Below, piece after piece: positions 1 to 64,000 of a stretch of 64,000 bases of DNA (its first letter is position 1; every line of letters starts with the position of its first letter). A program made the translations under genes and the position numbers. The DNA is taken from contig CAYIAX010000001.1 in NCBI GenBank assembly GCA_964361595.1, positions 32,100 to 96,099 on the forward strand. Reading direction: 5' to 3'. A model generated the notes under the pieces. It saw only the letters and a program-made list of their open reading frames with translations. It did no database searches and was not told the DNA's origin. This stretch comes from an uncultured Candidatus Saccharibacteria bacterium (GTDB taxonomy: Bacteria; Patescibacteriota; Minisyncoccia; UBA6257; 2-01-FULL-56-20).

Positions 1-1218
1 GTAAAAGGGTTAGATCCCAAAACAGGAGTGGACATTTTTCGTTCGCCCGACGATGCCCAGCCTTTTTCCGGCTTGGCCTTCAAGATTGCAACCGATCCTT
101 ATGTGGGTACGCTCACGTATTTCAGAAATTATTCCGGAGTGCTGAAGCGCGGTTCTTATGTTTTAAATGCGACCAAGGGCGAACAGGAGCGTATCGGCCG
201 CGTGGTTAGGATGCATGCGAACCAGCGCGAAGAAGTGGAAGAAGTTTATGCGGGCGAGATCGCCGCAATTGTGGGCTTGAAGAACACGACGACGGGCGAC
301 ACTTTGGCTGCGCCCGAAGCTCCGCTTATTTTGGAAAAAATCATCTTCCCCGAACCGGTGATTGGCATTCGGATCGAGCCGAAGACCAAAGCCGACCAGG
401 AAAAAATGGGTGTGGCTTTGCGTCGGCTCTCCGAGGAAGATCCGACTTTCCGCGTGAAAGGGGACGAGGAGACCGGCGAGACCATCATTCAGGGCATGGG
501 CGAGCTCCACCTCGAGATCATCGTGGACCGCATGAAGCGGGAATTTAACGTGGAGGCTAATGTCGGCCGCCCGCAGGTTGCTTACAAAGAAACCGTGACA
601 AGCGAAGCCGAAGCGGAAGGCAAGTACATCCGCCAGTCCGGCGGCCGCGGACAATACGGCCATGTTTGGGTGAAGGTGCGTCCGCTTGAGCGCGGCAAGG
701 GCTTTGAATTCTCAAATGCGATTAGGGGCGGCAGTATCCCGCAGGAATTTATTCCGGCGGTGGAAAAAGGCGTGAAGGAGGCGATTGATAGGGGCATCCA
801 GGCCGGTTATCCGGTCGTGGACGTCGAAGCCGAGCTTTTCGACGGTTCTTTCCATGAAGTCGACTCTTCAGAGGCGGCCTTTAAGATCGCCGGCTCCATC
901 GCTTTCCAGGAAGCCGCAAGGCGCGCCAAACCCGTAATTTTGGAGCCGATCATGAATGTGCAGGTCTTAGTTCCGCAGGATTTTTTGGGGGAAGTTACCG
1001 GAGATTTGAATTCGCGGCGGGGAAGAATTGAAACTTTGGGCGATCGCGGTACGGTGAAGGTAATTGACTGCAAAGTGCCGCTTTCCGAAATGTTCGGCTA
1101 TGCGACCCAGATTCGTTCGATGACGCAGGGGAGAGGAAGCTTCACGATGGAATTTTTTGCGCACGAACCGGTGCCGAAAAATATCGAACAACAAATTATC
1201 GAAGGGAAGCGGAAGTGA
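1..1218 (+). CDS. fusA: elongation factor G, C-terminal ~400 aa (5' end lies upstream of window)
   Basis: ORF 28..1218 is in frame with position 1. The translation matches EF-G domains II-V (motifs [60 protein letters not shown]). Confidence 0.93.
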
Positions 1219-1348
1219 ACCGGCAACTTGCGCTGGTTCGCTCATCCGGTGTGAACGCGCGCCGGATTTTTTTCGCGAAAAAACTTTGTCCTTGCCAAGG
1301 CAGGCGGTATCCTTTATATTTTTTAAATAGTACGAGGGAGGAGATGAA

Positions 1349-1714
1349 GTGGTCATCTTGCTGGTGGTCAATTACGAGAATCGTGCCATGCTCCAGAATC
1401 TTCTCCGCGGTCTTCCCGGAAAAGTTGTGGCGGTTACTTCACTGCGGGGGGCCGAAAGAAAATTCGATGCCCTGTCGGAAGTCGACGTGATAGTGCTGCA
1501 GCCCTGCATTGCGAGCTCTACTCCGAATACGGCGGAGTTCATAACGGACATAAAGCGAAAGGGGTTCTCCGGTAAGATCGTCGTCGTCTCCGACAACATA
1601 GGCCAACGGGGCACGCTTATCCGTGCAGGGTGTACGCAGGCTTGCAGTCCGTGCAACCTTTTCTGCACGGTCCTCGACGCTACCTTGGGACCGACTGCGA
1701 CAGTCATCCGCTAG
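1349..1714 (+). CDS. hypothetical protein with CheY/receiver-like fold, GTG start, inserted between fusA and tuf
   Basis: 121-aa ORF. GGAGG Shine-Dalgarno at 1337-1341, 7 nt before the GTG. Alternating hydrophobic beta-strand / helix pattern (VILLVVNYEN..., VVAVTS, VDVIVLQP, KIVVVSDN) resembles a receiver domain, but the canonical Asp pocket is not evident. Confidence 0.4.
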   Translation: MVILLVVNYENRAMLQNLLRGLPGKVVAVTSLRGAERKFDALSEVDVIVLQPCIASSTPNTAEFITDIKRKGFSGKIVVVSDNIGQRGTLIRAGCTQACSPCNLFCTVLDATLGPTATVIR

Positions 1715-1847
1715 AGTCGTTTTCTACGGCCCTTTTATTTTCGCCTTCATTTGGATTTTGAAATATAAGGCGAAAATACCCTGCCGCCCCTTGGGGCGAG
1801 CCTCGCCGCAGGCGGGAGCTGTGTCGAGGGGTTGCTTACTTGGACAT

Positions 1848-1876
1848 TTGACAGCCCGGCCGCCGTACCTTACAAT
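1848..1876 (+). promoter_or_regulatory. sigma70-type promoter upstream of tuf (TTGACA-N17-TACAAT)
   Basis: TTGACA at 1848-1853, a 17-nt spacer, TACAAT at 1871-1876, about 100 nt upstream of the tuf ATG. Confidence 0.6.
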
Positions 1877-1975
1877 CTGTAATTGTCGGAAAACAGCCTT
1901 GAGCTTTGAGGTTTCAGCTTTTAGAAAACGGCGCTAAAAGCCAAAAGCTAACACCTAAAAGCTTATAAAAAAAGC

Positions 1976-3175
1976 ATGGCGGAAAAAGAAAAGTTTTCAC
2001 GGGCGAAACCTCACGTGAATGTGGGGACAATCGGGCACGTTGACCACGGCAAGACAACCTTGACCGCGGCCATTACGCATGTGCTCTTTAAGAAAGGTCT
2101 GGCGAAAAAGGAGGAAGGAGTCGATCAGATTGACAATGCGCCGGAAGAAAAAGCGCGCGGCATTACGATCGCTCTGCATCATTCCGAATATGAATCGGAA
2201 AAACGCCACTACGCGCACATTGACGCGCCAGGGCACGCCGACTACATCAAAAACATGATCACGGGCGCCGCCCAGATGGATGGCGCGATTTTAGTTGTCG
2301 CGGCTACGGATGGCCCGATGCCGCAAACGCGGGAACATGTGCTTTTGGCTCGCCAGGTAGGCGTGCCGGCTATCGTGGTCTTCTTGAACAAAGTTGATCA
2401 AGTTGACGATCCGGAGTTGGTGGACTTGGTTGAATCCGAAGTCCGCGAACTTTTGAAGAAATATGAATTTCCTGGAGATCAAGTGCCGGTAATTCGCGGT
2501 TCGGCCTTAAAAGCCTTGAATTCTGCTTCGCTTGACGATGCGGATGTAAAGCCGATTCTCGATCTCGTGAAAGCCTTGGATGATTTCATCCCGGAGCCTG
2601 TGCGCGAGCTCGATAAGCCGTTTCTGATGCCGATCGAAGACATTTTCTCGATTGAAGGACGCGGCACGGTTGTAACCGGGCGCGTTGAGCGCGGTAAGGT
2701 GAAGGTAAACGAAGAAGTGGAAGCGGTTGGCCTGCGACCGACGCAAAAGACGGTCGTAACCGGCATTGAAATGTTCAACAAACTCCTGGATGAAGGCATG
2801 GCGGGCGACAACGTCGGTATCTTACTCCGCGGGCTTAAGAAAGAAGATGTGGAGCGGGGACAAGTAATCGCGAAGCCTGGTTCTGTGACCCCGCACACCG
2901 AATTTGAATGCGAAGTCTATGTGCTGTCCAAAGAGGAAGGCGGCCGGCATACGCCATTTTTCGCCGGTTATAAGCCGCAGTTCTACATCCGCACGACTGA
3001 CGTAACTGGCGAAGTAATTTTGCCCCAGGGCACGGAAATGGTCATGCCGGGGGATACGATTAAGCTCACAGCTAAACTCATCTCACCCGTGGCCTTGGAA
3101 GAAAAGCAAAGGTTCGCCGTCCGCGAAGGCGGCAAAACGGTTGGTGCAGGCGTGGTCACTAAAATCATTAAGTAA
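1976..3175 (+). CDS. tuf: elongation factor Tu
   Basis: 399 aa. [11 protein letters not shown]-loop, DCPGHADY, NKVD, SALKAL. Full-length match to EF-Tu. Confidence 0.97.
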
Positions 3176-3242
3176 GGATATTAGCCACTGGGGTTTAGCC
3201 AATAGGGTGAACCCTAAACCCAAAACCCTAGACCCTTAAAAC

Positions 3243-3575
3243 ATGACCAAGAAGAAGGAAGCCGAAGTACCTCAAAAATTACGCCTGCGCATCCGAGCTT
3301 ACGATCACAAACTGATCGATAACTCCGCCCGGCAGATCATTGATACCGCCGAGCGCAACGATGCAAGAATCGTGGGACCGATCCCATTGCCCACGGAAAT
3401 CAAGCGGTATACGGTGAATCGCGCGACCTTCAAGTACAAGGACCATCGCGAGCAGTTCGAGCTGCGGGTCCACAAACGCCTGATCGATATCATGAATCCT
3501 TCGGCTAGGATTATCGAATCGCTCACGAATTTAAATCTGCCGGCCGGAGTGGATATTGAAATCAAAATAGTTTAA
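3243..3575 (+). CDS. rpsJ: 30S ribosomal protein S10
   Basis: 110 aa. The [18 protein letters not shown] ... RLIDI motif pattern matches S10. Confidence 0.93.
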
Positions 3576-3628
3576 TTTCAATTTAAATTAAGATAGTTTA
3601 AAGCAAGTGTAAGTAAGTAAAACAAAAA

Positions 3629-3654
3629 ATCCCGTGTGAGGCGGGTTTTTTGTT
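3629..3654 (+). terminator. weak intrinsic terminator after rpsJ
   Basis: A short CCCG/CGGG hairpin followed by TTTTTTGTTG. Confidence 0.4.
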
Positions 3655-3732
3655 GTAAGAAGTCATCCCTCGACGCTGCTCAGGATGAAAAAAATCATTG
3701 CCAAGCTCAAAATTCAATGCTAGGGTTAGCCT

Positions 3733-4944
3733 ATGCGCCAATCCCAACTCTTCACGAAAACCGAGCGGAACGCGCCCCAAGACGAAATTGCTTTAAACGC
3801 TCAACTTTTAGCGCGGGGCGGTTTTGTTTATAAGAATTCCGCGGGGGTTTACTCATTTCTACCCTTGGGCTGGCGCGTCATCCAGAAAATTACGCAAATC
3901 GTCCGTGAAGAAATGAACGCCATCGGCGGCGTGGAAATGTTCATGCCGGCATTAATAGATAAAAAATATATGGAAATGACTGGCCGTTGGGATATCAGCA
4001 TTGATTTTCAAACAAAGAGTAGGTACGGAGGCGAATTCGCTTTGGGCTGGACACACGAAGAATTGTTAACCGAAGTTGTTACTAAATATATCAGCTCTTA
4101 TCGCGATTTACCCTTCTCCGCTTACCAAATTCAGACAAAATTCCGGGATGAGAAACGGCCAAAATCAGGCATCCTACGAGGCCGGGAATTTATGATGAAA
4201 GACCTTTATAGTTTTCACCAGAGCCAAGCTGATCTGGACCGTTTTTATGAAAAGGTAGCAAAAGCTTATGCAAAAATTTTTGAGCGCTGCGGATTTAAAG
4301 CAATTTATACGCTCGCGGCCGGGGGAGATTTTACAAAAAGCTATACGCACGAATTCCAGGTTCTCGCGCCTGTCGGAGAAGATACGATATTCTTATGCGA
4401 AAAATGCGATTACGCTGAAAACCAGGAAATATCTGAACTTAAGGATGACTCGGGGTGTACCAAATGCGGCGGCAAAATAAAAGAAGCAAAGGCGATTGAG
4501 GTTGGGAACATATTCCCCCTCGGAACCAAGTTTTCGGAAGCCTTCGATCTCAAATTTCTCAATGAAAAAGGCGAGAAAGAGCTGGTAGTTATGGGGTCTT
4601 ACGGTATCGGCATCGGCCGCTTAATGGGTACGGCGGTAGAGCTTTTTCATGACGACCACGGCATCATCTGGCCCAAAGCGATCGCGCCGTTCGCGGTGCA
4701 TTTGATCGAGCTTGAGGGCGGCAAAGGTGAAGAGATTTATCACGATTTACAAAAACGGGGCGTTGAAGTACTGTATGACGAAAGAACGCTTTCCGCAGGC
4801 GAAAAGTTCGCCGATGCTGACCTTTTGGGCATCCCAGTCCGCTTGGTCACGAGCGCGAAGACGGGAGAGAAGCTCGAGCTAAAATTGCGGAATGAATCAG
4901 AAGTAAAGCTTATGACCTTGGACGAATTAAGCAACCAATTATGA
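3733..4944 (+). CDS. proS: prolyl-tRNA synthetase, short form lacking the bacterial editing insertion
   Basis: 403 aa. Class II motif 2 FRDEKRPKSGILRGREFMMKD, and an N-terminal region like ProRS (QLFTKTERNAPQDEIALNAQLL). C-terminal anticodon-binding-like region. Confidence 0.7.
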   Translation: MRQSQLFTKTERNAPQDEIALNAQLLARGGFVYKNSAGVYSFLPLGWRVIQKITQIVREEMNAIGGVEMFMPALIDKKYMEMTGRWDISIDFQTKSRYGGEFALGWTHEELLTEVVTKYISSYRDLPFSAYQIQTKFRDEKRPKSGILRGREFMMKDLYSFHQSQADLDRFYEKVAKAYAKIFERCGFKAIYTLAAGGDFTKSYTHEFQVLAPVGEDTIFLCEKCDYAENQEISELKDDSGCTKCGGKIKEAKAIEVGNIFPLGTKFSEAFDLKFLNEKGEKELVVMGSYGIGIGRLMGTAVELFHDDHGIIWPKAIAPFAVHLIELEGGKGEEIYHDLQKRGVEVLYDERTLSAGEKFADADLLGIPVRLVTSAKTGEKLELKLRNESEVKLMTLDELSNQL

Positions 4945-5987
4945 TGATTTTCAGCCATTTTTTAAGGGATTTGGGCATAGACCTTGGCACCGCCAATTCG
5001 CTAATTTATGTGCGCAACCGCGGGCTTGTGATTAACGAGCCGTCGGTGGCGGCCGTAAATACCAAAACCAATCATATTCTTGCTGTTGGCGAAGAAGCGA
5101 AAAAGATGCTGGGACGGACACCGGCACATATCAATGTCGTGCGTCCGCTCGTGAACGGCGTGATTTCGAACTTTGAAATGACACAGGAGATGTTGCGGCA
5201 CTTTTTGCGCCGCCTGCAGGGCAAAGCGATGTTCTCGGGCTACCGCCGCGCGATCTTGGCGATCCCCAATAATTTGACCGAAGTCGAAAGAAAGTCCGTG
5301 GAAGACGTGGCCTTGAATGTCGGCTGCACAAAAGTTTACTTAGTTGAAGAACCGGTGGCGGCCGCTTTGGGGGCGAACCTGCCGATCGACACGCCGACCG
5401 CCAATCTCGTTATTGATATCGGTGGCGGCACGACCGATATCGCCGTAATCTCGATGGGTGGTACCGTGGTCTCGAAGACCCTGAAGGTGGCCGGCGACAA
5501 ATTGAACGAGGACATCATGCGGTTCGTGCGCGATGAATTCAAACTTGTGATCGGAGAGCCGACAGCCGAAATGGCGAAGATCGCCGTCGGTTCGGCCGCG
5601 CCGATCGACAGCCGCCTCGAGATCCCGATCCGCGGACGCGATTTAAGCACGGGCTTGCCGCGCGAAGTCATGATCAAAAATAACCATATACGCATGGCCA
5701 TTGGCAAATCCCTGCGTTACATCGTGGATTCCATCCATGAAGTGATCGAATCGACCCCGCCCGAACTCGCGGGCGATACCTTGAAGCAGGGAATTTGTCT
5801 TTGCGGCGGAGGAGCCCTTTTGCGCGGCTTGGACCAGGTGATCGAAAAAGAAACGGGGGTCGCGACCCAGATCGCCGAGGATCCCTTGACCTGCGTGGCC
5901 CGCGGCTTGGGGCAAATCGTGGACAATTTCGATCACCACCGCGAACTTTTGGATAATCCCTTGAAACCGCTCGTGATCAACCTCTAA
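4941..5987 (+). CDS. mreB: rod shape-determining actin homolog MreB
   Basis: 348 aa. GIDLGTANSLIYV, DIGGGTTDIAVIS, LCGGGALLRGLD. The start overlaps the proS stop (ATGATGA). Confidence 0.92.
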   Translation: MMIFSHFLRDLGIDLGTANSLIYVRNRGLVINEPSVAAVNTKTNHILAVGEEAKKMLGRTPAHINVVRPLVNGVISNFEMTQEMLRHFLRRLQGKAMFSGYRRAILAIPNNLTEVERKSVEDVALNVGCTKVYLVEEPVAAALGANLPIDTPTANLVIDIGGGTTDIAVISMGGTVVSKTLKVAGDKLNEDIMRFVRDEFKLVIGEPTAEMAKIAVGSAAPIDSRLEIPIRGRDLSTGLPREVMIKNNHIRMAIGKSLRYIVDSIHEVIESTPPELAGDTLKQGICLCGGGALLRGLDQVIEKETGVATQIAEDPLTCVARGLGQIVDNFDHHRELLDNPLKPLVINL

Positions 5988-6100
5988 TGATCCCGTTAGA
6001 AATCACGCGAATAAAATTTCAAATTACAATGGGATATCACCTTAAATCAGAAATTGCAACAGTCGTTTTGTCGGAAGTCTTATTTCTAACGGGATGAGCT

Positions 6101-6784
6101 ATGCGCTTAAATGTCTTGCTTCCAATTGCGCTCGCGGTTCTAAGCCTTATTCTAATCTTTAATTTCCCGACCGCCAGCAAATTCCAGCGCGCGCTTTCTT
6201 TAGGCGCCGGCGGCGAGGCGGACTATGCGACCAAGTTGCGGATCGAAAACGACGCTTTGCGCGCGGAACTAGCGCTCCTCCAAAGCATCAAGGACAGATT
6301 GCCTGTAGCGAACGCCAAGTTTCAAACTGCTTTGGTTTACTCTCGTTATCCCTTTAATTTCAAAAAAGAATTCGTTATTAATGCTGGCGCAAATTCGGGG
6401 GTTGCGCCCGGAGCAGCCATTCTTATAAGCGGCGGTGGAGCCGAATCTTTGTTCGTGGGCAGGGTGAAAGATGTCTACGAAACGACCGCTGTCGTCCAAA
6501 CGATTTTCGATGCCGGAGCCCAGACAGCCGTGCGGGTAGGTAATTCCGGAGTAGAAGCGCTCTTGAAGGGCGGCAATGAGCCGACCGTGATTTTAATCCC
6601 GAAGGAAGCGGTAATCCAAGCTGGCGACCCTGTCTACGTCGTGGAAGCCGGCGCGCCTTTGGGGATCGCGGTGGGCTCCATTGGCGAGCTTAAATTCTCG
6701 AGCGATCAGTTTTTTAAAGAAGCGACCCTGCGTTTGAGTTATGACCTGCCCGCCATCGAGGTCGTGAACGTCGAACTTAAATAA
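6101..6784 (+). CDS. mreC: rod shape-determining protein MreC (short)
   Basis: N-terminal TM segment, coiled-coil (ENDALRAELALLQS) and a beta-rich C-terminal domain. Synteny mreB-mreC-mreD-mrdA. Confidence 0.65.
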   Translation: MRLNVLLPIALAVLSLILIFNFPTASKFQRALSLGAGGEADYATKLRIENDALRAELALLQSIKDRLPVANAKFQTALVYSRYPFNFKKEFVINAGANSGVAPGAAILISGGGAESLFVGRVKDVYETTAVVQTIFDAGAQTAVRVGNSGVEALLKGGNEPTVILIPKEAVIQAGDPVYVVEAGAPLGIAVGSIGELKFSSDQFFKEATLRLSYDLPAIEVVNVELK

Positions 6785-7248
6785 TGCGTTCGAAACTTAT
6801 TTTTACCGGTTGCCTGGTGCTCGTTCTGGGAACCGCTTTGCAGGTTTTAAGTCTAGGGTGGCTTGGCTGGTCGGCGGATTTCGTGCTTATCGCTCTCCTC
6901 GCTTTTGGTCCGTGGGCGCGCTTCAAGGAATTTATTTTGTTTTTACTCATCGGAGCCGCGGTTTTAAGCTGGCGGCCGGGAGTAAGCTACGAAATTTTGC
7001 TCGTCGCCGGCGTGCCGCTTTTCTTCTTTGCGGTGGAAAAAATCTTTCCGTGGCATGTTTGGATAAATTTCATCATCTCCCTTATTCTGGGCACAGTTGT
7101 TTTTTATTTGCTCCTGGGCCAGCAGATGATTTTCTTGGAATGGGCAGTTTTACTAAAGGTACTTTTCTTAAATTTGCTTTGGGGCAGCGCGCTCTTCATT
7201 TTTTTAGGCCGTAAATTTGCTCCGCGCGGCGAGCGCATGTTTGTCTGA
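6784..7248 (+). CDS. mreD: rod shape-determining protein MreD-like integral membrane protein
   Basis: 154-aa polytopic membrane protein. Its position between mreC and the PBP2 gene is the typical place for mreD. Confidence 0.55.
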   Translation: MRSKLIFTGCLVLVLGTALQVLSLGWLGWSADFVLIALLAFGPWARFKEFILFLLIGAAVLSWRPGVSYEILLVAGVPLFFFAVEKIFPWHVWINFIISLILGTVVFYLLLGQQMIFLEWAVLLKVLFLNLLWGSALFIFLGRKFAPRGERMFV

Positions 7249-9113
7249 TGGACGACAAAGAATTGGTTTTCGAAGAATCATTAAGCAGTGAATGGTCCGG
7301 CGACTTCGATGTGGTTGAGGTTCCCTTGAACGAGCGGCCGCTTTTTTTCGTCGGCATCGTGATTTTGGCGCTGGGGCTCATTGTAGGCATCCGCGTGGCT
7401 TATTTGGGTATCATCCGCGGCAATTTTTATGCCAAGCGGGCGGAAGCGAATGTAAGCTATGTTCGCCGGATCCCGGCGCCCCGCGGCCTTATCCTTGATG
7501 TTCGAGGAAAGGTTCTCGCTGAAAACAGGGCGGTTTTTTCGGCAGCCTTGAATCTGCGGGAATTTTTAAAGCAGAAAAAATACGAGGCAGAAACTTTGAG
7601 CGTGATTGAAGAGGTACTTGGGATCCCCCAGGCGGACGTGTTAACCATGATTAAGGATCGGAATTTGGAATTTTTATCCGAACCTCTGTTGCTTACAGCA
7701 GAACTTACGCAGCCGCAGATCGTGGCCCTAAAGAGCAAATCACTGCCTACGCTTGCCGTGGTAGACAACTTCCAGCGTGAATACCCCGGCGGCGAAATTT
7801 TTTCTTCGATCTTGGGTTATATCGGCCTGCCGACCAAGGAGGATCTCAAACGGAACGCTAATTTGGACGGGCAGGATATGGTCGGCAAAACAGGGCTCGA
7901 AAGTTTTTATGACGAACGCCTGCGGGGCAGGCCGGGGGCCGCCGTTAAAACCCGTGACGCTAAAGGGAATATTTTGAGCGAAGAAGAGAAAACCGATGCT
8001 AAAATTGGGGCTCCCTTGGAGCTTACGATCGACGCGGAGCTGCAGGAATATTTTTATGAACGGTTTCGCGAAGGGTTAATTTCTCTAGGGAGGACTTCCG
8101 GCGTTGGCTTGGCCTTGAACCCCCAAAATGGCGAAATACTTTCACTCATCAATTTCCCGGCTTATGACAACAATATTTTTACTCACTCTGGCAATTCGGA
8201 GGCGAAGAAAAACGTGCTCACATCGTCCGCGCGTCCGCTTTTTAATCGGGCGGTGAGCGGTCTTTACTCTCCCGGTTCGACGATTAAGCCTTTGGTTGCT
8301 ACCGCCGCTTTGACCGAAGGCGTGGTCACGCCGCAGAAGAGCGTTTTCTCGCCGGGGTATTTGGACGTGCCGAATCCTTATGACCCGGACCAGCCCACCA
8401 GATTTCTTGACTGGCGTTTTCAGGGCAATGTGAATGCGGCCTCCGCGATTGCGCAGTCCTCGAACGTATATTTTTATGCGGTCGGCGGCGGCGCTTTTGA
8501 CATCAAGGGCTTGGGAATCTCGCGCCTGCGCGAGTGGTGGCAGAAATTTCATTTGGGCGAAGCAACCGGCATTGATTTGCCCGGAGAGGCCAAGGGATTT
8601 CTGCCTTCGCCGGAATGGAAAGAAAAAGCGAGCGGCAAGGCCTGGCTTTTGGGTGACACATATAACGTGGCGATCGGGCAGGGAGATTTGATTATTACCC
8701 CCGTCCAGCTTTTGAGCTACATCGGCGCTATGGCTAACGGCGGGAAAATTTGGCGGCCAGTTATTGTGAAGACAGACGAGCACGAGGTCATTGCCGATGT
8801 AACTTTTGCTAAGCCCGCGATTGAAGAAGTGCAAAGGGGAATGATCTCTGCGATTACGGCGCCCATGGGCACTGCCCATTTATTGGCCGACTTGCCGATG
8901 GCTGTTGCCGGCAAAACCGGAAGCGCACAGATCCAAAACAAAGCTGCGGAAAACGCTTTTTTTGTGGGTTATGCACCCGCCGATCCGGCCTCTGGGCCGC
9001 CGCAAATTGCCATCCTGATCCTGGTTGAAAATTCGAAACAAGGGAGTTTAAATGCAGTCCCGATCGCCAAAGACGTACTCCGCTGGTATTACGAGCATCG
9101 AGTCAAAAAATAG
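7248..9113 (+). CDS. mrdA: penicillin-binding protein 2 (peptidoglycan D,D-transpeptidase)
   Basis: 621 aa. N-terminal TM segment and the transpeptidase motifs SGSTIKP (SxxK), SSN and KTGS. Synteny with mreBCD. Confidence 0.85.
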   Translation: MDDKELVFEESLSSEWSGDFDVVEVPLNERPLFFVGIVILALGLIVGIRVAYLGIIRGNFYAKRAEANVSYVRRIPAPRGLILDVRGKVLAENRAVFSAALNLREFLKQKKYEAETLSVIEEVLGIPQADVLTMIKDRNLEFLSEPLLLTAELTQPQIVALKSKSLPTLAVVDNFQREYPGGEIFSSILGYIGLPTKEDLKRNANLDGQDMVGKTGLESFYDERLRGRPGAAVKTRDAKGNILSEEEKTDAKIGAPLELTIDAELQEYFYERFREGLISLGRTSGVGLALNPQNGEILSLINFPAYDNNIFTHSGNSEAKKNVLTSSARPLFNRAVSGLYSPGSTIKPLVATAALTEGVVTPQKSVFSPGYLDVPNPYDPDQPTRFLDWRFQGNVNAASAIAQSSNVYFYAVGGGAFDIKGLGISRLREWWQKFHLGEATGIDLPGEAKGFLPSPEWKEKASGKAWLLGDTYNVAIGQGDLIITPVQLLSYIGAMANGGKIWRPVIVKTDEHEVIADVTFAKPAIEEVQRGMISAITAPMGTAHLLADLPMAVAGKTGSAQIQNKAAENAFFVGYAPADPASGPPQIAILILVENSKQGSLNAVPIAKDVLRWYYEHRVKK

Positions 9114-9127
9114 TATATAATTAAGGC

Positions 9128-9295
9128 ATGGACAGCCTGATGGGGCTTCTGGTCGTCGTCCTCATAATTCTGGCGATAGTGCTCGTTTTCGAGGTCGCAA
9201 GCCTATACCGGAAAGTGCGCAAGCTCCGCAAGGTAATTATCGATCTCGAGGGCGACGAAGAAGAAGTCCATGAAGTTGGCAGAAACGGGGATTAA
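9128..9295 (+). CDS. small membrane protein (55 aa), probably expressed leaderless
   Basis: ATG at 9128 lies 6 nt after a TATAAT box (9116-9121). Hydrophobic N-terminus LLVVVLIILAIVLVF, acidic C-terminus. Below the 60-aa ORF-track cutoff. Confidence 0.35.
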   Translation: MDSLMGLLVVVLIILAIVLVFEVASLYRKVRKLRKVIIDLEGDEEEVHEVGRNGD

Positions 9296-9597
9296 TCCCT
9301 CACCCTTGAAGCATCTGGTTATGTTTTTCGTTTATCTTTTAAAAGGTCTAAACAGATGAACCAAGGCAGGGAATTCTATATTGGTTTTGCTGAAGATTTA
9401 AAAAAGAGAATAGAAAAACATAACCAGGGACTGGTTCAAACAACAAGGAATATGAGACCATTAGAATTGCTGTACTGTGAAATTTATAAATCAAAAAAGG
9501 ATGCCCTGCTCCGTGAAAAGCGATTGAAGCAATTTGCCAAAGGATTCGCTTCGCTAAAGAGTCGGCTTCGTTATTCAATGCTTCAAGGGTGAGGGAT
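9295..9597. mobile_element. GIY-YIG minielement: 237-nt GIY-YIG gene bounded by perfect 20-bp inverted repeats
   Basis: ATCCCTCACCCTTGAAGCAT at 9295-9314 and its exact reverse complement at 9578-9597 bracket ORF 9356..9592. Confidence 0.5.
9356..9592 (+). CDS. GIY-YIG nuclease family protein (UPF0213/YhbQ-like, 78 aa)
   Basis: FYIGFAEDLKKRIEKHNQG ... LLYCEIYKSKKDALLREKRLKQ matches the GIY-YIG core (GIY ... YIG-like, then R ... E ... N). Confidence 0.7.
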   Translation: MNQGREFYIGFAEDLKKRIEKHNQGLVQTTRNMRPLELLYCEIYKSKKDALLREKRLKQFAKGFASLKSRLRYSMLQG

Positions 9598-10588
9598 GAG
9601 CGAATTCCGCGAAGATGTCGTATCCGGCGATTGGATTATCGTCGCGCCGGAGCGGGCCAAACGCCCGCACGAATTTTTAAAAAAGCGGGTAAAGCGCGTG
9701 CCTGCGGATCGCGCGACTTGTCCTTTTGAAAATCTGGAAAAATCCGGGAATTGGCCGCCGATCTTAAGTTGGCCGAACGAGAAAACCTGGCGGAACGTAG
9801 TAGTTCCAAATAAGTATCCGGCGCTCAAACACGAAAAGCTGTGCGTGTTTTCGATTCCCAAGGGTCCCTATCATTATTTTGAAGGCGCCGGCCATCATGA
9901 TTTGCTTATTTCACGCGATCATAAAAAAACCTTGGCAGATCTAACGGTGACGGAGGGAACCGAACTCCTACAGCTCCTACAAAAAAGGTACTTGATGCTC
10001 GCGGGGGACAAATGCCTGCTTTACGCTTCGACTTTCTTCAATTGGGGCGAAAGTGTCGGCGCTTCTCTTTACCACCCGCACTATCAGATTTTAACTTTAC
10101 CGATTATCCCGCCCGATATTTTGCATTCTTTGACCGGATCGCAAAAATATTTTAAAACCCATCGCCGGTGCGTGCATTGCGACATGCTCGCCTTCGAACG
10201 CAGGGCAAAATCGCGCGTCGTAGCGGCCGTAAAGGGAGCCGTAGCCATCGCGCCTTATGTTTCGCGCCAGCCATTTGAAATAAGGATTTATCCCACTGCC
10301 CACACTCCCTTTTTCGAGAAAACTAGCGAAGCATCTTTGCGCGCGGTCGTTGCGGTTTTGAGGGCAACCCTGCGGAAAATGCGTTCCGGCCTCCGCGACC
10401 CGGATTTGAACTTTTTCATTCATACAGCGCCCTTAAAGCAGCAGGAAAAATATGGTTACTATCACTGGCATATCGAAGTTTTGCCCAAAATCACGATCCC
10501 GGGCGGCTTCGAGCTTTCGACTGGAATTGATATTAATGTCATTGATCCCGATCGCGCCGCTCGGCTCTTGCGAAAAGCTCAAAGCTAA
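9596..10588 (+). CDS. galT: galactose-1-phosphate uridylyltransferase family (HIT-like) protein
   Basis: 330 aa. HPHYQI (HxHxQ) nucleotidyl-transfer motif, Cys/His zinc motif (CPFE ... CVHC), duplicated half-barrel organisation. Confidence 0.6.
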   Translation: MSEFREDVVSGDWIIVAPERAKRPHEFLKKRVKRVPADRATCPFENLEKSGNWPPILSWPNEKTWRNVVVPNKYPALKHEKLCVFSIPKGPYHYFEGAGHHDLLISRDHKKTLADLTVTEGTELLQLLQKRYLMLAGDKCLLYASTFFNWGESVGASLYHPHYQILTLPIIPPDILHSLTGSQKYFKTHRRCVHCDMLAFERRAKSRVVAAVKGAVAIAPYVSRQPFEIRIYPTAHTPFFEKTSEASLRAVVAVLRATLRKMRSGLRDPDLNFFIHTAPLKQQEKYGYYHWHIEVLPKITIPGGFELSTGIDINVIDPDRAARLLRKAQS

Positions 10589-10605
10589 GGGTAGGCTTAA
10601 CGAAC

Positions 10606-10950
10606 ATGCTAAACCGAATTCTGCGTTTTAAGCTTGTCGCTGGTTTGGGGCTCGCCGCCATTCTCTTTGTGGCGGGCGGCTGGATCTGGGCCTATTTTAC
10701 CCTGCGGCGCATCGCCCAGCCTTTGATTTTGCACTGGAATGCTTTGATCGGCATTAATCTCGTGGGCGGTTTGAGCGATCTTACAGTCATCGGCATCTTC
10801 GGCTTGTCAATTACGCTCGTCAATTTTTTTATTGCCCTTACACTCGAAGAGCGCGACCGGTTTTTGGGCAAGCTCGTGGCCGGAGCCACATTTTTTTTCG
10901 GACTCTTGCTTTTTATCACGTTCGCAGCTATTATAGGCGTGAACAGTTAG
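10606..10950 (+). CDS. small integral membrane protein, hypothetical
   Basis: 114 aa with 3-4 predicted TM helices. Confidence 0.4.
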   Translation: MLNRILRFKLVAGLGLAAILFVAGGWIWAYFTLRRIAQPLILHWNALIGINLVGGLSDLTVIGIFGLSITLVNFFIALTLEERDRFLGKLVAGATFFFGLLLFITFAAIIGVNS

Positions 10951-11034
10951 CTTTTAGGTGTTAGCTTCCAGCTTTTAGTAGCTAAAACCTAAAACCTTGA
11001 AGCCCTGCCTGGCGGCAGGCAGGTAAAAGTTATT

Positions 11035-11343
11035 ATGAAATTTGCGGTCATCGAAACGGGAGGAAAACAATATCGCGTAGCGCCTGGGCAGAAAATCCGG
11101 GTGGAAAAGCTTGCCGGCGGCGCAGATTCCACCGTGGTTTTTAACCAGGTGCTTTTGCGCGCGGACGGTAACGATATATCCTTAGGCGCTCCTTACCTTG
11201 AGGGCGGCAAGGTGGAAGGAAAAATCATCCGCCAAGCCCGCGACCGCAAAAAAATCGTTTTCAAGTACCACTCGAAAACCCGTTACAAGAAAAAGAAGGG
11301 CCACCGCCAGCATTTTACGGAGGTGGAAATCACAAAACTTTAA
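11035..11343 (+). CDS. rplU: 50S ribosomal protein L21
   Basis: MKFAVIETGGKQYRVAPGQKIRVEKL ... and a basic C-terminal tail. The classical L21 signature. Confidence 0.9.
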   Translation: MKFAVIETGGKQYRVAPGQKIRVEKLAGGADSTVVFNQVLLRADGNDISLGAPYLEGGKVEGKIIRQARDRKKIVFKYHSKTRYKKKKGHRQHFTEVEITKL

Positions 11344-11370
11344 AGGTCATTCGTTTAAATTCGAATTGAC

Positions 11371-11652
11371 ATGGCCGGTGAACCTACGGAAGGAGCGATG
11401 AACGACGAGAAGGTTTTGGCGGCGCTCGAGGAGTTCCACGAAGCTCAGCGCAAATTGAAGGAAGCGGTGGCCGAATACAACGCGCGCGCCGAAGTCTTTG
11501 CGGCGGCGATGGGCGAAAGCATAGAGGAAAATCAGCGGCCGAAACTGCCGGAAGATCTGGAAATTAAGAACAGCGCTTTACGCGAGCGCTTGCGCGATTT
11601 GAAATCTACGCAGGGCGGGTACTCGAACCGCCACAGCGGCTCCGAACTTTAA
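11371..11652 (+). CDS. hypothetical coiled-coil protein (93 aa), occupying the position where rpmA usually follows rplU
   Basis: Charged helical sequence with no recognisable L27 motifs. Followed by a terminator. Confidence 0.4.
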   Translation: MAGEPTEGAMNDEKVLAALEEFHEAQRKLKEAVAEYNARAEVFAAAMGESIEENQRPKLPEDLEIKNSALRERLRDLKSTQGGYSNRHSGSEL

Positions 11653-11666
11653 AAACGAACTTAAAA

Positions 11667-11694
11667 ATCATCCCCGGCGCGGGATGATTTTTTC
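11667..11694 (+). terminator. intrinsic terminator
   Basis: ATCATCCCCGG / CGGGATGAT stem followed by TTTTTTC. Confidence 0.6.
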
Positions 11695-11721
11695 TTTGCT
11701 CGTGTTAGGATATATCTACTT

Positions 11722-12852
11722 ATGCACAAGCCGATTTTGCTTCTCTTTGGAGGAATTTCGTCAGAACACGAAGTTTCTGTTATTACGGGGTTGCAGGTTT
11801 TAGAGCATGTTGATTTGGCCAGCTATGAACCGCATGTCATTTACGTAGATAAAACCGGCCGGCCTTTTCATCTTCGAAAATTTACAAACCGAAAACAGTT
11901 TTTATCCGCGAGACGCGATGAGATTGCGTTCGGCAAAGACAAGAAGGGCGGTTTTGTTAAGTTAGGGGGATGGGGCGGCACTAAAATTTATCCTTATGCC
12001 GCCTACTTAGCTTTCCACGGGGGATCAGGAGAAGGGGGCGTCCTGCAGGGATTTCTAGAGGCCTTAGAAATACCTTTTACTTCGCCCGACCAAGAAGCTG
12101 CGGCAATTGCAATGAATAAAGAGCTGACGAAACTTGCGATGCGATCTGCGGACATCCAGGTTTTGCCGAGTTTAAGTTTTTACGCCAATGATGTCCGTAA
12201 GCACGTCGAGGAATTTTGCCGAAAGGCTGTCAAAGAATTGGGATTGCCTCTGGTTGTAAAACCGGTACATCTGGGCTCGAGCATTGGTATCCGAATTGCT
12301 AGCACTGATGTCGAGCTCGAAAAATTTATTCTGGAAGCAGCATTTATTGATAAAGAAATATTGGTTGAACCGTGTCTAGTATCTTTTGTTGAGTACAATT
12401 GCTCCGTGCGCCGTATCAATGGAAAGCTTGAAGCGAGCGAAATCGAAAAACCGATCTCTCGAGATGAGATTTTAAGTTTTGCGGACAAATATGAGCGGGG
12501 AGGAAAGAAATCCGGTGCAGGCATGGCTTCGTCGGCCCGCGAGCTGCCCGCCAAAATTGGCCAGGAGTTAAAGTTACTGATTCAGGATACCGCTAAGCAA
12601 GCTTTTGTGGCTTGTCGAGCGAAGGGGATGATCCGGATAGATTTTATGCATGCGAACGGTAAACTTTATCTCACGGAAATCAACCCGATTCCTGGCTCGA
12701 TGGCATTTTACCTTTGGGAAGCGAGCGGCATCCCATTCAAGCAGCAAATCACAGATTTGATCGAACAGGCTGTGATTGATGCCCAAAGTTCAGCCTCGTT
12801 TCGTCTGGAGTATAAATCCAATATCATCGAGCAGTTCCTTTCTTCAGATTAA
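11722..12852 (+). CDS. ddl: D-alanine--D-alanine ligase (ATP-grasp)
   Basis: 376 aa. N-terminal LLFGGISSEHEVSVITG. Central and C-terminal ATP-grasp segments (VKPVHLGSSIGI; MIRIDFM ... YLTEINPIPG). Confidence 0.72.
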   Translation: MHKPILLLFGGISSEHEVSVITGLQVLEHVDLASYEPHVIYVDKTGRPFHLRKFTNRKQFLSARRDEIAFGKDKKGGFVKLGGWGGTKIYPYAAYLAFHGGSGEGGVLQGFLEALEIPFTSPDQEAAAIAMNKELTKLAMRSADIQVLPSLSFYANDVRKHVEEFCRKAVKELGLPLVVKPVHLGSSIGIRIASTDVELEKFILEAAFIDKEILVEPCLVSFVEYNCSVRRINGKLEASEIEKPISRDEILSFADKYERGGKKSGAGMASSARELPAKIGQELKLLIQDTAKQAFVACRAKGMIRIDFMHANGKLYLTEINPIPGSMAFYLWEASGIPFKQQITDLIEQAVIDAQSSASFRLEYKSNIIEQFLSSD

Positions 12853-14210
12853 TAATAAAGATCTGTGAGTTCCGGTTCCAATAACAGCACCCATTCTTGC
12901 GGCGGAAATTTTTTCGGCGCGTTTTCAATAAACTCTGAAAGATTTCCGAACAAAGTATATTTCTGCCTGTTTTTTATACCTTGAATGAGATCCGAAGCGA
13001 ATTTACTTTTAAGGATTGCAGTCTGGTCAGCTTTCGTTCCGAGAATTTCTCCCAAGACAATATTTTTATCTGATTCTTCCGGACCTAATTCGGGAATTCC
13101 CGCCATCACAACCAAGAGTTTTTTGTTTTTTTCTCTGGCGAGCGAGCTGGCTGTATTAATTCCGGCTTGGGCGGTTGTGAAGCTGATGTTATAAGAATCA
13201 TCTATACACTCATAGCCGTAAACCAGGCTTATTTTTTGCCTACGCTCGGGCGGTTCCACCTTTTTCAGCGTATCAACGATGAATTTTTGGGGAATATTTA
13301 AAAACTCGGCAACGGTAGCCGCAAAAACTGCATTTGTGTAATTTGAATCAGAGAGTTGGGGTAAATCTGCGGGGCTAAGATAAGTTATTTTATCGCCTAC
13401 CGCGAACCACCGTTCAGGTGCTGGAATCGGGCCAACCAGGTTATACGTTTCCCGAGTGCTAAACAGCGCGGCGTTTGGTTTTGCATAAAGAAAGATTTCT
13501 TTGAGCGTTTTCGCTAGCTTTACCTTGCTGCGGAATCGTTCTAAATGTTGGTCGCCGACGTTCATAATAATCGCGATATCGGGCGGGGCAACTTTACAAC
13601 TTGCTTTAATTTCTCCTTCGTCATAAGCATCCATTTCTACGATTAACAGCTCGGTGGCCGGTTGGAGTGAGTTTTCTATCCAAGCTGCGATCCCCAGCGT
13701 GGTATTTACATTGCCGGGCAACATCTGGGTTCTAAAATTGTATCGAACTAGTTCATAAATGAAATTTTTGGTCGTAGTTTTGCCGAAACTTCCGGCGATA
13801 CCGATTATTTTTAGACTTTTTTGTTTAGCCACCTTGTTTTCGGCCCGGTTAACAGCTCGCACACGCACAATTTTGTGTACGGGCAAAACCAAGGTGTTGC
13901 CCGCTAGCACGAATAGAGGAATTAAGATAAGCCAAACGAATAAAAGAAGTACTTGTTCTCTGGTTTGCAGGTAGAACCAAATTCCCCTCAAAGAAATCAG
14001 CCATAGACCCACAGAAGCAACAAAAATTAATTTTGCGCGAGCTGTGTACTTTAGCCGGTCTCGGATTTGAATATTTCTGCGCCAAAAAAATTTGAGCAAC
14101 CATTTAAGGTAGCGCCGCGTATTGTATTCTTCCTGTTGAAGAATATAAAGAAAGTCGCTCCACGGCAGTATGAAGTTAAATACTCTCGATAAATTTTTTG
14201 ACAATTCCAT
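12849..14210 (-). CDS. murF: Mur ligase family protein, MurF-like (UDP-MurNAc-tripeptide--D-Ala-D-Ala ligase), with an unusual N-terminal membrane segment
   Basis: IGIAGSFGKTTTKN P-loop of Mur ligases. Central and C-terminal Mur ligase domains. Convergent with ddl. Confidence 0.6.
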   Translation of the reverse strand: MELSKNLSRVFNFILPWSDFLYILQQEEYNTRRYLKWLLKFFWRRNIQIRDRLKYTARAKLIFVASVGLWLISLRGIWFYLQTREQVLLLFVWLILIPLFVLAGNTLVLPVHKIVRVRAVNRAENKVAKQKSLKIIGIAGSFGKTTTKNFIYELVRYNFRTQMLPGNVNTTLGIAAWIENSLQPATELLIVEMDAYDEGEIKASCKVAPPDIAIIMNVGDQHLERFRSKVKLAKTLKEIFLYAKPNAALFSTRETYNLVGPIPAPERWFAVGDKITYLSPADLPQLSDSNYTNAVFAATVAEFLNIPQKFIVDTLKKVEPPERRQKISLVYGYECIDDSYNISFTTAQAGINTASSLAREKNKKLLVVMAGIPELGPEESDKNIVLGEILGTKADQTAILKSKFASDLIQGIKNRQKYTLFGNLSEFIENAPKKFPPQEWVLLLEPELTDLYY

Positions 14211-14838
14211 AAAAAAGGTCAGGTTTTTCTAAGTGCAGATTGTGGCCGGCGTTTTCTATGACTGTTAATTTACTGCTTTTGATTAAATGTTGCATTTCTT
14301 CCGCAATTCGCAAGGGGACTTCTTGATCGTGTTTTCCCCAAACGAGCAGTGTGGGAACAGCCACTTTTGGCAATATATCAGTTTCGTCGAAATTCACCAC
14401 CTTTCGGAAGATCTCGCCCATTTGCGCTTGCTCGGCGTGTTTAAGCTCGCTGCTTTTTATTGGACCGATGGGCGAAAAACCAATGCGTTTTAGAAGTTGT
14501 GCAGCTTTGATTTTTAATTTTATTTCTAGTGTAGGTCGATATAAGCAAGGGGCTCCATGCAAAATCAATCCCTTTAACCAAACAGGCTTTTTACTGGCTA
14601 AGTATCCGGCAACCCGCCCGCCAAATGAATGGCCAAGAAGTACAACATCGTTTTCCGCATGCGCTTTGATTTCAGTTTCGACCCAATCCGCATAGTCTGG
14701 AACCCCCCAAGTGCGAGCGGGGGCAGGTTGGCTGCCAAAGCCTGGAAGATCGAACACTTGAATTTTGGAAAATTTAGCCGCAAAGTTTTCCCAAAAGCTA
14801 GAATTCTGTCCCCAGCCGGGAAGCACAATCATTTTCAT
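14176..14838 (-). CDS. alpha/beta hydrolase fold protein
   Basis: 220 aa. GHSFGG nucleophile elbow. Predicted catalytic His near the C-terminus (NAGHNLHLE). Confidence 0.65.
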   Translation of the reverse strand: MKMIVLPGWGQNSSFWENFAAKFSKIQVFDLPGFGSQPAPARTWGVPDYADWVETEIKAHAENDVVLLGHSFGGRVAGYLASKKPVWLKGLILHGAPCLYRPTLEIKLKIKAAQLLKRIGFSPIGPIKSSELKHAEQAQMGEIFRKVVNFDETDILPKVAVPTLLVWGKHDQEVPLRIAEEMQHLIKSSKLTVIENAGHNLHLEKPDLFYGIVKKFIESI

Positions 14839-14845
14839 GAAACTG

Positions 14846-15127
14846 TTATTCTAATGTTCTCAAGAACTTGAGAATAGAATTTCCGGTACTTATCAACCGA
14901 TGGCGTACCGCAGCGCCCTCGGATCGTTTCATAACTAATTCGGCGGCTGCAAGCCGCCTTACGTGTTCAGATATTGTTTTGAAATTTACGTCTAGTGCAT
15001 TTGCTATATCGAAGACCGATAACTCCGGCGAACGGGAAAGCAGGTTTATGATTTCAATTCGCCTGTGGTTTGAAAAGCCCCTTACGATCCTTTCGAGCTT
15101 GTGATATGTACTGCGGTTGCCGTTCAC
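14846..15127 (-). CDS. ArsR/SmtB-family HTH transcriptional regulator
   Basis: 93-aa winged HTH (RIEIINLLSRSPELSVFDIANALDVNFKTISEHVRRL). A palindromic operator lies immediately upstream. Confidence 0.7.
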   Translation of the reverse strand: MNGNRSTYHKLERIVRGFSNHRRIEIINLLSRSPELSVFDIANALDVNFKTISEHVRRLAAAELVMKRSEGAAVRHRLISTGNSILKFLRTLE

Positions 15128-15155
15128 GACTTCAAGTTTAACATATTCAGATTCT

Positions 15156-15188
15156 TTATTCTAATGTTCTTGAGAACATTAGAATAAG
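15156..15188. promoter_or_regulatory. 15-3-15 perfect palindromic operator (TTATTCTAATGTTCT-TGA-AGAACATTAGAATAA) upstream of the ArsR-family gene
   Basis: Perfect inverted repeat about 30 nt upstream of the regulator start. The left arm is repeated (21 of 22 positions) at 14846-14867, across the arsR stop and the hydrolase start. Confidence 0.55.
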
Positions 15189-15230
15189 ACCGATGCAAAA
15201 ATAGTTAGCAAGCCTAAGCCGGTTAAAAAT

Positions 15231-16688
15231 CTACTTAAGGTGGAATCTTAATGCCCCGTTGGGGATGCTATTTTCATCTTTGGATAGTACATAATAAATA
15301 TTTTTCTCTTTTTGTTTTTCCGGACGGAAGGTGTCGGTGATGAACATTGTCGTCTGCGTCGGCATGGGCATACCACGCACATCCACGCCGCCGGCTTCGA
15401 CAATTACGTATTTTGGCACTGTTGCGGGAATGTTATTCAAGGTGCGGCCAAGCTCCACGTAATTTGCGGCGAAAGCTCCTGACGTGTCCGGATTGTTGGC
15501 CCAGAGGATGAAATACGCGCTCCAGGCTTCAAAAATGAAAAGCACGATGAAAACGACGCGGATGGCGGAAAGCCAATGCGAGCTTAAAAATTTAGCAATG
15601 AGATCATGAAGTTTAAGTCCGCCTACGGCGGCGAGAATAATCGCGGGCGGCAGCATGAGAATCGAGCGCAGGGCGTGGGGGATGCCTTCGTTCGAGATCA
15701 CGACCGGCAGCACGGCCAAGACGAGCCAGGCCGAGATAAGCAGATACGGAAAACTTTCGTTTCGATCGCCGGGTGTTTGCTTGCGGCGGAAAATCTTTTT
15801 GACGGCGATGATTATGCCCGTAAGGAAAAAGAGCGCCACCGGCCAGAAAAGCGCGGGCTGGCCAGCCAGATTGTGGCGGGGGTTATAGTCGCCGCTCACG
15901 AAAAACATGCCGACGGTTTTTGCGATATTTCTGCCGAGATCAAGAGCCGCGGAGGAGGAGCTGAAGACTGAAACCTGGGTGGTTCGGCCCATGAAATCGG
16001 CTGGATGTTTTAGATAGTAAATTCCCAAAGGCAATCCTGCGATAAAAGCGGCGATTAAGAAGAGCGCGAGCGATGCGTAGAAGCGTTTGGAGCGGCGCAA
16101 AAATAAGAATGGCAAAAGCAGGAGCGGCATAATCCGATAGGCGATATAGGTATGGAAACCCAGGCCGAAAAAAATTCCGCCGAGCAGGCTGGCCCAGACA
16201 AAATCTTTATCTTCGCGGGCGCGCCGCAGGGCTAAAAGCAGGAAGTAGAGCGCGAAGGCCAGGAAAAACGGCGCGGCAATCGCGCGAAAACCAATGCGAG
16301 AAAACAGCAGGTGCCAAAAGCTCGTGGCCATAAAAAAAGCGGCGAGGAGTCCCGCCCGCACCGTGAATAGTTCCTTCGTGAGTAAAAAAACGCCTAAAAC
16401 AGTGAGTGTGCCTACGATCGCAGAGGCCAAACGCAAGACCCAAGGCTCGTTTTTACCGATGAGCTTAAGAAGCAGCGCCTGAAAGTTTATAAACAAGCCC
16501 TCGCGGCCGTTGTTTTCCGGATAAAAAACCTTGTATTCGCCGGTAGTAATGGCTTCCGAAGCATTGTTGCCGTTCATCGCCTCGTCGGGATAAAGCCCTG
16601 GCGGCAGGGAGCTTAGTTGGTTAAAGCGAAGGAAAATTGCTATGATTAGAATGAAAAATATGACCCAAGCGGCGGAAAGTTTCGGCAT
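15231..16688 (-). CDS. GT39/GT83-family membrane glycosyltransferase (PMT/ArnT-like)
   Basis: 485-aa polytopic protein. N-terminal loop with the PPGLYPDEAMNGNNA motif (the DE of GT-C enzymes). Confidence 0.55.
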   Translation of the reverse strand: MPKLSAAWVIFFILIIAIFLRFNQLSSLPPGLYPDEAMNGNNASEAITTGEYKVFYPENNGREGLFINFQALLLKLIGKNEPWVLRLASAIVGTLTVLGVFLLTKELFTVRAGLLAAFFMATSFWHLLFSRIGFRAIAAPFFLAFALYFLLLALRRAREDKDFVWASLLGGIFFGLGFHTYIAYRIMPLLLLPFLFLRRSKRFYASLALFLIAAFIAGLPLGIYYLKHPADFMGRTTQVSVFSSSSAALDLGRNIAKTVGMFFVSGDYNPRHNLAGQPALFWPVALFFLTGIIIAVKKIFRRKQTPGDRNESFPYLLISAWLVLAVLPVVISNEGIPHALRSILMLPPAIILAAVGGLKLHDLIAKFLSSHWLSAIRVVFIVLFIFEAWSAYFILWANNPDTSGAFAANYVELGRTLNNIPATVPKYVIVEAGGVDVRGMPMPTQTTMFITDTFRPEKQKEKNIYYVLSKDENSIPNGALRFHLK

Positions 16689-16727
16689 ATTTTAAATTCT
16701 ACTATATACTGCTTATCACTTCTAATT

Positions 16728-17120
16728 ATGCCCGATCAATTTACACCACAATTTGAACACGAGGTTCTGGAGGCCGATATTAAGCGGCTTTCGGCGGAGA
16801 TCCGCAAGCACGAGGGTAAGCCGGAGGCGAAAGCGATGACCGGCCACGAGCTTGTAAAGCAGTCCCTGCAGTCGCTTACGGCTGCGCCGCCGCCGGAACC
16901 GGCTGCGCAATCCGCGGGGCCTTTGCCCGCCTATGCAAGCGATGCTCCGGCCGAAACCAAGCTCGAGGTGGAATATCTTTTAGACATTGCTTTCCACAAG
17001 GGCATTGCCAAAGCCGCCGCGGAAGCTAAAAAATCCAATCCGTTCGTTTTGGACGCATTCCACGATGCTTTAGCGGGCAAGCTTTACCCGGAACTCCAGA
17101 AGCGGGGAATTGTTAAATAG
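16728..17120 (+). CDS. hypothetical protein
   Basis: 130-aa ORF with an Ala/Pro-rich linker. Immediately upstream of the ATPase, which starts 3 nt after its stop. Confidence 0.4.
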   Translation: MPDQFTPQFEHEVLEADIKRLSAEIRKHEGKPEAKAMTGHELVKQSLQSLTAAPPPEPAAQSAGPLPAYASDAPAETKLEVEYLLDIAFHKGIAKAAAEAKKSNPFVLDAFHDALAGKLYPELQKRGIVK

Positions 17121-17122
17121 GT

Positions 17123-19498
17123 TTGATGTTTGCATATATTGCAATTGCAGCGTTGGCAGGCGCAGGGCTGGGTGCCGGACTTTTTGTTTGGTTTGTCGGC
17201 GCGCGCAGGCGCTCGCTCTTTCGGTCGCTGGAGCTCGCCTTATATCTCGTGCGCGTGCCCAAAGAGACGCCGCGCGAAGGCGAGAACCGCGATTTCAAAA
17301 CCGAGGTGAATAAAACGGAGCAGCTCCTGTCGTCGCTCTCCGCTTTGGGCAAGCCGTTCGTCTTGGAAATCGCCGTGCCGCATGTGGGCGAAGAAATTCA
17401 TTTCTATCTGGCCGTGCCGCGCAAATTGTCGGAAGTGGCGATTAAACAGGTGCAGGGCTTGTGGACGAATGCGAGCGTAACGCCGGCCTTGGACGATTAC
17501 AATATCTTCAATCCGCACGGCGCGACCGCCGCGGCCTACCTTACGCAAAAAGAAAATAGCGCTTTGCCGATCCGCACATATGCGGAAATCGGTTCGGACA
17601 CGTTCGCCTCGGTGGCCGGGGCGTTCGCCAAGGTGAATGAAATCGGCGAAGGTGCGGCTTTGCAGCTCTTGGTGCGTCCCGCGCCCAAAAAAATCAAGGA
17701 GCGCCTGCAGAATTATGTCGTGAACTTAAAGCGCGGCCGTACGCTTAAAGATGTGTTCGGCCACGAATTTCCGTTTAAGGCTTCCGAGTTGAGCGAAGTT
17801 TTCAATCCCAAGGATCCCAAGCATGAAAAAGAAGAAAAAGTGGTGGATGAGGATGCCGTGAAAGCGCTTGAGGCAAAAATCTCAAAACCGCTTTTTGAAA
17901 CGAATCTCCGGCTTGTCGCTTCCGCCGCGACGCCTTTCCAGGCGGGGGATATTTTAGAAGGTTTGGCGGCGGGTTTTAGCCAGTTCAGCGCGCCCTTACG
18001 GAACGGCTTCCGCATCGTAAAGCCCAAAAACCCCGAACGCGAAGTTTATGCCTTTAGCTTCCGGAGTTTCGATTCTAGCCACATGCTGCTGTTGAATACA
18101 GAAGAAATTGCAAGCTTTTACCACTTCCCGATTTCCTCCACGGAGACGCCTCGGATCAAATGGTTGAAATCCAAAGAAGCGCCGCCGCCAAGCAACCTGC
18201 CCAATTCCGGAATTCTGATCGGCTATGCGACTTTTCACGGCGACAAGCGGCCCGTTTATATCACCGATGAGGACCGCCGCCGGCATGTTTATGTAATCGG
18301 CCAGACCGGCACGGGCAAAACCACGCTTTTGGCCAACATGCTCATCGAAGACATTAAAAGCGGCAAAGGCGTGGCGATTATCGATCCGCACGGCGAGTTT
18401 GCCGAAAACGCCTTGGGCCACATTCCCAAGGAGCGGGCCGAAGATTTGGTTTATTTCGATCCCGCCGACACCGCGCGGCCCTTGGGACTAAACATGCTCG
18501 ACTATAATTTCGACCGGCCGGAAGAAAAAACTTTTATCGTGAACGAGATGCAGAGCATCTTCAACCGGCTCTTCACGGCCGAGACGATGGGGCCGATGTT
18601 CGAACAGTACATGCGGAACGCGCTCTTGCTGCTCATGGAAGACATGGTGAACGAGCCAGCCACCTTAATCGAGGTGCCGCGGATCTTTACCGACAGCGAA
18701 TTCCGCCGCCGCAAGTTGGAGCGCATCCGGAATCCCGTCGTGATTGATTTCTGGGAGAAGGAAGCCGTGAAGGCAGGCGGAGAAGCTTCTTTGGCCAACA
18801 TGACGCCTTACATCACTTCCAAATTCAATAATTTCATCTCGAACGACTACATGCGGCCGATCATCGGCCAGCCGAAATCGGCTTTCAATTTCCGCGACGT
18901 GATGGACTCGGGAAAAATTTTGATTATCAACTTGGCCAAAGGCCGGATCGGGGACATTAACGCGGGACTTTTGGGCATGATTATGACGGGCAAGCTCCTC
19001 ATGGCCGCCCTCTCGCGCGTGGACATTGCGGACACTTCGAAGCGGCGCGATTTTTATCTTTATATCGATGAGTTCCAGAACTTCACGACCGATTCGATCT
19101 CGACGATTCTCTCCGAAGCCCGCAAGTACCGTTTATCCCTGACTTTGGCTCACCAGTTTATCGCCCAGCTCGAAGAAAAGATCCGCGATTCGGTTTTCGG
19201 CAACGTCGGTTCGCAAATCGTGATGCGCGTGGGCGTGCAGGACGCGGAATTTTTGGTCAAACAATTCGCGCCAATCTTCAATGAGAACGATTTGATCAAT
19301 ATCGACAATTTGAATGCTTATGTAAAGATTTTGATCAACGGCGAAACTTCCAAGCCCTTTAACATCAAAGTTGATACCGCCTCGTGGGCGCCCGGCAACC
19401 GCGAGTTGGCGGAGAAACTCAAAGAATACTGCCGGCTGAAGTACGGCGCCGACCGCGCGACCGTGGAAGACGAAATTTACCAGCGTTTGCGGGTATAA
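17123..19498 (+). CDS. membrane-anchored P-loop ATPase of the VirB4/TraG-VirD4/HerA (AAA_10/DUF87) type
   Basis: 791 aa. N-terminal TM helix. Walker A GQTGTGKTT, IIDPHGEF, Walker B YLYIDEFQNF, LAHQF. This arrangement is typical of conjugative coupling and DNA-translocation ATPases. Confidence 0.5.
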   Translation: MMFAYIAIAALAGAGLGAGLFVWFVGARRRSLFRSLELALYLVRVPKETPREGENRDFKTEVNKTEQLLSSLSALGKPFVLEIAVPHVGEEIHFYLAVPRKLSEVAIKQVQGLWTNASVTPALDDYNIFNPHGATAAAYLTQKENSALPIRTYAEIGSDTFASVAGAFAKVNEIGEGAALQLLVRPAPKKIKERLQNYVVNLKRGRTLKDVFGHEFPFKASELSEVFNPKDPKHEKEEKVVDEDAVKALEAKISKPLFETNLRLVASAATPFQAGDILEGLAAGFSQFSAPLRNGFRIVKPKNPEREVYAFSFRSFDSSHMLLLNTEEIASFYHFPISSTETPRIKWLKSKEAPPPSNLPNSGILIGYATFHGDKRPVYITDEDRRRHVYVIGQTGTGKTTLLANMLIEDIKSGKGVAIIDPHGEFAENALGHIPKERAEDLVYFDPADTARPLGLNMLDYNFDRPEEKTFIVNEMQSIFNRLFTAETMGPMFEQYMRNALLLLMEDMVNEPATLIEVPRIFTDSEFRRRKLERIRNPVVIDFWEKEAVKAGGEASLANMTPYITSKFNNFISNDYMRPIIGQPKSAFNFRDVMDSGKILIINLAKGRIGDINAGLLGMIMTGKLLMAALSRVDIADTSKRRDFYLYIDEFQNFTTDSISTILSEARKYRLSLTLAHQFIAQLEEKIRDSVFGNVGSQIVMRVGVQDAEFLVKQFAPIFNENDLINIDNLNAYVKILINGETSKPFNIKVDTASWAPGNRELAEKLKEYCRLKYGADRATVEDEIYQRLRV

Positions 19499-19502
19499 GC
19501 AC

Positions 19503-21119
19503 ATGAAAGATCTTTTAACCCAGCTTAAAAGCGAGATTAAAGGCGAAATCCTCGCCGATGATGCATCGCTTGAGCATTATGCAAAGGACGGCAGTATTTT
19601 TAAAGTTAAGCCTTGGGCCGTCGTGATGCCGGCGGAGAGGGAGGATATATCTGCGCTTGTTAAGTGGGCGAGCAAGACAAAAGCGGAGTCCGGCGATCCC
19701 AAGATTTCCCTAACTTGCCGGGGCAAGGCCACCGACCAGGCCGGCGGCCCCTTGAACGACGGCATTATCGTCCGCTTCCCCGGTTATCTCGATAAAGTCA
19801 TCGAAACCGGAGCGGGTTTTATCCGCGTCGAGCCGGGCGTGCTCTGGGGACAGGTTTTCGACGCGGCCGGAAAATTCGGCGAATATCTGCCGCCCTATCC
19901 AGCGTCCTACAAATTCTCGACCATCGGCGGCGCGGTGGCGAACAATTGCGGAGGCGAAAAAAGCGTGAAATACGGCTCGATGCGCGATTGGGTGCAGTCG
20001 GTAAAAATGATTCTCGCGGACGGGAAGGAAGTTGAATTCAAGCGCTATTCGGAAAAAGAAATCGAAACCAAGCAAACGCAGAGTGATTTGGAAGGCGAGA
20101 TTTATCGGAAAATGTCGGACCTCCTGGTTTCCAAGCATAATCTAATCCAGAATTCTCGCTTGAAAGTTACAAAAAGCTCAACGGGATATTGGCTTTACGA
20201 TTTGCTGGGTGAGGACGGCAGCATTGACCTTGCACGGCTAATTGCCGGTTCGCAGGGGACTTTGGGTGTGATTACGGAAATTACTTTGCGGACGATTAAA
20301 AAGCCGGTGCAGACGGCGTTACTTCTCGCTTCTTATGATGATTTGAAAAAAGCCGGTGAAGCCGTGTCGCGGGTTTTGGCTTTGGGTCCGAGCGCGTTTG
20401 AGCTCGTGGACAGTTATTTGATTAAGATGATTACCAAAGCCAGGCCCGAACTTACGGAATCCCTTGTGAAGGGTGGTGCGAGCCCAGCGCTGGTTCATTA
20501 CATCGAGTTTGAAGGCGAGGAAGCGGAGCTTAAGGACAAAATCGGCCAAGCGAGAAATTTGATCGCTGATTTGGCTATAAGACTTGAGGAAGCTTATGGA
20601 AAGGAAGAGCAAGAAAAGCTTTGGGCTACGCGGCGGCTTGCGGCCATCATCGCCGAAACTGCGGAAGGGGAGAAGAAGGCACTGCCCTTCATCGAGGATT
20701 CAACCGTGCCGCCGGAGCGGCTGGCGGAGTATTTGGGCGGGCTTTATGAAATATTCAAAAAATACGGCGTGGAATTTTCAGTTTGGGGGCACGCCGGGAA
20801 TGCCAATTTGCACGTCCAGCCGTTTCTCAATTTAGCTAAGCCACGAGATGATGAAGAAGTGTTCGAGCTTGCCGAAGAAGTTTATGATTTGGCCATCCGC
20901 CTGGGCGGCGCGATCTCCGGCGAGCACAACGACGGCATCATGCGCACGCCGTTTTTGCCTAAGCAATTCAGCGAGGAAATGATGCAGGTTTTTGTGCAGG
21001 TAAAAAACATTTTTGATCCGCAGAATATTTTCAATCCCAATAAAAAAATCGGTGCTGACTTGGCCTACGCGAAAAAGCATTTACGTAACGAATATGTTGT
21101 AGAGATCGGCCCGCCGTAA
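19503..21119 (+). CDS. FAD-binding oxidoreductase (GlcD / D-lactate dehydrogenase-like, FAD_binding_4 plus FAD-oxidase C-terminal domain)
   Basis: 538 aa. PGYLDKVIETGAGFIRVEPGVLWGQV ... STIGGAVANNCGG, and a C-terminal GEHNDG motif. Confidence 0.65.
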   Translation: MKDLLTQLKSEIKGEILADDASLEHYAKDGSIFKVKPWAVVMPAEREDISALVKWASKTKAESGDPKISLTCRGKATDQAGGPLNDGIIVRFPGYLDKVIETGAGFIRVEPGVLWGQVFDAAGKFGEYLPPYPASYKFSTIGGAVANNCGGEKSVKYGSMRDWVQSVKMILADGKEVEFKRYSEKEIETKQTQSDLEGEIYRKMSDLLVSKHNLIQNSRLKVTKSSTGYWLYDLLGEDGSIDLARLIAGSQGTLGVITEITLRTIKKPVQTALLLASYDDLKKAGEAVSRVLALGPSAFELVDSYLIKMITKARPELTESLVKGGASPALVHYIEFEGEEAELKDKIGQARNLIADLAIRLEEAYGKEEQEKLWATRRLAAIIAETAEGEKKALPFIEDSTVPPERLAEYLGGLYEIFKKYGVEFSVWGHAGNANLHVQPFLNLAKPRDDEEVFELAEEVYDLAIRLGGAISGEHNDGIMRTPFLPKQFSEEMMQVFVQVKNIFDPQNIFNPNKKIGADLAYAKKHLRNEYVVEIGPP

Positions 21120-21126
21120 AAATAAC

Positions 21127-21831
21127 TCAAATAGCTTGCGCAGTTTGCGCGGCGGATACGTTTTTGTTGCCTGGTCTTATTCGTACGAATAAGACCAGGC
21201 AACAAATAAGGTGATACGGATGGGGAGGTATTCTGGTAAGTGAAAATAAAATCCGCCGCGACCCAACCTCGAAAGGTGGATCGTCGGCGGACGCGCGGAT
21301 AAGAACGAGTGTGCCGTCCGCGACCCAGACGAACAGGTCGCAGAAATCTTGTCGACGGAGGAAGACCGAGCCAACGCTCACCGGTTCCCCGATGAGTTTG
21401 GGATCGATCGTTGGCTGACCAGTCGACAGGTGCTGCGGCCAGCCGAGGACGCCAGTGGACACGATCGTGCCGGTTTCGTCTTGGAGCACGATGAATGCTC
21501 CAAACGAAACGCGATCCAGGTCGCCTTCGCGTATTTCTTGGATCAGCTTGCCGGCCACGGTGAAGCGGCCGGTCGGCGTCGGCTGCTCCGGCCTGCCGGC
21601 GGAGCAGGGGAAAGAAAACTCCTCCTGCTTGCCGCGGAAGGCCTGCAGCTGGCACTTGCCGTTCCGGTCACGCAAGGTGACCAGAATCCGTTTCGCGGCC
21701 GGTGCCGGGGCAGGTGTCTCCTCTACAGCCGGAGCAGCCTGAATAGGCCGTTTCTTGCCGCTGCCGCACCCGTGCGCGAGCACGAATGCCGCAAGCAGTA
21801 AGAAAGCCGCGACAAAAATAATTTTTTTCAT
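21127..21831 (-). CDS. high-GC secreted/lipoprotein-like hypothetical protein; the C-terminal ~35 aa may be read-through
   Basis: Signal peptide plus lipobox-like LAHGCGSG. About 62% GC. The ORF runs through the 44-nt palindrome before the first in-frame stop, so the true 3' end is uncertain. Confidence 0.4.
   Translation of the reverse strand: MKKIIFVAAFLLLAAFVLAHGCGSGKKRPIQAAPAVEETPAPAPAAKRILVTLRDRNGKCQLQAFRGKQEEFSFPCSAGRPEQPTPTGRFTVAGKLIQEIREGDLDRVSFGAFIVLQDETGTIVSTGVLGWPQHLSTGQPTIDPKLIGEPVSVGSVFLRRQDFCDLFVWVADGTLVLIRASADDPPFEVGSRRILFSLTRIPPHPYHLICCLVLFVRIRPGNKNVSAAQTAQAI
21163..21206. terminator. 44-nt perfect palindrome (bidirectional terminator-like) between convergent genes
   Basis: TTTGTTGCCTGGTCTTATTCGTA / TACGAATAAGACCAGGCAACAAA. 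Flanked by T/A runs. Confidence 0.55.
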
Positions 21832-21911
21832 AATCCCTCCCGGGATTCAGCTTTTTATATCATATATCAAAAACTAAATAATGTCAAAAGATAAAAAAGG
21901 AGGCAACCGTT

Positions 21912-22520
21912 TCAAGTTCCTCCTGTATATGCCGCCGATCTCCGCTTGACGCGGATGATGAGGACGATGGTGATGAGCGTGCAAGCGGTGGCTCTTGCCG
22001 TATAAATCATTCCCCACTTGTCTGCGGACAAGTAGCCGGTAACGAAGGCCAGTGACGCCGCGACGCAGGCGATTGTCCAACAGCCCAGTGACTCTGGATT
22101 CTCTTTGGCATGACGCAACTTCTTCCAGAGCGGCCCGTACGCCACAACCATTACCGACTGGAAAGCGAGGTTGGAGATAAAAGGTCTGCCGCTCACAGCC
22201 CAAATCACAAGTCCCACGCCCGCGATCCAAAGGCAAGCCTGTTCGTAGGACTCGAACTTCCAGGCGCCCGGTTTGCCGAAGATCGTGATTGCGAGGATGA
22301 TCATCAGAACATCCACGAAATCCACGACATTCGCGATGTTACTCACGGGGTCAGGCTGTTTGGATGAGAAGTAACTGGCCAGGCTAAGCACGATGCCTGT
22401 TTCGAAGATGAGCCAGGTAGTGAGGGTCGGCCGGACCTGCTTGCGGATTACAAAGTATGAATAGCGGCCCCCCATCCACAACGTGAGGACGGTCGCCGCA
22501 ATTGCGCAGAACTCGCGCAT
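21912..22520 (-). CDS. integral membrane protein, hypothetical
   Basis: 202 aa, 5-6 TM helices, elevated GC. Confidence 0.4.
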   Translation of the reverse strand: MREFCAIAATVLTLWMGGRYSYFVIRKQVRPTLTTWLIFETGIVLSLASYFSSKQPDPVSNIANVVDFVDVLMIILAITIFGKPGAWKFESYEQACLWIAGVGLVIWAVSGRPFISNLAFQSVMVVAYGPLWKKLRHAKENPESLGCWTIACVAASLAFVTGYLSADKWGMIYTARATACTLITIVLIIRVKRRSAAYTGGT

Positions 22521-22584
22521 TGAGACACCTCCTCAAGTGGCTGCGCACAAAATAAAACAAATCTAAGCTTTTGTCAAAAATAAT

Positions 22585-23862
22585 TTAGCCCAGCCGGTCG
22601 TTCTCGGCAAAAATCTTGAGGCCGTGAAACCAGGTGGCCAGGGCCGGGAGCGGACGCATGACGGATAAAAGGTAAAAAAGTTCCACTAATTCTTTTGCAA
22701 CCCAAGCAATAAATCCGGAAAGAATAAACGGCCCGATTTTCGCAATCGCGTACTTGCCGCCGATCGGGATGATATAGGGGTATTCACGCGGCTGGTAGCT
22801 GATTTTGTTTGCGGCAGACTTGGAATTTTCCGCTGCCATGATGTCCGCAAATATATTTACTGCCGCCACTTTCGCTTCCGTCAAGGCCGCGCGCGCCACG
22901 CCGGGCACCGGCCGTTGGGTTTGGGGATTCAAAAACGAAACAATATCGCCCAAAGCATAAACACGATTTTCAAGTTGGAGCTCGGGAGTTTGTGGCAGGC
23001 AGTTCATAGTTGGTTCCACTTCCAAGCGTCCGCGCGGTTCCCGTTTGAGGGACAAGTTCTCGATCACGCTTGCTGCTTTGGTGCCACCGTTCCAGATAAA
23101 GGTGTCATAAGGGATTTTTTCGTCCTTATCTAAAAAAACTTCGCGTGCAGTCAAAGAACGGACCTCTCGGTTTTCCAGTATCGTAACGCCCAGGCGGGCC
23201 AGGCGCCGGTGGGCCAGATTCACAATTTTAGGTGCGAAACCTGTAAGAATTGTGGGCGAACGTTCGATTACGGCAACGCTTAAACGGCACTGTTTTACCT
23301 CTTTTTCTAGTTCTCCGCACCAGGCCTTAAGTTCGCCGGCCAATTCCACGCCGGCGGAGCCGCCGCCGCCGATAACGATGCGGATAAGGGGCACACGCTC
23401 GTGCGCGAGCGTCCAGATCGCATCGCGGATGCGGATCGCGTCGGCGAAAGTTTTGAACGTGAGCGCATGCGCCGCCAGACCTGGAATATTGTAAAAATTA
23501 GTTTCGGAACCCAAAGCTAAAACCAGATAATCGAACTCAAGCGACTTGAGGCTTTTAAAATAAATTTCGCGGTTCAAAAGATCAAATCCGGCCACGCGCT
23601 CCTTGAGCAATGAGATTGGCAAGCCTTTAATCAAAAAACCAAGCGGCACAGTCGCAAGGTTGTGGAGATCGAACATACTCGCGGTTTCTTTAGATGTAGT
23701 CGCCACTTCGTAGAAAAGAGGCGTATAGGCGTGATGATCGGTCTCGTTTACAAGCACTACCTCGCAAGCTCGGTCCAGTTTTGCGTTTTTAAGTTTGCGC
23801 GCCAAGGTTAGCGCCGTCTTCAGTCCGCCGAAACCGGCGCCTAAAATAACAATTCGCTTCAT
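22585..23862 (-). CDS. ndh: type II NADH dehydrogenase (NDH-2) / FAD-dependent pyridine nucleotide-disulfide oxidoreductase
   Basis: 425 aa. Two GxGxxG dinucleotide folds (ILGAGFGG, VIGGGGSAGVELAGEL). Confidence 0.75.
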   Translation of the reverse strand: MKRIVILGAGFGGLKTALTLARKLKNAKLDRACEVVLVNETDHHAYTPLFYEVATTSKETASMFDLHNLATVPLGFLIKGLPISLLKERVAGFDLLNREIYFKSLKSLEFDYLVLALGSETNFYNIPGLAAHALTFKTFADAIRIRDAIWTLAHERVPLIRIVIGGGGSAGVELAGELKAWCGELEKEVKQCRLSVAVIERSPTILTGFAPKIVNLAHRRLARLGVTILENREVRSLTAREVFLDKDEKIPYDTFIWNGGTKAASVIENLSLKREPRGRLEVEPTMNCLPQTPELQLENRVYALGDIVSFLNPQTQRPVPGVARAALTEAKVAAVNIFADIMAAENSKSAANKISYQPREYPYIIPIGGKYAIAKIGPFILSGFIAWVAKELVELFYLLSVMRPLPALATWFHGLKIFAENDRLG

Positions 23863-23878
23863 GTGATATTATTATCTC

Positions 23879-24988
23879 ATGATTAAGTATTTGAGCAACG
23901 CGCCCAAACAAGCCTTGCGCGGAACTGCTTTGCTACGATTGGATTTCAATACCGAGGACGAGTGGCGGATGCAGGCGGCCTTGCCGACCCTGCGGTTGCT
24001 CCTTCGGTCTGCGGACAAAATAATCATCGTGAGTCACAAAGGACGGCCCCTTGCGGGCAAGCCCGTCGGCCGCAAGGCAAAATTCAGTTTGCGAAAAAAC
24101 GGCGCCGATCTTTCCCGTAGCCTCAAGTGGCGAGTAATTTTTATTCCGCATTTCCGTTTCGCCGAAATTAAAAAACAAGTTTTGGCCGCGCCCAAAGGCA
24201 GTGTCTTTTTGCTCGAAAACATTAGGTTCCTTCCCGGCGAAACTTCGCGTAGTCCGGAGCTGGCCGAGATATTAGCAGGGCTCGCGGATTATTATGTGAA
24301 TGATGCGTTTGCCGTTTCGCATCGGAGCGATGCTTCGGTGGCGCGCGTAGAAAAATTTTTACCCAGCTATGCCGGGCTTGAATTAGAAAAAGAAATCAAA
24401 TCGCTTTCGCATTTGCGCGGTCGCCCGCGGCGGCCGCTCGTGATCGTCTTGGGCGGGGCAAAGGTTAGCGATAAGTTGGGCATCGTTACGGAATTTTTGA
24501 AAAAGGCTGATTATTTTTTGATCGGCGGCGCGGCGGCGAATACGCTTTTGGCAATGAAAGGGGAGCGGGTGGGCGCTTCTTTGCGCGAGCGAGATCCACG
24601 CGTGCTTCAAGGTTTGCGAAAATTACTTCGCAATCCAAAAGTTGTTTTGCCCATTGATGTGCATCGCGAGCGCAACGTTATTTATGATATCGGCCCGCGC
24701 ACAGCCGTAAAATTCGCCGGAATTTTAAAAAAAGCGCGAACGGTTTTCTGGAGCGGCCCCATGGGTTTGTTTGAAAAGAAAAAATTTGCGCAGGGTTCGC
24801 TCGCGGTAGCGCGGGCGATTGCGGCTAACCGCCGCGCGTTCTCCGTAACCGGCGGGGGAGAAACGGTGCGCTTTTTGAAACAGCATCGGTTGGACAAGAA
24901 ATTCAGCTTTATTTCCACCGGCGGCTCGGCCATGCTGGATTTTCTGGCCGGCGAAGAGCTGCCCGGCATAGCCGCTCTTTCTACTTAG
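23879..24988 (+). CDS. pgk: phosphoglycerate kinase
   Basis: 369 aa. LRLDFN ... N-terminus, IVSHKGRP, FWSGPMGLFE, and a GGGE/STGG C-terminal region. Confidence 0.82.
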   Translation: MIKYLSNAPKQALRGTALLRLDFNTEDEWRMQAALPTLRLLLRSADKIIIVSHKGRPLAGKPVGRKAKFSLRKNGADLSRSLKWRVIFIPHFRFAEIKKQVLAAPKGSVFLLENIRFLPGETSRSPELAEILAGLADYYVNDAFAVSHRSDASVARVEKFLPSYAGLELEKEIKSLSHLRGRPRRPLVIVLGGAKVSDKLGIVTEFLKKADYFLIGGAAANTLLAMKGERVGASLRERDPRVLQGLRKLLRNPKVVLPIDVHRERNVIYDIGPRTAVKFAGILKKARTVFWSGPMGLFEKKKFAQGSLAVARAIAANRRAFSVTGGGETVRFLKQHRLDKKFSFISTGGSAMLDFLAGEELPGIAALST

Positions 24989-25084
24989 TCTGACAAATAC
25001 TTGTATTCGAATGGGCGCATTTGTAGTGCGCTATTCGCATGCAAAACAAAGGGTTTTTTGTCCACTGATTATGCACATTTGGTG

Positions 25085-25112
25085 TTGACTTGGATCTAGT
25101 AAAGCGTAATAT
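25085..25112 (+). promoter_or_regulatory. sigma70-like promoter TTGACT-N16-TAATAT for the downstream ORF-free RNA
   Basis: TTGACT at 25085-25090, TAATAT at 25107-25112. Confidence 0.5.
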
Positions 25113-25118
25113 CAAAGT

Positions 25119-25820
25119 CAGCGTCAATTGAAAAAACACAATTTGGATGCGTCCGGTGTGAAGAATGATCTGGAGCCAATGAAACCGTCTTTTAGGGAAA
25201 CCTACTGACGGCGGAGGAACCAGCGAATCTGGCCCAGCGTGTTCGCAAGAATGCGTCGGGTCGGAATCGATCTTTAGTCGCGGAGGTGTTCGGAACTTCG
25301 CGGCACGGAGCAGAACGGTTGGCGCAAGCTGGCCGTCTGCAAAAATCACCTTCCATCGTTTAGAGAAGTCTGCGCATGGATTGTTCCTCCAGTAATGGGG
25401 GTTCCTCTGGCAACAGGGGGTAATACTGGCGCAGGATTAGTTGGTGATGTATTTGCACCGGATTCGGCTGGCGAAAGTTGGTCGTTGAACGTGCGAGTTA
25501 CGTCGTCGCTCTTCATCCCTGGGGTGCTGCCCGAGGCGCCCTAAAATAAAAACTGCGGCCAGTTGGCAAACTGGCTCGCAGAAATCTCTTCTATGCGTCC
25601 TGTTCTGGAAAGGGTGAGGCGACATCTCTTTCGCTTTGGGAACCCCCGTTCCCTTAGCGTATACCGGCTGTGCTTTGCGCTCCGCCGGTAAAGACAGCGG
25701 AACTTCGGTTCCGCAGCCGGCTGACGCGGGAGCAATCCTGCGTTATGCGAGGGATGCCCCTCCACCCTGACCGGAATCTTCATTAGTGCCTCTCCGCTTC
25801 GTGCGTCGAGAGGCATTTTT
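25119..25820 (+). ncRNA. candidate ~700-nt structured non-coding RNA of unknown class
   Basis: No ORF of 60 aa or more on the + strand. GC about 58% against about 48% in the flanks. Own promoter and a strong intrinsic terminator (GCCTCTC ... GAGAGGC, then T-tract, at 25788-25827). GNRA-tetraloop hairpins at 25404-25419 and 25726-25741. UUCG hairpin at 25699-25712. Further perfect hairpins at 25558-25577 and 25638-25653. Confidence 0.45.
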
Positions 25821-25827
25821 CTTTTTT
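25788..25827 (+). terminator. intrinsic terminator of the candidate ncRNA
   Basis: 7-bp GC-rich stem GCCTCTC/GAGAGGC followed by ATTTTTCTTTTTT. Confidence 0.75.
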
Positions 25828-25841
25828 GGTATACTTAAAAA

Positions 25842-27083
25842 ATGGACGGCGAGACAAGAAACTGTCAGAACTGTAAAAATATTTTCACGATCGAGCCGGA
25901 AGATTTTTCGTTTTACGAAAAAATCAAAGTCCCGCCGCCGACGTTTTGCTGGCTATGCAGACGGCAACGCCGTTTGGCATGGAGGAATTATCTTAATTAC
26001 TATAAGCGAACCTGCGGCCTAACGAATGAACCGATAATTTCTTTATACGCTCCCGACTCGGGAATTACCGTTTACTCTCCGAAAGCATGGTTTTCGGATG
26101 ACTGGAATGCGCTTGATTATGGTCGTGATTATGATTTTTCGAAACCGTTTTTCGAGCAATATGCCGAACTTCTCCGCAGCGTTCCTAAGCCGGCGATGGA
26201 TAACGATGATGGATTAGCAAGCGTTAATTGTATGTATACGAATGATTTTGCCATGAGCAAAAATTGTTATTTGGTTATTAAAGCCTGGAAGGTTGAGGAT
26301 GTGATGTATTCGTTTTGGGTGGTAAGCGGCCGTGATTTTATGGACGCCCATATAAGTTTTGGCAAGGATGAAGGCAATTACGAAACCGTGAACACAGAAC
26401 ATTGTTATCAATGCCGTTATACTTATGATTCGCGCAGTTGTTCCGATTGCGCTTTTGTTTACGACTGCCGCAATTGCGACCACTGTTTCATGTGCACGGG
26501 ACTGCGCGGAAAATCTTATTATTTCAAGAACAAGGAGGTTGGCAAGGAACAGTACGAAAAGATCATCAAGGAATACTCCCTGCACTCTTATTCGGGAACC
26601 GAGCGGGCAAAGAAAGAATTTGAACCAATCCTAAATAACCATCCGCGTAAAGCTTTGCGCATGGTTAATTGTAAAAATTGTTTCGGTGACCTTGTTTTCA
26701 ATAGTAATAATTGTAAATACTGTTTTGTGGTGTTGGGCAGCGAAAATTACAAATACTGCAATTATGCCGATGGAGCAAAGGATGCCTATGATTCAGATGC
26801 GGGCGGAGGCGGAGAACTCATGTATGAGACCGATTTAAGCGCGTTCTCATCCCGCGTTATCGGCAGTTTTCTTGCCTGGCAGTGCCAAGATTCCTATTAT
26901 CTTACTCACACTTATAGGAGCCGCGATTGTTTCGGTTGTAGCGGCTTAAAAGATGCGCGGTATTGTATCTTGAACAAGCAGTATACTAAAGAAGAATACT
27001 TCGGAGCTTATGCCGAAAATCAGGCGGCACATGGACGAAATGCCCTATGTGAATTCACGGGGCAGGAAACACGCATTTGGTGA
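25842..27083 (+). CDS. cysteine-rich repeat protein with N-terminal C4 zinc-ribbon (paralog 1), leaderless start
   Basis: 413 aa. N-terminal CQNC ... (21 aa) ... CWLC. At least 5 repeats of a roughly 21-aa unit carrying S-x2-C-x2-C-F. Extended -10 box TGgTATACT at 25827-25835 lies 6 nt before the ATG. Confidence 0.6.
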   Translation: MDGETRNCQNCKNIFTIEPEDFSFYEKIKVPPPTFCWLCRRQRRLAWRNYLNYYKRTCGLTNEPIISLYAPDSGITVYSPKAWFSDDWNALDYGRDYDFSKPFFEQYAELLRSVPKPAMDNDDGLASVNCMYTNDFAMSKNCYLVIKAWKVEDVMYSFWVVSGRDFMDAHISFGKDEGNYETVNTEHCYQCRYTYDSRSCSDCAFVYDCRNCDHCFMCTGLRGKSYYFKNKEVGKEQYEKIIKEYSLHSYSGTERAKKEFEPILNNHPRKALRMVNCKNCFGDLVFNSNNCKYCFVVLGSENYKYCNYADGAKDAYDSDAGGGGELMYETDLSAFSSRVIGSFLAWQCQDSYYLTHTYRSRDCFGCSGLKDARYCILNKQYTKEEYFGAYAENQAAHGRNALCEFTGQETRIW

Positions 27084-27537
27084 TTATCCGCCAATCGAGC
27101 TTTCTTATTTTCCCTATAACGATACGGCGGCCCAGTCGCTTTATCCGCTAACGAAAGAGGAAGTCCAGGCGAATAATTTTAAATGGTCCGAACCGAATCG
27201 AGCGGAAGATTTATCAGGTGCAATTCCGGCCGAAGAACTGCCGGACAGCATTTTCGACGTAGGAGACGATATCCTCCAGAAAACGATCATTTCTAAATCA
27301 TCAAACCGAAAATACCGCATTACCCGACAGGAACTGCTTTTTTACCGCAAATATAAAATTCCACTTCCTCGGGAATCTTTTTTCGAGCGGTATGAAAGGC
27401 GAAGTCGTATGGCAACCTCGTTCCGTTTCTATGAAAGAAAAAGTGACAAGTCGGGAGAACCGATCATAACTTATTATCCACCGGAAGCTCCGCAAAAAGT
27501 ATGGAGTATTGATGAATATAAAGCCGAATTTGAATGA
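27040..27537 (+). CDS. hypothetical protein overlapping the 3' end of paralog 1 in the +1 frame (independent gene or frameshifted extension)
   Basis: The frame-1 ORF is open from 27010. It contains FYRKYKIPLP, which resembles the FYEKIKVPPP motif of the paralog N-termini. Confidence 0.3.
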   Translation: MPYVNSRGRKHAFGDYPPIELSYFPYNDTAAQSLYPLTKEEVQANNFKWSEPNRAEDLSGAIPAEELPDSIFDVGDDILQKTIISKSSNRKYRITRQELLFYRKYKIPLPRESFFERYERRSRMATSFRFYERKSDKSGEPIITYYPPEAPQKVWSIDEYKAEFE

Positions 27538-28148
27538 ATATGAACTCCGAAACCAGAAACTGTCAGAACTGTAAAAATATTTTCACGATTGAACCAGAAG
27601 ATTTTTTGTTCTACGAAAAAATCAAAGTCCCGCCGCCGACTTTCTGTCCGCAGTGTCGGATGCAGCGGCGGATGGCATTTCGGAACGAAAGGACGTTATT
27701 CAGGCAAAAGTGCGCTCTGACCGGAAAAGATATTATCAGCTGCTTTTCCCCTGAATCGAAAATGGTGGTTTATGATCGTGATGTTTGGTGGAAAACCGAC
27801 TGGGATCCCTTGACGGTCGGAGTCCAGTACGATTTTAACATCCTATTTTTCCTTCAGTTCAAAAAACTCATGGAACGAACTCCGATGCCGGCTGTATTCA
27901 GCGGCAGATCGGAGAATAGCATCTATGGAAATTATATCAGCGACTTTAAAAATGCCTATTTAGTATCGGCATCGAACCTGCATGTGCAGTTTAGGGGTCG
28001 GGAACCAGGAGCCTGGCACCAGGTACCAGAATACCAGTTTGCACTTTCATGGCGATGCTCCGTGTCCGAATGAATTTGAAACCAGCTATGCGCCGGAACG
28101 CCAGGAGACTGTTTATTGTGAGCAGTGCTACAACGCAGAGATTATTTA
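27534..28148 (+). pseudogene. degraded paralog 2 of the cysteine-rich protein (N-terminal domain in frame 0, homologous C-terminus in frame +1, repeat region deleted)
   Basis: The first 33 aa are 32/33 identical to paralog 1 (nucleotides 27547-27642 against 25852-25947, about 88% identical). Frame 0 stops at 28073. Frame +1 (27964-28148) encodes HGDAPCPNEFETS ... CEQCYNAEII, which is homologous to the paralog-1 C-terminus. Confidence 0.45.
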
Positions 28149-28216
28149 GGAGATTGTAAACCGAATTTATCGGTGATATACTCATTTCTTGCTGTTAAAT
28201 TTAGCAAGCTCTGCTG

Positions 28217-29161
28217 ATGGTATACGACATTTATTTTCATGATGATTTTGACGGGCGCGCTTCGGCGGCGGTGCTTTGGGATTATTTAAAAAAACGGGGA
28301 GACGATATCAAGGGTTTTTATACAGTTGATTATGCGCTCGAACCGCGCTGGCCGAAGTTCAAATTCCCGCGGCCGGCGATTATTGTGGATTTTCTTTACC
28401 ATCCCAAAGCCGCGATGTGGTTCGATCACCATGTGATGCCGTTCCTTTTGCCTGCCTGGAAAAAATCTTTCCGGCGCACGAAAAATATGCATTGGGATTC
28501 GCGCTATGCTTCCTGTTGCCATTTTATTATGGACGAGCTTACGAAGTACCTTGGTTACCGCCCGCCGGTGCATATCCGCGAATTGGCGAAATGGCTAGAC
28601 GTAATTGACGGCGCGAATTACAAGTCGGCCAGGCAAGTGATTGAAATGAAAGAAGCGCCGATTCAGCTCGCGTATTTCATCGAAGGCAGGGGCAAAAAGG
28701 GCGATCCGAAGACGTGGCTCATAAAATTGTTGGCGGAAATGCCTTTAGGGGAGATCGTCAAAGTGCCGCGCGTAGCAAAAACCATAAGCCGGATCCGCAA
28801 AGATCTCACAAGCTCGCTTGCATACTACCGCGCGCATTCCGAAGTAAACGGCAAAACGGTTTTTACCAATGTTACCGAACACACCGGGCTTAAGGTCAGG
28901 TTTGCCCCTTTTTATCTTTTTCCAACTTGCGTTTATAGTCTTACGCTCAAGCGTGAGCGGGGCGGCAATTATCATTTGACTGTGGGCGCAAGCCCCTGGC
29001 GAAGAGAAGAGAATGGATTTCACATCGGCAAATTCATGCATGAGCGTTTCGGCGGCGGGGGACATAAAAACGTCGGCGGCGCTGATATCCAGAGTGGAAA
29101 ACGGGCCTTGGCCATTACACGCGAAATTATAAAATTCTTGCTTAAGCGTTATGGCTGGTAA
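28217..29161 (+). CDS. DHH/DHHA1-family phosphoesterase (NrnA-like nanoRNase / pAp phosphatase)
   Basis: 314 aa. HDDFDG (motif I), FDHH (DHH motif), GGGH in the DHHA1 domain. Confidence 0.6.
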   Translation: MVYDIYFHDDFDGRASAAVLWDYLKKRGDDIKGFYTVDYALEPRWPKFKFPRPAIIVDFLYHPKAAMWFDHHVMPFLLPAWKKSFRRTKNMHWDSRYASCCHFIMDELTKYLGYRPPVHIRELAKWLDVIDGANYKSARQVIEMKEAPIQLAYFIEGRGKKGDPKTWLIKLLAEMPLGEIVKVPRVAKTISRIRKDLTSSLAYYRAHSEVNGKTVFTNVTEHTGLKVRFAPFYLFPTCVYSLTLKRERGGNYHLTVGASPWRREENGFHIGKFMHERFGGGGHKNVGGADIQSGKRALAITREIIKFLLKRYGW

Positions 29162-29756
29162 AAAAAAATTTTATGCGTATTTTGTCCCAGGCAAAGGACA
29201 AGGTATAGCTGATAACTGGGCGGATTGCGAAACCAAAGTGAAAGGCGTGCCGAATGCTCGTTATCGTGCGTTCGGTGATCGGAAAGCCGCGGAAGTTTGG
29301 CTCCACGGAGGAGCCGCTTATGGGAAAAGATCGGCGCCGAAGCTTTTGCCGGGAGTGTATTTCGACGCCGGCACCGGCCGGGGTAAAGGGGTTGAAATTA
29401 AGGTAACGGACGCGCGCGGAGAGAATCTTTTGCCCGTCGTGCTGCGGAGAAAGCAACTTACGCCGTTTGGAACATATGAACTTGCGAATGTTACTAATAA
29501 CTACGGGGAACTTTTTGCTTGCAAAGCGGCGATGCAAATTGCGCTGAAGCAGGAAAGCCGCCGCGTTTTCGGCGACAGCGCCCTCGTTGTGAAATACTGG
29601 TCGCGGGGAGTTTATAAAAAAAATCAGCTGGGCTCGGAAACGATTAAACTGATCAAAGCCACGGCTCGGGTTCGGAAGCAATTTGAAACAAAAAGAGGCA
29701 AATTGGCGCTTATCTCCGGTGGTCATAATCCGGCGGATCTAGGTTTTCACCGCTAA
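29151..29756 (+). CDS. rnhA: ribonuclease HI with N-terminal RNA/DNA hybrid-binding domain
   Basis: 201 aa. N-terminal KKFYAYFVPGKGQGI ... VKGVPNARYRAF ... AEVWL matches the RNase H1 / caulimovirus HBD fold. The catalytic residues are D (YFDAG), E (NNYGELFA) and D (GDS). Confidence 0.7.
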   Translation: MAGKKKFYAYFVPGKGQGIADNWADCETKVKGVPNARYRAFGDRKAAEVWLHGGAAYGKRSAPKLLPGVYFDAGTGRGKGVEIKVTDARGENLLPVVLRRKQLTPFGTYELANVTNNYGELFACKAAMQIALKQESRRVFGDSALVVKYWSRGVYKKNQLGSETIKLIKATARVRKQFETKRGKLALISGGHNPADLGFHR

Positions 29757-29766
29757 AATCACACCG

Positions 29767-29794
29767 TTGACTTTTTTGCTTTCCGGCGTATAAT
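29767..29794 (+). promoter_or_regulatory. promoter TTGACT-N16-TATAAT for rnpB
   Basis: TTGACT at 29767-29772, TATAAT at 29789-29794. Confidence 0.55.
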
Positions 29795-29800
29795 AGCCAC

Positions 29801-30408
29801 GGGTACTTCAGGCGATTACTCCCGGCTTAGCCGGGAGAGGAAAGTCGGGACACTCACTGATTTCTTTTAAGAAAGATTAATCCTTAAAAGAGACCGGTCA
29901 AAAAGGTATCCGCTAACGGCGGACCACCGCAAGGTGAAAGGTGCGAACAGAGACGCCGAACATCGAAAGGTGTGAGGCGCCCCCCCCGGTTTATACGAGG
30001 GGGGTGAGCGAAGTTATAAGAAGGGGTCCTCCTTCGCCGCAAGGCTTCGAAGGATCTTCGCGAAGGCTTCGATGAAACGGCAAAATCCTTACCGAGTGCA
30101 AGGCCGTACTCCAGTGCGTAGCACTGGAAATTCGAAATTCGAATATCGAAATTCGAAACAATAAACCGCTTTGGAATTTGTTTCGTGCTTCGGATTTAGA
30201 ACTTCGTGCTTCCAACGCTGCGCATTGGTTTGTGCCGCTTGAGCCTGAGAGCAATCGAGGGCCCAGATAAATGATCGCGCCGGTTTACTCGAGTTTACGA
30301 GAAAGTTGATACCCGCCTTCGTCCTTCGGACTTTGGCGAGGTCTCAATTTACTAGCTCGCTAAGCTCGCAGTAAATTGGACAGAATCCCGCTTACGAAGT
30401 GCCACGAT
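29801..30408 (+). ncRNA. rnpB: RNase P RNA (bacterial type-A-like, expanded to ~608 nt)
   Basis: P1 pairing GGUACUUC / GAAGUGCC. P3 hairpin CCCGGCUUAGCCGGG. P4 5' strand GAGGAAAGUCGGGAC and P4 3' strand ACAGAAUCCCGCUUAC. CR-II/III-like AAGGUGAAAGGUGCG-AACAGAGACGCC. Terminator at 30409-30443. Confidence 0.78.
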
Positions 30409-30443
30409 CCTCACATCTGATTCAGGTGTGGGGATTTGTTTTT
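30409..30443 (+). terminator. intrinsic terminator after rnpB
   Basis: CCTCACATC / GGTGTGGGG stem followed by ATTTGTTTTTGG. Confidence 0.55.
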
Positions 30444-30533
30444 GGATAAAAAGCAAACAGCAAACACAAAGCCAAGCCGGACCATGCAGGAATAAAAAAA
30501 CCGGCTGCAAGGGCAACCGGGTAAGTTAGATGG

Positions 30534-31025
30534 CTAGACGGGAATATGGCAGAGCGCCCGCTCGAAAATGATCTTCTCAACCAGATCGCGCTCCAGGTCT
30601 TCATAACGAGAAGGATCGTAATACCCCTCGATTCTATTCTGCCGAACGACGAAGCTGTCCGGGTGGAATAAAACCGTGAAAACCAAAGCGCCGGGATGAG
30701 CGCGAGAGCTGATCTCAAAGCTTCCGGGGCCGGGTATCCACGCGTAAAGCCCGACAAAACCCGGTTCGACAAGATTGATCTGGATGCCGGATTGGCTTTG
30801 CGCAACTGCCTCGAGGAGCTTATTGCGTAGCCGGACGAGCAGCTTCCGCAGTTCAGTTTGCTCGTCCTGGCGGCGCAAGTACTCGTTCCACTGCCGGTCG
30901 TGTCGCGCCATTGCCGCGGCCATTTCTTGATCGCTCAATCGCCGCCGTCGCCGCTCATGTAAACCCCACGTCAGGCTCGCCGCAGTGAGGAGCGCCATCG
31001 CGGCAGTTCCTAAAAGCGAAAACAT
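30534..31025 (-). CDS. membrane-anchored hypothetical protein, high GC
   Basis: Best start is the ATG at 31025, with a GAGAGGTGGGAAG Shine-Dalgarno. N-terminal TM/signal segment. GC about 58%. Confidence 0.45.
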   Translation of the reverse strand: MFSLLGTAAMALLTAASLTWGLHERRRRRLSDQEMAAAMARHDRQWNEYLRRQDEQTELRKLLVRLRNKLLEAVAQSQSGIQINLVEPGFVGLYAWIPGPGSFEISSRAHPGALVFTVLFHPDSFVVRQNRIEGYYDPSRYEDLERDLVEKIIFERALCHIPV

Positions 31026-31149
31026 CTTCCCACCTCTCTTTCGATTAAATGGCCTAACCGGAGAAAGACCTGCCTGCAATATAGGCCAACTTGGTGTTTT
31101 TAACAAATTATTGCCGCGGAGGTCGATTGCGTTCGAAAATTCGTCAAAA

Positions 31150-31185
31150 GTTCACGGTGCTATGCTATAGCATAGCACCGTGAAC
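31150..31185. repeat. palindromic repeat family copy a (36-nt perfect palindrome, core GTGCTATGCTATAGCATAGCAC)
   Basis: GTTCACGGTGCTATGCTATAGCATAGCACCGTGAAC. Confidence 0.8.
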
Positions 31186-31323
31186 CGGCATCTTTAAACC
31201 TATGCCTTTTATTTTGTAGAATACCTCGCGGCTGCTGCGCGGCGATTATTTACGTAATTCCGTACGTAAATAATTCGCCTTGCCAATCAGCATTGATCCG
31301 CGGTTTTTGGTATGCTTAAGACG

Positions 31324-32121
31324 ATGACAAAAATGAAGGTAGGCGTTTTTACAGCAATTGCAGTTATAATCGTAGGCGCTCTCACCACGTGGTTCCTTAA
31401 GCGTTCGCGCGAGGAGCATGTCTATGTTCCGCCGGCTCCAATCGAAGTTACAGATGAGCTGGTTAAAAAAATAATTCCTGGACTTATCCCCGCGGGCCAC
31501 GAAAAAGATAAGGTAAAAATTCTCGTGGAAGATTTGGACGGGAACGGCACGAAAGATATCGTTCTAAGTTCAGCTGTGCCGCCCGATCCGGAGCTGGGCA
31601 TAACGGAGGCGAAAATCACGATCGTCGAACCTACGGATACAAACGGCAATTATAAATTGGTGGCCGAGTATCCGTTTGTCGAACGCCGGGACAGTATGCC
31701 GTATGCAACAAATGCCCTCGATTTCGATGCGGACGGCCGGAAGGAGCTTTTGGTTCGCACTGGTTTCGGCGGGGCATACACCAATGAAAGCGCCTTATTT
31801 AAAATCAATTGGGATTCGAAAACGCTTACCTGGACCAAAGCCGGCTTTCCGGACGGTTCAAAAGAACTTCTGGGTTTGCTGCAGGGCGCATCCGTGAAAA
31901 ATTATGCTGATTTCGCTCTGGTTGATCTGGATAGCGATCGCACGCTTGAAATCGTGGTTAAGGGAGCGTCTCTCGTCGACGAGGCTGGCAACAGCTTGGA
32001 TCCAAAAAATTGGGAATGGAACATCTTAATCTACAAATGGAACGGCGAATTTTTTGCCTACAAACCCGATCTCACAAAAGCAAATGTCGATAAATTCAAA
32101 AATTTTACGCCCGGGGAATGA
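31324..32121 (+). CDS. membrane-anchored protein with FG-GAP/VCBS-like Asp-rich repeats
   Basis: DLDGNGTKDIV, DFDADGRKELLV, DLDSDRTLEIVV repeats. The likely leaderless start is at 31324, with an extended -10 TGgTATGCT at 31309-31317. The ORF track gives 31312. Confidence 0.45.
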   Translation: MTKMKVGVFTAIAVIIVGALTTWFLKRSREEHVYVPPAPIEVTDELVKKIIPGLIPAGHEKDKVKILVEDLDGNGTKDIVLSSAVPPDPELGITEAKITIVEPTDTNGNYKLVAEYPFVERRDSMPYATNALDFDADGRKELLVRTGFGGAYTNESALFKINWDSKTLTWTKAGFPDGSKELLGLLQGASVKNYADFALVDLDSDRTLEIVVKGASLVDEAGNSLDPKNWEWNILIYKWNGEFFAYKPDLTKANVDKFKNFTPGE

Positions 32122-32157
32122 TTTTGCGTAAAATTCAGATTATGATTTACTGAACTT

Positions 32158-32571
32158 ATGCAAGAAGGACCGAGGCCAGATAAAGATGCACATACGGATC
32201 GAGAGGCCCAAAAGATCGGGGAAGAGTTCGCAGCTTTAAAATTGCAGGAATGGCTTGAATCCGGCCGGCGCGCGGAACACGAGCGCCGCGGCGTCGGCCA
32301 CAGCCTAATCCAGATGCGCGCGTTGCGGCAGGCGCTTACGGATTTAATCGGCGATCATAAAATCCCCGCCGATTTGGAGTCGGGGAAAGTCAGCGGTTAT
32401 TTAGACGAAAATGTTACCGAGGAAAAGCCCGAAATTAAGGCGCGAGTACTCGTGACGAAGCAGATGCTCGACGACTTAGATCGAGATGGCCTTTTGCCGA
32501 GGGATCAGACTGTTGCGGAGCTTGCAGATTTTTTGGAGCGGGAACTGCGCAAGCTTGAACCTGAACATTAG
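32158..32571 (+). CDS. hypothetical charged protein
   Basis: 137-aa ORF. Confidence 0.35.
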   Translation: MQEGPRPDKDAHTDREAQKIGEEFAALKLQEWLESGRRAEHERRGVGHSLIQMRALRQALTDLIGDHKIPADLESGKVSGYLDENVTEEKPEIKARVLVTKQMLDDLDRDGLLPRDQTVAELADFLERELRKLEPEH

Positions 32572-32739
32572 ATGATTAAGCGTAAAGGCGGCAAATACGT
32601 CGTTTTATCCGAGAAGACGGGGCGCTCGTTTGGCACCTACGTAACCAAAGCTGAAGCCGAGCGGCGGCTGCGGCAAATCGAATTTTTCAAACATCTCAAA
32701 GCCAAGGGAAAAGCTAAAAATGCAAAAAAGCGAAGCTGA
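32572..32739 (+). CDS. small basic protein (55 aa), hypothetical
   Basis: ATG directly after the previous stop. Lys/Arg-rich. Overlaps the msrB start. Below the ORF-track cutoff. Confidence 0.25.
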
Positions 32740-33133
32740 CTGGAAAAAAGAACTTACGCCCGAGCAGTATCGCGTGATGCGGGAGCGGGGGACAGAGGCG
32801 CCGTTTACGGGTAAGTACGCGCACAATAAAGAAACGGGGATGTATAAATGCGCGGCCTGCGGGCATGATTTGTTCTCGTCCGACACGAAATTCGACTCCG
32901 GCACAGGCTGGCCCAGTTTTACCTCGCCCGCGGCTAAAGCGAATATCAAAGAACAGGTGGACACGAGCCACGGAATGACGCGCACAGAAGTTCTTTGCGC
33001 GAACTGCGGCGCGCACTTGGGGCACGTGTTCGCTGACGGCCCAAAAACTTTGCCGACGGGCAAGCCGGGTACTGGCAAGCGTTATTGCATTAATTCGGTT
33101 TGCTTGGATTTGGAGAAAGAAAGAAAACAATGA
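32720..33133 (+). CDS. msrB: peptide-methionine (R)-S-oxide reductase MsrB
   Basis: 137 aa. Two CxxC pairs (CAACGH ... CANCGAH) and the GWPSF motif. Confidence 0.88.
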
Positions 33134-33744
33134 AAATAAAAGTTATTATTCCGGTAATTCTGCTTGTGCTTGCGGCCGTAGGCGGCTGGTATTTCTTTCT
33201 GCGCTCCGAGCCGTTCAAACCAGGCTTGATTGTTGCGCTTGGCGATGACTTAACCGCTGGCTTTGGGGTGGGGCCGGATGAGAATTATGTGGCGGTGCTG
33301 TCGAAAACTTTGGGTCTGGAAGTGGTGAACGCCGGCAAAAATGGCGATACAACGGAGACTGCGCTCACGCGTTTGGATACCGATGTGCGCGCGTTAAACC
33401 CTCGGGTTGTTATTGTGCTCTTGGGCGGCAACGATATTCTGCGTGGTTTTGCTCCGCAAGAAGTTGAACAGAGACTCGCGAGTATCGTGCAAAAATTGCA
33501 AATCGGCGGCGCGCGTGTTTTGCTTTTAGGCGTTCGCGGCGGCGCTTATAAACATGATTACGATACAGTTTATAATCGCGTAGCTAGCACAAGCCAAGCG
33601 GCGTATCTACCCAATATCTTAGAAGGAATTGTTGATAATGCTGAATTGATGGCCGACCCTATACATCCAAATGCGAACGGCCATAAAAAAATTGCGGAGC
33701 GTATGGAAAAGAGATTGCGCGATATGCTGAAAGTAATAAAATAG
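33130..33744 (+). CDS. SGNH/GDSL-family hydrolase with N-terminal membrane anchor
   Basis: GDDLTAG (block I), GKNGDTT (block II), GGND (block III), and a C-terminal DPIHPN (DxxH). A GGAGAAAG Shine-Dalgarno precedes the ATG at 33130. Confidence 0.65.
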
Positions 33745-34073
33745 CATCAAGTTGGGCTTTACCACGATAATCAGCCATGGCTAATTATTGTGGTAATAAA
33801 ATATTGGAAAAACAAGAGGCTTGTAGCCAGCCAGCTTATCCACAACCAGTTCGGCTTGATTTTGCTATACTAAAACTTAGAATCCGCGTATATCTGCGTT
33901 CAATCTGCGTTTATCTGCGTCTGATTATCCGCGTTTATCCCTGCCTGCCGGCAGGCAGGCGCGCAGAAATCCGCGTAATCAGCGATTGTTGCAAAGCAAC
34001 AATGATTAGATGTAATAACTAGAAACGACAGGCCGTCATAAATAGTGAAAGGTCGCAAAGATACATAAAAATC

Positions 34074-34958
34074 ATGAAAAAAACAATTACGGCGCTAACG
34101 ATCGCAGTGCTTTTGGGAGGCCTGGGAACCGTGGCTAGTGCGCAAACAACCACGTCCACAGCAACTTCTTCCGCAAGCGCTCTACTCGAACAGCTAAAGA
34201 GGCAAGTGGAAAGCCTTCAGAGCCAGTTGCAGGCGGCACAAGCTACCAAACAGGAAATTATTGGTACTTTGCGGCTTTTGCGCGAGCTCCGCGAAGGCAT
34301 GTCGGGCGACGATGTCCGCATGCTGCAGCAAATTTTAGCGACAGACCCGCAAATCTATCCCGAAGGGAAAATTACCGGCTATTTCGGAAAGCTGACAGCC
34401 AAGGCTGTAAAGATGTTCCAGAAGAAAGCCGGCATTTCGCAGGTCGGACGTGTCGGACCGCAAACTCTCTCGAAGCTCAATGAGCTTCTGACCGAAGGCG
34501 CGGGCAACTCCGGCAAAGTTCCTCCGGGACTTTTGATCGCTCCGGGCATCGCGAAAAAGTTGGGTTATTCGCCCCAGCCCTTGCCGGGCCAGGTATTGCC
34601 TCCGGGCATCTTGAAAAAATTAGGCCAAGGTGGAGCAACCTCGACGCCGACTTCGACGCCTGACCTCATTGCACCGGTTATCTCTGCAGTAAGCGCAACG
34701 AGCACGACTTCGAGTTCGGTGACGATCGTTTGGACGACGGACGAAAGCGCGACGAGCAAAGTCTGGTATGCAACTTCCTCTCCGGTTGTGGCGACGAGCA
34801 CGACCGCATCGGTCAGCAATTCTGCATTGGTCACGAATCACTCGATCATGTTATCGGGACTTGTGAACAACACGAATTACTACTACTTGGTGCAGTCGGC
34901 TGATGCGGCGATGAATACCACGACCTCCGCGCAGTCCTCCTTCGCGACGCTTCCCTAG
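34074..34958 (+). CDS. secreted protein with peptidoglycan-binding (PG_binding_1) domain and C-terminal FN3-like domain
   Basis: Signal peptide. DVRMLQQILATD ... GYFGKLTAKAVKMFQKKAGI. A Ser/Thr-rich linker and a beta-rich C-terminus (TIVWTTDESATSKVWY ... NYYYLVQSADAAMN). Confidence 0.55.
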   Translation: MKKTITALTIAVLLGGLGTVASAQTTTSTATSSASALLEQLKRQVESLQSQLQAAQATKQEIIGTLRLLRELREGMSGDDVRMLQQILATDPQIYPEGKITGYFGKLTAKAVKMFQKKAGISQVGRVGPQTLSKLNELLTEGAGNSGKVPPGLLIAPGIAKKLGYSPQPLPGQVLPPGILKKLGQGGATSTPTSTPDLIAPVISAVSATSTTSSSVTIVWTTDESATSKVWYATSSPVVATSTTASVSNSALVTNHSIMLSGLVNNTNYYYLVQSADAAMNTTTSAQSSFATLP

Positions 34959-35029
34959 TTACTAATCCTACGAATGTCCGATCCGAATTAATTCGGAGCA
35001 TTCGTATTAGTGTAGTAAGGAGCGTTGCA

Positions 35030-35066
35030 AATCCCCGTCATTATGACGGGGATTTGTTATTTTTGT
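35030..35066 (+). terminator. intrinsic terminator
   Basis: AAATCCCCGTCAT / ATGACGGGGATTT followed by GTTATTTTTG. Confidence 0.7.
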
Positions 35067-35630
35067 CTTTAAGCAAAAATATCCTGAGCTTGTCGAAGGA
35101 TTTCGCAAATGGGACTCATAATTGTGCTTTTCGCCCGGACATTTTTACCCGCTTTGATTTGGCGGTTTCGTTTGGGCGGCGGCATCGCAGCAATCGTGGT
35201 GGTCGTCTTGATCGTCGTGCCCAAGTTTTTTCATGAATATCTTCTGCATGTCCGGCAAATTTCCCTCGGCCAGGGATTCAAAACAGTTCTAACCTCTTTT
35301 GAGGCTAGACATCATTTGTAGCGTTATGCACATGGGAGCTCTAGCAGAAAAGATTTATACTGAAATCAGGAAGGAGGTCGCCCGCCTATGCATAGCGGAA
35401 TTCGTGCTGCCTGCGTCGGCCACTCCGTCATCTAAGAAGGAGGTGATCCCAATCTGCTTCGCGCCACGGCCCGGGCGCGTCGTAAACCACGTAGCTGGCA
35501 GGGCAAATCCGGGGCGGAGTTTCTCTGCCCCATTTTCTTCTTGCCTTGCAAGAAGCGCGGACTGGCGCAGACCTTACGCGGAAGAACGCGGAAATGCGCG
35601 TTATTTAAATAACTTTCAATATTAAACAAA

Positions 35631-35897
35631 ATGAATAGACCAGAACCGCAATTATCCGAAGCGGCCAAAACTCTCCCCAGAGGCATTTACGAGCATTTTC
35701 GCGGCAACCGTTACCGTCTCCTCGAGATAGCTTTCAATTCGGAAACGCTGGAAGAATTGGTTATCTATGAAGCGCAGTACGGCGACCATCCTATTTTTGC
35801 GCGCCCGCTCGGGTCTTTTTTAGAAACTGTCGAACTTGAAGAAAAAATAATTCCTCGCTTCAGGTTTTTAGGTAATAGTATAGATCAAGTGCAATAA
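35631..35897 (+). CDS. DUF1653-family protein
   Basis: 88 aa. YEHFRGNRYRLLEIAFNSETLEELVIYEAQYGD ... matches the DUF1653 core. Confidence 0.55.
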   Translation: MNRPEPQLSEAAKTLPRGIYEHFRGNRYRLLEIAFNSETLEELVIYEAQYGDHPIFARPLGSFLETVELEEKIIPRFRFLGNSIDQVQ

Positions 35898-35969
35898 AAA
35901 CGCCCCTCGGTCGGCGGCTAATGGGAACGAAAAGTAGTGAGTAAAGCTTAAATTAAGTATAATAAGAAT

Positions 35970-36248
35970 ATGCCTTTCGACCTCGACCGCGAGAAGTTCA
36001 AGCAAGAGCGGCAAGCATTACAGCGCGAGCTGCGCGAACGAACGGTGGGGTATTTGACCGCCGCTTTGGGCCTGGTGGCCGGTTTGGCTTGGAACGAAGC
36101 GGTGAAGGCCTTGATTGAAACTGTTGTACCCGAAGGGAAGAATTCGCTTTTGGCTAAATTCATTTATGCGGGAGGGGTAACATTGATCGTGGTGGTGATT
36201 ACTATTTACCTCGTGCGGTGGGCGAAAAAAGACGAAACGCCAAAATGA
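35970..36248 (+). CDS. small membrane protein, hypothetical
   Basis: 92 aa with two TM helices. Confidence 0.4.
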   Translation: MPFDLDREKFKQERQALQRELRERTVGYLTAALGLVAGLAWNEAVKALIETVVPEGKNSLLAKFIYAGGVTLIVVVITIYLVRWAKKDETPK

Positions 36249-37297
36249 CCAACAAGCTTGCGGTTGTCATTGTTATCGTCATTATCATAGCTGCAGCTGC
36301 GTTTTATTTCCTCACGAGAAAACCGGAGATCGCCGTTCTGGGGACCGTGATTTCAAAAAATGAAACTCTTCCCGTCTGCACTTGGAAAACGCAAAGCTTT
36401 TGTGTAAACGTATCCAAAACTGTGGTCATAAAAACCGCTGCGGGCAAGGAGGTAAAGCTGGCCCTACAAGCCGAGGCTAAAGTTTTTAACGAAAACGGCA
36501 ATGAGGCCGACTTCGATTATCTGCGCCCGACATTCGAAATCGAAGCCACGGGAAAGCAAGGCAAAACAGATTTTAAAGCTCGGCAGGTTAGGGTTATGCG
36601 CGCGCCGAGGATTATCGTAACTGCGCCGTTGCCGGATAGCGCTGTCGGCCTGCCGCTCGTTTTAAAGGGGGAGGCGATGGTTTTTGAAAATACTTTTAAT
36701 TACCGCCTTAAGGATGCAAGCGGCAAAATTTTAAAAACAGGTTTTGGCATGACCCAAGCCAAGGATGTCGGCATCTACGGTGAATTTACGGTAGACATCA
36801 TTTATCCCAAGCCGAATATAAACACGGGAATCTTGGAGGTATTTGAAATTAACGCTCAAGACGGAACGGAAATTGAAAAAGTTGCGGTGCCGGTGCGCTT
36901 CGAAACACCGGCAGGGCAAACCATCAAGGTATTTTTTCCGAAGGCCGATTCGGCCAACACCGATTGCGGCTTGGTTTATCCGCTCGATCGAAAAATTGCC
37001 CCCGGAGAAGATCCGGTTAACGGCGCGCTAGGCGAGTTGCTCGAGGGCGTAACCGCCGCTGAAGCCAAGCAGGGTTATTTAACCACAATCAATCCAGGGG
37101 TTCTGATTAAGGGTATCGAAATTAAATCCGGCATCGCGAGCGCGGATTTTACGGAAGAATTACAGCGGGGCGTGGGCGGTTCCTGTAAGGTAACCGCGAT
37201 CCGCGCGCAAATTACGGAAACTTTAAAACAATTTCCGGGCGTGAATCAGGTTGTGATCTCAATTGACGGCCGCAGCGAAGATATTCTCCAGCCGTAA
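36245..37297 (+). CDS. GerMN (sporulation/germination-like) domain protein with N-terminal Ig-like domain and membrane anchor
   Basis: C-terminal DC ... VYPL ... GAL ... LLEG ... SADFT ... GS ... QITETLKQFPGVNQVVISIDG pattern of the GerMN domain. The start is probably the ATG at 36245. Confidence 0.5.
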   Translation: MTNKLAVVIVIVIIIAAAAFYFLTRKPEIAVLGTVISKNETLPVCTWKTQSFCVNVSKTVVIKTAAGKEVKLALQAEAKVFNENGNEADFDYLRPTFEIEATGKQGKTDFKARQVRVMRAPRIIVTAPLPDSAVGLPLVLKGEAMVFENTFNYRLKDASGKILKTGFGMTQAKDVGIYGEFTVDIIYPKPNINTGILEVFEINAQDGTEIEKVAVPVRFETPAGQTIKVFFPKADSANTDCGLVYPLDRKIAPGEDPVNGALGELLEGVTAAEAKQGYLTTINPGVLIKGIEIKSGIASADFTEELQRGVGGSCKVTAIRAQITETLKQFPGVNQVVISIDGRSEDILQP

Positions 37298-37310
37298 TCC
37301 TTAGTAGGAT

Positions 37311-37682
37311 ATGCAAAGAATTTACTTATTGGCCGCGAAGATTTCTATTTCAGTTCTGTGCGTGATAACTATTTGGGCTTTACTTCTGCTTGCGGCAGTG
37401 TTTACTGGTTCGGAGATAATTTTATGGCCGGTTATTTTTTCGGCCTCTTTATTCAGATCATTGTTGACAACTAACGAATCCATTATTTTGGTCGTCCTTG
37501 CAATACCATTCATCGCTATGATCGGAGGCAGTTTTTTGCGGATGAAAGATTTGCCATTGGTTTGGAGGCGAATGGCTCGAGTTCTGTTTTATGCCGGACT
37601 TTTTCTAGCGATCTTATACATACTCTCAACTCTGATATTCTTGAGAATTAACTTCCTTAATTTTCGAAATCTGTCGCTTTAG
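37311..37682 (+). CDS. membrane protein, hypothetical
   Basis: 123 aa, 3-4 TM helices. Confidence 0.35.
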   Translation: MQRIYLLAAKISISVLCVITIWALLLLAAVFTGSEIILWPVIFSASLFRSLLTTNESIILVVLAIPFIAMIGGSFLRMKDLPLVWRRMARVLFYAGLFLAILYILSTLIFLRINFLNFRNLSL

Positions 37683-38014
37683 CGCTCAAACGCGATTTTC
37701 AATAACCGAATAATGCCCCAGCCTAAAAGCGCATAAACAATCATTGCGACAAGCGTTGCCCATTCGAGCACCGCGCCATCGATAGCGGCGACGGGGAAGA
37801 TACCGCGGAAAGGGAAAATCAGCTTATCGGTTAAATTGTAAAGAAAAGCAACGAACGCATTGCCGGGGTTGGCGGCCAAGAGTTTAAAAACGAAGCGCAA
37901 AATCAAAACCACTTCAATCAAATCGACAAGATAGTAAAGCAGGCGATAGGCCAAAACGGGGCCACGCGGGCTCGTTTCTATGATTACAGTTTTTTCTTTT
38001 GCTTCGTCATTCAT
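37679..38014 (-). CDS. YggT-family membrane protein
   Basis: 111 aa, with the two-TM YGGT repeat architecture. Confidence 0.5.
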   Translation of the reverse strand: MNDEAKEKTVIIETSPRGPVLAYRLLYYLVDLIEVVLILRFVFKLLAANPGNAFVAFLYNLTDKLIFPFRGIFPVAAIDGAVLEWATLVAMIVYALLGWGIIRLLKIAFER

Positions 38015-38043
38015 AAATTTTGAATCTTAAATCCTGAATCTGC

Positions 38044-38382
38044 TTATTCACGCTTCAGCTTGCCGATCGCGTAATTCACGAGCGCCAAAACTAAACTGAA
38101 TAAAAGCGCCCACCAGAAGCTATCCACCGTAAAGCCCGGCACGATCGCGCTTGTAAGCATGATTAAGAGAGCGTTTAAGATGAAAGTGAAAAGCCCGAGT
38201 GTGAGCACATTGAGCGGGAGAGTGAGGATAATGAGGATCGGACGAATAAAAGTATTAATCAGCGCCAAAACGATTGCCACGGCAAGCGCAATCAAGAATC
38301 CGCCGACGTGCACGCCAGGCAAAAGATAAGCGGCGATCATTACCGCCAGGCCACTTAGAAGAAAATTTATTAATCCTCGCAT
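38044..38382 (-). CDS. DUF360 / phage-holin-4-like 4-TM membrane protein
   Basis: 112 aa with four TM helices and a typical DUF360 profile. Confidence 0.45.
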   Translation of the reverse strand: MRGLINFLLSGLAVMIAAYLLPGVHVGGFLIALAVAIVLALINTFIRPILIILTLPLNVLTLGLFTFILNALLIMLTSAIVPGFTVDSFWWALLFSLVLALVNYAIGKLKRE

Positions 38383-38548
38383 TGAATTTACAGCTTAGCG
38401 CAAAAATTGCATTTTGTCAAGTCTGACCAACCGGTCAGGTGCGAGGCTTTTTAATTTTTGGTAGAATTGTGGAAAGCGTAAAAAATCTTTTTATCAGCCG
38501 TCAGATAAAATATTCGCATATTCGTACAAATTTGTATTTCATAGTTAA

Positions 38549-38902
38549 ATGACCATTCACTTAAGCGAAAAACGCTGCGTAGCCTGCGAGGGCGGCACTC
38601 CGGCTTTTACGGACGCACAGATCGAGGAGTATAAGCCGCAAATCGAGCCAGCGTGGCAGATTCGGGACGACGAAGGAATTAAAAAGTTATACAGAGAATT
38701 CAAGTTTAAGGATTTCAAAGCGGCGATGGAGTTCGTAAACGCCGTGGCCGAGATCGCCGAATCAGAGGGGCATCATCCTGATCTTTATATTTTTTACAAT
38801 CTTGTTAAAATTGAACTCTATACGCACGCGGTAAGGGGCCTTTTCGAAAACGATTTTATTATCGCGGCCAAAATAGATAATATATTAAGTAAAAAGGTCT
38901 AA
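38549..38902 (+). CDS. phhB: pterin-4a-carbinolamine dehydratase (PCD/DCoH)
   Basis: 117 aa. The EGHHPDL ... signature. Confidence 0.78.
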   Translation: MTIHLSEKRCVACEGGTPAFTDAQIEEYKPQIEPAWQIRDDEGIKKLYREFKFKDFKAAMEFVNAVAEIAESEGHHPDLYIFYNLVKIELYTHAVRGLFENDFIIAAKIDNILSKKV

Positions 38903-38958
38903 ATTAATTTTTTTAACCGGTCTACAAGTATTCGTAGCATTCGGATGTAATTTGTAGA

Positions 38959-39576
38959 TTGGGATTGCTATTTATGATTCACGAATTACCAAAACTTCCA
39001 TACGCTTATAACGCTTTAGAACCGTATGTTGACGCGCAAACGATGGAAATCCACTATACGAAGCATCATGGCGCATATGTGGCCAAACTGAACAATGCCT
39101 TAAAAGAATTTCCAGAGTGGCAGGAAAAATCGGTGGAGGAGTTGTTGCGTTCGCTCGACCAAATTCCCGAGAGCATCCGCACGGCCGTGCGCAACCACGG
39201 TGGCGGGCACTATAATCATTCGCTTTTTTGGCAGATGCTCCGTCCGGCCGGCGGGGGAGAACCGGAAGCGAATTTAAAAAAAGTCATCACGGAAGTATTC
39301 GGTTCGTTCGAAAATTTCAAAGCGGAATTTGTGAAAACCGCGGCCGGAATTTTTGGCAGCGGCTGGGCTTGGCTTGTGATAAATGAAGAAGGAAAACTGG
39401 CGATCACTTCAACGCCAAATCAGGATAATCCAATCTCAAAAGGGGAGCAGCCAATACTGGGTTTGGATGTTTGGGAACACGCCTATTATTTGAAGTACCA
39501 GAACAAGCGCCCCGACTATATTGAAGCTTGGTGGAATGTTGTAAATTGGGATGAGGTTTCACGATTGCACGAATAA
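38959..39576 (+). CDS. sodA: Fe/Mn superoxide dismutase
   Basis: 205 aa. [27 protein letters not shown]. Confidence 0.93.
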
Positions 39577-39616
39577 CTTATATCCCATATTTTAGCGGGA
39601 ATTATTATTCGCATCC

Positions 39617-39645
39617 CGCTATGGTGCTATGCTATAGCATAGCGG
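39617..39645. repeat. palindromic repeat family copy b
   Basis: Core GCTATGCTATAGCATAGC at 39626-39643 with partly palindromic flanks. Confidence 0.7.
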
Positions 39646-39688
39646 TCGGCCCCAATGTACAAAGGCGCTGTTTTTCGATTTTGTTTTA

Positions 39689-40683
39689 GGCACACACATC
39701 TGGCGGACTAGGTAGATTGATATTCGGCAAGAAATTCGTTCGGCGTCTTGCCCTTCAGCCCGCAATGCTCCAGATCGTTGTATTCAGTATTCCACTTCCG
39801 CACCTTGGCGCGCAAGTCTTTTTCTGACCTGAAGACAGTTTGATCATAGAGGGTGCGCTGATCCGATCCATGCGAACGTTCGACCGTGCCGTTTTGTGCG
39901 GGTTTACCCGGATCAATGAGATAGTGCACGATGCCATTCCGCCCGCAGAAGATATCAAGGGCATGAAGTGTCTTCACGGTCAGATCGCTCCGCTTCGTGG
40001 TGCCTACGTACCGATTGGTGAAAGTGGAGTGGTTGTCGGTCTTGATGGCGGTGATGGGGTGCGGGAACCGCGCCATGACATCTTGCAAGAACTCCACGGA
40101 GTGGAACGTTGATTCTTCTTCAAAGATCCGCGGATACCGCCAGCGTGAGGCGCAGTCAACCGCCGTATACTGGAAATACGCTTTCCCCGCAACGGTTCCT
40201 GGCATATGTTTCACGTCGATCTCGACAAGCTCCCCGGGCTTCAAGGCCACCCTGAGGTATTTGCATTTCATCCGTTTCGCGCGGTAGCGGCGCACCAACC
40301 CTTCTGCTTTCAATATTTTCCCAATGGTGCGCTCGTGGATCAGAATGCCCTGCTTTTTGAGTTGCCAATGAAGTTTGAGTGCGCAGACCTTTTTCTTTCT
40401 GCGCAACGCGATGACCGCCTCCTTGATCGAGATCGGTGTTTCTTTGGGAGACGTCTTCGGCCGGGTGGAACGCGGCTCAAGCGCAGATTCGCCGCCGCGC
40501 CGGTATGCGGCGAGCCATCGTTCCAAAGTTCGCCTGCCATACGAAAACACCTTCATCACCTCCCTGATACTTGTCCGACCTTCTACGACGGGGACTACCC
40601 ATCGCAACCTTTCTTGTTTGATATTTTCAGCCATATGGATCGACATTCCCCGAGTTTACGGGAGTCCGCCATATGTGTGTGCA
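39689..40683 (-). mobile_element. IS481-family insertion sequence (~1 kb)
   Basis: Imperfect terminal inverted repeats GCACACACATCTGGCGGACT (39690-39709) and AGTCCGCCATATGTGTGTGC (40663-40682). A single transposase ORF lies inside. Confidence 0.65.
39708..40646 (-). CDS. IS481-family DDE transposase (HTH plus integrase-core rve domain)
   Basis: 312 aa. N-terminal HTH, DDE integrase core (VEIDVKHM ... YQYTAVD ... TDNHSTF ... YLIDPGKPAQNGTVER). Confidence 0.8.
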   Translation of the reverse strand: MSIHMAENIKQERLRWVVPVVEGRTSIREVMKVFSYGRRTLERWLAAYRRGGESALEPRSTRPKTSPKETPISIKEAVIALRRKKKVCALKLHWQLKKQGILIHERTIGKILKAEGLVRRYRAKRMKCKYLRVALKPGELVEIDVKHMPGTVAGKAYFQYTAVDCASRWRYPRIFEEESTFHSVEFLQDVMARFPHPITAIKTDNHSTFTNRYVGTTKRSDLTVKTLHALDIFCGRNGIVHYLIDPGKPAQNGTVERSHGSDQRTLYDQTVFRSEKDLRAKVRKWNTEYNDLEHCGLKGKTPNEFLAEYQST

Positions 40684-40698
40684 CATTACCATTTTCAG

Positions 40699-40726
40699 TT
40701 GACAGAAGTATAGAAAGGTGTATAAT
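40699..40726 (+). promoter_or_regulatory. consensus sigma70 promoter TTGACA-N16-TATAAT reading out of the IS end toward the lipoprotein gene
   Basis: TTGACA at 40699-40704, TATAAT at 40721-40726, immediately outside the right IS repeat. Confidence 0.55.
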
Positions 40727-40844
40727 GTGAGGTAAACCTGGCCAGCGTACTGGGGCTAGTTCTTTCAAACTACGTTTAATTTTGAGCCCCAGTACGCTGT
40801 CTGGGTTCAGGTTCTTTGGTAATTTAGTTGGAAGGAGAGGAAAG

Positions 40845-41609
40845 ATGCAGATGCGCAAATTCGCGCTTTTTGTGGTTCTGGTGATTACCCTGGTGGCCTT
40901 GGTCGGCTGCAGTGGGCGGGTGGAGACAAAGGCCCGTGTGGAGAGCCGGCCAGCCGTTGATTCAGCCGTCGAGGCCCGGCAGAAGGCCATCGCCGAACTC
41001 AAGGCGGAGCTCGAGGAGATCATGAAGCCCGAATTCGGCCGGATAAGTGTGAATCTCGTCGAGGCCGAAGTGAAGGGGCGGAAGGTCCGTCCCGAGCTAT
41101 GCGAAGCGGAAGTTCGCTACGAGCGCTTCGCGAGCTTTTTGGCCTCGCCCGCATACAACGGGATCAGTCCAGCTGATCTAGGGACGACGGCGGAGCGTCT
41201 GAATGGAGAGAGACGGCAGCGGGCCACCCTCTACGTCAAACAAATTATGGTTGCCCTCCGCGAAGGCAACCCTGATTGCGGCGGCGTGAACCGAGACGTA
41301 ATCGGCCTGGCGAGGGACATACCCTACACCATGAACCAGGCTGGCTTGAGATTCACGGATGTGGATTTCAAGGCCGCAGACATTCGGGAGGTCGTCCGCA
41401 AGGAGATCGCGCGGCAGCTCGTCGGTCCCGAGGGCGCGATCGCGGTAGCCAAGGCCGGTGGATCGGATACCGAAGCCGAAGGCAAAGCCGACTCAATCAT
41501 CCTCGAAGCCCTTGAGTACGGCTTCTCGGCGGCCGATCTCGGCCTCAAGGGCGCCGACGCCGAATTTTTCGCTAAGCGCGCAAAGGCCTTGTCCGAAGGC
41601 GGCGGCTGA
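40845..41609 (+). CDS. high-GC lipoprotein, hypothetical
   Basis: Start at MQMRKF with a GGAGAGG Shine-Dalgarno. Lipobox LVALVGCSG. About 62% GC. Terminator at 41639-41671. Confidence 0.5.
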   Translation: MQMRKFALFVVLVITLVALVGCSGRVETKARVESRPAVDSAVEARQKAIAELKAELEEIMKPEFGRISVNLVEAEVKGRKVRPELCEAEVRYERFASFLASPAYNGISPADLGTTAERLNGERRQRATLYVKQIMVALREGNPDCGGVNRDVIGLARDIPYTMNQAGLRFTDVDFKAADIREVVRKEIARQLVGPEGAIAVAKAGGSDTEAEGKADSIILEALEYGFSAADLGLKGADAEFFAKRAKALSEGGG

Positions 41610-41638
41610 TCCACGAATCTCCAACAATCATCAAAAAC

Positions 41639-41671
41639 GCCCGCGCGAGCACATGCTCCGCGGGCTTTTTC
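41639..41671 (+). terminator. intrinsic terminator
   Basis: GCCCGCG ... CGCGGGC followed by TTTTTC. Confidence 0.7.
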
Positions 41672-41684
41672 ATAGGCTGTTAAT

Positions 41685-41790
41685 TCAAAATTTAAAAATC
41701 AAAAATCAAAATTCAGGTAATTAACTTCGTTAATTTTTTATTTTGAATTGTCATTTTGCATTTTGAGATTTGCATTTTGCATTAATTAAG
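41685..41790. repeat. ~100-bp AT-rich imperfectly palindromic element, copy A
   Basis: About 92% identical to 44221-44326 in direct orientation. A partial third copy lies at 48084-48112. Confidence 0.7.
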
Positions 41791-42288
41791 TACGACGATT
41801 TCCGCGTAATTGGCTCCGAAGCGCAAAGCCTCGGTTTTCGTTTCCATCCAGATATCGAGTTTGTTCGCATTGCGTTCATGCATGCGGTCTTCAACCACGA
41901 AGACTTTAGCGCCAAAGAGAGCAGGAATCTGGACGCGGGTGCCAAAAGGCAGGAAGTTAGCCGCCACGACGCCGTCGCGGACGGTACTGCCAGAAGCGGT
42001 CGTAAAAGGCGTATCGTCGGTTTCTTCCGGGGTGCTTGAATAAGCCGTAATCCAGACCAGCTTCCGTTGGGGGAAGAAATCAGGAGTAGGCGGCGGCAAA
42101 GAAATTACTTTCGTGGTCGTGGGCAGAAGCGTAGTTGGTTTAACCTCCGTGAGCTTAGGCTGGCCGACCGCAATCGGCCGGATTTCCTGGGTTTCGGCCG
42201 CTATGGGCTCGCCATTCGCCCTAATAATACCTGCCGTTGACGGATAGAGCGTCGTGGCCAGGGCGAAAGCCAAAAGTACGTAATTCAT
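41782..42288 (-). CDS. 3D (Asp-Asp-Asp) domain protein, MltA-like cell-wall binding/lytic
   Basis: Signal peptide. WITAYSS ... TASG ... PFGT ... VVEDRM ... LDIW pattern of the 3D domain. Confidence 0.55.
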   Translation of the reverse strand: MNYVLLAFALATTLYPSTAGIIRANGEPIAAETQEIRPIAVGQPKLTEVKPTTLLPTTTKVISLPPPTPDFFPQRKLVWITAYSSTPEETDDTPFTTASGSTVRDGVVAANFLPFGTRVQIPALFGAKVFVVEDRMHERNANKLDIWMETKTEALRFGANYAEIVVLN

Positions 42289-42549
42289 AGGTTTTTCAAC
42301 AAAAAAGCCCCCTTCCGGGGTCTAGCTTATTGTGTCCTAATCATAGACCATGGCCGGGTTTTTGTCAATCCGCCGTGTCAAGGGGAAAGCGGCGGCGGAA
42401 ACTCTGGTCTTGGGGGCTAGCTAATCTGGCTTGGGGATAATCGGAACGGTAAATCTGCCTAAAAGCGGCTAAAATATAGGAGTAATCTCGAATAACACGA
42501 ATTCTAATCAAATAATTCGAATTCGCGTTATTAGCGATTACTCCTCCTC

Positions 42550-44217
42550 ATGACTGCCGGTCTTTTAGAACTCGCCATCGTTGTTTTAATCGCCGCCTTC
42601 TTGGGCATTTTGGCCAGAACTCTGCGCCAGCCAATTATTCTTGCCTATCTCGTAACCGGTGTGATCATCGGTTACTTCGGGCTTTTCAATCTCCGTGATC
42701 AGGCCACCTTCCAGATTTTTGCCGACTTGGGCATCATGTTCCTCTTATTCTTGGTCGGCTTGGAGATTAACTATACCTCGTTGCGCCTCGTCGGCCGGTC
42801 CGCGCTCATCATTGGAGTCTCGCAGGTGATTTTTACCACCGGTATAGGCTTTTTAATCGCGCGACTTTTCGATTTTTCGTTGCTCCATTCGGCTTATATC
42901 GCTTTGGCGCTCACATTCTCCTCTACGATCATCGTGGTCAAACTGCTTTCCGAAAAAAAGGATCTAAGCAGTTTGTACGGAAAAATCGCCGTGGGCGTCA
43001 TGCTCTTCCAGGATTTCATCGCGATTCTGATCCTTGTTACCCTGGCTGGTATCGAAGCGGGCAGGGGTTTCTCTTGGAGCAGTCTTGCGGTCGCGCTTGT
43101 GAAGGGACTGTTGCTCTTTATCGCGATGGTTTGGCTGGGCCGCAAATTTTTACCGCATGTATTTGATAAGATCGCCCGTTCGCCGGAATTGTTGTTCCTC
43201 ACGACCCTGGCTTGGGTATTTCTCCTGGCTGCTTTGGCCGCCGAAATCGGTTTTTCGATCGAGATCGCGGGATTTTTAGCGGGGCTCGCGCTCGCGAACT
43301 CCGCGGAACATTTCCAGATCGCGAATCGCGTGCGTCCGCTGCGCGACTTCTTCATTTTGATCTTTTTCGTTATTTTGGGGTCGTCCATTGTCTTGCAGGA
43401 CTGGAGTGGCATCACGAAGCCGATTTTGGCCTTCTCCGCTTTCGTCATTATCGGCAATCCCTTGATCGTGCTCCTCATTATGAGCGCTTTGGGTTATCGC
43501 AAGCGCACAAGTTTTTTGACCGGCGTGACGGTGGGGCAAATTTCGGAATTCAGTTTGATTTTGGTCGCGCTCGGTTTGCGCGTGGGCCATCTTAACTCCA
43601 GCATCGTTTCCTTGGTAACCGCCGTCGGCGTGATTACGATCATTATTTCCGCCTACATCATTACGCACGGCGACAAAATTTTCCGCTTCCTCGCGCGGCC
43701 GCTTTCACTCCTCGAGCGCAAACAAACCAAGGAAGTGAGTTCGCTGATCGGGGAATTCAAAAAATCTTTCATTTTGATCGGCGCTCACCGCACCGGCCAG
43801 GCAATCGCGCTTTCCCTGCCGGCCAAGGATCTCTTGGTCATCGAATTCGATCCGGAAGTCATACACATGTTGAAGCGGCATAATCTCGATTATATTTTCG
43901 GCGATATTGCCGACCCGGAAGTTTTTGCGAAAGCTAATTTCGAGACTGCCAAATTGGTTATTTCCACCAACCCGGATTTAAACGACAATCTGGGGCTTTT
44001 GACTGAACTTAAGAAGCTGGCCAAGCGGCCAAAAATCATCGTCCGCGCCGATGATGAAAAAGAAGCGGAAATTCTTTACAAAACAGGGGTGGATTATGTG
44101 CTTTTGCCTAATTTCACGGCCGGGCAATATCTGGCCAAAACCATTGCCGTTGACCCCGAAATGCAGATATTGGAGCAGCTGCGGAAAAAGGATTTGGAGA
44201 TGCTGCGCGCACATTAA
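42550..44217 (+). CDS. CPA2-family monovalent cation:proton antiporter with C-terminal TrkA-N (KefB/YbaL-like)
   Basis: 555 aa. 12-13 TM segments followed by a Rossmann GxGxxG (ILIGAHRTGQAI) regulatory domain. Confidence 0.8.
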   Translation: MTAGLLELAIVVLIAAFLGILARTLRQPIILAYLVTGVIIGYFGLFNLRDQATFQIFADLGIMFLLFLVGLEINYTSLRLVGRSALIIGVSQVIFTTGIGFLIARLFDFSLLHSAYIALALTFSSTIIVVKLLSEKKDLSSLYGKIAVGVMLFQDFIAILILVTLAGIEAGRGFSWSSLAVALVKGLLLFIAMVWLGRKFLPHVFDKIARSPELLFLTTLAWVFLLAALAAEIGFSIEIAGFLAGLALANSAEHFQIANRVRPLRDFFILIFFVILGSSIVLQDWSGITKPILAFSAFVIIGNPLIVLLIMSALGYRKRTSFLTGVTVGQISEFSLILVALGLRVGHLNSSIVSLVTAVGVITIIISAYIITHGDKIFRFLARPLSLLERKQTKEVSSLIGEFKKSFILIGAHRTGQAIALSLPAKDLLVIEFDPEVIHMLKRHNLDYIFGDIADPEVFAKANFETAKLVISTNPDLNDNLGLLTELKKLAKRPKIIVRADDEKEAEILYKTGVDYVLLPNFTAGQYLAKTIAVDPEMQILEQLRKKDLEMLRAH

Positions 44218-44220
44218 ATG

Positions 44221-44326
44221 CAAAATTTAAATATCAAAAATCAAAATTCAGGTAATTAACTTCGTTAATTTTTTATTTTTACATTGTCATTTTCCATTTT
44301 GATATTTGCATTTTAAATTAATCATA
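44221..44326. repeat. ~100-bp AT-rich element, copy B (direct repeat of 41685-41790)
   Basis: See copy A. It bridges the kef stop and the start of the next gene. Confidence 0.7.
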
Positions 44327-45418
44327 ATGACTCTCCGCCAGGCCGCTATCATCGTCATAATCTGGGCCCTTATTACCACCGTTTTCGGCCTAGTCGTGCT
44401 TAACCGGCTGAATCTCGCGGGGGATAATGCTTATGTTTGGATCAATCCCTCCGAGTTCAAGCAGGAAAAGTCCTGGAGTCCGCTTGCCTTGCACGCACGC
44501 TGGGATTCGTTCTGGTTCCTGGACGTAGCGGAAAACGGCTATGTCTATAAAGGCGAGCAGAAATTATCAAACATCGTATTTTTCCCGCTCTATCCGGGAC
44601 TGATCTGGCTTTTCGCCCTGGTTTTGAAGAATGGCATTTTGGCGGGCTGGCTCGTTTCGCTTGCGGCCCTGATCGGCGCGGTTTTTTATCTCCATCGGCT
44701 TGTGCGCGAATTTCATCCGAACCTCAATCCTTACGTACCTATCCTTTTGCTTTTAATTTTTCCCACCGCCTTTTTCCTGAATGCAGTTTATTCCGAGTCG
44801 CTTTTCCTGTTTCTTTCGATCACCATCTTTTATTATTTGCGCCGGGGCAATTTCAAGCCAGCCGGAATTTTTGGGCTCGCGGCGGCCTTGACACGCGTAA
44901 CCGGAATAATTCTTCTTATTCCGGCTCTCCTCGAATACGCGCAAAAGTTTAACTGGAAGCTGCGCAAAGAATTTGCCTGGCTGCTTTTAATTCCCGCCGG
45001 CACGGCTGCATTTTTCTTATATCACTACTTTGCCTTTGGCGATGCGACGCTCTTCTTCAAAGTCCAGGCCTGGTGGGGCAGGGGATTTGAGTTTAATCGC
45101 GATCATGCCCTGCTTTTTTCACGAGCTGCGATTATTAATTTATCGCTCGATCTTTTTTATATTTTGGTTTCTTTGATCGCGATGCTTTCCGCCTGGCGCG
45201 AGCGGATCTCGTACGGAGCCTATGTGCTTTTGGGACTAATCGTGCCCTTGAGCACCGGTACGCTGATGAGCATCGGACGCTATGCGCTCGTGCTTTTTCC
45301 GATCTATCTCGTAATGGCTAAAATGTCCGTGCGCCGCCAGCTTGTTTGGGCTTTTGTCTCGATTCTGCTTTTCGGTTTGAGCCTGACTTTATTCGTAAAT
45401 AATTATTGGGCGGGATAA
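44306..45418 (+). CDS. GT-C fold integral membrane glycosyl/mannosyltransferase-like protein (PIG-V/DUF2029-like)
   Basis: 370-aa polytopic membrane protein with FFPLYPGL and HxxW motifs. Confidence 0.4.
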   Translation: MHFKLIIMTLRQAAIIVIIWALITTVFGLVVLNRLNLAGDNAYVWINPSEFKQEKSWSPLALHARWDSFWFLDVAENGYVYKGEQKLSNIVFFPLYPGLIWLFALVLKNGILAGWLVSLAALIGAVFYLHRLVREFHPNLNPYVPILLLLIFPTAFFLNAVYSESLFLFLSITIFYYLRRGNFKPAGIFGLAAALTRVTGIILLIPALLEYAQKFNWKLRKEFAWLLLIPAGTAAFFLYHYFAFGDATLFFKVQAWWGRGFEFNRDHALLFSRAAIINLSLDLFYILVSLIAMLSAWRERISYGAYVLLGLIVPLSTGTLMSIGRYALVLFPIYLVMAKMSVRRQLVWAFVSILLFGLSLTLFVNNYWAG

Positions 45419-45551
45419 TTGCGGTTAGGGATAAGTGAGTTCTTCTGACTCCGCGGGTGAGTAGTGGTACAAATTAATCAGAGGAGATTCCCCGCCATGT
45501 TGAAGGAATTGGAATTTGTTACAAGAAAAACCACTGGAGGGAGACACATAA

Positions 45552-45587
45552 GAGCCGTGCACTAAAAAACCACGGCTCATTTTTTTA
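45552..45587. terminator. bidirectional hairpin terminator
   Basis: GAGCCGTG ... CACGGCTC followed by ATTTTTTT. Confidence 0.55.
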
Positions 45588-45597
45588 CTTCCTTTTG

Positions 45598-45668
45598 TTG
45601 CCGGGCAGGGATTCGAACCCCGACTTGTCCTGAATCTATTGAAGGATAAACGACTTTCCCGCACAGAG
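45598..45668 (-). pseudogene. degenerate tRNA-like sequence (intact T-arm GGGGTTCGAATCCCT and acceptor-like 3' end, no foldable D or anticodon arms)
   Basis: The reverse complement carries CGGGG-TTCGAAT-CCCTG plus CCCGGCA. The 5' half cannot form a 7-bp acceptor stem or a canonical anticodon stem. Only about 64 nt are available. Confidence 0.3.
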
Positions 45669-45739
45669 CTGGGGGACAGGGATTCGAACCCCGATACCAT
45701 CCTTCAAAGGGATGTGTCCTACCATTAGACGATCCCCCA
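45669..45739 (-). tRNA. tRNA-Gln (anticodon UUG)
   Basis: Reverse complement TGGGGGA-TC-GTCT-AATGGTA-GGAC-A-CATCC-CTTTGAA-GGATG-GTAT-CGGGG-TTCGAAT-CCCTG-TCCCCCA-G. Cloverleaf with a 7-bp acceptor, anticodon TTG, A37, discriminator G. No encoded CCA. Confidence 0.8.
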
Positions 45740-45925
45740 GCTATGGGCGGGATAAACTCCGGCCGCTTGTGAACTATTTATTCGCCTTCGGCCGGGCCAT
45801 TAGACCAGTCTCGGCTAGACCGTCGAGTCTAGGCGGGCGACCCGGCAAATCGCATTGAGCTTAAAACAAAATTGGGATTTTTTCCACTTTTTAGTCTGGT
45901 ATACTTTTATTATCTATAAAATCTG

Positions 45926-46348
45926 ATGACTAAAACCGAAATCATCGTCAAGGTTAAAGAATTAAATCTGCCCCAGGATTCTTACGTTGTTTATGGCAGT
46001 TGCCCGCTGGCAGCGGCAGGTATTAGAGAAGTGAAAGATATTGACCTAGTAGTTTCGCCCGAGGTGCTCGCAAATTTGAAAAAAGCTGGTTGGCGGGAAG
46101 TTGAAAAAGCTCCCAACGACAAACCAATCACGCATGATGTTTTTGAAGCGCACGACAAGCGGGGTTTCAGTTCGTATAGCCCGACCCTGGAGCATTTGCA
46201 GAGAACCGCGACGATTATTAATGGCGTGCCCTTCGCGTCACTGGAAGAAGTTAGAAAATGGAAGGCAGCTTCCGGCCGTCCCAAAGATCTTGCCGACATC
46301 GAGTTAATTAACGAATATTTGAGAAATAGCGTTGAAAAATCAGACTAG
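45926..46348 (+). CDS. hypothetical protein, possible nucleotidyltransferase-like fold
   Basis: 140 aa. GS ... DIDLVV and RPKDLADIELI resemble minimal nucleotidyltransferase / Abi-type motifs. Confidence 0.35.
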   Translation: MTKTEIIVKVKELNLPQDSYVVYGSCPLAAAGIREVKDIDLVVSPEVLANLKKAGWREVEKAPNDKPITHDVFEAHDKRGFSSYSPTLEHLQRTATIINGVPFASLEEVRKWKAASGRPKDLADIELINEYLRNSVEKSD

Positions 46349-46405
46349 TTCTCATTCGCTCATTCGCGCGAATGAGCGAAACTGGCTGCCGACTCGCTCC
46401 GCCCA

Positions 46406-46447
46406 AAAATCATCCTTAAATATTTGGAGTATTTAAGGATGATTTTT
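46406..46447. terminator. bidirectional terminator palindrome
   Basis: AAAAATCATCCTTAAATA / TATTTAAGGATGATTTTT. Confidence 0.6.
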
Positions 46448-46660
46448 GTCTGATTAATTCTTGTCACGACCATCAATCGCGCTGCTTTACTTTAGTAAAG
46501 CAGCGCATAAACTTCCTATATATTTACATTCGATAAGTAGAACAACCGTGGAAATTGGCACTTTTTTCGAGTTTTCGGGCAGAGCGCATTTTTTTAAAAC
46601 TGGGAAATTAAGCACATTTGGAGCATTTGCGCCGGGTGGGCATAGAGTTATCATAAAAGC

Positions 46661-47332
46661 ATGAATACCGAGCCGGTGGTTCGCGATGACTGGCGCCGGG
46701 CTTTGCGCGTGACCGCCGTTGTTTTCGTTATTTTTCTTCTTCAGCACTATTTCCGCCGGTACGGCCAGCCGATAGGTAAAACTTATTTCAATATTCTTTT
46801 TGCCTCAATCGCGCTCACAGGCTTAACAATGATTGCCGCAAGCTATCTCACGGGACCGTTAGCGCGGCTTTGGCCTGCCCGCTGGACGCAATACCGCGAC
46901 CTGCGAAAACAATTCGGCTTAATCGGAGTCGCCCTGGTCGTACTGCACGTAGTGCTCGCGCTTACCATACTCACCCCCGCATATTATCCGAAAATCTTTT
47001 CGGAAGTCGGCAGATTATCGCCGCTGGGGCAGATATCCATGCTTGCAGGCGCAGTTGCCTTTGTCGGCCTGCTTGTTGTAACCGCGACCTCTTTGCCGTC
47101 GGTCGCGGCGAACATGACCGCGCGCGGCTGGAGCATAGTCCAGAGATCCGGACTTATCGCCGTCATTCTATCAGTTCTTCACTTTATAGTTTTTAAATGG
47201 CGGGGCTGGTTTAATTTGGCAAATTGGAATAATTATATTCCGCCCGGTACGTTTGTCGTGACGGCATTCATTTTGTTCGTGTTTCTGATTCGTTTCGCTG
47301 CCTATATTTCGGAACGGCGGAAAGCATTGTAA
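46661..47332 (+). CDS. ferric-reductase-like transmembrane domain protein (MsrQ/YedZ-like heme-binding membrane protein)
   Basis: 223 aa, 6 TM helices with conserved His pairs (LVVLHVVLAL ... VILSVLHFIVF). Confidence 0.45.
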   Translation: MNTEPVVRDDWRRALRVTAVVFVIFLLQHYFRRYGQPIGKTYFNILFASIALTGLTMIAASYLTGPLARLWPARWTQYRDLRKQFGLIGVALVVLHVVLALTILTPAYYPKIFSEVGRLSPLGQISMLAGAVAFVGLLVVTATSLPSVAANMTARGWSIVQRSGLIAVILSVLHFIVFKWRGWFNLANWNNYIPPGTFVVTAFILFVFLIRFAAYISERRKAL

Positions 47333-47476
47333 AGATCGGATTCTAGAGCTTTTGTGTCGTGATTTTATCGGGTTTTTCTTATTCGCCTGTTCCCTCCAGA
47401 GGCGGGCAGGCGCGCGAATTAGAGAATACAGGAAGCGCGGCTTGCCAATTCCGGTAGGCAACTTTAGGATAGAAAA

Positions 47477-48085
47477 ATGCCGCAGCAAATCGTCATCATT
47501 CACGGCGGAGACACATTCGAAACCTACGAGGAGTATTTGAAGTTCTTAAAAAGCTACGACATAAATTTCGAGCGGCTGCGCCTAGGGCGGCAGGATTGGA
47601 AAAAGAATTTGCGCGATGTGCTGGGATCCGGCTACGAGGTGATTGCGCCCACAATGCCCAGTATCAGGAATGCGAAATATTTGGAGTGGAAAATCTGGTT
47701 CGAAAAATTACTTCCATATCTACAGGAAGAAGTTATTTTAATCGGCCATTCCTTGGGCGGCACGTTTTTAGCCAAATACCTGGCCGAGAACAAATTTCCG
47801 AAAAGGCTGAAGGCGGTTTTCCTTGTAGCTCCCTGCTATGACGGCGAGGGCACGGATTATTCACTGGCGGATTTTTCCCTGCCGCAAAGCTTGGCTGGGT
47901 TAGGTGAGCAAGCGCCCAAACTTTTCATTTACCACAGCGAGGACGATAAAGTAGTGCCGTTTCCAAATCTTAAAAAGTTCCAGGCTCAATTGCCTAACGC
48001 AGTCGTCCGCGTTTTTACCAACCGCGGCCACTTCAATCAGGAAGAATTGCCCGAACTGGTAGGGGATGTAAGAAATTTAATGTAA
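47477..48085 (+). CDS. alpha/beta hydrolase (YdeN/RBBP9-like serine hydrolase)
   Basis: 202 aa. VIIHGG, nucleophile elbow GHSLGG, a C-terminal His. Confidence 0.6.
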   Translation: MPQQIVIIHGGDTFETYEEYLKFLKSYDINFERLRLGRQDWKKNLRDVLGSGYEVIAPTMPSIRNAKYLEWKIWFEKLLPYLQEEVILIGHSLGGTFLAKYLAENKFPKRLKAVFLVAPCYDGEGTDYSLADFSLPQSLAGLGEQAPKLFIYHSEDDKVVPFPNLKKFQAQLPNAVVRVFTNRGHFNQEELPELVGDVRNLM

Positions 48086-48206
48086 AATGCAAAAATCAAA
48101 GATCAAAATTATCCGGCTACGAAATACAAAATCCGCCAGCTGGCGGATACGAATATACTAAATTTCGTATATTTGTAATAAATTTGTATTTCGTAGCAAT
48201 AGCAAT

Positions 48207-48425
48207 ATGAAAATTTTTGTGAATGCGAAGCCGGGAGCAAAAACAGCGGGAGTGGAAAAAATTGACGACACGCATTTTAAAGTTGCCGTCAAAGAACCGG
48301 CCAAAGAAGGGAAGGCCAACTACGCGATTATGTCTGCGCTCGCGGAATATTTCGGTATAAGCTTGGCAAAAATCCGGCTCGTGTCCGGCATGAGCTCTCG
48401 GCAAAAAGTTTTTGAGATACTTTAG
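48207..48425 (+). CDS. DUF167 (YggU-like) protein
   Basis: 72 aa. The KIFVNAKPGAK ... HFKVAVKEPAKEGKAN ... L ... YFGI ... IRLVSG pattern. Confidence 0.65.
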   Translation: MKIFVNAKPGAKTAGVEKIDDTHFKVAVKEPAKEGKANYAIMSALAEYFGISLAKIRLVSGMSSRQKVFEIL

Positions 48426-48438
48426 TTACGATGAGCTC

Positions 48439-48490
48439 AAAACTCACCCTTAAAAACTTGAGAACTTGAGATTTTAAGGGTGAGTTTTTT
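48439..48490 (+). terminator. intrinsic terminator
   Basis: AAAACTCACCCTTAAAA ... TTTTAAGGGTGAGTTTTTT. Confidence 0.7.
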
Positions 48491-48852
48491 ATGAAATCAC
48501 TGTCTAAGCCAGAATATTTCACAGCTTACAGCTTGGCGACTAATTCACTCTCTCGCGTTTGTAAATTCATCAAGAGTCAAGGTGCCATGATGCATCATAG
48601 CGCCAAGCCCGCGCGTTATTATTTCAGAACAAAATATCTAAAATATGCTGGCAGAATGTCCCGCGATTCGAGGCGCGGCCGGTTATCCGGAAGTTGTTTT
48701 TTAGGCTTTGCCAGTTATCCACAATTTTATTGACGCTTTCTGACAAAAGGTATATTAGTTAACTAGCAGGGTCCTTTTTTCGCCGAGCCAACGCGCCTGG
48801 ATCGGCGGCAATGTAAACGGTCCATGGACTGAAGAAAAGGAAGAGAACGTCA

Positions 48853-49056
48853 ATGAGAGAAAGAGTTTCTTCCGAGTCGGTCTGTCCTGGGTGCCACGCC
48901 ATCATGGCACCCCACGATCCTTTTGTCGAATTGGTGGGAAACGAGGTCTGGCACAAGCCGTGCCATGACCGAGAGGAGCGGAAGCTGCGGAACGCAGCGG
49001 CCGTTGCGGCAGTGCCGCAGGCCCGTTCGGCACCATTCAACTATGTCGCCCAGTAG
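48853..49056 (+). CDS. small high-GC Cys/His-containing protein (67 aa), hypothetical zinc-binding
   Basis: Own promoter (TTGACG ... TATATT at 48730-48756), AAAGGAAGAG Shine-Dalgarno, CPGCH ... H ... C ... H motif, strong terminator at 49079-49122. About 63% GC. Confidence 0.4.
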   Translation: MRERVSSESVCPGCHAIMAPHDPFVELVGNEVWHKPCHDREERKLRNAAAVAAVPQARSAPFNYVAQ

Positions 49057-49078
49057 GGGGCGACAGGCGCATTCATTA

Positions 49079-49122
49079 AGCCCCCGGAACGATTCTTCCA
49101 TGAATCGTCCCGGGCTTTTTTT
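49079..49122 (+). terminator. intrinsic terminator
   Basis: GCCCCCGGAACGATTC ... GAATCGTCCCGGGC followed by TTTTTTT. Confidence 0.75.
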
Positions 49123-49277
49123 ATTTACATATCTAAAGCTGCTTTTTGTAATAGAAATAAAGGCTTTTCGTCGCATAAATCGCACGGTTAGTGAATTTAC
49201 CCCGACTTAAAAGCCGGAGTTCAGGCGTCTAACCGCGCCGTCTAAAAGGTCGTAATTAGCGCCGAAAAATTTCTTCT

Positions 49278-49511
49278 ATGCACGAAGTTCACCATCACGA
49301 CGATCTTGGTACGGGCACGGGCGTATATGTGTTCCTGGCATTTATCATTACGCTTTTAGTGGTAGGCTTGCTCGTCTGGAGATTCCTGCCGTCGCGGGCT
49401 TCGGAGGAAGGCGAGCGACCGGGCCAGATCAATGTAAATATGCCGAGCTTGCCGTTGCCGGGAAACACCGAGGGAGGAAGCCAAAACTCGCCCAACCAAC
49501 CCACCTATTAA
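49278..49511 (+). CDS. small membrane protein, hypothetical
   Basis: 77 aa with one TM helix. Terminator at 49500-49535. Confidence 0.35.
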   Translation: MHEVHHHDDLGTGTGVYVFLAFIITLLVVGLLVWRFLPSRASEEGERPGQINVNMPSLPLPGNTEGGSQNSPNQPTY

Positions 49512-49590
49512 TAGAGGTGGGTTTGTTGTATTTTGGCTACGAATTACGAATTTTTTACGAATATACGAATGATATATTTTTAACTGTGTT

Positions 49591-50109
49591 ATGATTGTGA
49601 TAAACGACATGAAAGCACAGACCAACGTACAACTAACGCGCGTCAAAGCCGAGCCCCGGGATATTTTTTTGCATCTTTTGGCGATCGTTACGCTTTATGC
49701 GGCGGCCATCAGCTTTTTGGTGCTCGTTTTCCAGTTAATCAATCTTTATGTTCCGGACAAGCTCGAACTTCAGGATTACTGGCGCAAGGATTCGATTGTA
49801 AGCACAATGCGCTGGGCAATTGCCGCCCTGATTGTCGTTTATCCGGTTCACATCATCGCTACCCGATTTTTAAACAAGGCGTATGCAGCGAAGCCGGAAA
49901 AAAGAAATTTGCGAATCCGAAAATGGCTGATTTATTTCACGCTCTTTGTGGCAGCGCTTATCATCATCGGCGACTTGGTTACGCTTATTTACCATTTTTT
50001 GGAGGGCGAACTTACCTTGCGCTTCATACTCAAGGTGCTCACAGTTTTCTTCGTGACTGGAAGCATATTTTATTACAACTTTTGGGACGTAAGGCGATAT
50101 AATGAGTGA
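49591..50109 (+). CDS. membrane protein (DUF5671-like), hypothetical
   Basis: 172 aa, 4 TM helices. Confidence 0.4.
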   Translation: MIVINDMKAQTNVQLTRVKAEPRDIFLHLLAIVTLYAAAISFLVLVFQLINLYVPDKLELQDYWRKDSIVSTMRWAIAALIVVYPVHIIATRFLNKAYAAKPEKRNLRIRKWLIYFTLFVAALIIIGDLVTLIYHFLEGELTLRFILKVLTVFFVTGSIFYYNFWDVRRYNE

Positions 50110-50220
50110 GATACAAATAATACGAATTTAAAAAGCCGGATTAGTATTTATTCGTATCATTAGTGCAATTCGCATATTAGTATCATAGTTACGCGCATAA
50201 GATTTTTAAATTTTGATTTT

Positions 50221-50682
50221 ATGAAAATTTTCGTCTACATCGTTTCCGCCGTTGTGTTCGCCGCCGTAGTCGTTGGCTTTATTGCCGTCGGTTCGCCCGG
50301 CACCCAACGCTTGCGCCGCTTTGATCTGCAAAGGATCAATAACTTGAGTATGATCCAAAATGAGATCATCAATTTTTGGCAGGTTAATAAAAAATTGCCG
50401 ACTACCTTGAATGAAATGAAAAATGAAGTTCGCGGCTTTGCCTTGCCGGCGGACCCCGAAACAGGCGAGCCGTATGAATACGCCGTTAAAGGCGATCCCA
50501 TAAATGGGGAATTCCAGCTTTGTGCGACTTTCGCCTTGGCGGACGATGCGCAAACGAGCGAGGCGTACCCCCGCTATTTCCCAGGTAATTGGCAGCATGG
50601 CGCAGGCAGGCATTGTTTCGACCGCAAGCTCGAGGAGCAGGAATTTCCCTTTTACGGCAAGCCGATGCCTATACCCCTCTAG
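50221..50682 (+). CDS. membrane-anchored hypothetical protein
   Basis: 153 aa with an N-terminal hydrophobic helix. No canonical prepilin motif. Confidence 0.4.
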   Translation: MKIFVYIVSAVVFAAVVVGFIAVGSPGTQRLRRFDLQRINNLSMIQNEIINFWQVNKKLPTTLNEMKNEVRGFALPADPETGEPYEYAVKGDPINGEFQLCATFALADDAQTSEAYPRYFPGNWQHGAGRHCFDRKLEEQEFPFYGKPMPIPL

Positions 50683-50732
50683 CCCCAGATTGTAAGAGTT
50701 GACACCTGCCGGCGGTCATTAATAATAAAGAT

Positions 50733-51356
50733 ATGAGAAAAATAACATCAATGGTCGCCATAGCTTTTGTTGCCGCCCTTTTACTGCAGACGTCGGCCGC
50801 AGAGGCAGTATCGTCAAGTCGAAAACAGGCAACGAGCACGGGCTCGAGCACGCTTGAGGTGATTAGGGGCAAAGCGGCCTCGAGCACTTTTGCGGCTTTC
50901 CGGGCGCGGCTCCAGCAAATCAAGGATGCGCAGAAGCGGAAAATCGTCGAGCACATCGTCGGCCAGCTTGAGGCCTTAAATAAGCGCCTTACCGATCATT
51001 ACTTGAACGTGCTTGATAAATTGAGCGGAGTCTTGAACCGAATTCGTTCGCGCGCGGATAAGGTGGCAGCCGACGGGTTTAATGTCTTGAATGTGCAAAC
51101 CGCGATTTCGGATGCCGAACGGGCCTTGAACGATGCACGGACGGCGGTAATCACCCAGGCCGGCAAGTCTTACGATCCCACGGTTTTGGTTGAAGCCAAG
51201 CTCAAGGATAATGTAAAAAGCGTTCGGCAAGCTGTGCGCGATGACTTGAATACAGTTCTCGATGCCGTCAAAGCCGCGCGCAGCGCCGTACAAAAAGCTG
51301 CCGTAACTTTGGCGCAAATTCCTAAAGTCGATGAAGCCTCATCAACAAATCCTTAG
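50733..51356 (+). CDS. secreted alpha-helical hypothetical protein
   Basis: 207 aa with a signal peptide. Confidence 0.4.
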   Translation: MRKITSMVAIAFVAALLLQTSAAEAVSSSRKQATSTGSSTLEVIRGKAASSTFAAFRARLQQIKDAQKRKIVEHIVGQLEALNKRLTDHYLNVLDKLSGVLNRIRSRADKVAADGFNVLNVQTAISDAERALNDARTAVITQAGKSYDPTVLVEAKLKDNVKSVRQAVRDDLNTVLDAVKAARSAVQKAAVTLAQIPKVDEASSTNP

Positions 51357-51359
51357 AAC

Positions 51360-51560
51360 ATGAGTAAAACACTTATCATTGTTCTCGTCGTAATTCTTCT
51401 CGCCATCCTCGCCTTGTTACTTTGGGGCGGGCGAACAGAAGCGCCGAGCAGTCAGTCGGACACGACAAGCGAGATCCAACAGGATCTGGATCAAATCAAT
51501 TTGAGCGGCGATCTCGACTCTGAATTTGGCGAAGTGGACGCGGGTGTAAATTCGCTCTAA
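51360..51560 (+). CDS. small membrane protein, hypothetical
   Basis: 66 aa. Terminator at 51578-51599. Confidence 0.35.
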   Translation: MSKTLIIVLVVILLAILALLLWGGRTEAPSSQSDTTSEIQQDLDQINLSGDLDSEFGEVDAGVNSL

Positions 51561-51614
51561 GCCGTCACTTGGGAAAAATCCCCCGCGCGGGGATTTTTTC
51601 TTTATACTGGAGAC

Positions 51615-52175
51615 ATGCCGCATTATCGCAGTCTGAATCGCGCAGTTGTGAAACTGCTCCGGCAAGGCAAGATCGGGGTTTTACCAACAGATACGATTTA
51701 TGGGCTCGTTGCTTCGGCGATGAAACCCGCGAGCGTGGAGCGGGTTTACCGTGTGCGCAAACGTGATCCGCGGAAGCCGATGATTGTACTCATCAGTTCG
51801 ATGAATGATCTCCGTAAGTTCGGCATAAGACCGGCTGCCGCCACGCGAAAAATTTTAGGAGCAGTCTGGCCCGGTCCGGTGAGCGTGATTTTGCCCTGCC
51901 GGGGGCTTAAGTATGCGTATCTCCATCGTGACACCAGCTCGCTGGCTTTTCGTTTGCCCACACCTCCAAGCCTGCGGAAATTTTTAAAGCAAAGCGGGCC
52001 CTTAGTCGCGCCTTCTGCTAATCCCGAAAGCAAACCGCCGGCCGAAACCGTAGCCGCAGCCAAAAGATATTTTGGCGCGAACGCGGATTTTTATGTGGAT
52101 GTGGGCCGGCGCACGGGTAAGCCTTCGGAACTCATAAAGATTGTTGGCGCGAGCAAAAAGATCCTAAGGTCTTGA
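51615..52175 (+). CDS. tsaC: L-threonylcarbamoyladenylate synthase (YrdC/TsaC/Sua5 family)
   Basis: 186 aa. GVLPTDTIYGL, KPMIVLI, APSAN. Confidence 0.75.
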   Translation: MPHYRSLNRAVVKLLRQGKIGVLPTDTIYGLVASAMKPASVERVYRVRKRDPRKPMIVLISSMNDLRKFGIRPAAATRKILGAVWPGPVSVILPCRGLKYAYLHRDTSSLAFRLPTPPSLRKFLKQSGPLVAPSANPESKPPAETVAAAKRYFGANADFYVDVGRRTGKPSELIKIVGASKKILRS

Positions 52176-52212
52176 TACTCGTTATTAGCGGAAATGGTAT
52201 AATATCTACAAG

Positions 52213-53226
52213 ATGCAATCACGCTTGGAACTCTGGTTTTTTGTTGCGCTTTTTGTCGCGGTTCTGGTCCTGGCCGCGTTAATTTTCTTGCCCTATCTTT
52301 CGGCTTTGGCCGTGGCGCTTGTCTTTGCCATAGTTTTCCGGCCGCTTTATCTCTGGTTAAGAAGGGCGGTGGGACACGAAAGCGTGGCCTCGTTCTTATC
52401 CGTTCTCGTCATTCTCCTCATTATTGCCGCGCCGGTTACTTTTGTCGGCTATAAGATTTTCGGCGAGGCCGTAAGTCTTTATGAACAGCAGGTGAACGGA
52501 ATGGATTCCGCGCCGAATCTAGTTCCTTATTTTGAAGAAAAAATTCGCGAATTTTTGCCGTGGCTGGATATTAACGTGAACGCTTATGTTGAGCAGGGCT
52601 TGAACTGGCTTTTGCAGAACTTGGGTCCGCTTTTTTCCGGCGTGGCGCGCGCGGGACTTCTATTCTTTATCAGCCTTTTCGCCCTTTACTATTTGTTCAA
52701 GGACGGCGCCCGGCTTAAAGAACTGCTCTTGGATTTAAGTCCGCTCTCGGGCCGGCATAACGCGCAAATTCTCGACAAACTTTATGTGACGATCCATGCG
52801 GTCGTGCGAGGGACGCTTGTCATTGCCTTGATCCAAGGTTTTTTGGTTGGGATTGGTTTCAAGATCTTCGGCGTGCCGAATGCGACGCTTTGGGGTTCGC
52901 TGGCCGTCGTCGCCGCGCTTTTCCCCACGATCGGAACCGGGCTCGTTACTTTGCCTGCGGTTTTCTATCTGTTCTTTGTGGATCAAAGCGTAGCAGCCTT
53001 CGGACTTTTAGGTTGGGGCCTCTTGATCGTGGGGCTCGTCGACAATTTCCTGCGGCCGTTTCTCTTGGATCGAGGCACGAATATGCATCCGTTTCTTGTC
53101 CTTGTCTCGGTTTTGGGCGGCATCAGTCTTTTCGGTCCCGCGGGCTTCCTGCTTGGACCCTTAGTCTTGAGCCTGCTCTATGTGCTTTTGGAGATTTACC
53201 GGACACTTCTAGGCGAACGAACCTAG
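52213..53226 (+). CDS. AI-2E family transporter (PerM/UPF0118)
   Basis: 337 aa, 8 TM helices, C-terminal G ... GP ... G profile. Extended -10 TGgTATAAT lies 9 nt before the ATG. Confidence 0.5.
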   Translation: MQSRLELWFFVALFVAVLVLAALIFLPYLSALAVALVFAIVFRPLYLWLRRAVGHESVASFLSVLVILLIIAAPVTFVGYKIFGEAVSLYEQQVNGMDSAPNLVPYFEEKIREFLPWLDINVNAYVEQGLNWLLQNLGPLFSGVARAGLLFFISLFALYYLFKDGARLKELLLDLSPLSGRHNAQILDKLYVTIHAVVRGTLVIALIQGFLVGIGFKIFGVPNATLWGSLAVVAALFPTIGTGLVTLPAVFYLFFVDQSVAAFGLLGWGLLIVGLVDNFLRPFLLDRGTNMHPFLVLVSVLGGISLFGPAGFLLGPLVLSLLYVLLEIYRTLLGERT

Positions 53227-53229
53227 TGT

Positions 53230-55929
53230 TTGTCGGGTATGAGTTCTTGGCATAACCGGCCGCTGGGAACGCTCGAAAGCGAGCTCCAAACGGATATTCA
53301 GCATGGGTTGACTGCTGCGGAAGCCGCAGCAAGGCGTGAGCGTTACGGCTTGAACGCTTTGCCCAAAGGAAAGCGCGAGCCGATGCTTTTGATTTTTCTG
53401 CGGCAATTCCAAAGTCCGCTTATCTATGTTTTGCTTACGGCCGCTGTCATCGTGCTTCTCACCGGCGAGCGGACTGATGCCTTGATCATTATTTTCGTCC
53501 TGCTTTTCAATGCGGTCGTGGGGACACTCCAGGAGGGCAGGGCGCAAAACACGCTTGAAGCCCTAACGGCATTTGCGACCACCTCCGCCACGGTCTTGCG
53601 CGATAACGAGGAATTGATTCTGCCGGACGAAGAGATTGTGCCGGGCGACATTATTATTCTCCATGAAGGCGAACGGATTCCTGCGGACGGACGCGTGATC
53701 GAAGCCTCATCTTTGCGCGCAGATGAAGCCGCGCTTACGGGCGAATCCGTACCGGTGCACAAAACCGAAGCGACTTTACGCAAAGCCGAACTGCCCCTGG
53801 GGGAGAAGACGAACATGGTTTGGAAGGGCACGCATGTGACGAGCGGCAGCGGGAAAGTGCTGGTCGTGGCAACCGGACTCGAGACTGAATTGGGCAGGAT
53901 CAGCGAAAGCATCAAAGTCGAAACGGAAATACCTCTGCGGCGGGAGATCCGTGCGCTGTCCCGCGTGATCATCGCCGCGGTAGCAGGGATAAGCCTTGTG
54001 ATTTTCCTTTTGGGCTGGCTCTTAAATAGCACTTCAGCGCGGGAAATGTTCGCTGTCGTGGTTTCTTTGGCCGTTTCGGTGATCCCGGAAGGTTTGCCGG
54101 TTGTGATGACGCTCGTCTTGGCCACCGGTGTCTGGCGGATGGCCAAACGGCAGGCGCTCGTCAAAAAACTCCAAGCCGTCGAGGCCTTGGGCCAGGCCAA
54201 AGTAATTGCGGTCGACAAAACCGGAACCTTGACCCGCAACGAAATGATCATCCGCAGAGTTTTCGTCGCCGGTAAGGAATACGAAATCGGCGGCACAGGC
54301 TATGAGCCGCGGGGAGAATTCAGGCAAGGAGAAAAAATCATTGACCCGCCTAACCATCCAGAATTGCTTTTGGCCGGCAAACTCGCCACCTTTTGCGCCA
54401 ATGCGCGCGTGGCCTTGATCGAGGACCATGTGGCGCCGAGCTGGAAAGTCATGGGTGATCCGACCGAAGCGGCGATGCTCGTCTTCGGAGAAAAGATGGG
54501 CTTTCACAAGGAGGATCTGGAACGTGAAGCTCCGCTTTTGGCCGAGTTGCCGTTCGATTACAAAACGAAATACCACGTGACCGCACACGCGGACAGAGGG
54601 AAACAATTTGTGACCGTGGCCGGTGCGCCCGAATCAGTGCTCACGCTTTGTACAGAAATCTACGGAATTAAAAACAATTCCGTTTTGTCCCCGGCGGAGA
54701 AAACCAGGCTGGAAAATACTTTTCACAATCTGGCGGCTCACGGTTTTCGCGTAGTTGCTTTCGCATTTGCGGAGCGGCCGTTCTTAAAGCTGGCCAAAAT
54801 TTTGGATCTGGAAATAGAGTCGCTCGTATTCGCCGGTTTCTTTGCCATGGAAGATTCGCTGCGTCCGGAAGTGCCGCAGGCGATGGAACGCGCGCGGGCG
54901 GCCGGCATTCGCATCGTGATGATCACGGGCGATCATCGGCTGGCGGCCGTCACGATCGCCAAGGAAGCGGGAATTTGGCAGGCTGACGATAAAGTTTTGA
55001 CCGGTGAAGAACTAGCCAAGCTAAACGAACAGGAACTTGCCGCGCTCCTGCCCCGAACTTCGGTTTTTGCCCGCGTGACGCCGGAAGATAAACTGAAAAT
55101 AATCAGCGCTTACAGAAAACGCGGCGAGATCGTGGCCATGACGGGGGACGGGGTAAACGATGCGCCTTCGCTGGTGGCGGCGGATCTGGGCGTGGCGATG
55201 GGCAAGATCGGCACGGAGGTGGCGAAGACCGCGGCGGACATCGTGCTCTTGGACGATAATTTCGGCAGTATTGTTTCAGCGGTGGAGGAGGGAAGAAGCA
55301 TTTATAAAACCATAAAGAAAGTCATTCTTTATCTCTTTTCCACGAGTTTGGGCGAGGTCTTGACGATCGCGGGCGCATTGATGCTGGGTTTTCCTTTGCC
55401 GCTTTTGGCGGCGCAGATTTTATGGCTCAATCTCGTAACCGATGGATTTTTGGATGTGGCCTTGGGCATGGAGCCCAAGGAAAAAGGGTTGCTTAATGAA
55501 AAATTCGGCTCGTCGCGGCGGCAGTTGGTTGACCGCCTGATGGGTTGGCGCATGCTCAATATGGCCCTGCCGATGATGATCGGGAGCTTAATTATTTTCC
55601 GTTTGTCCGATTGGTCCAATATGGAAGTTGCCTGGACCTGGACCTTGACCACGCTTGCGATTTTCCAATGGTTCAACGCCTGGAATTGCCGCTCCGAAAC
55701 AAAATCAATTTTCCAAATGAATCCTTTGAGTAATCCATTTCTTGTTTTGGCGACGCTTACGATTTTTCTCCTCCAGCTCGCTGCGGTTTATACGCCCTTC
55801 CTGCAGGGGATCTTGCACACCGCTCCTTTAAGCCTCACGCAATGGCTCTGGGCGGCTGTGGTTGCGCTTTCGATCATATTTGCCGAAGAAACAAGAAAGG
55901 CTTTCGCGCGGAAAAGGCTTGTTGCCTAA
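53230..55929 (+). CDS. P-type ATPase, cation-transporting (P2-type Ca2+/Mg2+-like)
   Basis: 899 aa. TGES, DKTGTLT phosphorylation site, TGDGVNDAP, 10 TM helices. Confidence 0.9.
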   Translation: MSGMSSWHNRPLGTLESELQTDIQHGLTAAEAAARRERYGLNALPKGKREPMLLIFLRQFQSPLIYVLLTAAVIVLLTGERTDALIIIFVLLFNAVVGTLQEGRAQNTLEALTAFATTSATVLRDNEELILPDEEIVPGDIIILHEGERIPADGRVIEASSLRADEAALTGESVPVHKTEATLRKAELPLGEKTNMVWKGTHVTSGSGKVLVVATGLETELGRISESIKVETEIPLRREIRALSRVIIAAVAGISLVIFLLGWLLNSTSAREMFAVVVSLAVSVIPEGLPVVMTLVLATGVWRMAKRQALVKKLQAVEALGQAKVIAVDKTGTLTRNEMIIRRVFVAGKEYEIGGTGYEPRGEFRQGEKIIDPPNHPELLLAGKLATFCANARVALIEDHVAPSWKVMGDPTEAAMLVFGEKMGFHKEDLEREAPLLAELPFDYKTKYHVTAHADRGKQFVTVAGAPESVLTLCTEIYGIKNNSVLSPAEKTRLENTFHNLAAHGFRVVAFAFAERPFLKLAKILDLEIESLVFAGFFAMEDSLRPEVPQAMERARAAGIRIVMITGDHRLAAVTIAKEAGIWQADDKVLTGEELAKLNEQELAALLPRTSVFARVTPEDKLKIISAYRKRGEIVAMTGDGVNDAPSLVAADLGVAMGKIGTEVAKTAADIVLLDDNFGSIVSAVEEGRSIYKTIKKVILYLFSTSLGEVLTIAGALMLGFPLPLLAAQILWLNLVTDGFLDVALGMEPKEKGLLNEKFGSSRRQLVDRLMGWRMLNMALPMMIGSLIIFRLSDWSNMEVAWTWTLTTLAIFQWFNAWNCRSETKSIFQMNPLSNPFLVLATLTIFLLQLAAVYTPFLQGILHTAPLSLTQWLWAAVVALSIIFAEETRKAFARKRLVA

Positions 55930-55961
55930 GGAATAAACGTGATATTCTTTGTAGACAAATG

Positions 55962-56693
55962 GTGAAGCTTTCCCGCTCCAAGCTCGAATTGTTTCTTGAA
56001 TGTCCGCGCTGTTTTTGGCTGGATCTGCGCCATAAGATTAAGCGGCCACCGCCGGCGCCGTACACCATCAACAATGCCGTTGATTATCTCTTGAAGCAGG
56101 AATTTGATGTCCATCGCGAAAAAGGCACGCCGCATCCGGTGATGGTTGCGCACGAGATCAAGGCCGTTCCCTACAACACTGCGGAGCTCGGCAAATGGCG
56201 GCATAATTTCACCGGCGTGCAATTCCATCACAAGCCCACGGATTTTTTGGTTTACGGAGCGGTGGATGATGTTTGGGAAAATCCACAAGGAGAACTGATT
56301 GTCGTTGATTACAAAGCGACCGGCGCGAACCAGCACCGGATCTATGATTCTTATCGCCGCCAGCTGGAAATTTACCAGTGGCTCCTACGGGGAAACGGGT
56401 ACCAGGTTTCTGGGACCGGGTATTTTGTCTTTGCCCGCGTAAGCAAAGCTAACGGTTTCACGGGAGCGACGGTCGAAGAGCGCACAGCCGCATTATCTTT
56501 CGATCTTTTTGTGGAACCGCTCGTAGGGGATTCAAGCTGGGTAGAACCCGCGATCGCAAGGGCCAGGGAAGCGTACGATCAAAGCAGTCTCCCCGCAGCC
56601 TCGCCGGACTGCGAATACTGCGCTTACCGACGCGCCAGCGAAGTGCTCGATCTGGAAAAAGCGGCCTTGAAGCCGAAAAACAAAAACGCCTGA
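55962..56693 (+). CDS. PD-(D/E)XK nuclease family protein, Cas4/RecB-like with C-terminal Cys cluster
   Basis: Start at MVKLSRSK. LFLECPRCFWLD N-terminal Cys pair, VVDYKATG (D-x-K), C-terminal CEYCAY. Confidence 0.55.
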   Translation: MKLSRSKLELFLECPRCFWLDLRHKIKRPPPAPYTINNAVDYLLKQEFDVHREKGTPHPVMVAHEIKAVPYNTAELGKWRHNFTGVQFHHKPTDFLVYGAVDDVWENPQGELIVVDYKATGANQHRIYDSYRRQLEIYQWLLRGNGYQVSGTGYFVFARVSKANGFTGATVEERTAALSFDLFVEPLVGDSSWVEPAIARAREAYDQSSLPAASPDCEYCAYRRASEVLDLEKAALKPKNKNA

Positions 56694-56730
56694 TTGTTAT
56701 TCAAGCTTTTTGCTCGGTAATGTTTTTTAC

Positions 56731-56768
56731 ATCGCCTAGTGCTATGCTATAGCATAGCACTAGGCGAT
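56731..56768. repeat. palindromic repeat family copy c (38-nt perfect palindrome)
   Basis: ATCGCCTAGTGCTATGCTATAGCATAGCACTAGGCGAT. It abuts the extended -10 TGcTACAAT of the next gene. Confidence 0.8.
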
Positions 56769-56785
56769 AATGCTACAATTTGATC

Positions 56786-57184
56786 ATGAGTGGTCTTTCG
56801 AAAAATTGGATGATGCCGCCCCAAGGTGATTATTCCTCACGTAAAGAATGGGAAATAGCTTGCTGGCAAAAACTTTTAGACTCTACTGACTTGATTGATC
56901 TGCTTACCACCCCGCACGAACGCAGAGATTTTGTCATGCGTGCCGCCGCACTTAACATGATTATGTCTGGGAAAAGTTACCGCGAGATTGGCCGCGAGTT
57001 ATGGCTTTCTCCGCAAACAATAAGCGGGCTCAAAAAAGCCTTGGAGGAAAAAATTTATCGGAGCTATTTAGAGCGGAGTAAAACTGAACGCAAAAAGAGA
57101 GTATACAGTTCTAAGCCAGACAAGTTACAGCCGAAGCACCGTGGCATACCACGCCGGACCAAATACGGAAAGATTTACATTTGA
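56786..57184 (+). CDS. YerC/YecD (TrpR-related) HTH protein, leaderless
   Basis: MIMSGKSYREIGRELWLSPQTISGLKKAL matches the TrpR-like HTH. TACAAT at 56774-56779 lies 6 nt upstream of the ATG at 56786. The ORF track starts at a TTG at 56780. Confidence 0.5.
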   Translation: MSGLSKNWMMPPQGDYSSRKEWEIACWQKLLDSTDLIDLLTTPHERRDFVMRAAALNMIMSGKSYREIGRELWLSPQTISGLKKALEEKIYRSYLERSKTERKKRVYSSKPDKLQPKHRGIPRRTKYGKIYI

Positions 57185-57228
57185 AACCCGGCGACTAATT
57201 CTAAACGTTGTCCAAAAGCGACAAGCAC

Positions 57229-57254
57229 CGATGCTATGCTATAGCATAGCATCG
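57229..57254. repeat. palindromic repeat family copy d
   Basis: CGATGCTATGCTATAGCATAGCATCG. Confidence 0.8.
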
Positions 57255-57354
57255 TTGCGTTTGGCTTCAGGTTTTTAATTTTGGCCATTTAAATAGCAGT
57301 TTATTTAGATTTTATTTAAGTCGAATTTCTAATCTAAATTGGTATAATTTAAAA

Positions 57355-57702
57355 ATGTTGGCCGTCCGCAAGCCGAAGCTTTTACAGTTTACGTATCACA
57401 GCCGGGCGAAGATGCGCTATTGGGGGTTATCGGAGTCGCGCGTGAAGCATGCGATGCATTCGCCGCGGCGCGTCGAGGAGGGGATTGCGCCAAAGACGAT
57501 TGCGATGATGCAGCCTATCACCGTTAAGCGCGAACAGGGCCGCGAGACTTGGAAGCAGGAACTTTGGGTGATGATCCAGGATATGGGCTCGCGCCGGAAA
57601 ATCATCAGCGCCTGGCGCTATCCGGGCATGACGAAGCCGCGCGATGAAATTACGAAAGATTTTTTACGCCAGGAATACCGCGCTTACACGGCGCGGCAGT
57701 AA
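57355..57702 (+). CDS. DUF4258-like (toxin-like) hypothetical protein, leaderless
   Basis: 115 aa. FTYHSRAKMRYWGLSESRVKHAM fits the DUF4258 N-terminal pattern. Extended -10 TGgTATAAT lies 6 nt before the ATG. Confidence 0.4.
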   Translation: MLAVRKPKLLQFTYHSRAKMRYWGLSESRVKHAMHSPRRVEEGIAPKTIAMMQPITVKREQGRETWKQELWVMIQDMGSRRKIISAWRYPGMTKPRDEITKDFLRQEYRAYTARQ

Positions 57703-57857
57703 CAACATTCTCACATTCTCAAGAATATGAGAATGTTGTTTTGTAGCCTCTCTTCAATTCTTTACTCCGATTTTTCAGCGTCGGAGTACAAAGCTGAAGT
57801 GAGGGGCAGAAGCAATGTGAGATCGCTTCTGCCCGGATTGGAGGCGGCGATGCCTCC

Positions 57858-58376
57858 CTAGTTTGCGGTGGTGTGAGCGAGGGCCTGCGCGGTCCTCGCC
57901 TTGTTTACCACCGCCTGCGTCAGACGGTGGGCGCGGCGCACGAGCTGCGTGATCTCCTTGCGCGCCTCGGCGGTCTCGCGGGTGGTTGCGCCGAGCTTGG
58001 CGAGATCGCCCAGCGTCGCCGTGCGGCGCTGACGCTCGACGTGCGCCCGGCTCTCCGCGAGCTCGCGCTCGCGGCGCGCCTGCGCTTCCGCGCGCGCTCG
58101 CGCTGCGGCCGCGCGCTCCTGGATTTGACCCAGATAGCGCAGGGCCGCGGGCAGCGGATGGAGCCGCACGTCCTGCCTCCGCTCACGCTCGCGGGCGCAC
58201 CGCGAGCAGAGCGCGAAGCTCCGCACCTGTTCGTCCGTGAGGTCGGCGATCCCGACTTCACGGTCGAGGATGCTCTCCACGGCGGTCGCGATTCCGGCGA
58301 GCGCGAGGACGCGGGTGCCGCTTTTCAGCATTTGGGCACGGCAGCCGTGCCCAGCGCATTTCAAAATCTGTGGCAT
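57858..58376 (-). CDS. very high-GC (~70%) zinc-ribbon/coiled-coil hypothetical protein
   Basis: 172 aa. Strong AGGAGGTGG Shine-Dalgarno and TATAAT upstream on the minus strand. CAGHGC ... CSRC. Arg/Ala-rich coiled coil. GC-rich hairpins downstream. Confidence 0.5.
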   Translation of the reverse strand: MPQILKCAGHGCRAQMLKSGTRVLALAGIATAVESILDREVGIADLTDEQVRSFALCSRCARERERRQDVRLHPLPAALRYLGQIQERAAAARARAEAQARRERELAESRAHVERQRRTATLGDLAKLGATTRETAEARKEITQLVRRAHRLTQAVVNKARTAQALAHTTAN

Positions 58377-58496
58377 AAGCCACCTCCTGTCTTATATTAT
58401 ACCACTCACAGTAATAATGTCAAGGATAGGCATAAACCCGCATTTTAGCTATGATTTTATGTAAAGTGTTGAATTCAAATCTCGTCTAAACTCACG

Positions 58497-58937
58497 ATGA
58501 TCCTCACTTCACCGGCATTCGAGCATAACGGGAAGATTCCCAAAAAATTTACCTGCAGTAGCTTCGATGTAAATCCGGAACTGCAGATTCAAAATGTGCC
58601 GCCCGCGGCAAAGTCTTTGGCGCTCATTGTGGATGATCCAGATGCGCCGTCCGGCACCTTCACACACTGGACGGTTTGGAATATTGATCCTCGGACAACT
58701 TTCATTAAGGAAGAAAGCACGCCGCCCAAAGCCGTTGAGGGCATGACTGATTTCGCTAAAATCGGTTACGGCGGGCCATGTCCGCCTGCCGGCAAACCGC
58801 ATCGTTACTTTTTCAGACTTTTCGCTTTGGATTTTATGTTGGATTTGTCCGCGGGCGCAAACAGAAACGAATTGGAGTCAGCCATGAAAGACCATATTCT
58901 AGCCGAGGCGGAACTTATCGGCATTTATGGGCACTAA
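58497..58937 (+). CDS. YbhB/YbcL-family PEBP (Raf kinase inhibitor-like) protein
   Basis: 146 aa. DPDAPSG ... HW and GY ... PCPP ... HRY PEBP signatures. Confidence 0.7.
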   Translation: MILTSPAFEHNGKIPKKFTCSSFDVNPELQIQNVPPAAKSLALIVDDPDAPSGTFTHWTVWNIDPRTTFIKEESTPPKAVEGMTDFAKIGYGGPCPPAGKPHRYFFRLFALDFMLDLSAGANRNELESAMKDHILAEAELIGIYGH

Positions 58938-59006
58938 TTGATTCTTGTCTTGAACTTGCTGAAGGGTTACATTTTTCTCTTTTTAAACAAATAGTATAAT
59001 TTAGCG

Positions 59007-59375
59007 ATGACACCCCGTTCAGTAATTTTATTATTGCGTTTCGGCCTGGCTTTTGTTTTTGCCTACGCCGCGATCTCTTCGTTTATAAACCCGTTTAATT
59101 GGATCGGTTATTTTTCGTCATTCATGCGGAGCCTGCTGCCCGAAAACCTGCTGCTCATTGGATTTTCGATTACGGAGCTGTTTTTAGCTGTCTGGCTGGT
59201 TTCGGGAAAATATGCGGTCTGGGCTGCACTCCTAGCTTTCGCCATGCTCGCGGGCATAACCGTTTTCAATCTCCATGTTCTTGATGTGACCTTCCGCGAT
59301 GTCGGGCTTGCCTGCGCAGCGCTCGCGCTTTATTTCGCTGCGAAATCCGAAAAGCAGGCGAACCTGGGAAATTAA
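59007..59375 (+). CDS. DoxX-family membrane protein, leaderless
   Basis: 122 aa, 4 TM helices. TATAAT at 58995-59000 lies 6 nt before the ATG. Confidence 0.5.
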   Translation: MTPRSVILLLRFGLAFVFAYAAISSFINPFNWIGYFSSFMRSLLPENLLLIGFSITELFLAVWLVSGKYAVWAALLAFAMLAGITVFNLHVLDVTFRDVGLACAALALYFAAKSEKQANLGN

Positions 59376-59580
59376 CCGCCTAATTAGCTGGATCAAACTA
59401 AGCCCGATGGTTATCCACAGGTTGCTTGACGGAGAATAAACTTTGCTTTAAGCTCAATTTAATGGTTGCATATGGGAAATTGAATGTTTGCGCTATGACC
59501 CCCGTCTTTTTTGGCGTCCTTACGCTTATTGTGATTAAGACCAAGGTGGATTCAGGGGGTAGAGTATAAAATTGGACTAA

Positions 59581-59618
59581 AGAACTAAAACCCCCTGGAT
59601 CCAGGGGGTTTTAGTTCT
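59581..59618. terminator. 38-nt perfect palindrome / bidirectional terminator
   Basis: AGAACTAAAACCCCCTGGA / TCCAGGGGGTTTTAGTTCT. Confidence 0.6.
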
Positions 59619-59725
59619 GGCTTAGACGCTCCGCGGCTTTTATGAAAAAGATGCCGAGCGTCCAGGCCGTAAGTCGTGGTCTGGTTGGAAGGGCTCATTA
59701 ACAAATTAATAGGAAGGGAAAAACC

Positions 59726-60280
59726 GTGGAAACTGCGATTAAGGTGATCTTTACGGTTGCGGGAAACCCACTAAGCGAGGCGGTGGTTGAAAAATTGCGG
59801 GAATTGTCGCTTGCGAAAAGCGGCCCGCGTTCGCCGGTTTGCACAACCTATAGCAACCTCGCGGACCTGACCGGCGCGCTCGCGGCAGTCTCACCGGATT
59901 CGGTGTTGGCGCTCTGGGATGCGACATTCAAGTCGGGATGCCGGCGGCACTTCCGGCATTACGATGTAGGGACAAAAAAGCCCTGCTCGCTGCCGGAATG
60001 GGCGGCGAAGGTGCGGTGGGCGGTAGTTTTGAACGCCGGGTGCTTCGCCGAAGCCGCCTTGATGAAGGAGGGACGGAAAACTGCGGTGGATACGATGGTC
60101 CGCCGTTGCGCCGAGCAAATCCGCGCGAACTTCCTTGTCAAGTTCGCGGACCGCGTGAATGCGAAGGTTTTGCCCTGGGGGGAGCCCAAAAGCTCCCGGA
60201 AAAAGCGTGGCAGCTATCTCGCCCCGCGCGGTTCCTGGAGCACCTATCCGCGTGCAATCCACGCCAGTTCCCTCTGGTAA
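59726..60280 (+). CDS. high-GC hypothetical protein
   Basis: 184 aa. GC about 60%. No recognisable domain. Confidence 0.35.
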   Translation: METAIKVIFTVAGNPLSEAVVEKLRELSLAKSGPRSPVCTTYSNLADLTGALAAVSPDSVLALWDATFKSGCRRHFRHYDVGTKKPCSLPEWAAKVRWAVVLNAGCFAEAALMKEGRKTAVDTMVRRCAEQIRANFLVKFADRVNAKVLPWGEPKSSRKKRGSYLAPRGSWSTYPRAIHASSLW

Positions 60281-60616
60281 ATCCGGCGACGAATCGCAAG
60301 CAGCGCGCTTCGATTCATCGCAGCCGTCCCCGTGGGAATTCATTTCGGAGCATCCGGAGCTGATCCGTTTCATCAATGGATGCTAGTCTAGTGATCGGCA
60401 GCGATACAACATCGCTGCCTTTTTGTTGCAAGAAAGTAAGTCGCTTGTATCTTTTTTAGCAACAACATAAGGACAACTATCAATTTGTACCTTCGGCGCG
60501 AACGGCTTGCCCGCTACTGGCAGTAGGCGGTAATCCGCATAATATTCGCGCACAGCTTCGGTTGCGCGTTTTTTATTGCTAATGTGCTTTGTGTTTACGT
60601 AATTAAATCGAGAAGC

Positions 60617-60640
60617 AGTGCTATGCTATAGCATAGCACT
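60617..60640. repeat. palindromic repeat family copy e
   Basis: AGTGCTATGCTATAGCATAGCACT. Confidence 0.8.
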
Positions 60641-60700
60641 CAGCAAGAGTCGACAAATCCATTTTTAATGTGGTATAAATTTTGCAGCAGGAGGTGAATT

Positions 60701-61255
60701 TTGTCTGAAGCAACGCAGCCTCTCACAACCCCGCCGCCGGAACCCGTGCGGCGACGCATGCCCGCGGAGCGCAAATCGCTCACGCATAAGTTCTGCGTGG
60801 GCGGCCACGAGGGCTACATCACCGTGGGCCTGTACGAGGACGGCACCCTCGGTGAAATTTTTGTCGCGATGGCCAAGGAAGGCTCAACGGTTAGCGGCTT
60901 GGCGGATAGCTTCGCTATCGCCATTTCTCTAGCACTGCAGTACGGCGTGCCGCTCTCGGTGCTCACGGAGAAGTTCAGCCACACGCGCTTCGAACCCAGC
61001 GGCTGGACAGGCAACCCGGAAGTTCCCTACGCAAAGAGCGTTGTCGATTACATTTTCCGCTGGCTTGCCCTGCGCTTCCAGGTTGAAGCCGCGGCGCAAG
61101 AGTCAGCGGAAACGCCTACAATCGCAACGGATTTGCAGGGAAAGTTTGACTATCTGCCCATCTGCCTCGAATGTGGCGCGACGATGGAGGATTTGACCAA
61201 GGAGTATCGGTGCCGGAGTTGCGGGGCGCTGTCGCCAAAACCCCGAGCGCAGTAG
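60701..61255 (+). CDS. stand-alone TSCPD-domain protein with C-terminal zinc ribbon
   Basis: TTG start after a GGAGGTG Shine-Dalgarno. HKFCVGGHEGYITVGLYEDGTLGEIFVAMAKEGSTVSGLADSFAIAISLALQYGVPL matches the TSCPD fold seen at the class II RNR C-terminus. C-terminal CLEC ... CRSC. Confidence 0.5.
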   Translation: MSEATQPLTTPPPEPVRRRMPAERKSLTHKFCVGGHEGYITVGLYEDGTLGEIFVAMAKEGSTVSGLADSFAIAISLALQYGVPLSVLTEKFSHTRFEPSGWTGNPEVPYAKSVVDYIFRWLALRFQVEAAAQESAETPTIATDLQGKFDYLPICLECGATMEDLTKEYRCRSCGALSPKPRAQ

Positions 61256-61330
61256 GAAATTTCCTCTGCGCTTTTTATTTTCACCTACCAGAATGCCTCG
61301 TCGCTCTACGGCGAGGATAAATGGCGGAGT

Positions 61331-61392
61331 GAAAATAACCCTGCCGTCCCTTTGGGGCGAGTCTCGCCACGGGCGGGAGCCGGGTCGAAGAG
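61331..61392. repeat. GC-rich ~58-nt element, copy 2 (the paralogous copy is at 1772-1830)
   Basis: GAAAATAACCCTGCCGTCCCTTTGGGGCGAGTCTCGCCACGGGCGGGAGCCGGGTCGAAG is about 85% identical to the copy upstream of tuf. Hairpin-preserving substitutions. Confidence 0.65.
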
Positions 61393-61523
61393 TTAAAAAA
61401 TAATCCTGCTTGCCCGTTCCGAATCCGCCTCCGCCGATTGGCGGATAGCAGAGAAGGCGAGAGTTTATCAAAGGATTCCAATTTGATTTTTTGAAGCCTA
61501 GTAAAACAGATGAATGCACTCAA

Positions 61524-61553
61524 CTGGGTGCTATGCTGTAGCATAGCACCCAG
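61524..61553. repeat. palindromic repeat family copy f (one central mismatch)
   Basis: CTGGGTGCTATGCTGTAGCATAGCACCCAG. Confidence 0.75.
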
Positions 61554-61603
61554 CAAAATCAATTCTTGAGGAATCGTAAAATTGGAATTGCTATAATTAG
61601 CAG

Positions 61604-62857
61604 GTGACACTAAAAACTTTCTTCAGGCGCCTGGGGCCGGGGTTCATTACCGGCGCTTCCGACGACGATCCTTCGGGTATCGCCACTTATTCGCAAGCGG
61701 GGGCGCGCTTTGGGCTCACCACGCTTTGGACGGCGTTTTTTTCGTTTCCTTTTATGGCGATCGTGCAGGAGATGAGCGGGCGGATCGGGCTTGTAACCGG
61801 CCGGGGATTGGCGAGCGTGATTAAAAAGTATTTCCCCGGCTACATACTTTTTGCCGCGGTATTTCTGCTCATCGTCGTGAACACGATCACGATTGGAGCA
61901 GATCTGGGCGCCATGGCCTCCTCAATAAATTTGATTTTGCCTTTGCCTGTCTGGTTTTGGCTCGCAGTCTTTGCAGTCGGAATCGTCTGTCTGGAAATTT
62001 TTATCGCCTATAAGACCTACGCCAAATTTTTAAAATATCTTTGCCTCTCGCTATTTGCTTATGCGATTACGGCTTTTGCAGTTACTTCGGATTGGGGGTT
62101 GGTTATTGCTTCGGCCTTAAAGCCGGCCCTTGAATTCAATTCCGAATATTTTTTCGTACTCGCCGCGATCCTAGGGACGACGATTTCACCGTATCTTTTT
62201 TTCTGGCAGGCGGATGCGGAGGTGGAGGAAGAAGTCCGCAAACATAAGCTGACGCAGATGGGCAGCGGCCAACCCAAGCTTTTGCCAGGAGACATTCCCA
62301 AGATGCGCACGGATACCATTTTCGGCATGTTTTTTTCAAATCTCATCATGTTCTTTATTATCCTTACGGCCGCCCTAACTTTGCATGCGGCCGGACTCAC
62401 CGATATTCAAACCGCTGCTGATGCGGCCGAAGCCTTGCGTCCGATTGCCGGAGAATTCGCGTCGCTTATTTTCGCCTTAGGCATTGTCGGTACTGGGCTC
62501 TTGGCTATCCCGGTTTTGGCCGGTTCGGCTGCTTATGCGATTGCCGAAACATTTGATTTCAAAGAGGGCCTGTCGAGAAAATTCAGCAAAGCCAAAGCAT
62601 TTTACAGCATAATTATTTTTTCCACTCTCATCGGCCTTGTCATTAACTTTCTGCCCATACCCACATTCAAGATGCTTTATTACGCCGCCGCTTTGAACGG
62701 AATTTTAGCGCCGCCGCTTTTGATTTTACTGGTGCTTATCGCCGGCAGCCGCAAAATTATGGGGGAGAATAAGAATTCAACTCTTCAGAATCTTGCCGGC
62801 TGGTTTACCGTCGCGATGATGGCGGCAGTGGCGGTCGCGGTGATCGCGACGATTTAA
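61604..62857 (+). CDS. mntH: NRAMP-family divalent metal (Mn2+/Fe2+) transporter
   Basis: 417 aa. GPGFITGASDDDPSGIATYSQAGA N-terminal motif, 11 TM helices. GTG start 6 nt after the extended -10 TGcTATAAT (61589-61597). Confidence 0.8.
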   Translation: MTLKTFFRRLGPGFITGASDDDPSGIATYSQAGARFGLTTLWTAFFSFPFMAIVQEMSGRIGLVTGRGLASVIKKYFPGYILFAAVFLLIVVNTITIGADLGAMASSINLILPLPVWFWLAVFAVGIVCLEIFIAYKTYAKFLKYLCLSLFAYAITAFAVTSDWGLVIASALKPALEFNSEYFFVLAAILGTTISPYLFFWQADAEVEEEVRKHKLTQMGSGQPKLLPGDIPKMRTDTIFGMFFSNLIMFFIILTAALTLHAAGLTDIQTAADAAEALRPIAGEFASLIFALGIVGTGLLAIPVLAGSAAYAIAETFDFKEGLSRKFSKAKAFYSIIIFSTLIGLVINFLPIPTFKMLYYAAALNGILAPPLLILLVLIAGSRKIMGENKNSTLQNLAGWFTVAMMAAVAVAVIATI

Positions 62858-63027
62858 TTACGTACAGAATTACATAATTCCATACGTAAATTCCGGATTA
62901 TAACATCCTAACATTCTGGCTTGCCCGCCTCGGGAGGGAGAATGTTAGAATGTTGCTTTTTTAGCAACAGTTGTCAGATAACCGCTTTCACCTTAAACTG
63001 TTTTTGCGGTTTTTTGTAGTAACTACC

Positions 63028-64000
63028 ATGAGATTATCCATCGGTATCGTCGGCCTTCCAAATGTGGGCAAGTCCACGCTCTTTAAGGCGCTTACGAATC
63101 AGGAAGTGAATATCGCGAATTATCCGTTCGCCACGATTGATCCGAACGTCGGCGTGGTAACTGTGCCGGATGAACGATTAGAGACGCTAACGGCAATGAG
63201 CAAATCCAAAAAGACCATTCCCGCCGTGATTGAGTTTTACGATATTGCTGGGCTAGTGAAGGGCGCGAACAAAGGCGAAGGTCTGGGCAACCAGTTTTTA
63301 TCCCACATCCGCGAGACGCAGGCGATCGTGATCGTCCTGCGCGTTTTTGAAGACCCGAACATCATCCACGTCGAGAGTACGGTTGACCCGCTGCGCGATC
63401 TTGAAATTATCAAAATGGAATTGATTTTGAAAGATTTGGAAACCATTGAAAAAGTTTTCGCGAAACTGGAAGCGGAAACAAAAAGCGGTGACAAACAGGC
63501 CCAGAAAAATCTGGAGGATGTAGCAGTAATTAAAAAATCGCTCACCGCGGGAAATTTACTTTCAAGCTCACCAGATCTTATGTTTCTAATTCGCGCGAAT
63601 AAGCGAATAAGCGAACTGAATTTATTGACCGTGAAGCGTGAGCTTTATCTCTTGAACGGCAAAGCGAGCGATGTTTTTCCCGAACTTATAAACGCAATTA
63701 AAGCTGCGGGCGGGGATTATCTCGTAATGGATCTATCGCAAGGCGGGGAGATCGGCGAACTTATCCGCAAGGCTTACAGCATCTTGGATCTCATTAGCTT
63801 TTTCACGGCCGGCGAAGATGAATCGCGCGCGTGGACGATCGAACGGGGGACCAAAGCGCCGCAAGCAGCGGGCGTGATCCACACGGATTTTGAAAAGAAT
63901 TTTATTCGCGCTGAAGTTGTTGCTTACGATAAATTCGTAAGTTCCGGCGGCTGGGCGCAGGCCAAGCAAAAGGGTTTTCTGCGCGTGGAAGGAAAAGAAT
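63028..64000 (+). CDS. ychF: ribosome-binding ATPase YchF, N-terminal ~324 aa (3' end beyond window)
   Basis: GIVGLPNVGKSTLF P-loop, NYPFATIDPNVG, a coiled-coil insert and a TGS region start. The ORF runs off the window end. Confidence 0.88.
   Translation, partial: MRLSIGIVGLPNVGKSTLFKALTNQEVNIANYPFATIDPNVGVVTVPDERLETLTAMSKSKKTIPAVIEFYDIAGLVKGANKGEGLGNQFLSHIRETQAIVIVLRVFEDPNIIHVESTVDPLRDLEIIKMELILKDLETIEKVFAKLEAETKSGDKQAQKNLEDVAVIKKSLTAGNLLSSSPDLMFLIRANKRISELNLLTVKRELYLLNGKASDVFPELINAIKAAGGDYLVMDLSQGGEIGELIRKAYSILDLISFFTAGEDESRAWTIERGTKAPQAAGVIHTDFEKNFIRAEVVAYDKFVSSGGWAQAKQKGFLRVEGKE

Follow-up and report, generated by a model that had tools for sequence, protein, structure and literature searches.

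Palindromes in a 64,000-nucleotide Patescibacteria DNA stretch as probable sites of a TrpR-family helix-turn-helix protein encoded between two of them

Results and discussion

The palindromes found in the window, that is, in the whole stretch of 64,000 nucleotides that was analysed, are in all probability (about 0.8 by our estimate) specific DNA sites of a TrpR-family helix-turn-helix (HTH) protein encoded at 56810-57184. Sequence analysis establishes that protein and palindrome are paired, that they covary and that the palindrome holds a defined position at the promoter; that a dimer binds, in which direction it regulates and what the dispersed and downstream sites do is inferred. The protein-and-site pair recurs in ultra-small, uncultured bacteria of the Patescibacteria group that live in groundwater, and no description of this TrpR-like protein-and-site pair was found in the literature searched.

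Palindromes in the window

When the window was searched with the 22-mer GTGCTATGCTATAGCATAGCAC, allowing up to 3 mismatches, exactly six copies were found, with dyad centres at 31167.5, 39634.5, 56749.5, 57241.5, 60628.5 and 61538.5, and a search with a 14-mer core gave the same six sites. Shuffled windows had 0.00 matches to the 22-mer. The six palindromes that an earlier note on this DNA had reported are therefore all there, at the coordinates it quoted. The copies and the regulator gene are as follows.

31150-31185, no strand assigned: copy 1, 18 bp arms, 36 nt perfect, core GTGCTATGCTATAGCATAGCAC
39624-39645, no strand assigned: copy 2, perfect 18-nt core at 39626-39643 (9 bp arms), outer positions mismatched
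56731-56768, no strand assigned: copy 3, 19 bp arms, 38 nt perfect, adjoining the regulator promoter on its upstream side
56771-56779, + strand: extended -10 element TGCTACAAT, promoter of the regulator gene
56810-57184, + strand: TrpR/YerC-family HTH gene, 124 aa, Pfam PF01371, with a basic C-terminal extension
57229-57254, no strand assigned: copy 4, 13 bp arms, 26 nt perfect, downstream bracket of the regulator gene
60617-60640, no strand assigned: copy 5, 12 bp arms, 24 nt perfect
61524-61553, no strand assigned: copy 6, 15 bp arms, 30 nt with one central mismatch (TATA to TGTA)

Copy 1 is flanked by a doubtful ORF on the minus strand (30534-31106) and by an FG-GAP repeat gene (31312-32121, + strand), and a -10-like TAGAAT at 31217 is 49 nt from its dyad. 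Copy 2, which had been placed at 39617-39645, is present but only 39626-39643 is perfect and the rest consists of imperfect flanks; the stop codon of an Fe/Mn superoxide dismutase gene (38959-39576) is 58 nt before it. One copy had also been described as abutting an IS481 element. An IS481-type element (39690-40682), whose inverted repeats are at 39690-39709 and 40663-40682, does end about 45 nt from copy 2, but at this distance it is not inserted in that palindrome. Copies 3 and 4 bracket the regulator gene, the centre of copy 4 being 57 nt past its stop codon. Copy 5 is located 3' of a canonical terminator (60397-60419 plus a T-run), and the -10 hexamer (60674) of a TSCPD/NrdJ-C-terminal-like gene (60701-61255) starts 45 nt downstream of it, while the -10 hexamer of TGCTATAAT, ahead of an Nramp transporter gene (61604-62857), is 53 nt downstream of copy 6. 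The -10 boxes that had been listed near the copies are present and three of them are extended -10 elements, namely TGCTACAAT at 56771-56779, TGGTATAAA at 60671-60679 and TGCTATAAT at 61589-61597. Four of the six copies, and not five as had been counted, fall between 56 and 62 kb. At the Rfam gathering threshold the only match in the window is a tRNA at 45669-45739.

The regulator and its relation to TrpR

A search for a dimeric HTH regulator had been suggested earlier as a check, and a TrpR-like HTH gene was found between copies 3 and 4. Its start is fixed by an identical 124-aa database protein (P0001), its basic C-terminal extension reads YRSYLERSKTERKK ... RGIPRRTKYG, and the protein matches Pfam Trp_repressor PF01371 with E = 2.9e-6 and 27.7 bits (cut-off 27). 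There are 337 database homologues; a precomputed PF01371 assignment exists for most of the 120 homologues among the matches listed, several of which are named 'Trp family transcriptional regulator' or YerC. When the family profile was compared with E. coli TrpR by hhalign the probability was 79.5% (E = 1.5e-5). The AlphaFold2 model of the regulator has a mean pLDDT of 80.4 with helices at 11-25, 27-31, 35-52, 57-64 and 68-80, and the C-terminal extension is predicted to finish in a beta-hairpin. With this monomer model the top PDB matches in Foldseek were TrpR (1trr, 1tro) and the TrpR-like 3kor, 3g1c and 3frw, at probabilities up to 0.95 but with E = 0.1 and TM 0.39-0.46, which is a weak structural similarity; because TrpR forms an intertwined dimer, the fold is poorly tested by a model of the monomer. 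The regulator has no catalytic domain, no Y1_Tnp domain and no transposase family match beyond generic HTH models, the conserved His-hydrophobic-His (Y1/HUH) motif is absent from the alignments of its family, and no phage or defence family matches it.

TrpR and HisR (YerC) have 20-bp palindromic sites with lineage-specific consensus sequences, and HisR genes often have their own site upstream (PMC9413887). The regulator resembles them as a small all-helical HTH protein of PF01371 for which E. coli TrpR comes first in profile and fold searches, with a predicted palindrome of about 20 bp, a lineage-specific consensus, a site at its own promoter, and a specificity residue that aligns with TrpR Ile79. 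It differs from them in a basic C-terminal extension that is conserved (YRSYxERSKTERKK ... RGRPxRTKYG) and in which residue x follows the central 6 bp of the site, in having sites on both sides of its gene and in occurring as several paralogues per genome with differing site types. The genes near it are unconnected to tryptophan or histidine metabolism, and no gene of either kind was found beside any of the sites. Since it also fails to reach the equivalog cut-offs that NCBIfam sets for TrpR and YerC, it belongs to a distinct subfamily.

Bracketing of the gene and promoter geometry

In about 90 other loci the homologous genes are nearly always bracketed, either by the canonical palindrome or by a lineage-specific variant of the pattern [GA][CT]T[ATG]TG-N6-CA[TAC]A[GA][CT]. 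In loci that were selected by the motif, a palindrome was present on both sides in 10/10 homologues. In loci that were selected by the protein, the canonical motif was found upstream in 48/75 and downstream in 43/72, and the others, bar a few with scant or no flank, have variant palindromes of the same design. The upstream palindrome was present in 65/70 homologous loci (44/48 with a co-directional and 21/22 with a divergent neighbour) and the downstream palindrome in 54/67 (31/39 where the next gene is co-directional and 23/28 where it is convergent), and because these frequencies are similar the bracketing is independent of the orientation of the neighbours. The centre of the downstream bracket is typically 10-60 nt past the stop codon. 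Homologues that are 80-93% identical differ in genomic context, and paralogues of one genome each have their own palindrome type, as in loci L103 and L146 on one contig, in the three paralogues of MAG WY2.bin82 (GenBank JAKAHD01) and in locus L028 with GCTACTACG/CGTAGTAGC.

Identical dyads upstream and downstream of the gene, 449-590 bp apart, recall the two-sided repressors of phages and plasmids and the looping repressors of the LacI/GalR/DeoR type, and a separation of this size is compatible with DNA looping. Unlike these repressors, however, the regulator gives no sign of tetramerisation, the spacing of its sites shows no helical phasing, and it has no match to a phage or defence family.

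The -10 hexamer of the regulator, TACAAT (56774-56779), starts 24 nt from the dyad of copy 3, whereas in 34 of about 72 homologous loci, with all palindrome types represented, the hexamer of the extended -10 is exactly 16 nt from the dyad. In the window the arms of the upstream palindrome are 8 bp longer. This fixed distance of the upstream palindrome to the extended -10 points to autorepression.

Covariation of protein and palindrome

Covariation was counted over 80 distinct proteins. The helix residue that covaries with the half-site is P with CTATG in 62/64, S with CTGTG in 5/5, S with CTTTG in 5/5 and L with TTATG in 5/5, and it aligns with TrpR Ile79, the residue with which the recognition helix starts. 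The residue in the extension goes with the central 6 bp of the palindrome, being L with CTATAG in 32/39 and R with ACATGT, ACGCGT or CCGCGG in 23/24, and A was further paired with AACCTT, K with CCCAGG and P with ATATAT. In a neighbour-joining tree the change from P to S arose at least 5 times and that from P to L at least 4 times, each alongside the matching change in the DNA. This covariation of residues and bases strongly suggests that the regulator recognises the palindrome by its sequence.

A probable explanation is that a symmetric dimer, which is the most likely form, sits on the 18-22 bp dyad, where the N-terminus of the recognition helix (ELWLS-P-QTIS) would read the outer half-sites GCTATG/CATAGC and the basic extension YRSY-L-ERSK, which is specific to the Patescibacteria subfamily, would read or at least track the central 6 bp. 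On copy 3 such a dimer would cover roughly -40 to -18 and close the regulator's own promoter, which would result in autorepression. Copy 4 would be a second site at the 3' end of the gene, where it could take part in looping or keep transcription from entering or leaving the gene; in a classical repressor model the downstream bracket has no obvious role. Copies 1, 2, 5 and 6 would make up a small dispersed set by which this protein probably acts on adjacent genes. The candidate targets are the genes of the FG-GAP protein, of the NrdJ-like TSCPD protein and of the Nramp transporter, with sites about 45-53 nt upstream of -10 boxes.

Spread of the palindrome across genomes

Of the stretches in the genome collection, 93 contain the 18-nt core, and about 86 of these come from Patescibacteria/Paceibacteria MAGs. 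The exact core is common to many candidate families and is not species-specific, which agrees with the earlier proposal of a sequence family as opposed to a local duplication. Copies of one genome have no common sequence beyond the dyad of about 24 bp, and WY2.bin82 has about 20 exact copies across its listed contigs. In 74 protein-selected loci the density of sites was 5.85 per kb within 150 nt of the gene and at most 0.03 per kb beyond 1 kb, with 3 copies in 170 kb at 1-3 kb from the regulator gene. That the copies are extragenic, as had been claimed, is borne out by the finding that 16/107 copies, a count that leaves out 21 copies at locus ends, fall in called ORFs, mostly doubtful ones, although about 85% of the sequence is coding. 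With crude ORF calls, 17 intergenic copies were in convergent and 10 in divergent regions against a background of 79 and 98, so that convergent regions are not depleted of palindromes, and among tandem copies 28 were closer to the upstream stop and 22 to the downstream start. The dispersed copies lack T-tracts and had no fixed offset to an extended -10, the offset of +16 being seen in 1/188 flanks. Without such an offset, without a preference for gene starts and without convergent depletion, a simple promoter-operator model fails for the dispersed copies. The TSCPD locus of a close relative has no such palindrome in 21 kb, and conservation of the set of regulated genes is therefore unsupported. 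A palindrome can also serve as the target of another insertion.

A less likely reading, in our view, is a self-contained punctuation of the genome in these reduced bacteria. Every paralogue would then occupy dyads of its own at the borders of transcription units, both ends of its own gene among them, and form a boundary there that works in either orientation. If this were true, the bound protein would be a polymerase roadblock or an insulator and not the ligand of a classical promoter operator, and the pairs would diversify and spread semi-selfishly, in the manner of REP/RAYT, without any transposase.

Other explanations

The palindromes had been labelled REP/BIME-like, and a selfish module of the REP/RAYT kind would be a palindrome-gene-palindrome cassette that is or was mobile, with the dispersed palindromes as amplified non-autonomous derivatives and the HTH protein serving the element. 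There is a real likeness in that the copies are extragenic and stand on both sides of the gene that goes with them whatever its neighbours, the several paralogues of a genome each have a homogeneous type of their own, the context varies among homologues of 80-93% identity, there is no depletion in convergent regions, a trait known from REPs, and other insertions can hit a palindrome. The label is nevertheless not supported and we regard such a module as quite improbable, because the bracketed gene encodes a TrpR-family HTH protein that has neither catalytic domain nor Y1/HUH motif and covaries with its palindrome, the copy number is low (six in the 64-kb window, two of them at the gene) with scarce dispersed copies, nothing is shared beyond the dyad that could be an element body, and no target-site duplications were seen. 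The palindromes here are also perfect and loopless, the exact 18-mer is kept across many candidate families whereas REP families evolve fast, and the precise operator-promoter arrangement speaks for a role in regulation. In another reading the palindrome would be a DNA uptake signal, a site of chromosome organisation (parS, matS or Noc-like) or some other genome-wide landmark to which a structural protein binds, and in its favour the palindrome is conserved, common to many related genomes, placed independently of orientation and paired with a small dedicated DNA-binding protein. This reading is a very remote prospect, since the density is far under that of uptake signals, coding sequence is avoided, the sites cluster at the gene of the regulator itself in a promoter-specific geometry, and the specificity is split into many types and paralogues, unlike in conserved landmark systems.

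It is also improbable, and more so than the selfish module, that the palindromes are autonomous hairpins, that is, terminators, mRNA-stabilising stem-loops or cruciforms whose conserved sequence is incidental or only secondarily read by a protein. If transcribed, 5/6 window copies are predicted to fold very stably (-19 to -31.5 kcal/mol, z-scores -4 to -8.6), many copies lie just past stop codons, as the downstream bracket does, the arms reach past the conserved core more often than by chance, and copy 4 fits a loose terminator pattern. However, a T-tract after the stem (at least 5 T in 8 nt) was found in 9% of downstream and 3% of upstream copies, which is no enrichment, copies are present also between divergent genes and upstream of promoters, and thus these stable hairpins do not fit intrinsic terminators. 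The window has separate canonical terminators with T-runs, at 59592-59608 and, upstream of copy 5, at 60397-60419, and Rfam covariance models gave no family matching the palindromes in the window. A hairpin would have no need of a self-complementary loop and would leave the covariation with the protein unexplained, and the conserved core can be accounted for without invoking selection for a hairpin or cruciform. Recognition by the TrpR-family protein, which we prefer, does not account for the outer arms. Among 122 unique copies the complementarity at arm positions 13-19 was 0.31-0.48 compared to about 0.25 further out, and arms of at least 16 bp were seen in 13 copies where about 1 was expected, so that the flanking arms are self-complementary beyond chance, as had been claimed. 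Arms of at least 15 bp were found in 6% of the copies in convergent regions as against 18-40% elsewhere, which speaks against autonomous hairpins, and long arms were not enriched at the 3' ends of genes. Arms that extend past the recognised 22-26 bp are thus statistically real, and protein binding is no explanation for them.

Palindromes and their neighbours in the window

When the window was searched with the 22-mer GTGCTATGCTATAGCATAGCAC, allowing up to 3 mismatches, six occurrences were found and shuffled sequences gave none, which bears out the six copies described in the earlier note. All six lie outside credible genes and the family is extragenic in the window, as had been claimed. Two details of placement need correction: four of the six copies, not five, fall in the accessory cluster at 56-62 kb, and the copy said to abut an IS481 element (copy 2) is about 45 nt from the end of an IS481-type element, as fixed by the inverted repeats of the latter.

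Features in the window (window coordinates)
Copy 1: 31150-31185, dyad centre 31167.5, perfect arms of 18 bp
Copy 2: 39624-39645, dyad centre 39634.5, perfect arms of 9 bp
Copy 3: 56731-56768, dyad centre 56749.5, perfect arms of 19 bp
Copy 4: 57229-57254, dyad centre 57241.5, perfect arms of 13 bp
Copy 5: 60617-60640, dyad centre 60628.5, perfect arms of 12 bp
Copy 6: 61524-61553, dyad centre 61538.5, arms of 15 bp with one central mismatch
IS481-type insertion sequence: 39690-40682, 20-bp inverted repeats at 39690-39709 and 40663-40682, 95% complementary
Transposase gene of this element: 39708-40646, minus strand, 312 aa
Regulator gene: 56810-57184, plus strand, 124 aa

The IS481-type element has copy 2 on one side and, on the other, the next plus-strand gene (40782-41609); it may have parted this copy from its original neighbour. 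Copies 1, 5 and 6 are 45-53 nt upstream of the -10 hexamers of FG-GAP, TSCPD/NrdJ-like and Nramp genes, respectively, and a canonical terminator lies upstream of copy 5. The stand-alone TSCPD protein (60701-61255) is like the C-terminal part of B12-dependent ribonucleotide reductase and adjoins the Nramp metal transporter (61604-62857), each of the two genes being preceded by a palindrome. Immediately upstream of the regulator cassette is a gene for a Cas4-like PD-(D/E)XK nuclease (55842-56693; PADLOC Cas4 models, E ~1e-9), near which neither a CRISPR array nor a further cas gene was noticed. The 0.1 µm filter fraction of the Hainich groundwater metagenome has yielded contigs identical to the window.

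A probable TrpR-family regulator bracketed by palindromes

Copies 3 and 4 flank a small gene matching Pfam Trp_repressor, the start of which (56810, giving 124 aa) was set by an identical database protein. The earlier note had proposed a search for a dimeric HTH regulator, and a TrpR-family HTH gene is what lies between these two copies. Homologues of the regulator were found in 10 motif-selected loci and in 10 out of 10 a palindrome was present on both sides. To counter the bias of motif selection, 80 metagenome loci were fetched on protein similarity alone, and in these the canonical motif was present within 400 nt of the gene, on its upstream side in 48 of 75 and on its downstream side in 43 of 72. 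In most of the remaining protein-selected loci the brackets, that is, the palindromes on either side of the regulator gene, were variants of the design [GA][CT]T[ATG]TG-N6-CA[TAC]A[GA][CT], with centres that include ACGCGT, ACATGT, ATGCAT, CCCAGG, AACCTT, CTGCAG, ATATAT and CCGCGG. A distant paralogue (locus L028, 35% identity) has a palindrome of another sequence, GCTACTACG|CGTAGTAGC, as its bracket, and paralogues within the same genome each have their own palindrome type, as in L103 and L146, which are on one contig, and in the MAG WY2.bin82 with three paralogues. The bracketing is independent of the orientation of the neighbouring genes.

Sites and family palindrome density around regulator genes
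Upstream site, co-directional neighbour: 44/48 loci
Upstream site, divergent neighbour: 21/22 loci
Downstream site, co-directional neighbour: 31/39 loci
Downstream site, convergent neighbour: 23/28 loci
Less than 150 nt from the gene: 5.85 per kb
150-400 nt: 1.03 per kb
0.4-1 kb: 0.18 per kb
1-2 kb: 0.03 per kb
2-3 kb: 0 (none in 78 kb)

The spacing between upstream and downstream sites shows no helical phasing (Rayleigh p ~0.8). REP elements have an abundance far above the density of family palindromes around the regulator gene. The REP/BIME-like reading of the earlier note is replaced by that of a TrpR-family regulator and its cognate dyad sites.

Covariation of the protein with its site

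When 80 distinct proteins with an assignable palindrome type were compared, two residues were found to vary with the DNA.

Residue X of the regulator and the palindrome
ELWLS-X-QTIS, X = P: half-site CTATG, 62/64
ELWLS-X-QTIS, X = S: half-site CTGTG, 5/5
ELWLS-X-QTIS, X = S: half-site CTTTG, 5/5
ELWLS-X-QTIS, X = L: half-site TTATG, 5/5
YRSY-X-ERSK, X = L: central 6 bp CTATAG, 32/39
YRSY-X-ERSK, X = R: central 6 bp ACATGT, ACGCGT or CCGCGG, 23/24
YRSY-X-ERSK, X = A: central 6 bp AACCTT, 2/2
YRSY-X-ERSK, X = K: central 6 bp CCCAGG, 2/2
YRSY-X-ERSK, X = P: central 6 bp ATATAT, 2/2

On a neighbour-joining tree there are at least five separate occurrences of the change from P to S and at least four of that from P to L, always with the matching change in the DNA, and shared ancestry alone is therefore insufficient to explain the covariation. 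When profiles of the family and of E. coli TrpR were compared, the first covarying residue, P68, aligned with Ile79, which opens the recognition helix of TrpR and contributes to its operator specificity. AlphaFold2 models the regulator (mean pLDDT 80.4) as a helical protein with a C-terminal beta-hairpin that is predicted with confidence; in the PDB the model is matched best by TrpR and TrpR-like proteins, with weak scores. The covariation is strong computational evidence that the regulator reads the whole dyad, and the protein and its site would have diversified together to give a recognition code that is readable, the helix residue tracking a base of the half-site and the extension residue tracking the dyad centre.

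Patescibacteria (candidate phyla radiation) are uncultured and have tiny genomes; to our knowledge they encode few regulators, and very little appears to be known of their gene regulation. The regulator-site pair, widespread in Paceibacteria-type genomes, is a concrete and testable case. The 14-nt core TATGCTATAGCATA did not occur in the literature searched, nor was an account of the system found there in searches on palindromes, operators and regulators of Patescibacteria or Paceibacteria and on a CPR Trp repressor. Members of the TrpR family bind 20-bp palindromes with a lineage-specific consensus, and HisR genes often have their own site ahead of them (PMC9413887).

The regulator promoter and probable leaderless mRNAs

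Among about 72 unique loci, 34 have an extended -10 box (TGnTAnnnT) with exactly 16 nt between the dyad centre and the start of the hexamer, and this geometry was seen for every palindrome type. The hexamer is in many of these loci only 6-7 nt ahead of an ATG, a spacing that implies leaderless mRNAs. The extended -10 of the regulator gene in the window, TGCTACAAT (56771-56779), is 24 nt from the dyad and the arms there are 8 bp longer than at the regulator promoter of most loci. A dimer on the upstream palindrome would cover about -40 to -18 of the regulator promoter, which makes autorepression the natural reading; autoregulation of the regulator gene is thus a well supported prediction from promoter geometry. 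That the palindrome itself is the promoter was considered and rejected: TGCTATAGC is extended-(-10)-like but the ACGCGT- and CCCAGG-centred variants have no such likeness. Elsewhere in the window, the extended -10 boxes TGGTATAAT (57340-57357) and TGCTATAAT (61589-61606) have only 6 nt from the hexamer to the start codons ATG 57355 and GTG 61604. This arrangement recurs at numerous regulator loci, L105, L120, L132 and L156 among them, and again implies leaderless mRNAs, made from promoters that have an extended -10 but no -35 box. As the promoter design is conserved, an extended -10 box often with an implied leaderless mRNA, and the code can be read, in vitro tests should be straightforward and target sites predictable straight from metagenomes.

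Spread and genomic placement of the motif

When 185,579 species genomes were scanned for the 18-nt core GCTATGCTATAGCATAGC, it was found in 93 stretches, about 86 of them in Patescibacteria MAGs (with labels such as Wolfe-, Lipton-, Jorgensen-, Colwell-, Kaiser- and Brennerbacteria and Paceibacteria). The family is therefore no local duplication, and conservation of its core spans deep divergence. The MAG WY2.bin82 (GenBank JAKAHD01) alone has about 20 exact copies. The remaining stretches, about seven, are from archaea, Anaerolineae, Oligoflexales and Omnitrophota, close to the roughly 9 that an 18-mer would have by chance in 596 Gb. Among them, two contigs of methanogen MAGs form a homologous pair in which the exact 18-mer and the bases around it are the same (TTATTAACTAAAGCTTGCTATGCTATAGCATAGCACA; L086 5293-5310 and L089 7818-7835).

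Among 107 copies, a number that leaves out 21 at locus ends, only 16 were internal to called ORFs, most of them doubtful, though coding regions make up about 85% of the sequence fetched. Intergenic copies were distributed as follows.

Intergenic copies and background regions
Tandem: 64 copies, 288 background regions
Convergent: 17 copies, 79 background regions
Divergent: 10 copies, 98 background regions

The copies are therefore not restricted to gene starts. In tandem regions 28 copies were closer to the upstream stop and 22 to the downstream start. When the 64 tandem-intergenic copies were oriented by their neighbouring genes, information content was limited to about ±12 nt (RGYGCTATGCTATAGCATAGCRCY), and the flanks had no conserved -10 box and no conserved T-run. 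This placement is at odds with a pure promoter operator and with a pure terminator alike. The brackets, the diversified paralogues and the dispersed 3'-end sites show that what has a REP-like look by eye can be a transcription-factor system.

For the dispersed copies, those away from the regulator gene, a fixed offset to extended -10 boxes was looked for and none was found. The superoxide dismutase, Nramp and P-type ATPase genes nearby prompted the idea of a manganese regulon with an MntR-type operator, which was rejected since the genes beside the sites of other genomes have no relation to these (a Cys-rich family, pilin-like proteins, TsaD, MreB, LeuRS). Prophage late-promoter or phage repressor sites were likewise rejected, there being no match in a phage collection and none of the regulator to PHROG families; PADLOC gave no defence-system match for the regulator either. 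Homologues of the window's neighbouring genes were rare among the fetched loci, and the search for TSCPD homologues returned mostly proteins annotated at source as ribonucleotide reductase fragments. At the TSCPD locus of one relative the palindrome site was absent; in L177, from a related genome, a TSCPD homologue is in a different context without Nramp.

The Cys-rich family (~590 aa) recurs beside sites, often adjacent to the regulator gene, and at several loci the dyad centre is 19-27 nt ahead of the first ATG of a tandem array of these genes. It has a repeated C..C...LRNK.YCI.N.QY.KEEY and a C-terminal CxxCYQxEVV (L027 2335-4113; tandem arrays in L037, L044, L068 and L084) and no match in Pfam, NCBIfam, PADLOC or PHROG. 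Apparent frameshifted copies are present in the window (25842-28146), with no palindrome.

Palindromes of two types abut directly at several loci, e.g. CTATGACATGTCATAG-CG-CTATGCTATAGCATAG (L006 ~400-431, L023 ~3440-3473, L032 ~7403-7436; also L066, L068, L076 and L081). These are composite sites, candidates for the side-by-side binding of two paralogous regulators. In two unrelated MAGs a family palindrome is 86-123 nt downstream of a small reverse-transcriptase gene (RVT_1 in Pfam, 354-368 aa; L021 5530-6594 and L058 3694-4800).

Hairpins and arm extensions

Five of the six copies would be very stable hairpins if transcribed. T-tracts do not follow the downstream brackets, at least 5 T in 8 nt being found after 9% of them vs 3% of upstream copies; ordinary terminators with T-runs are present in the window. 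The palindromes matched no Rfam family. The arms are self-complementary beyond the core, as the earlier note had it in proposing selection for a hairpin or cruciform: arms of at least 16 bp were found in 13 copies vs about 1 expected, with no enrichment of long arms in convergent regions. Neither protein binding nor termination explains these extensions. The window also has unrelated perfect palindromes without a loop.

Unrelated zero-loop perfect palindromes in the window
21163-21206, arms of 22 bp
59581-59618, arms of 19 bp
46355-46380, arms of 13 bp
33940-33959, arms of 10 bp

Such palindromes may be commonplace in this genome, and they suggest a possible mutational tendency in these genomes that perfects and extends palindromes, with template switching at quasi-palindromes as one conceivable route. 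The palindrome at 59581-59618 (AAAACCCCCTGGATCCAGGGGGTTTT) has the appearance of a bidirectional terminator.

Finally, in one strain (L131 3435-3649) an insertion of about 215 nt lies at the centre of the downstream palindrome GGCACTATGCTATAGCATAGTGCC; it has short inverted ends, TTAAGGGC ... GCCCTTAA, and TATAGC is duplicated. The palindrome is uninterrupted in another strain with an identical regulator protein (comparison loci L130 3418-3441 and L104 1475-1498), and the insertion looks like a polymorphic, MITE-like miniature mobile element with the dyad centre as its target.
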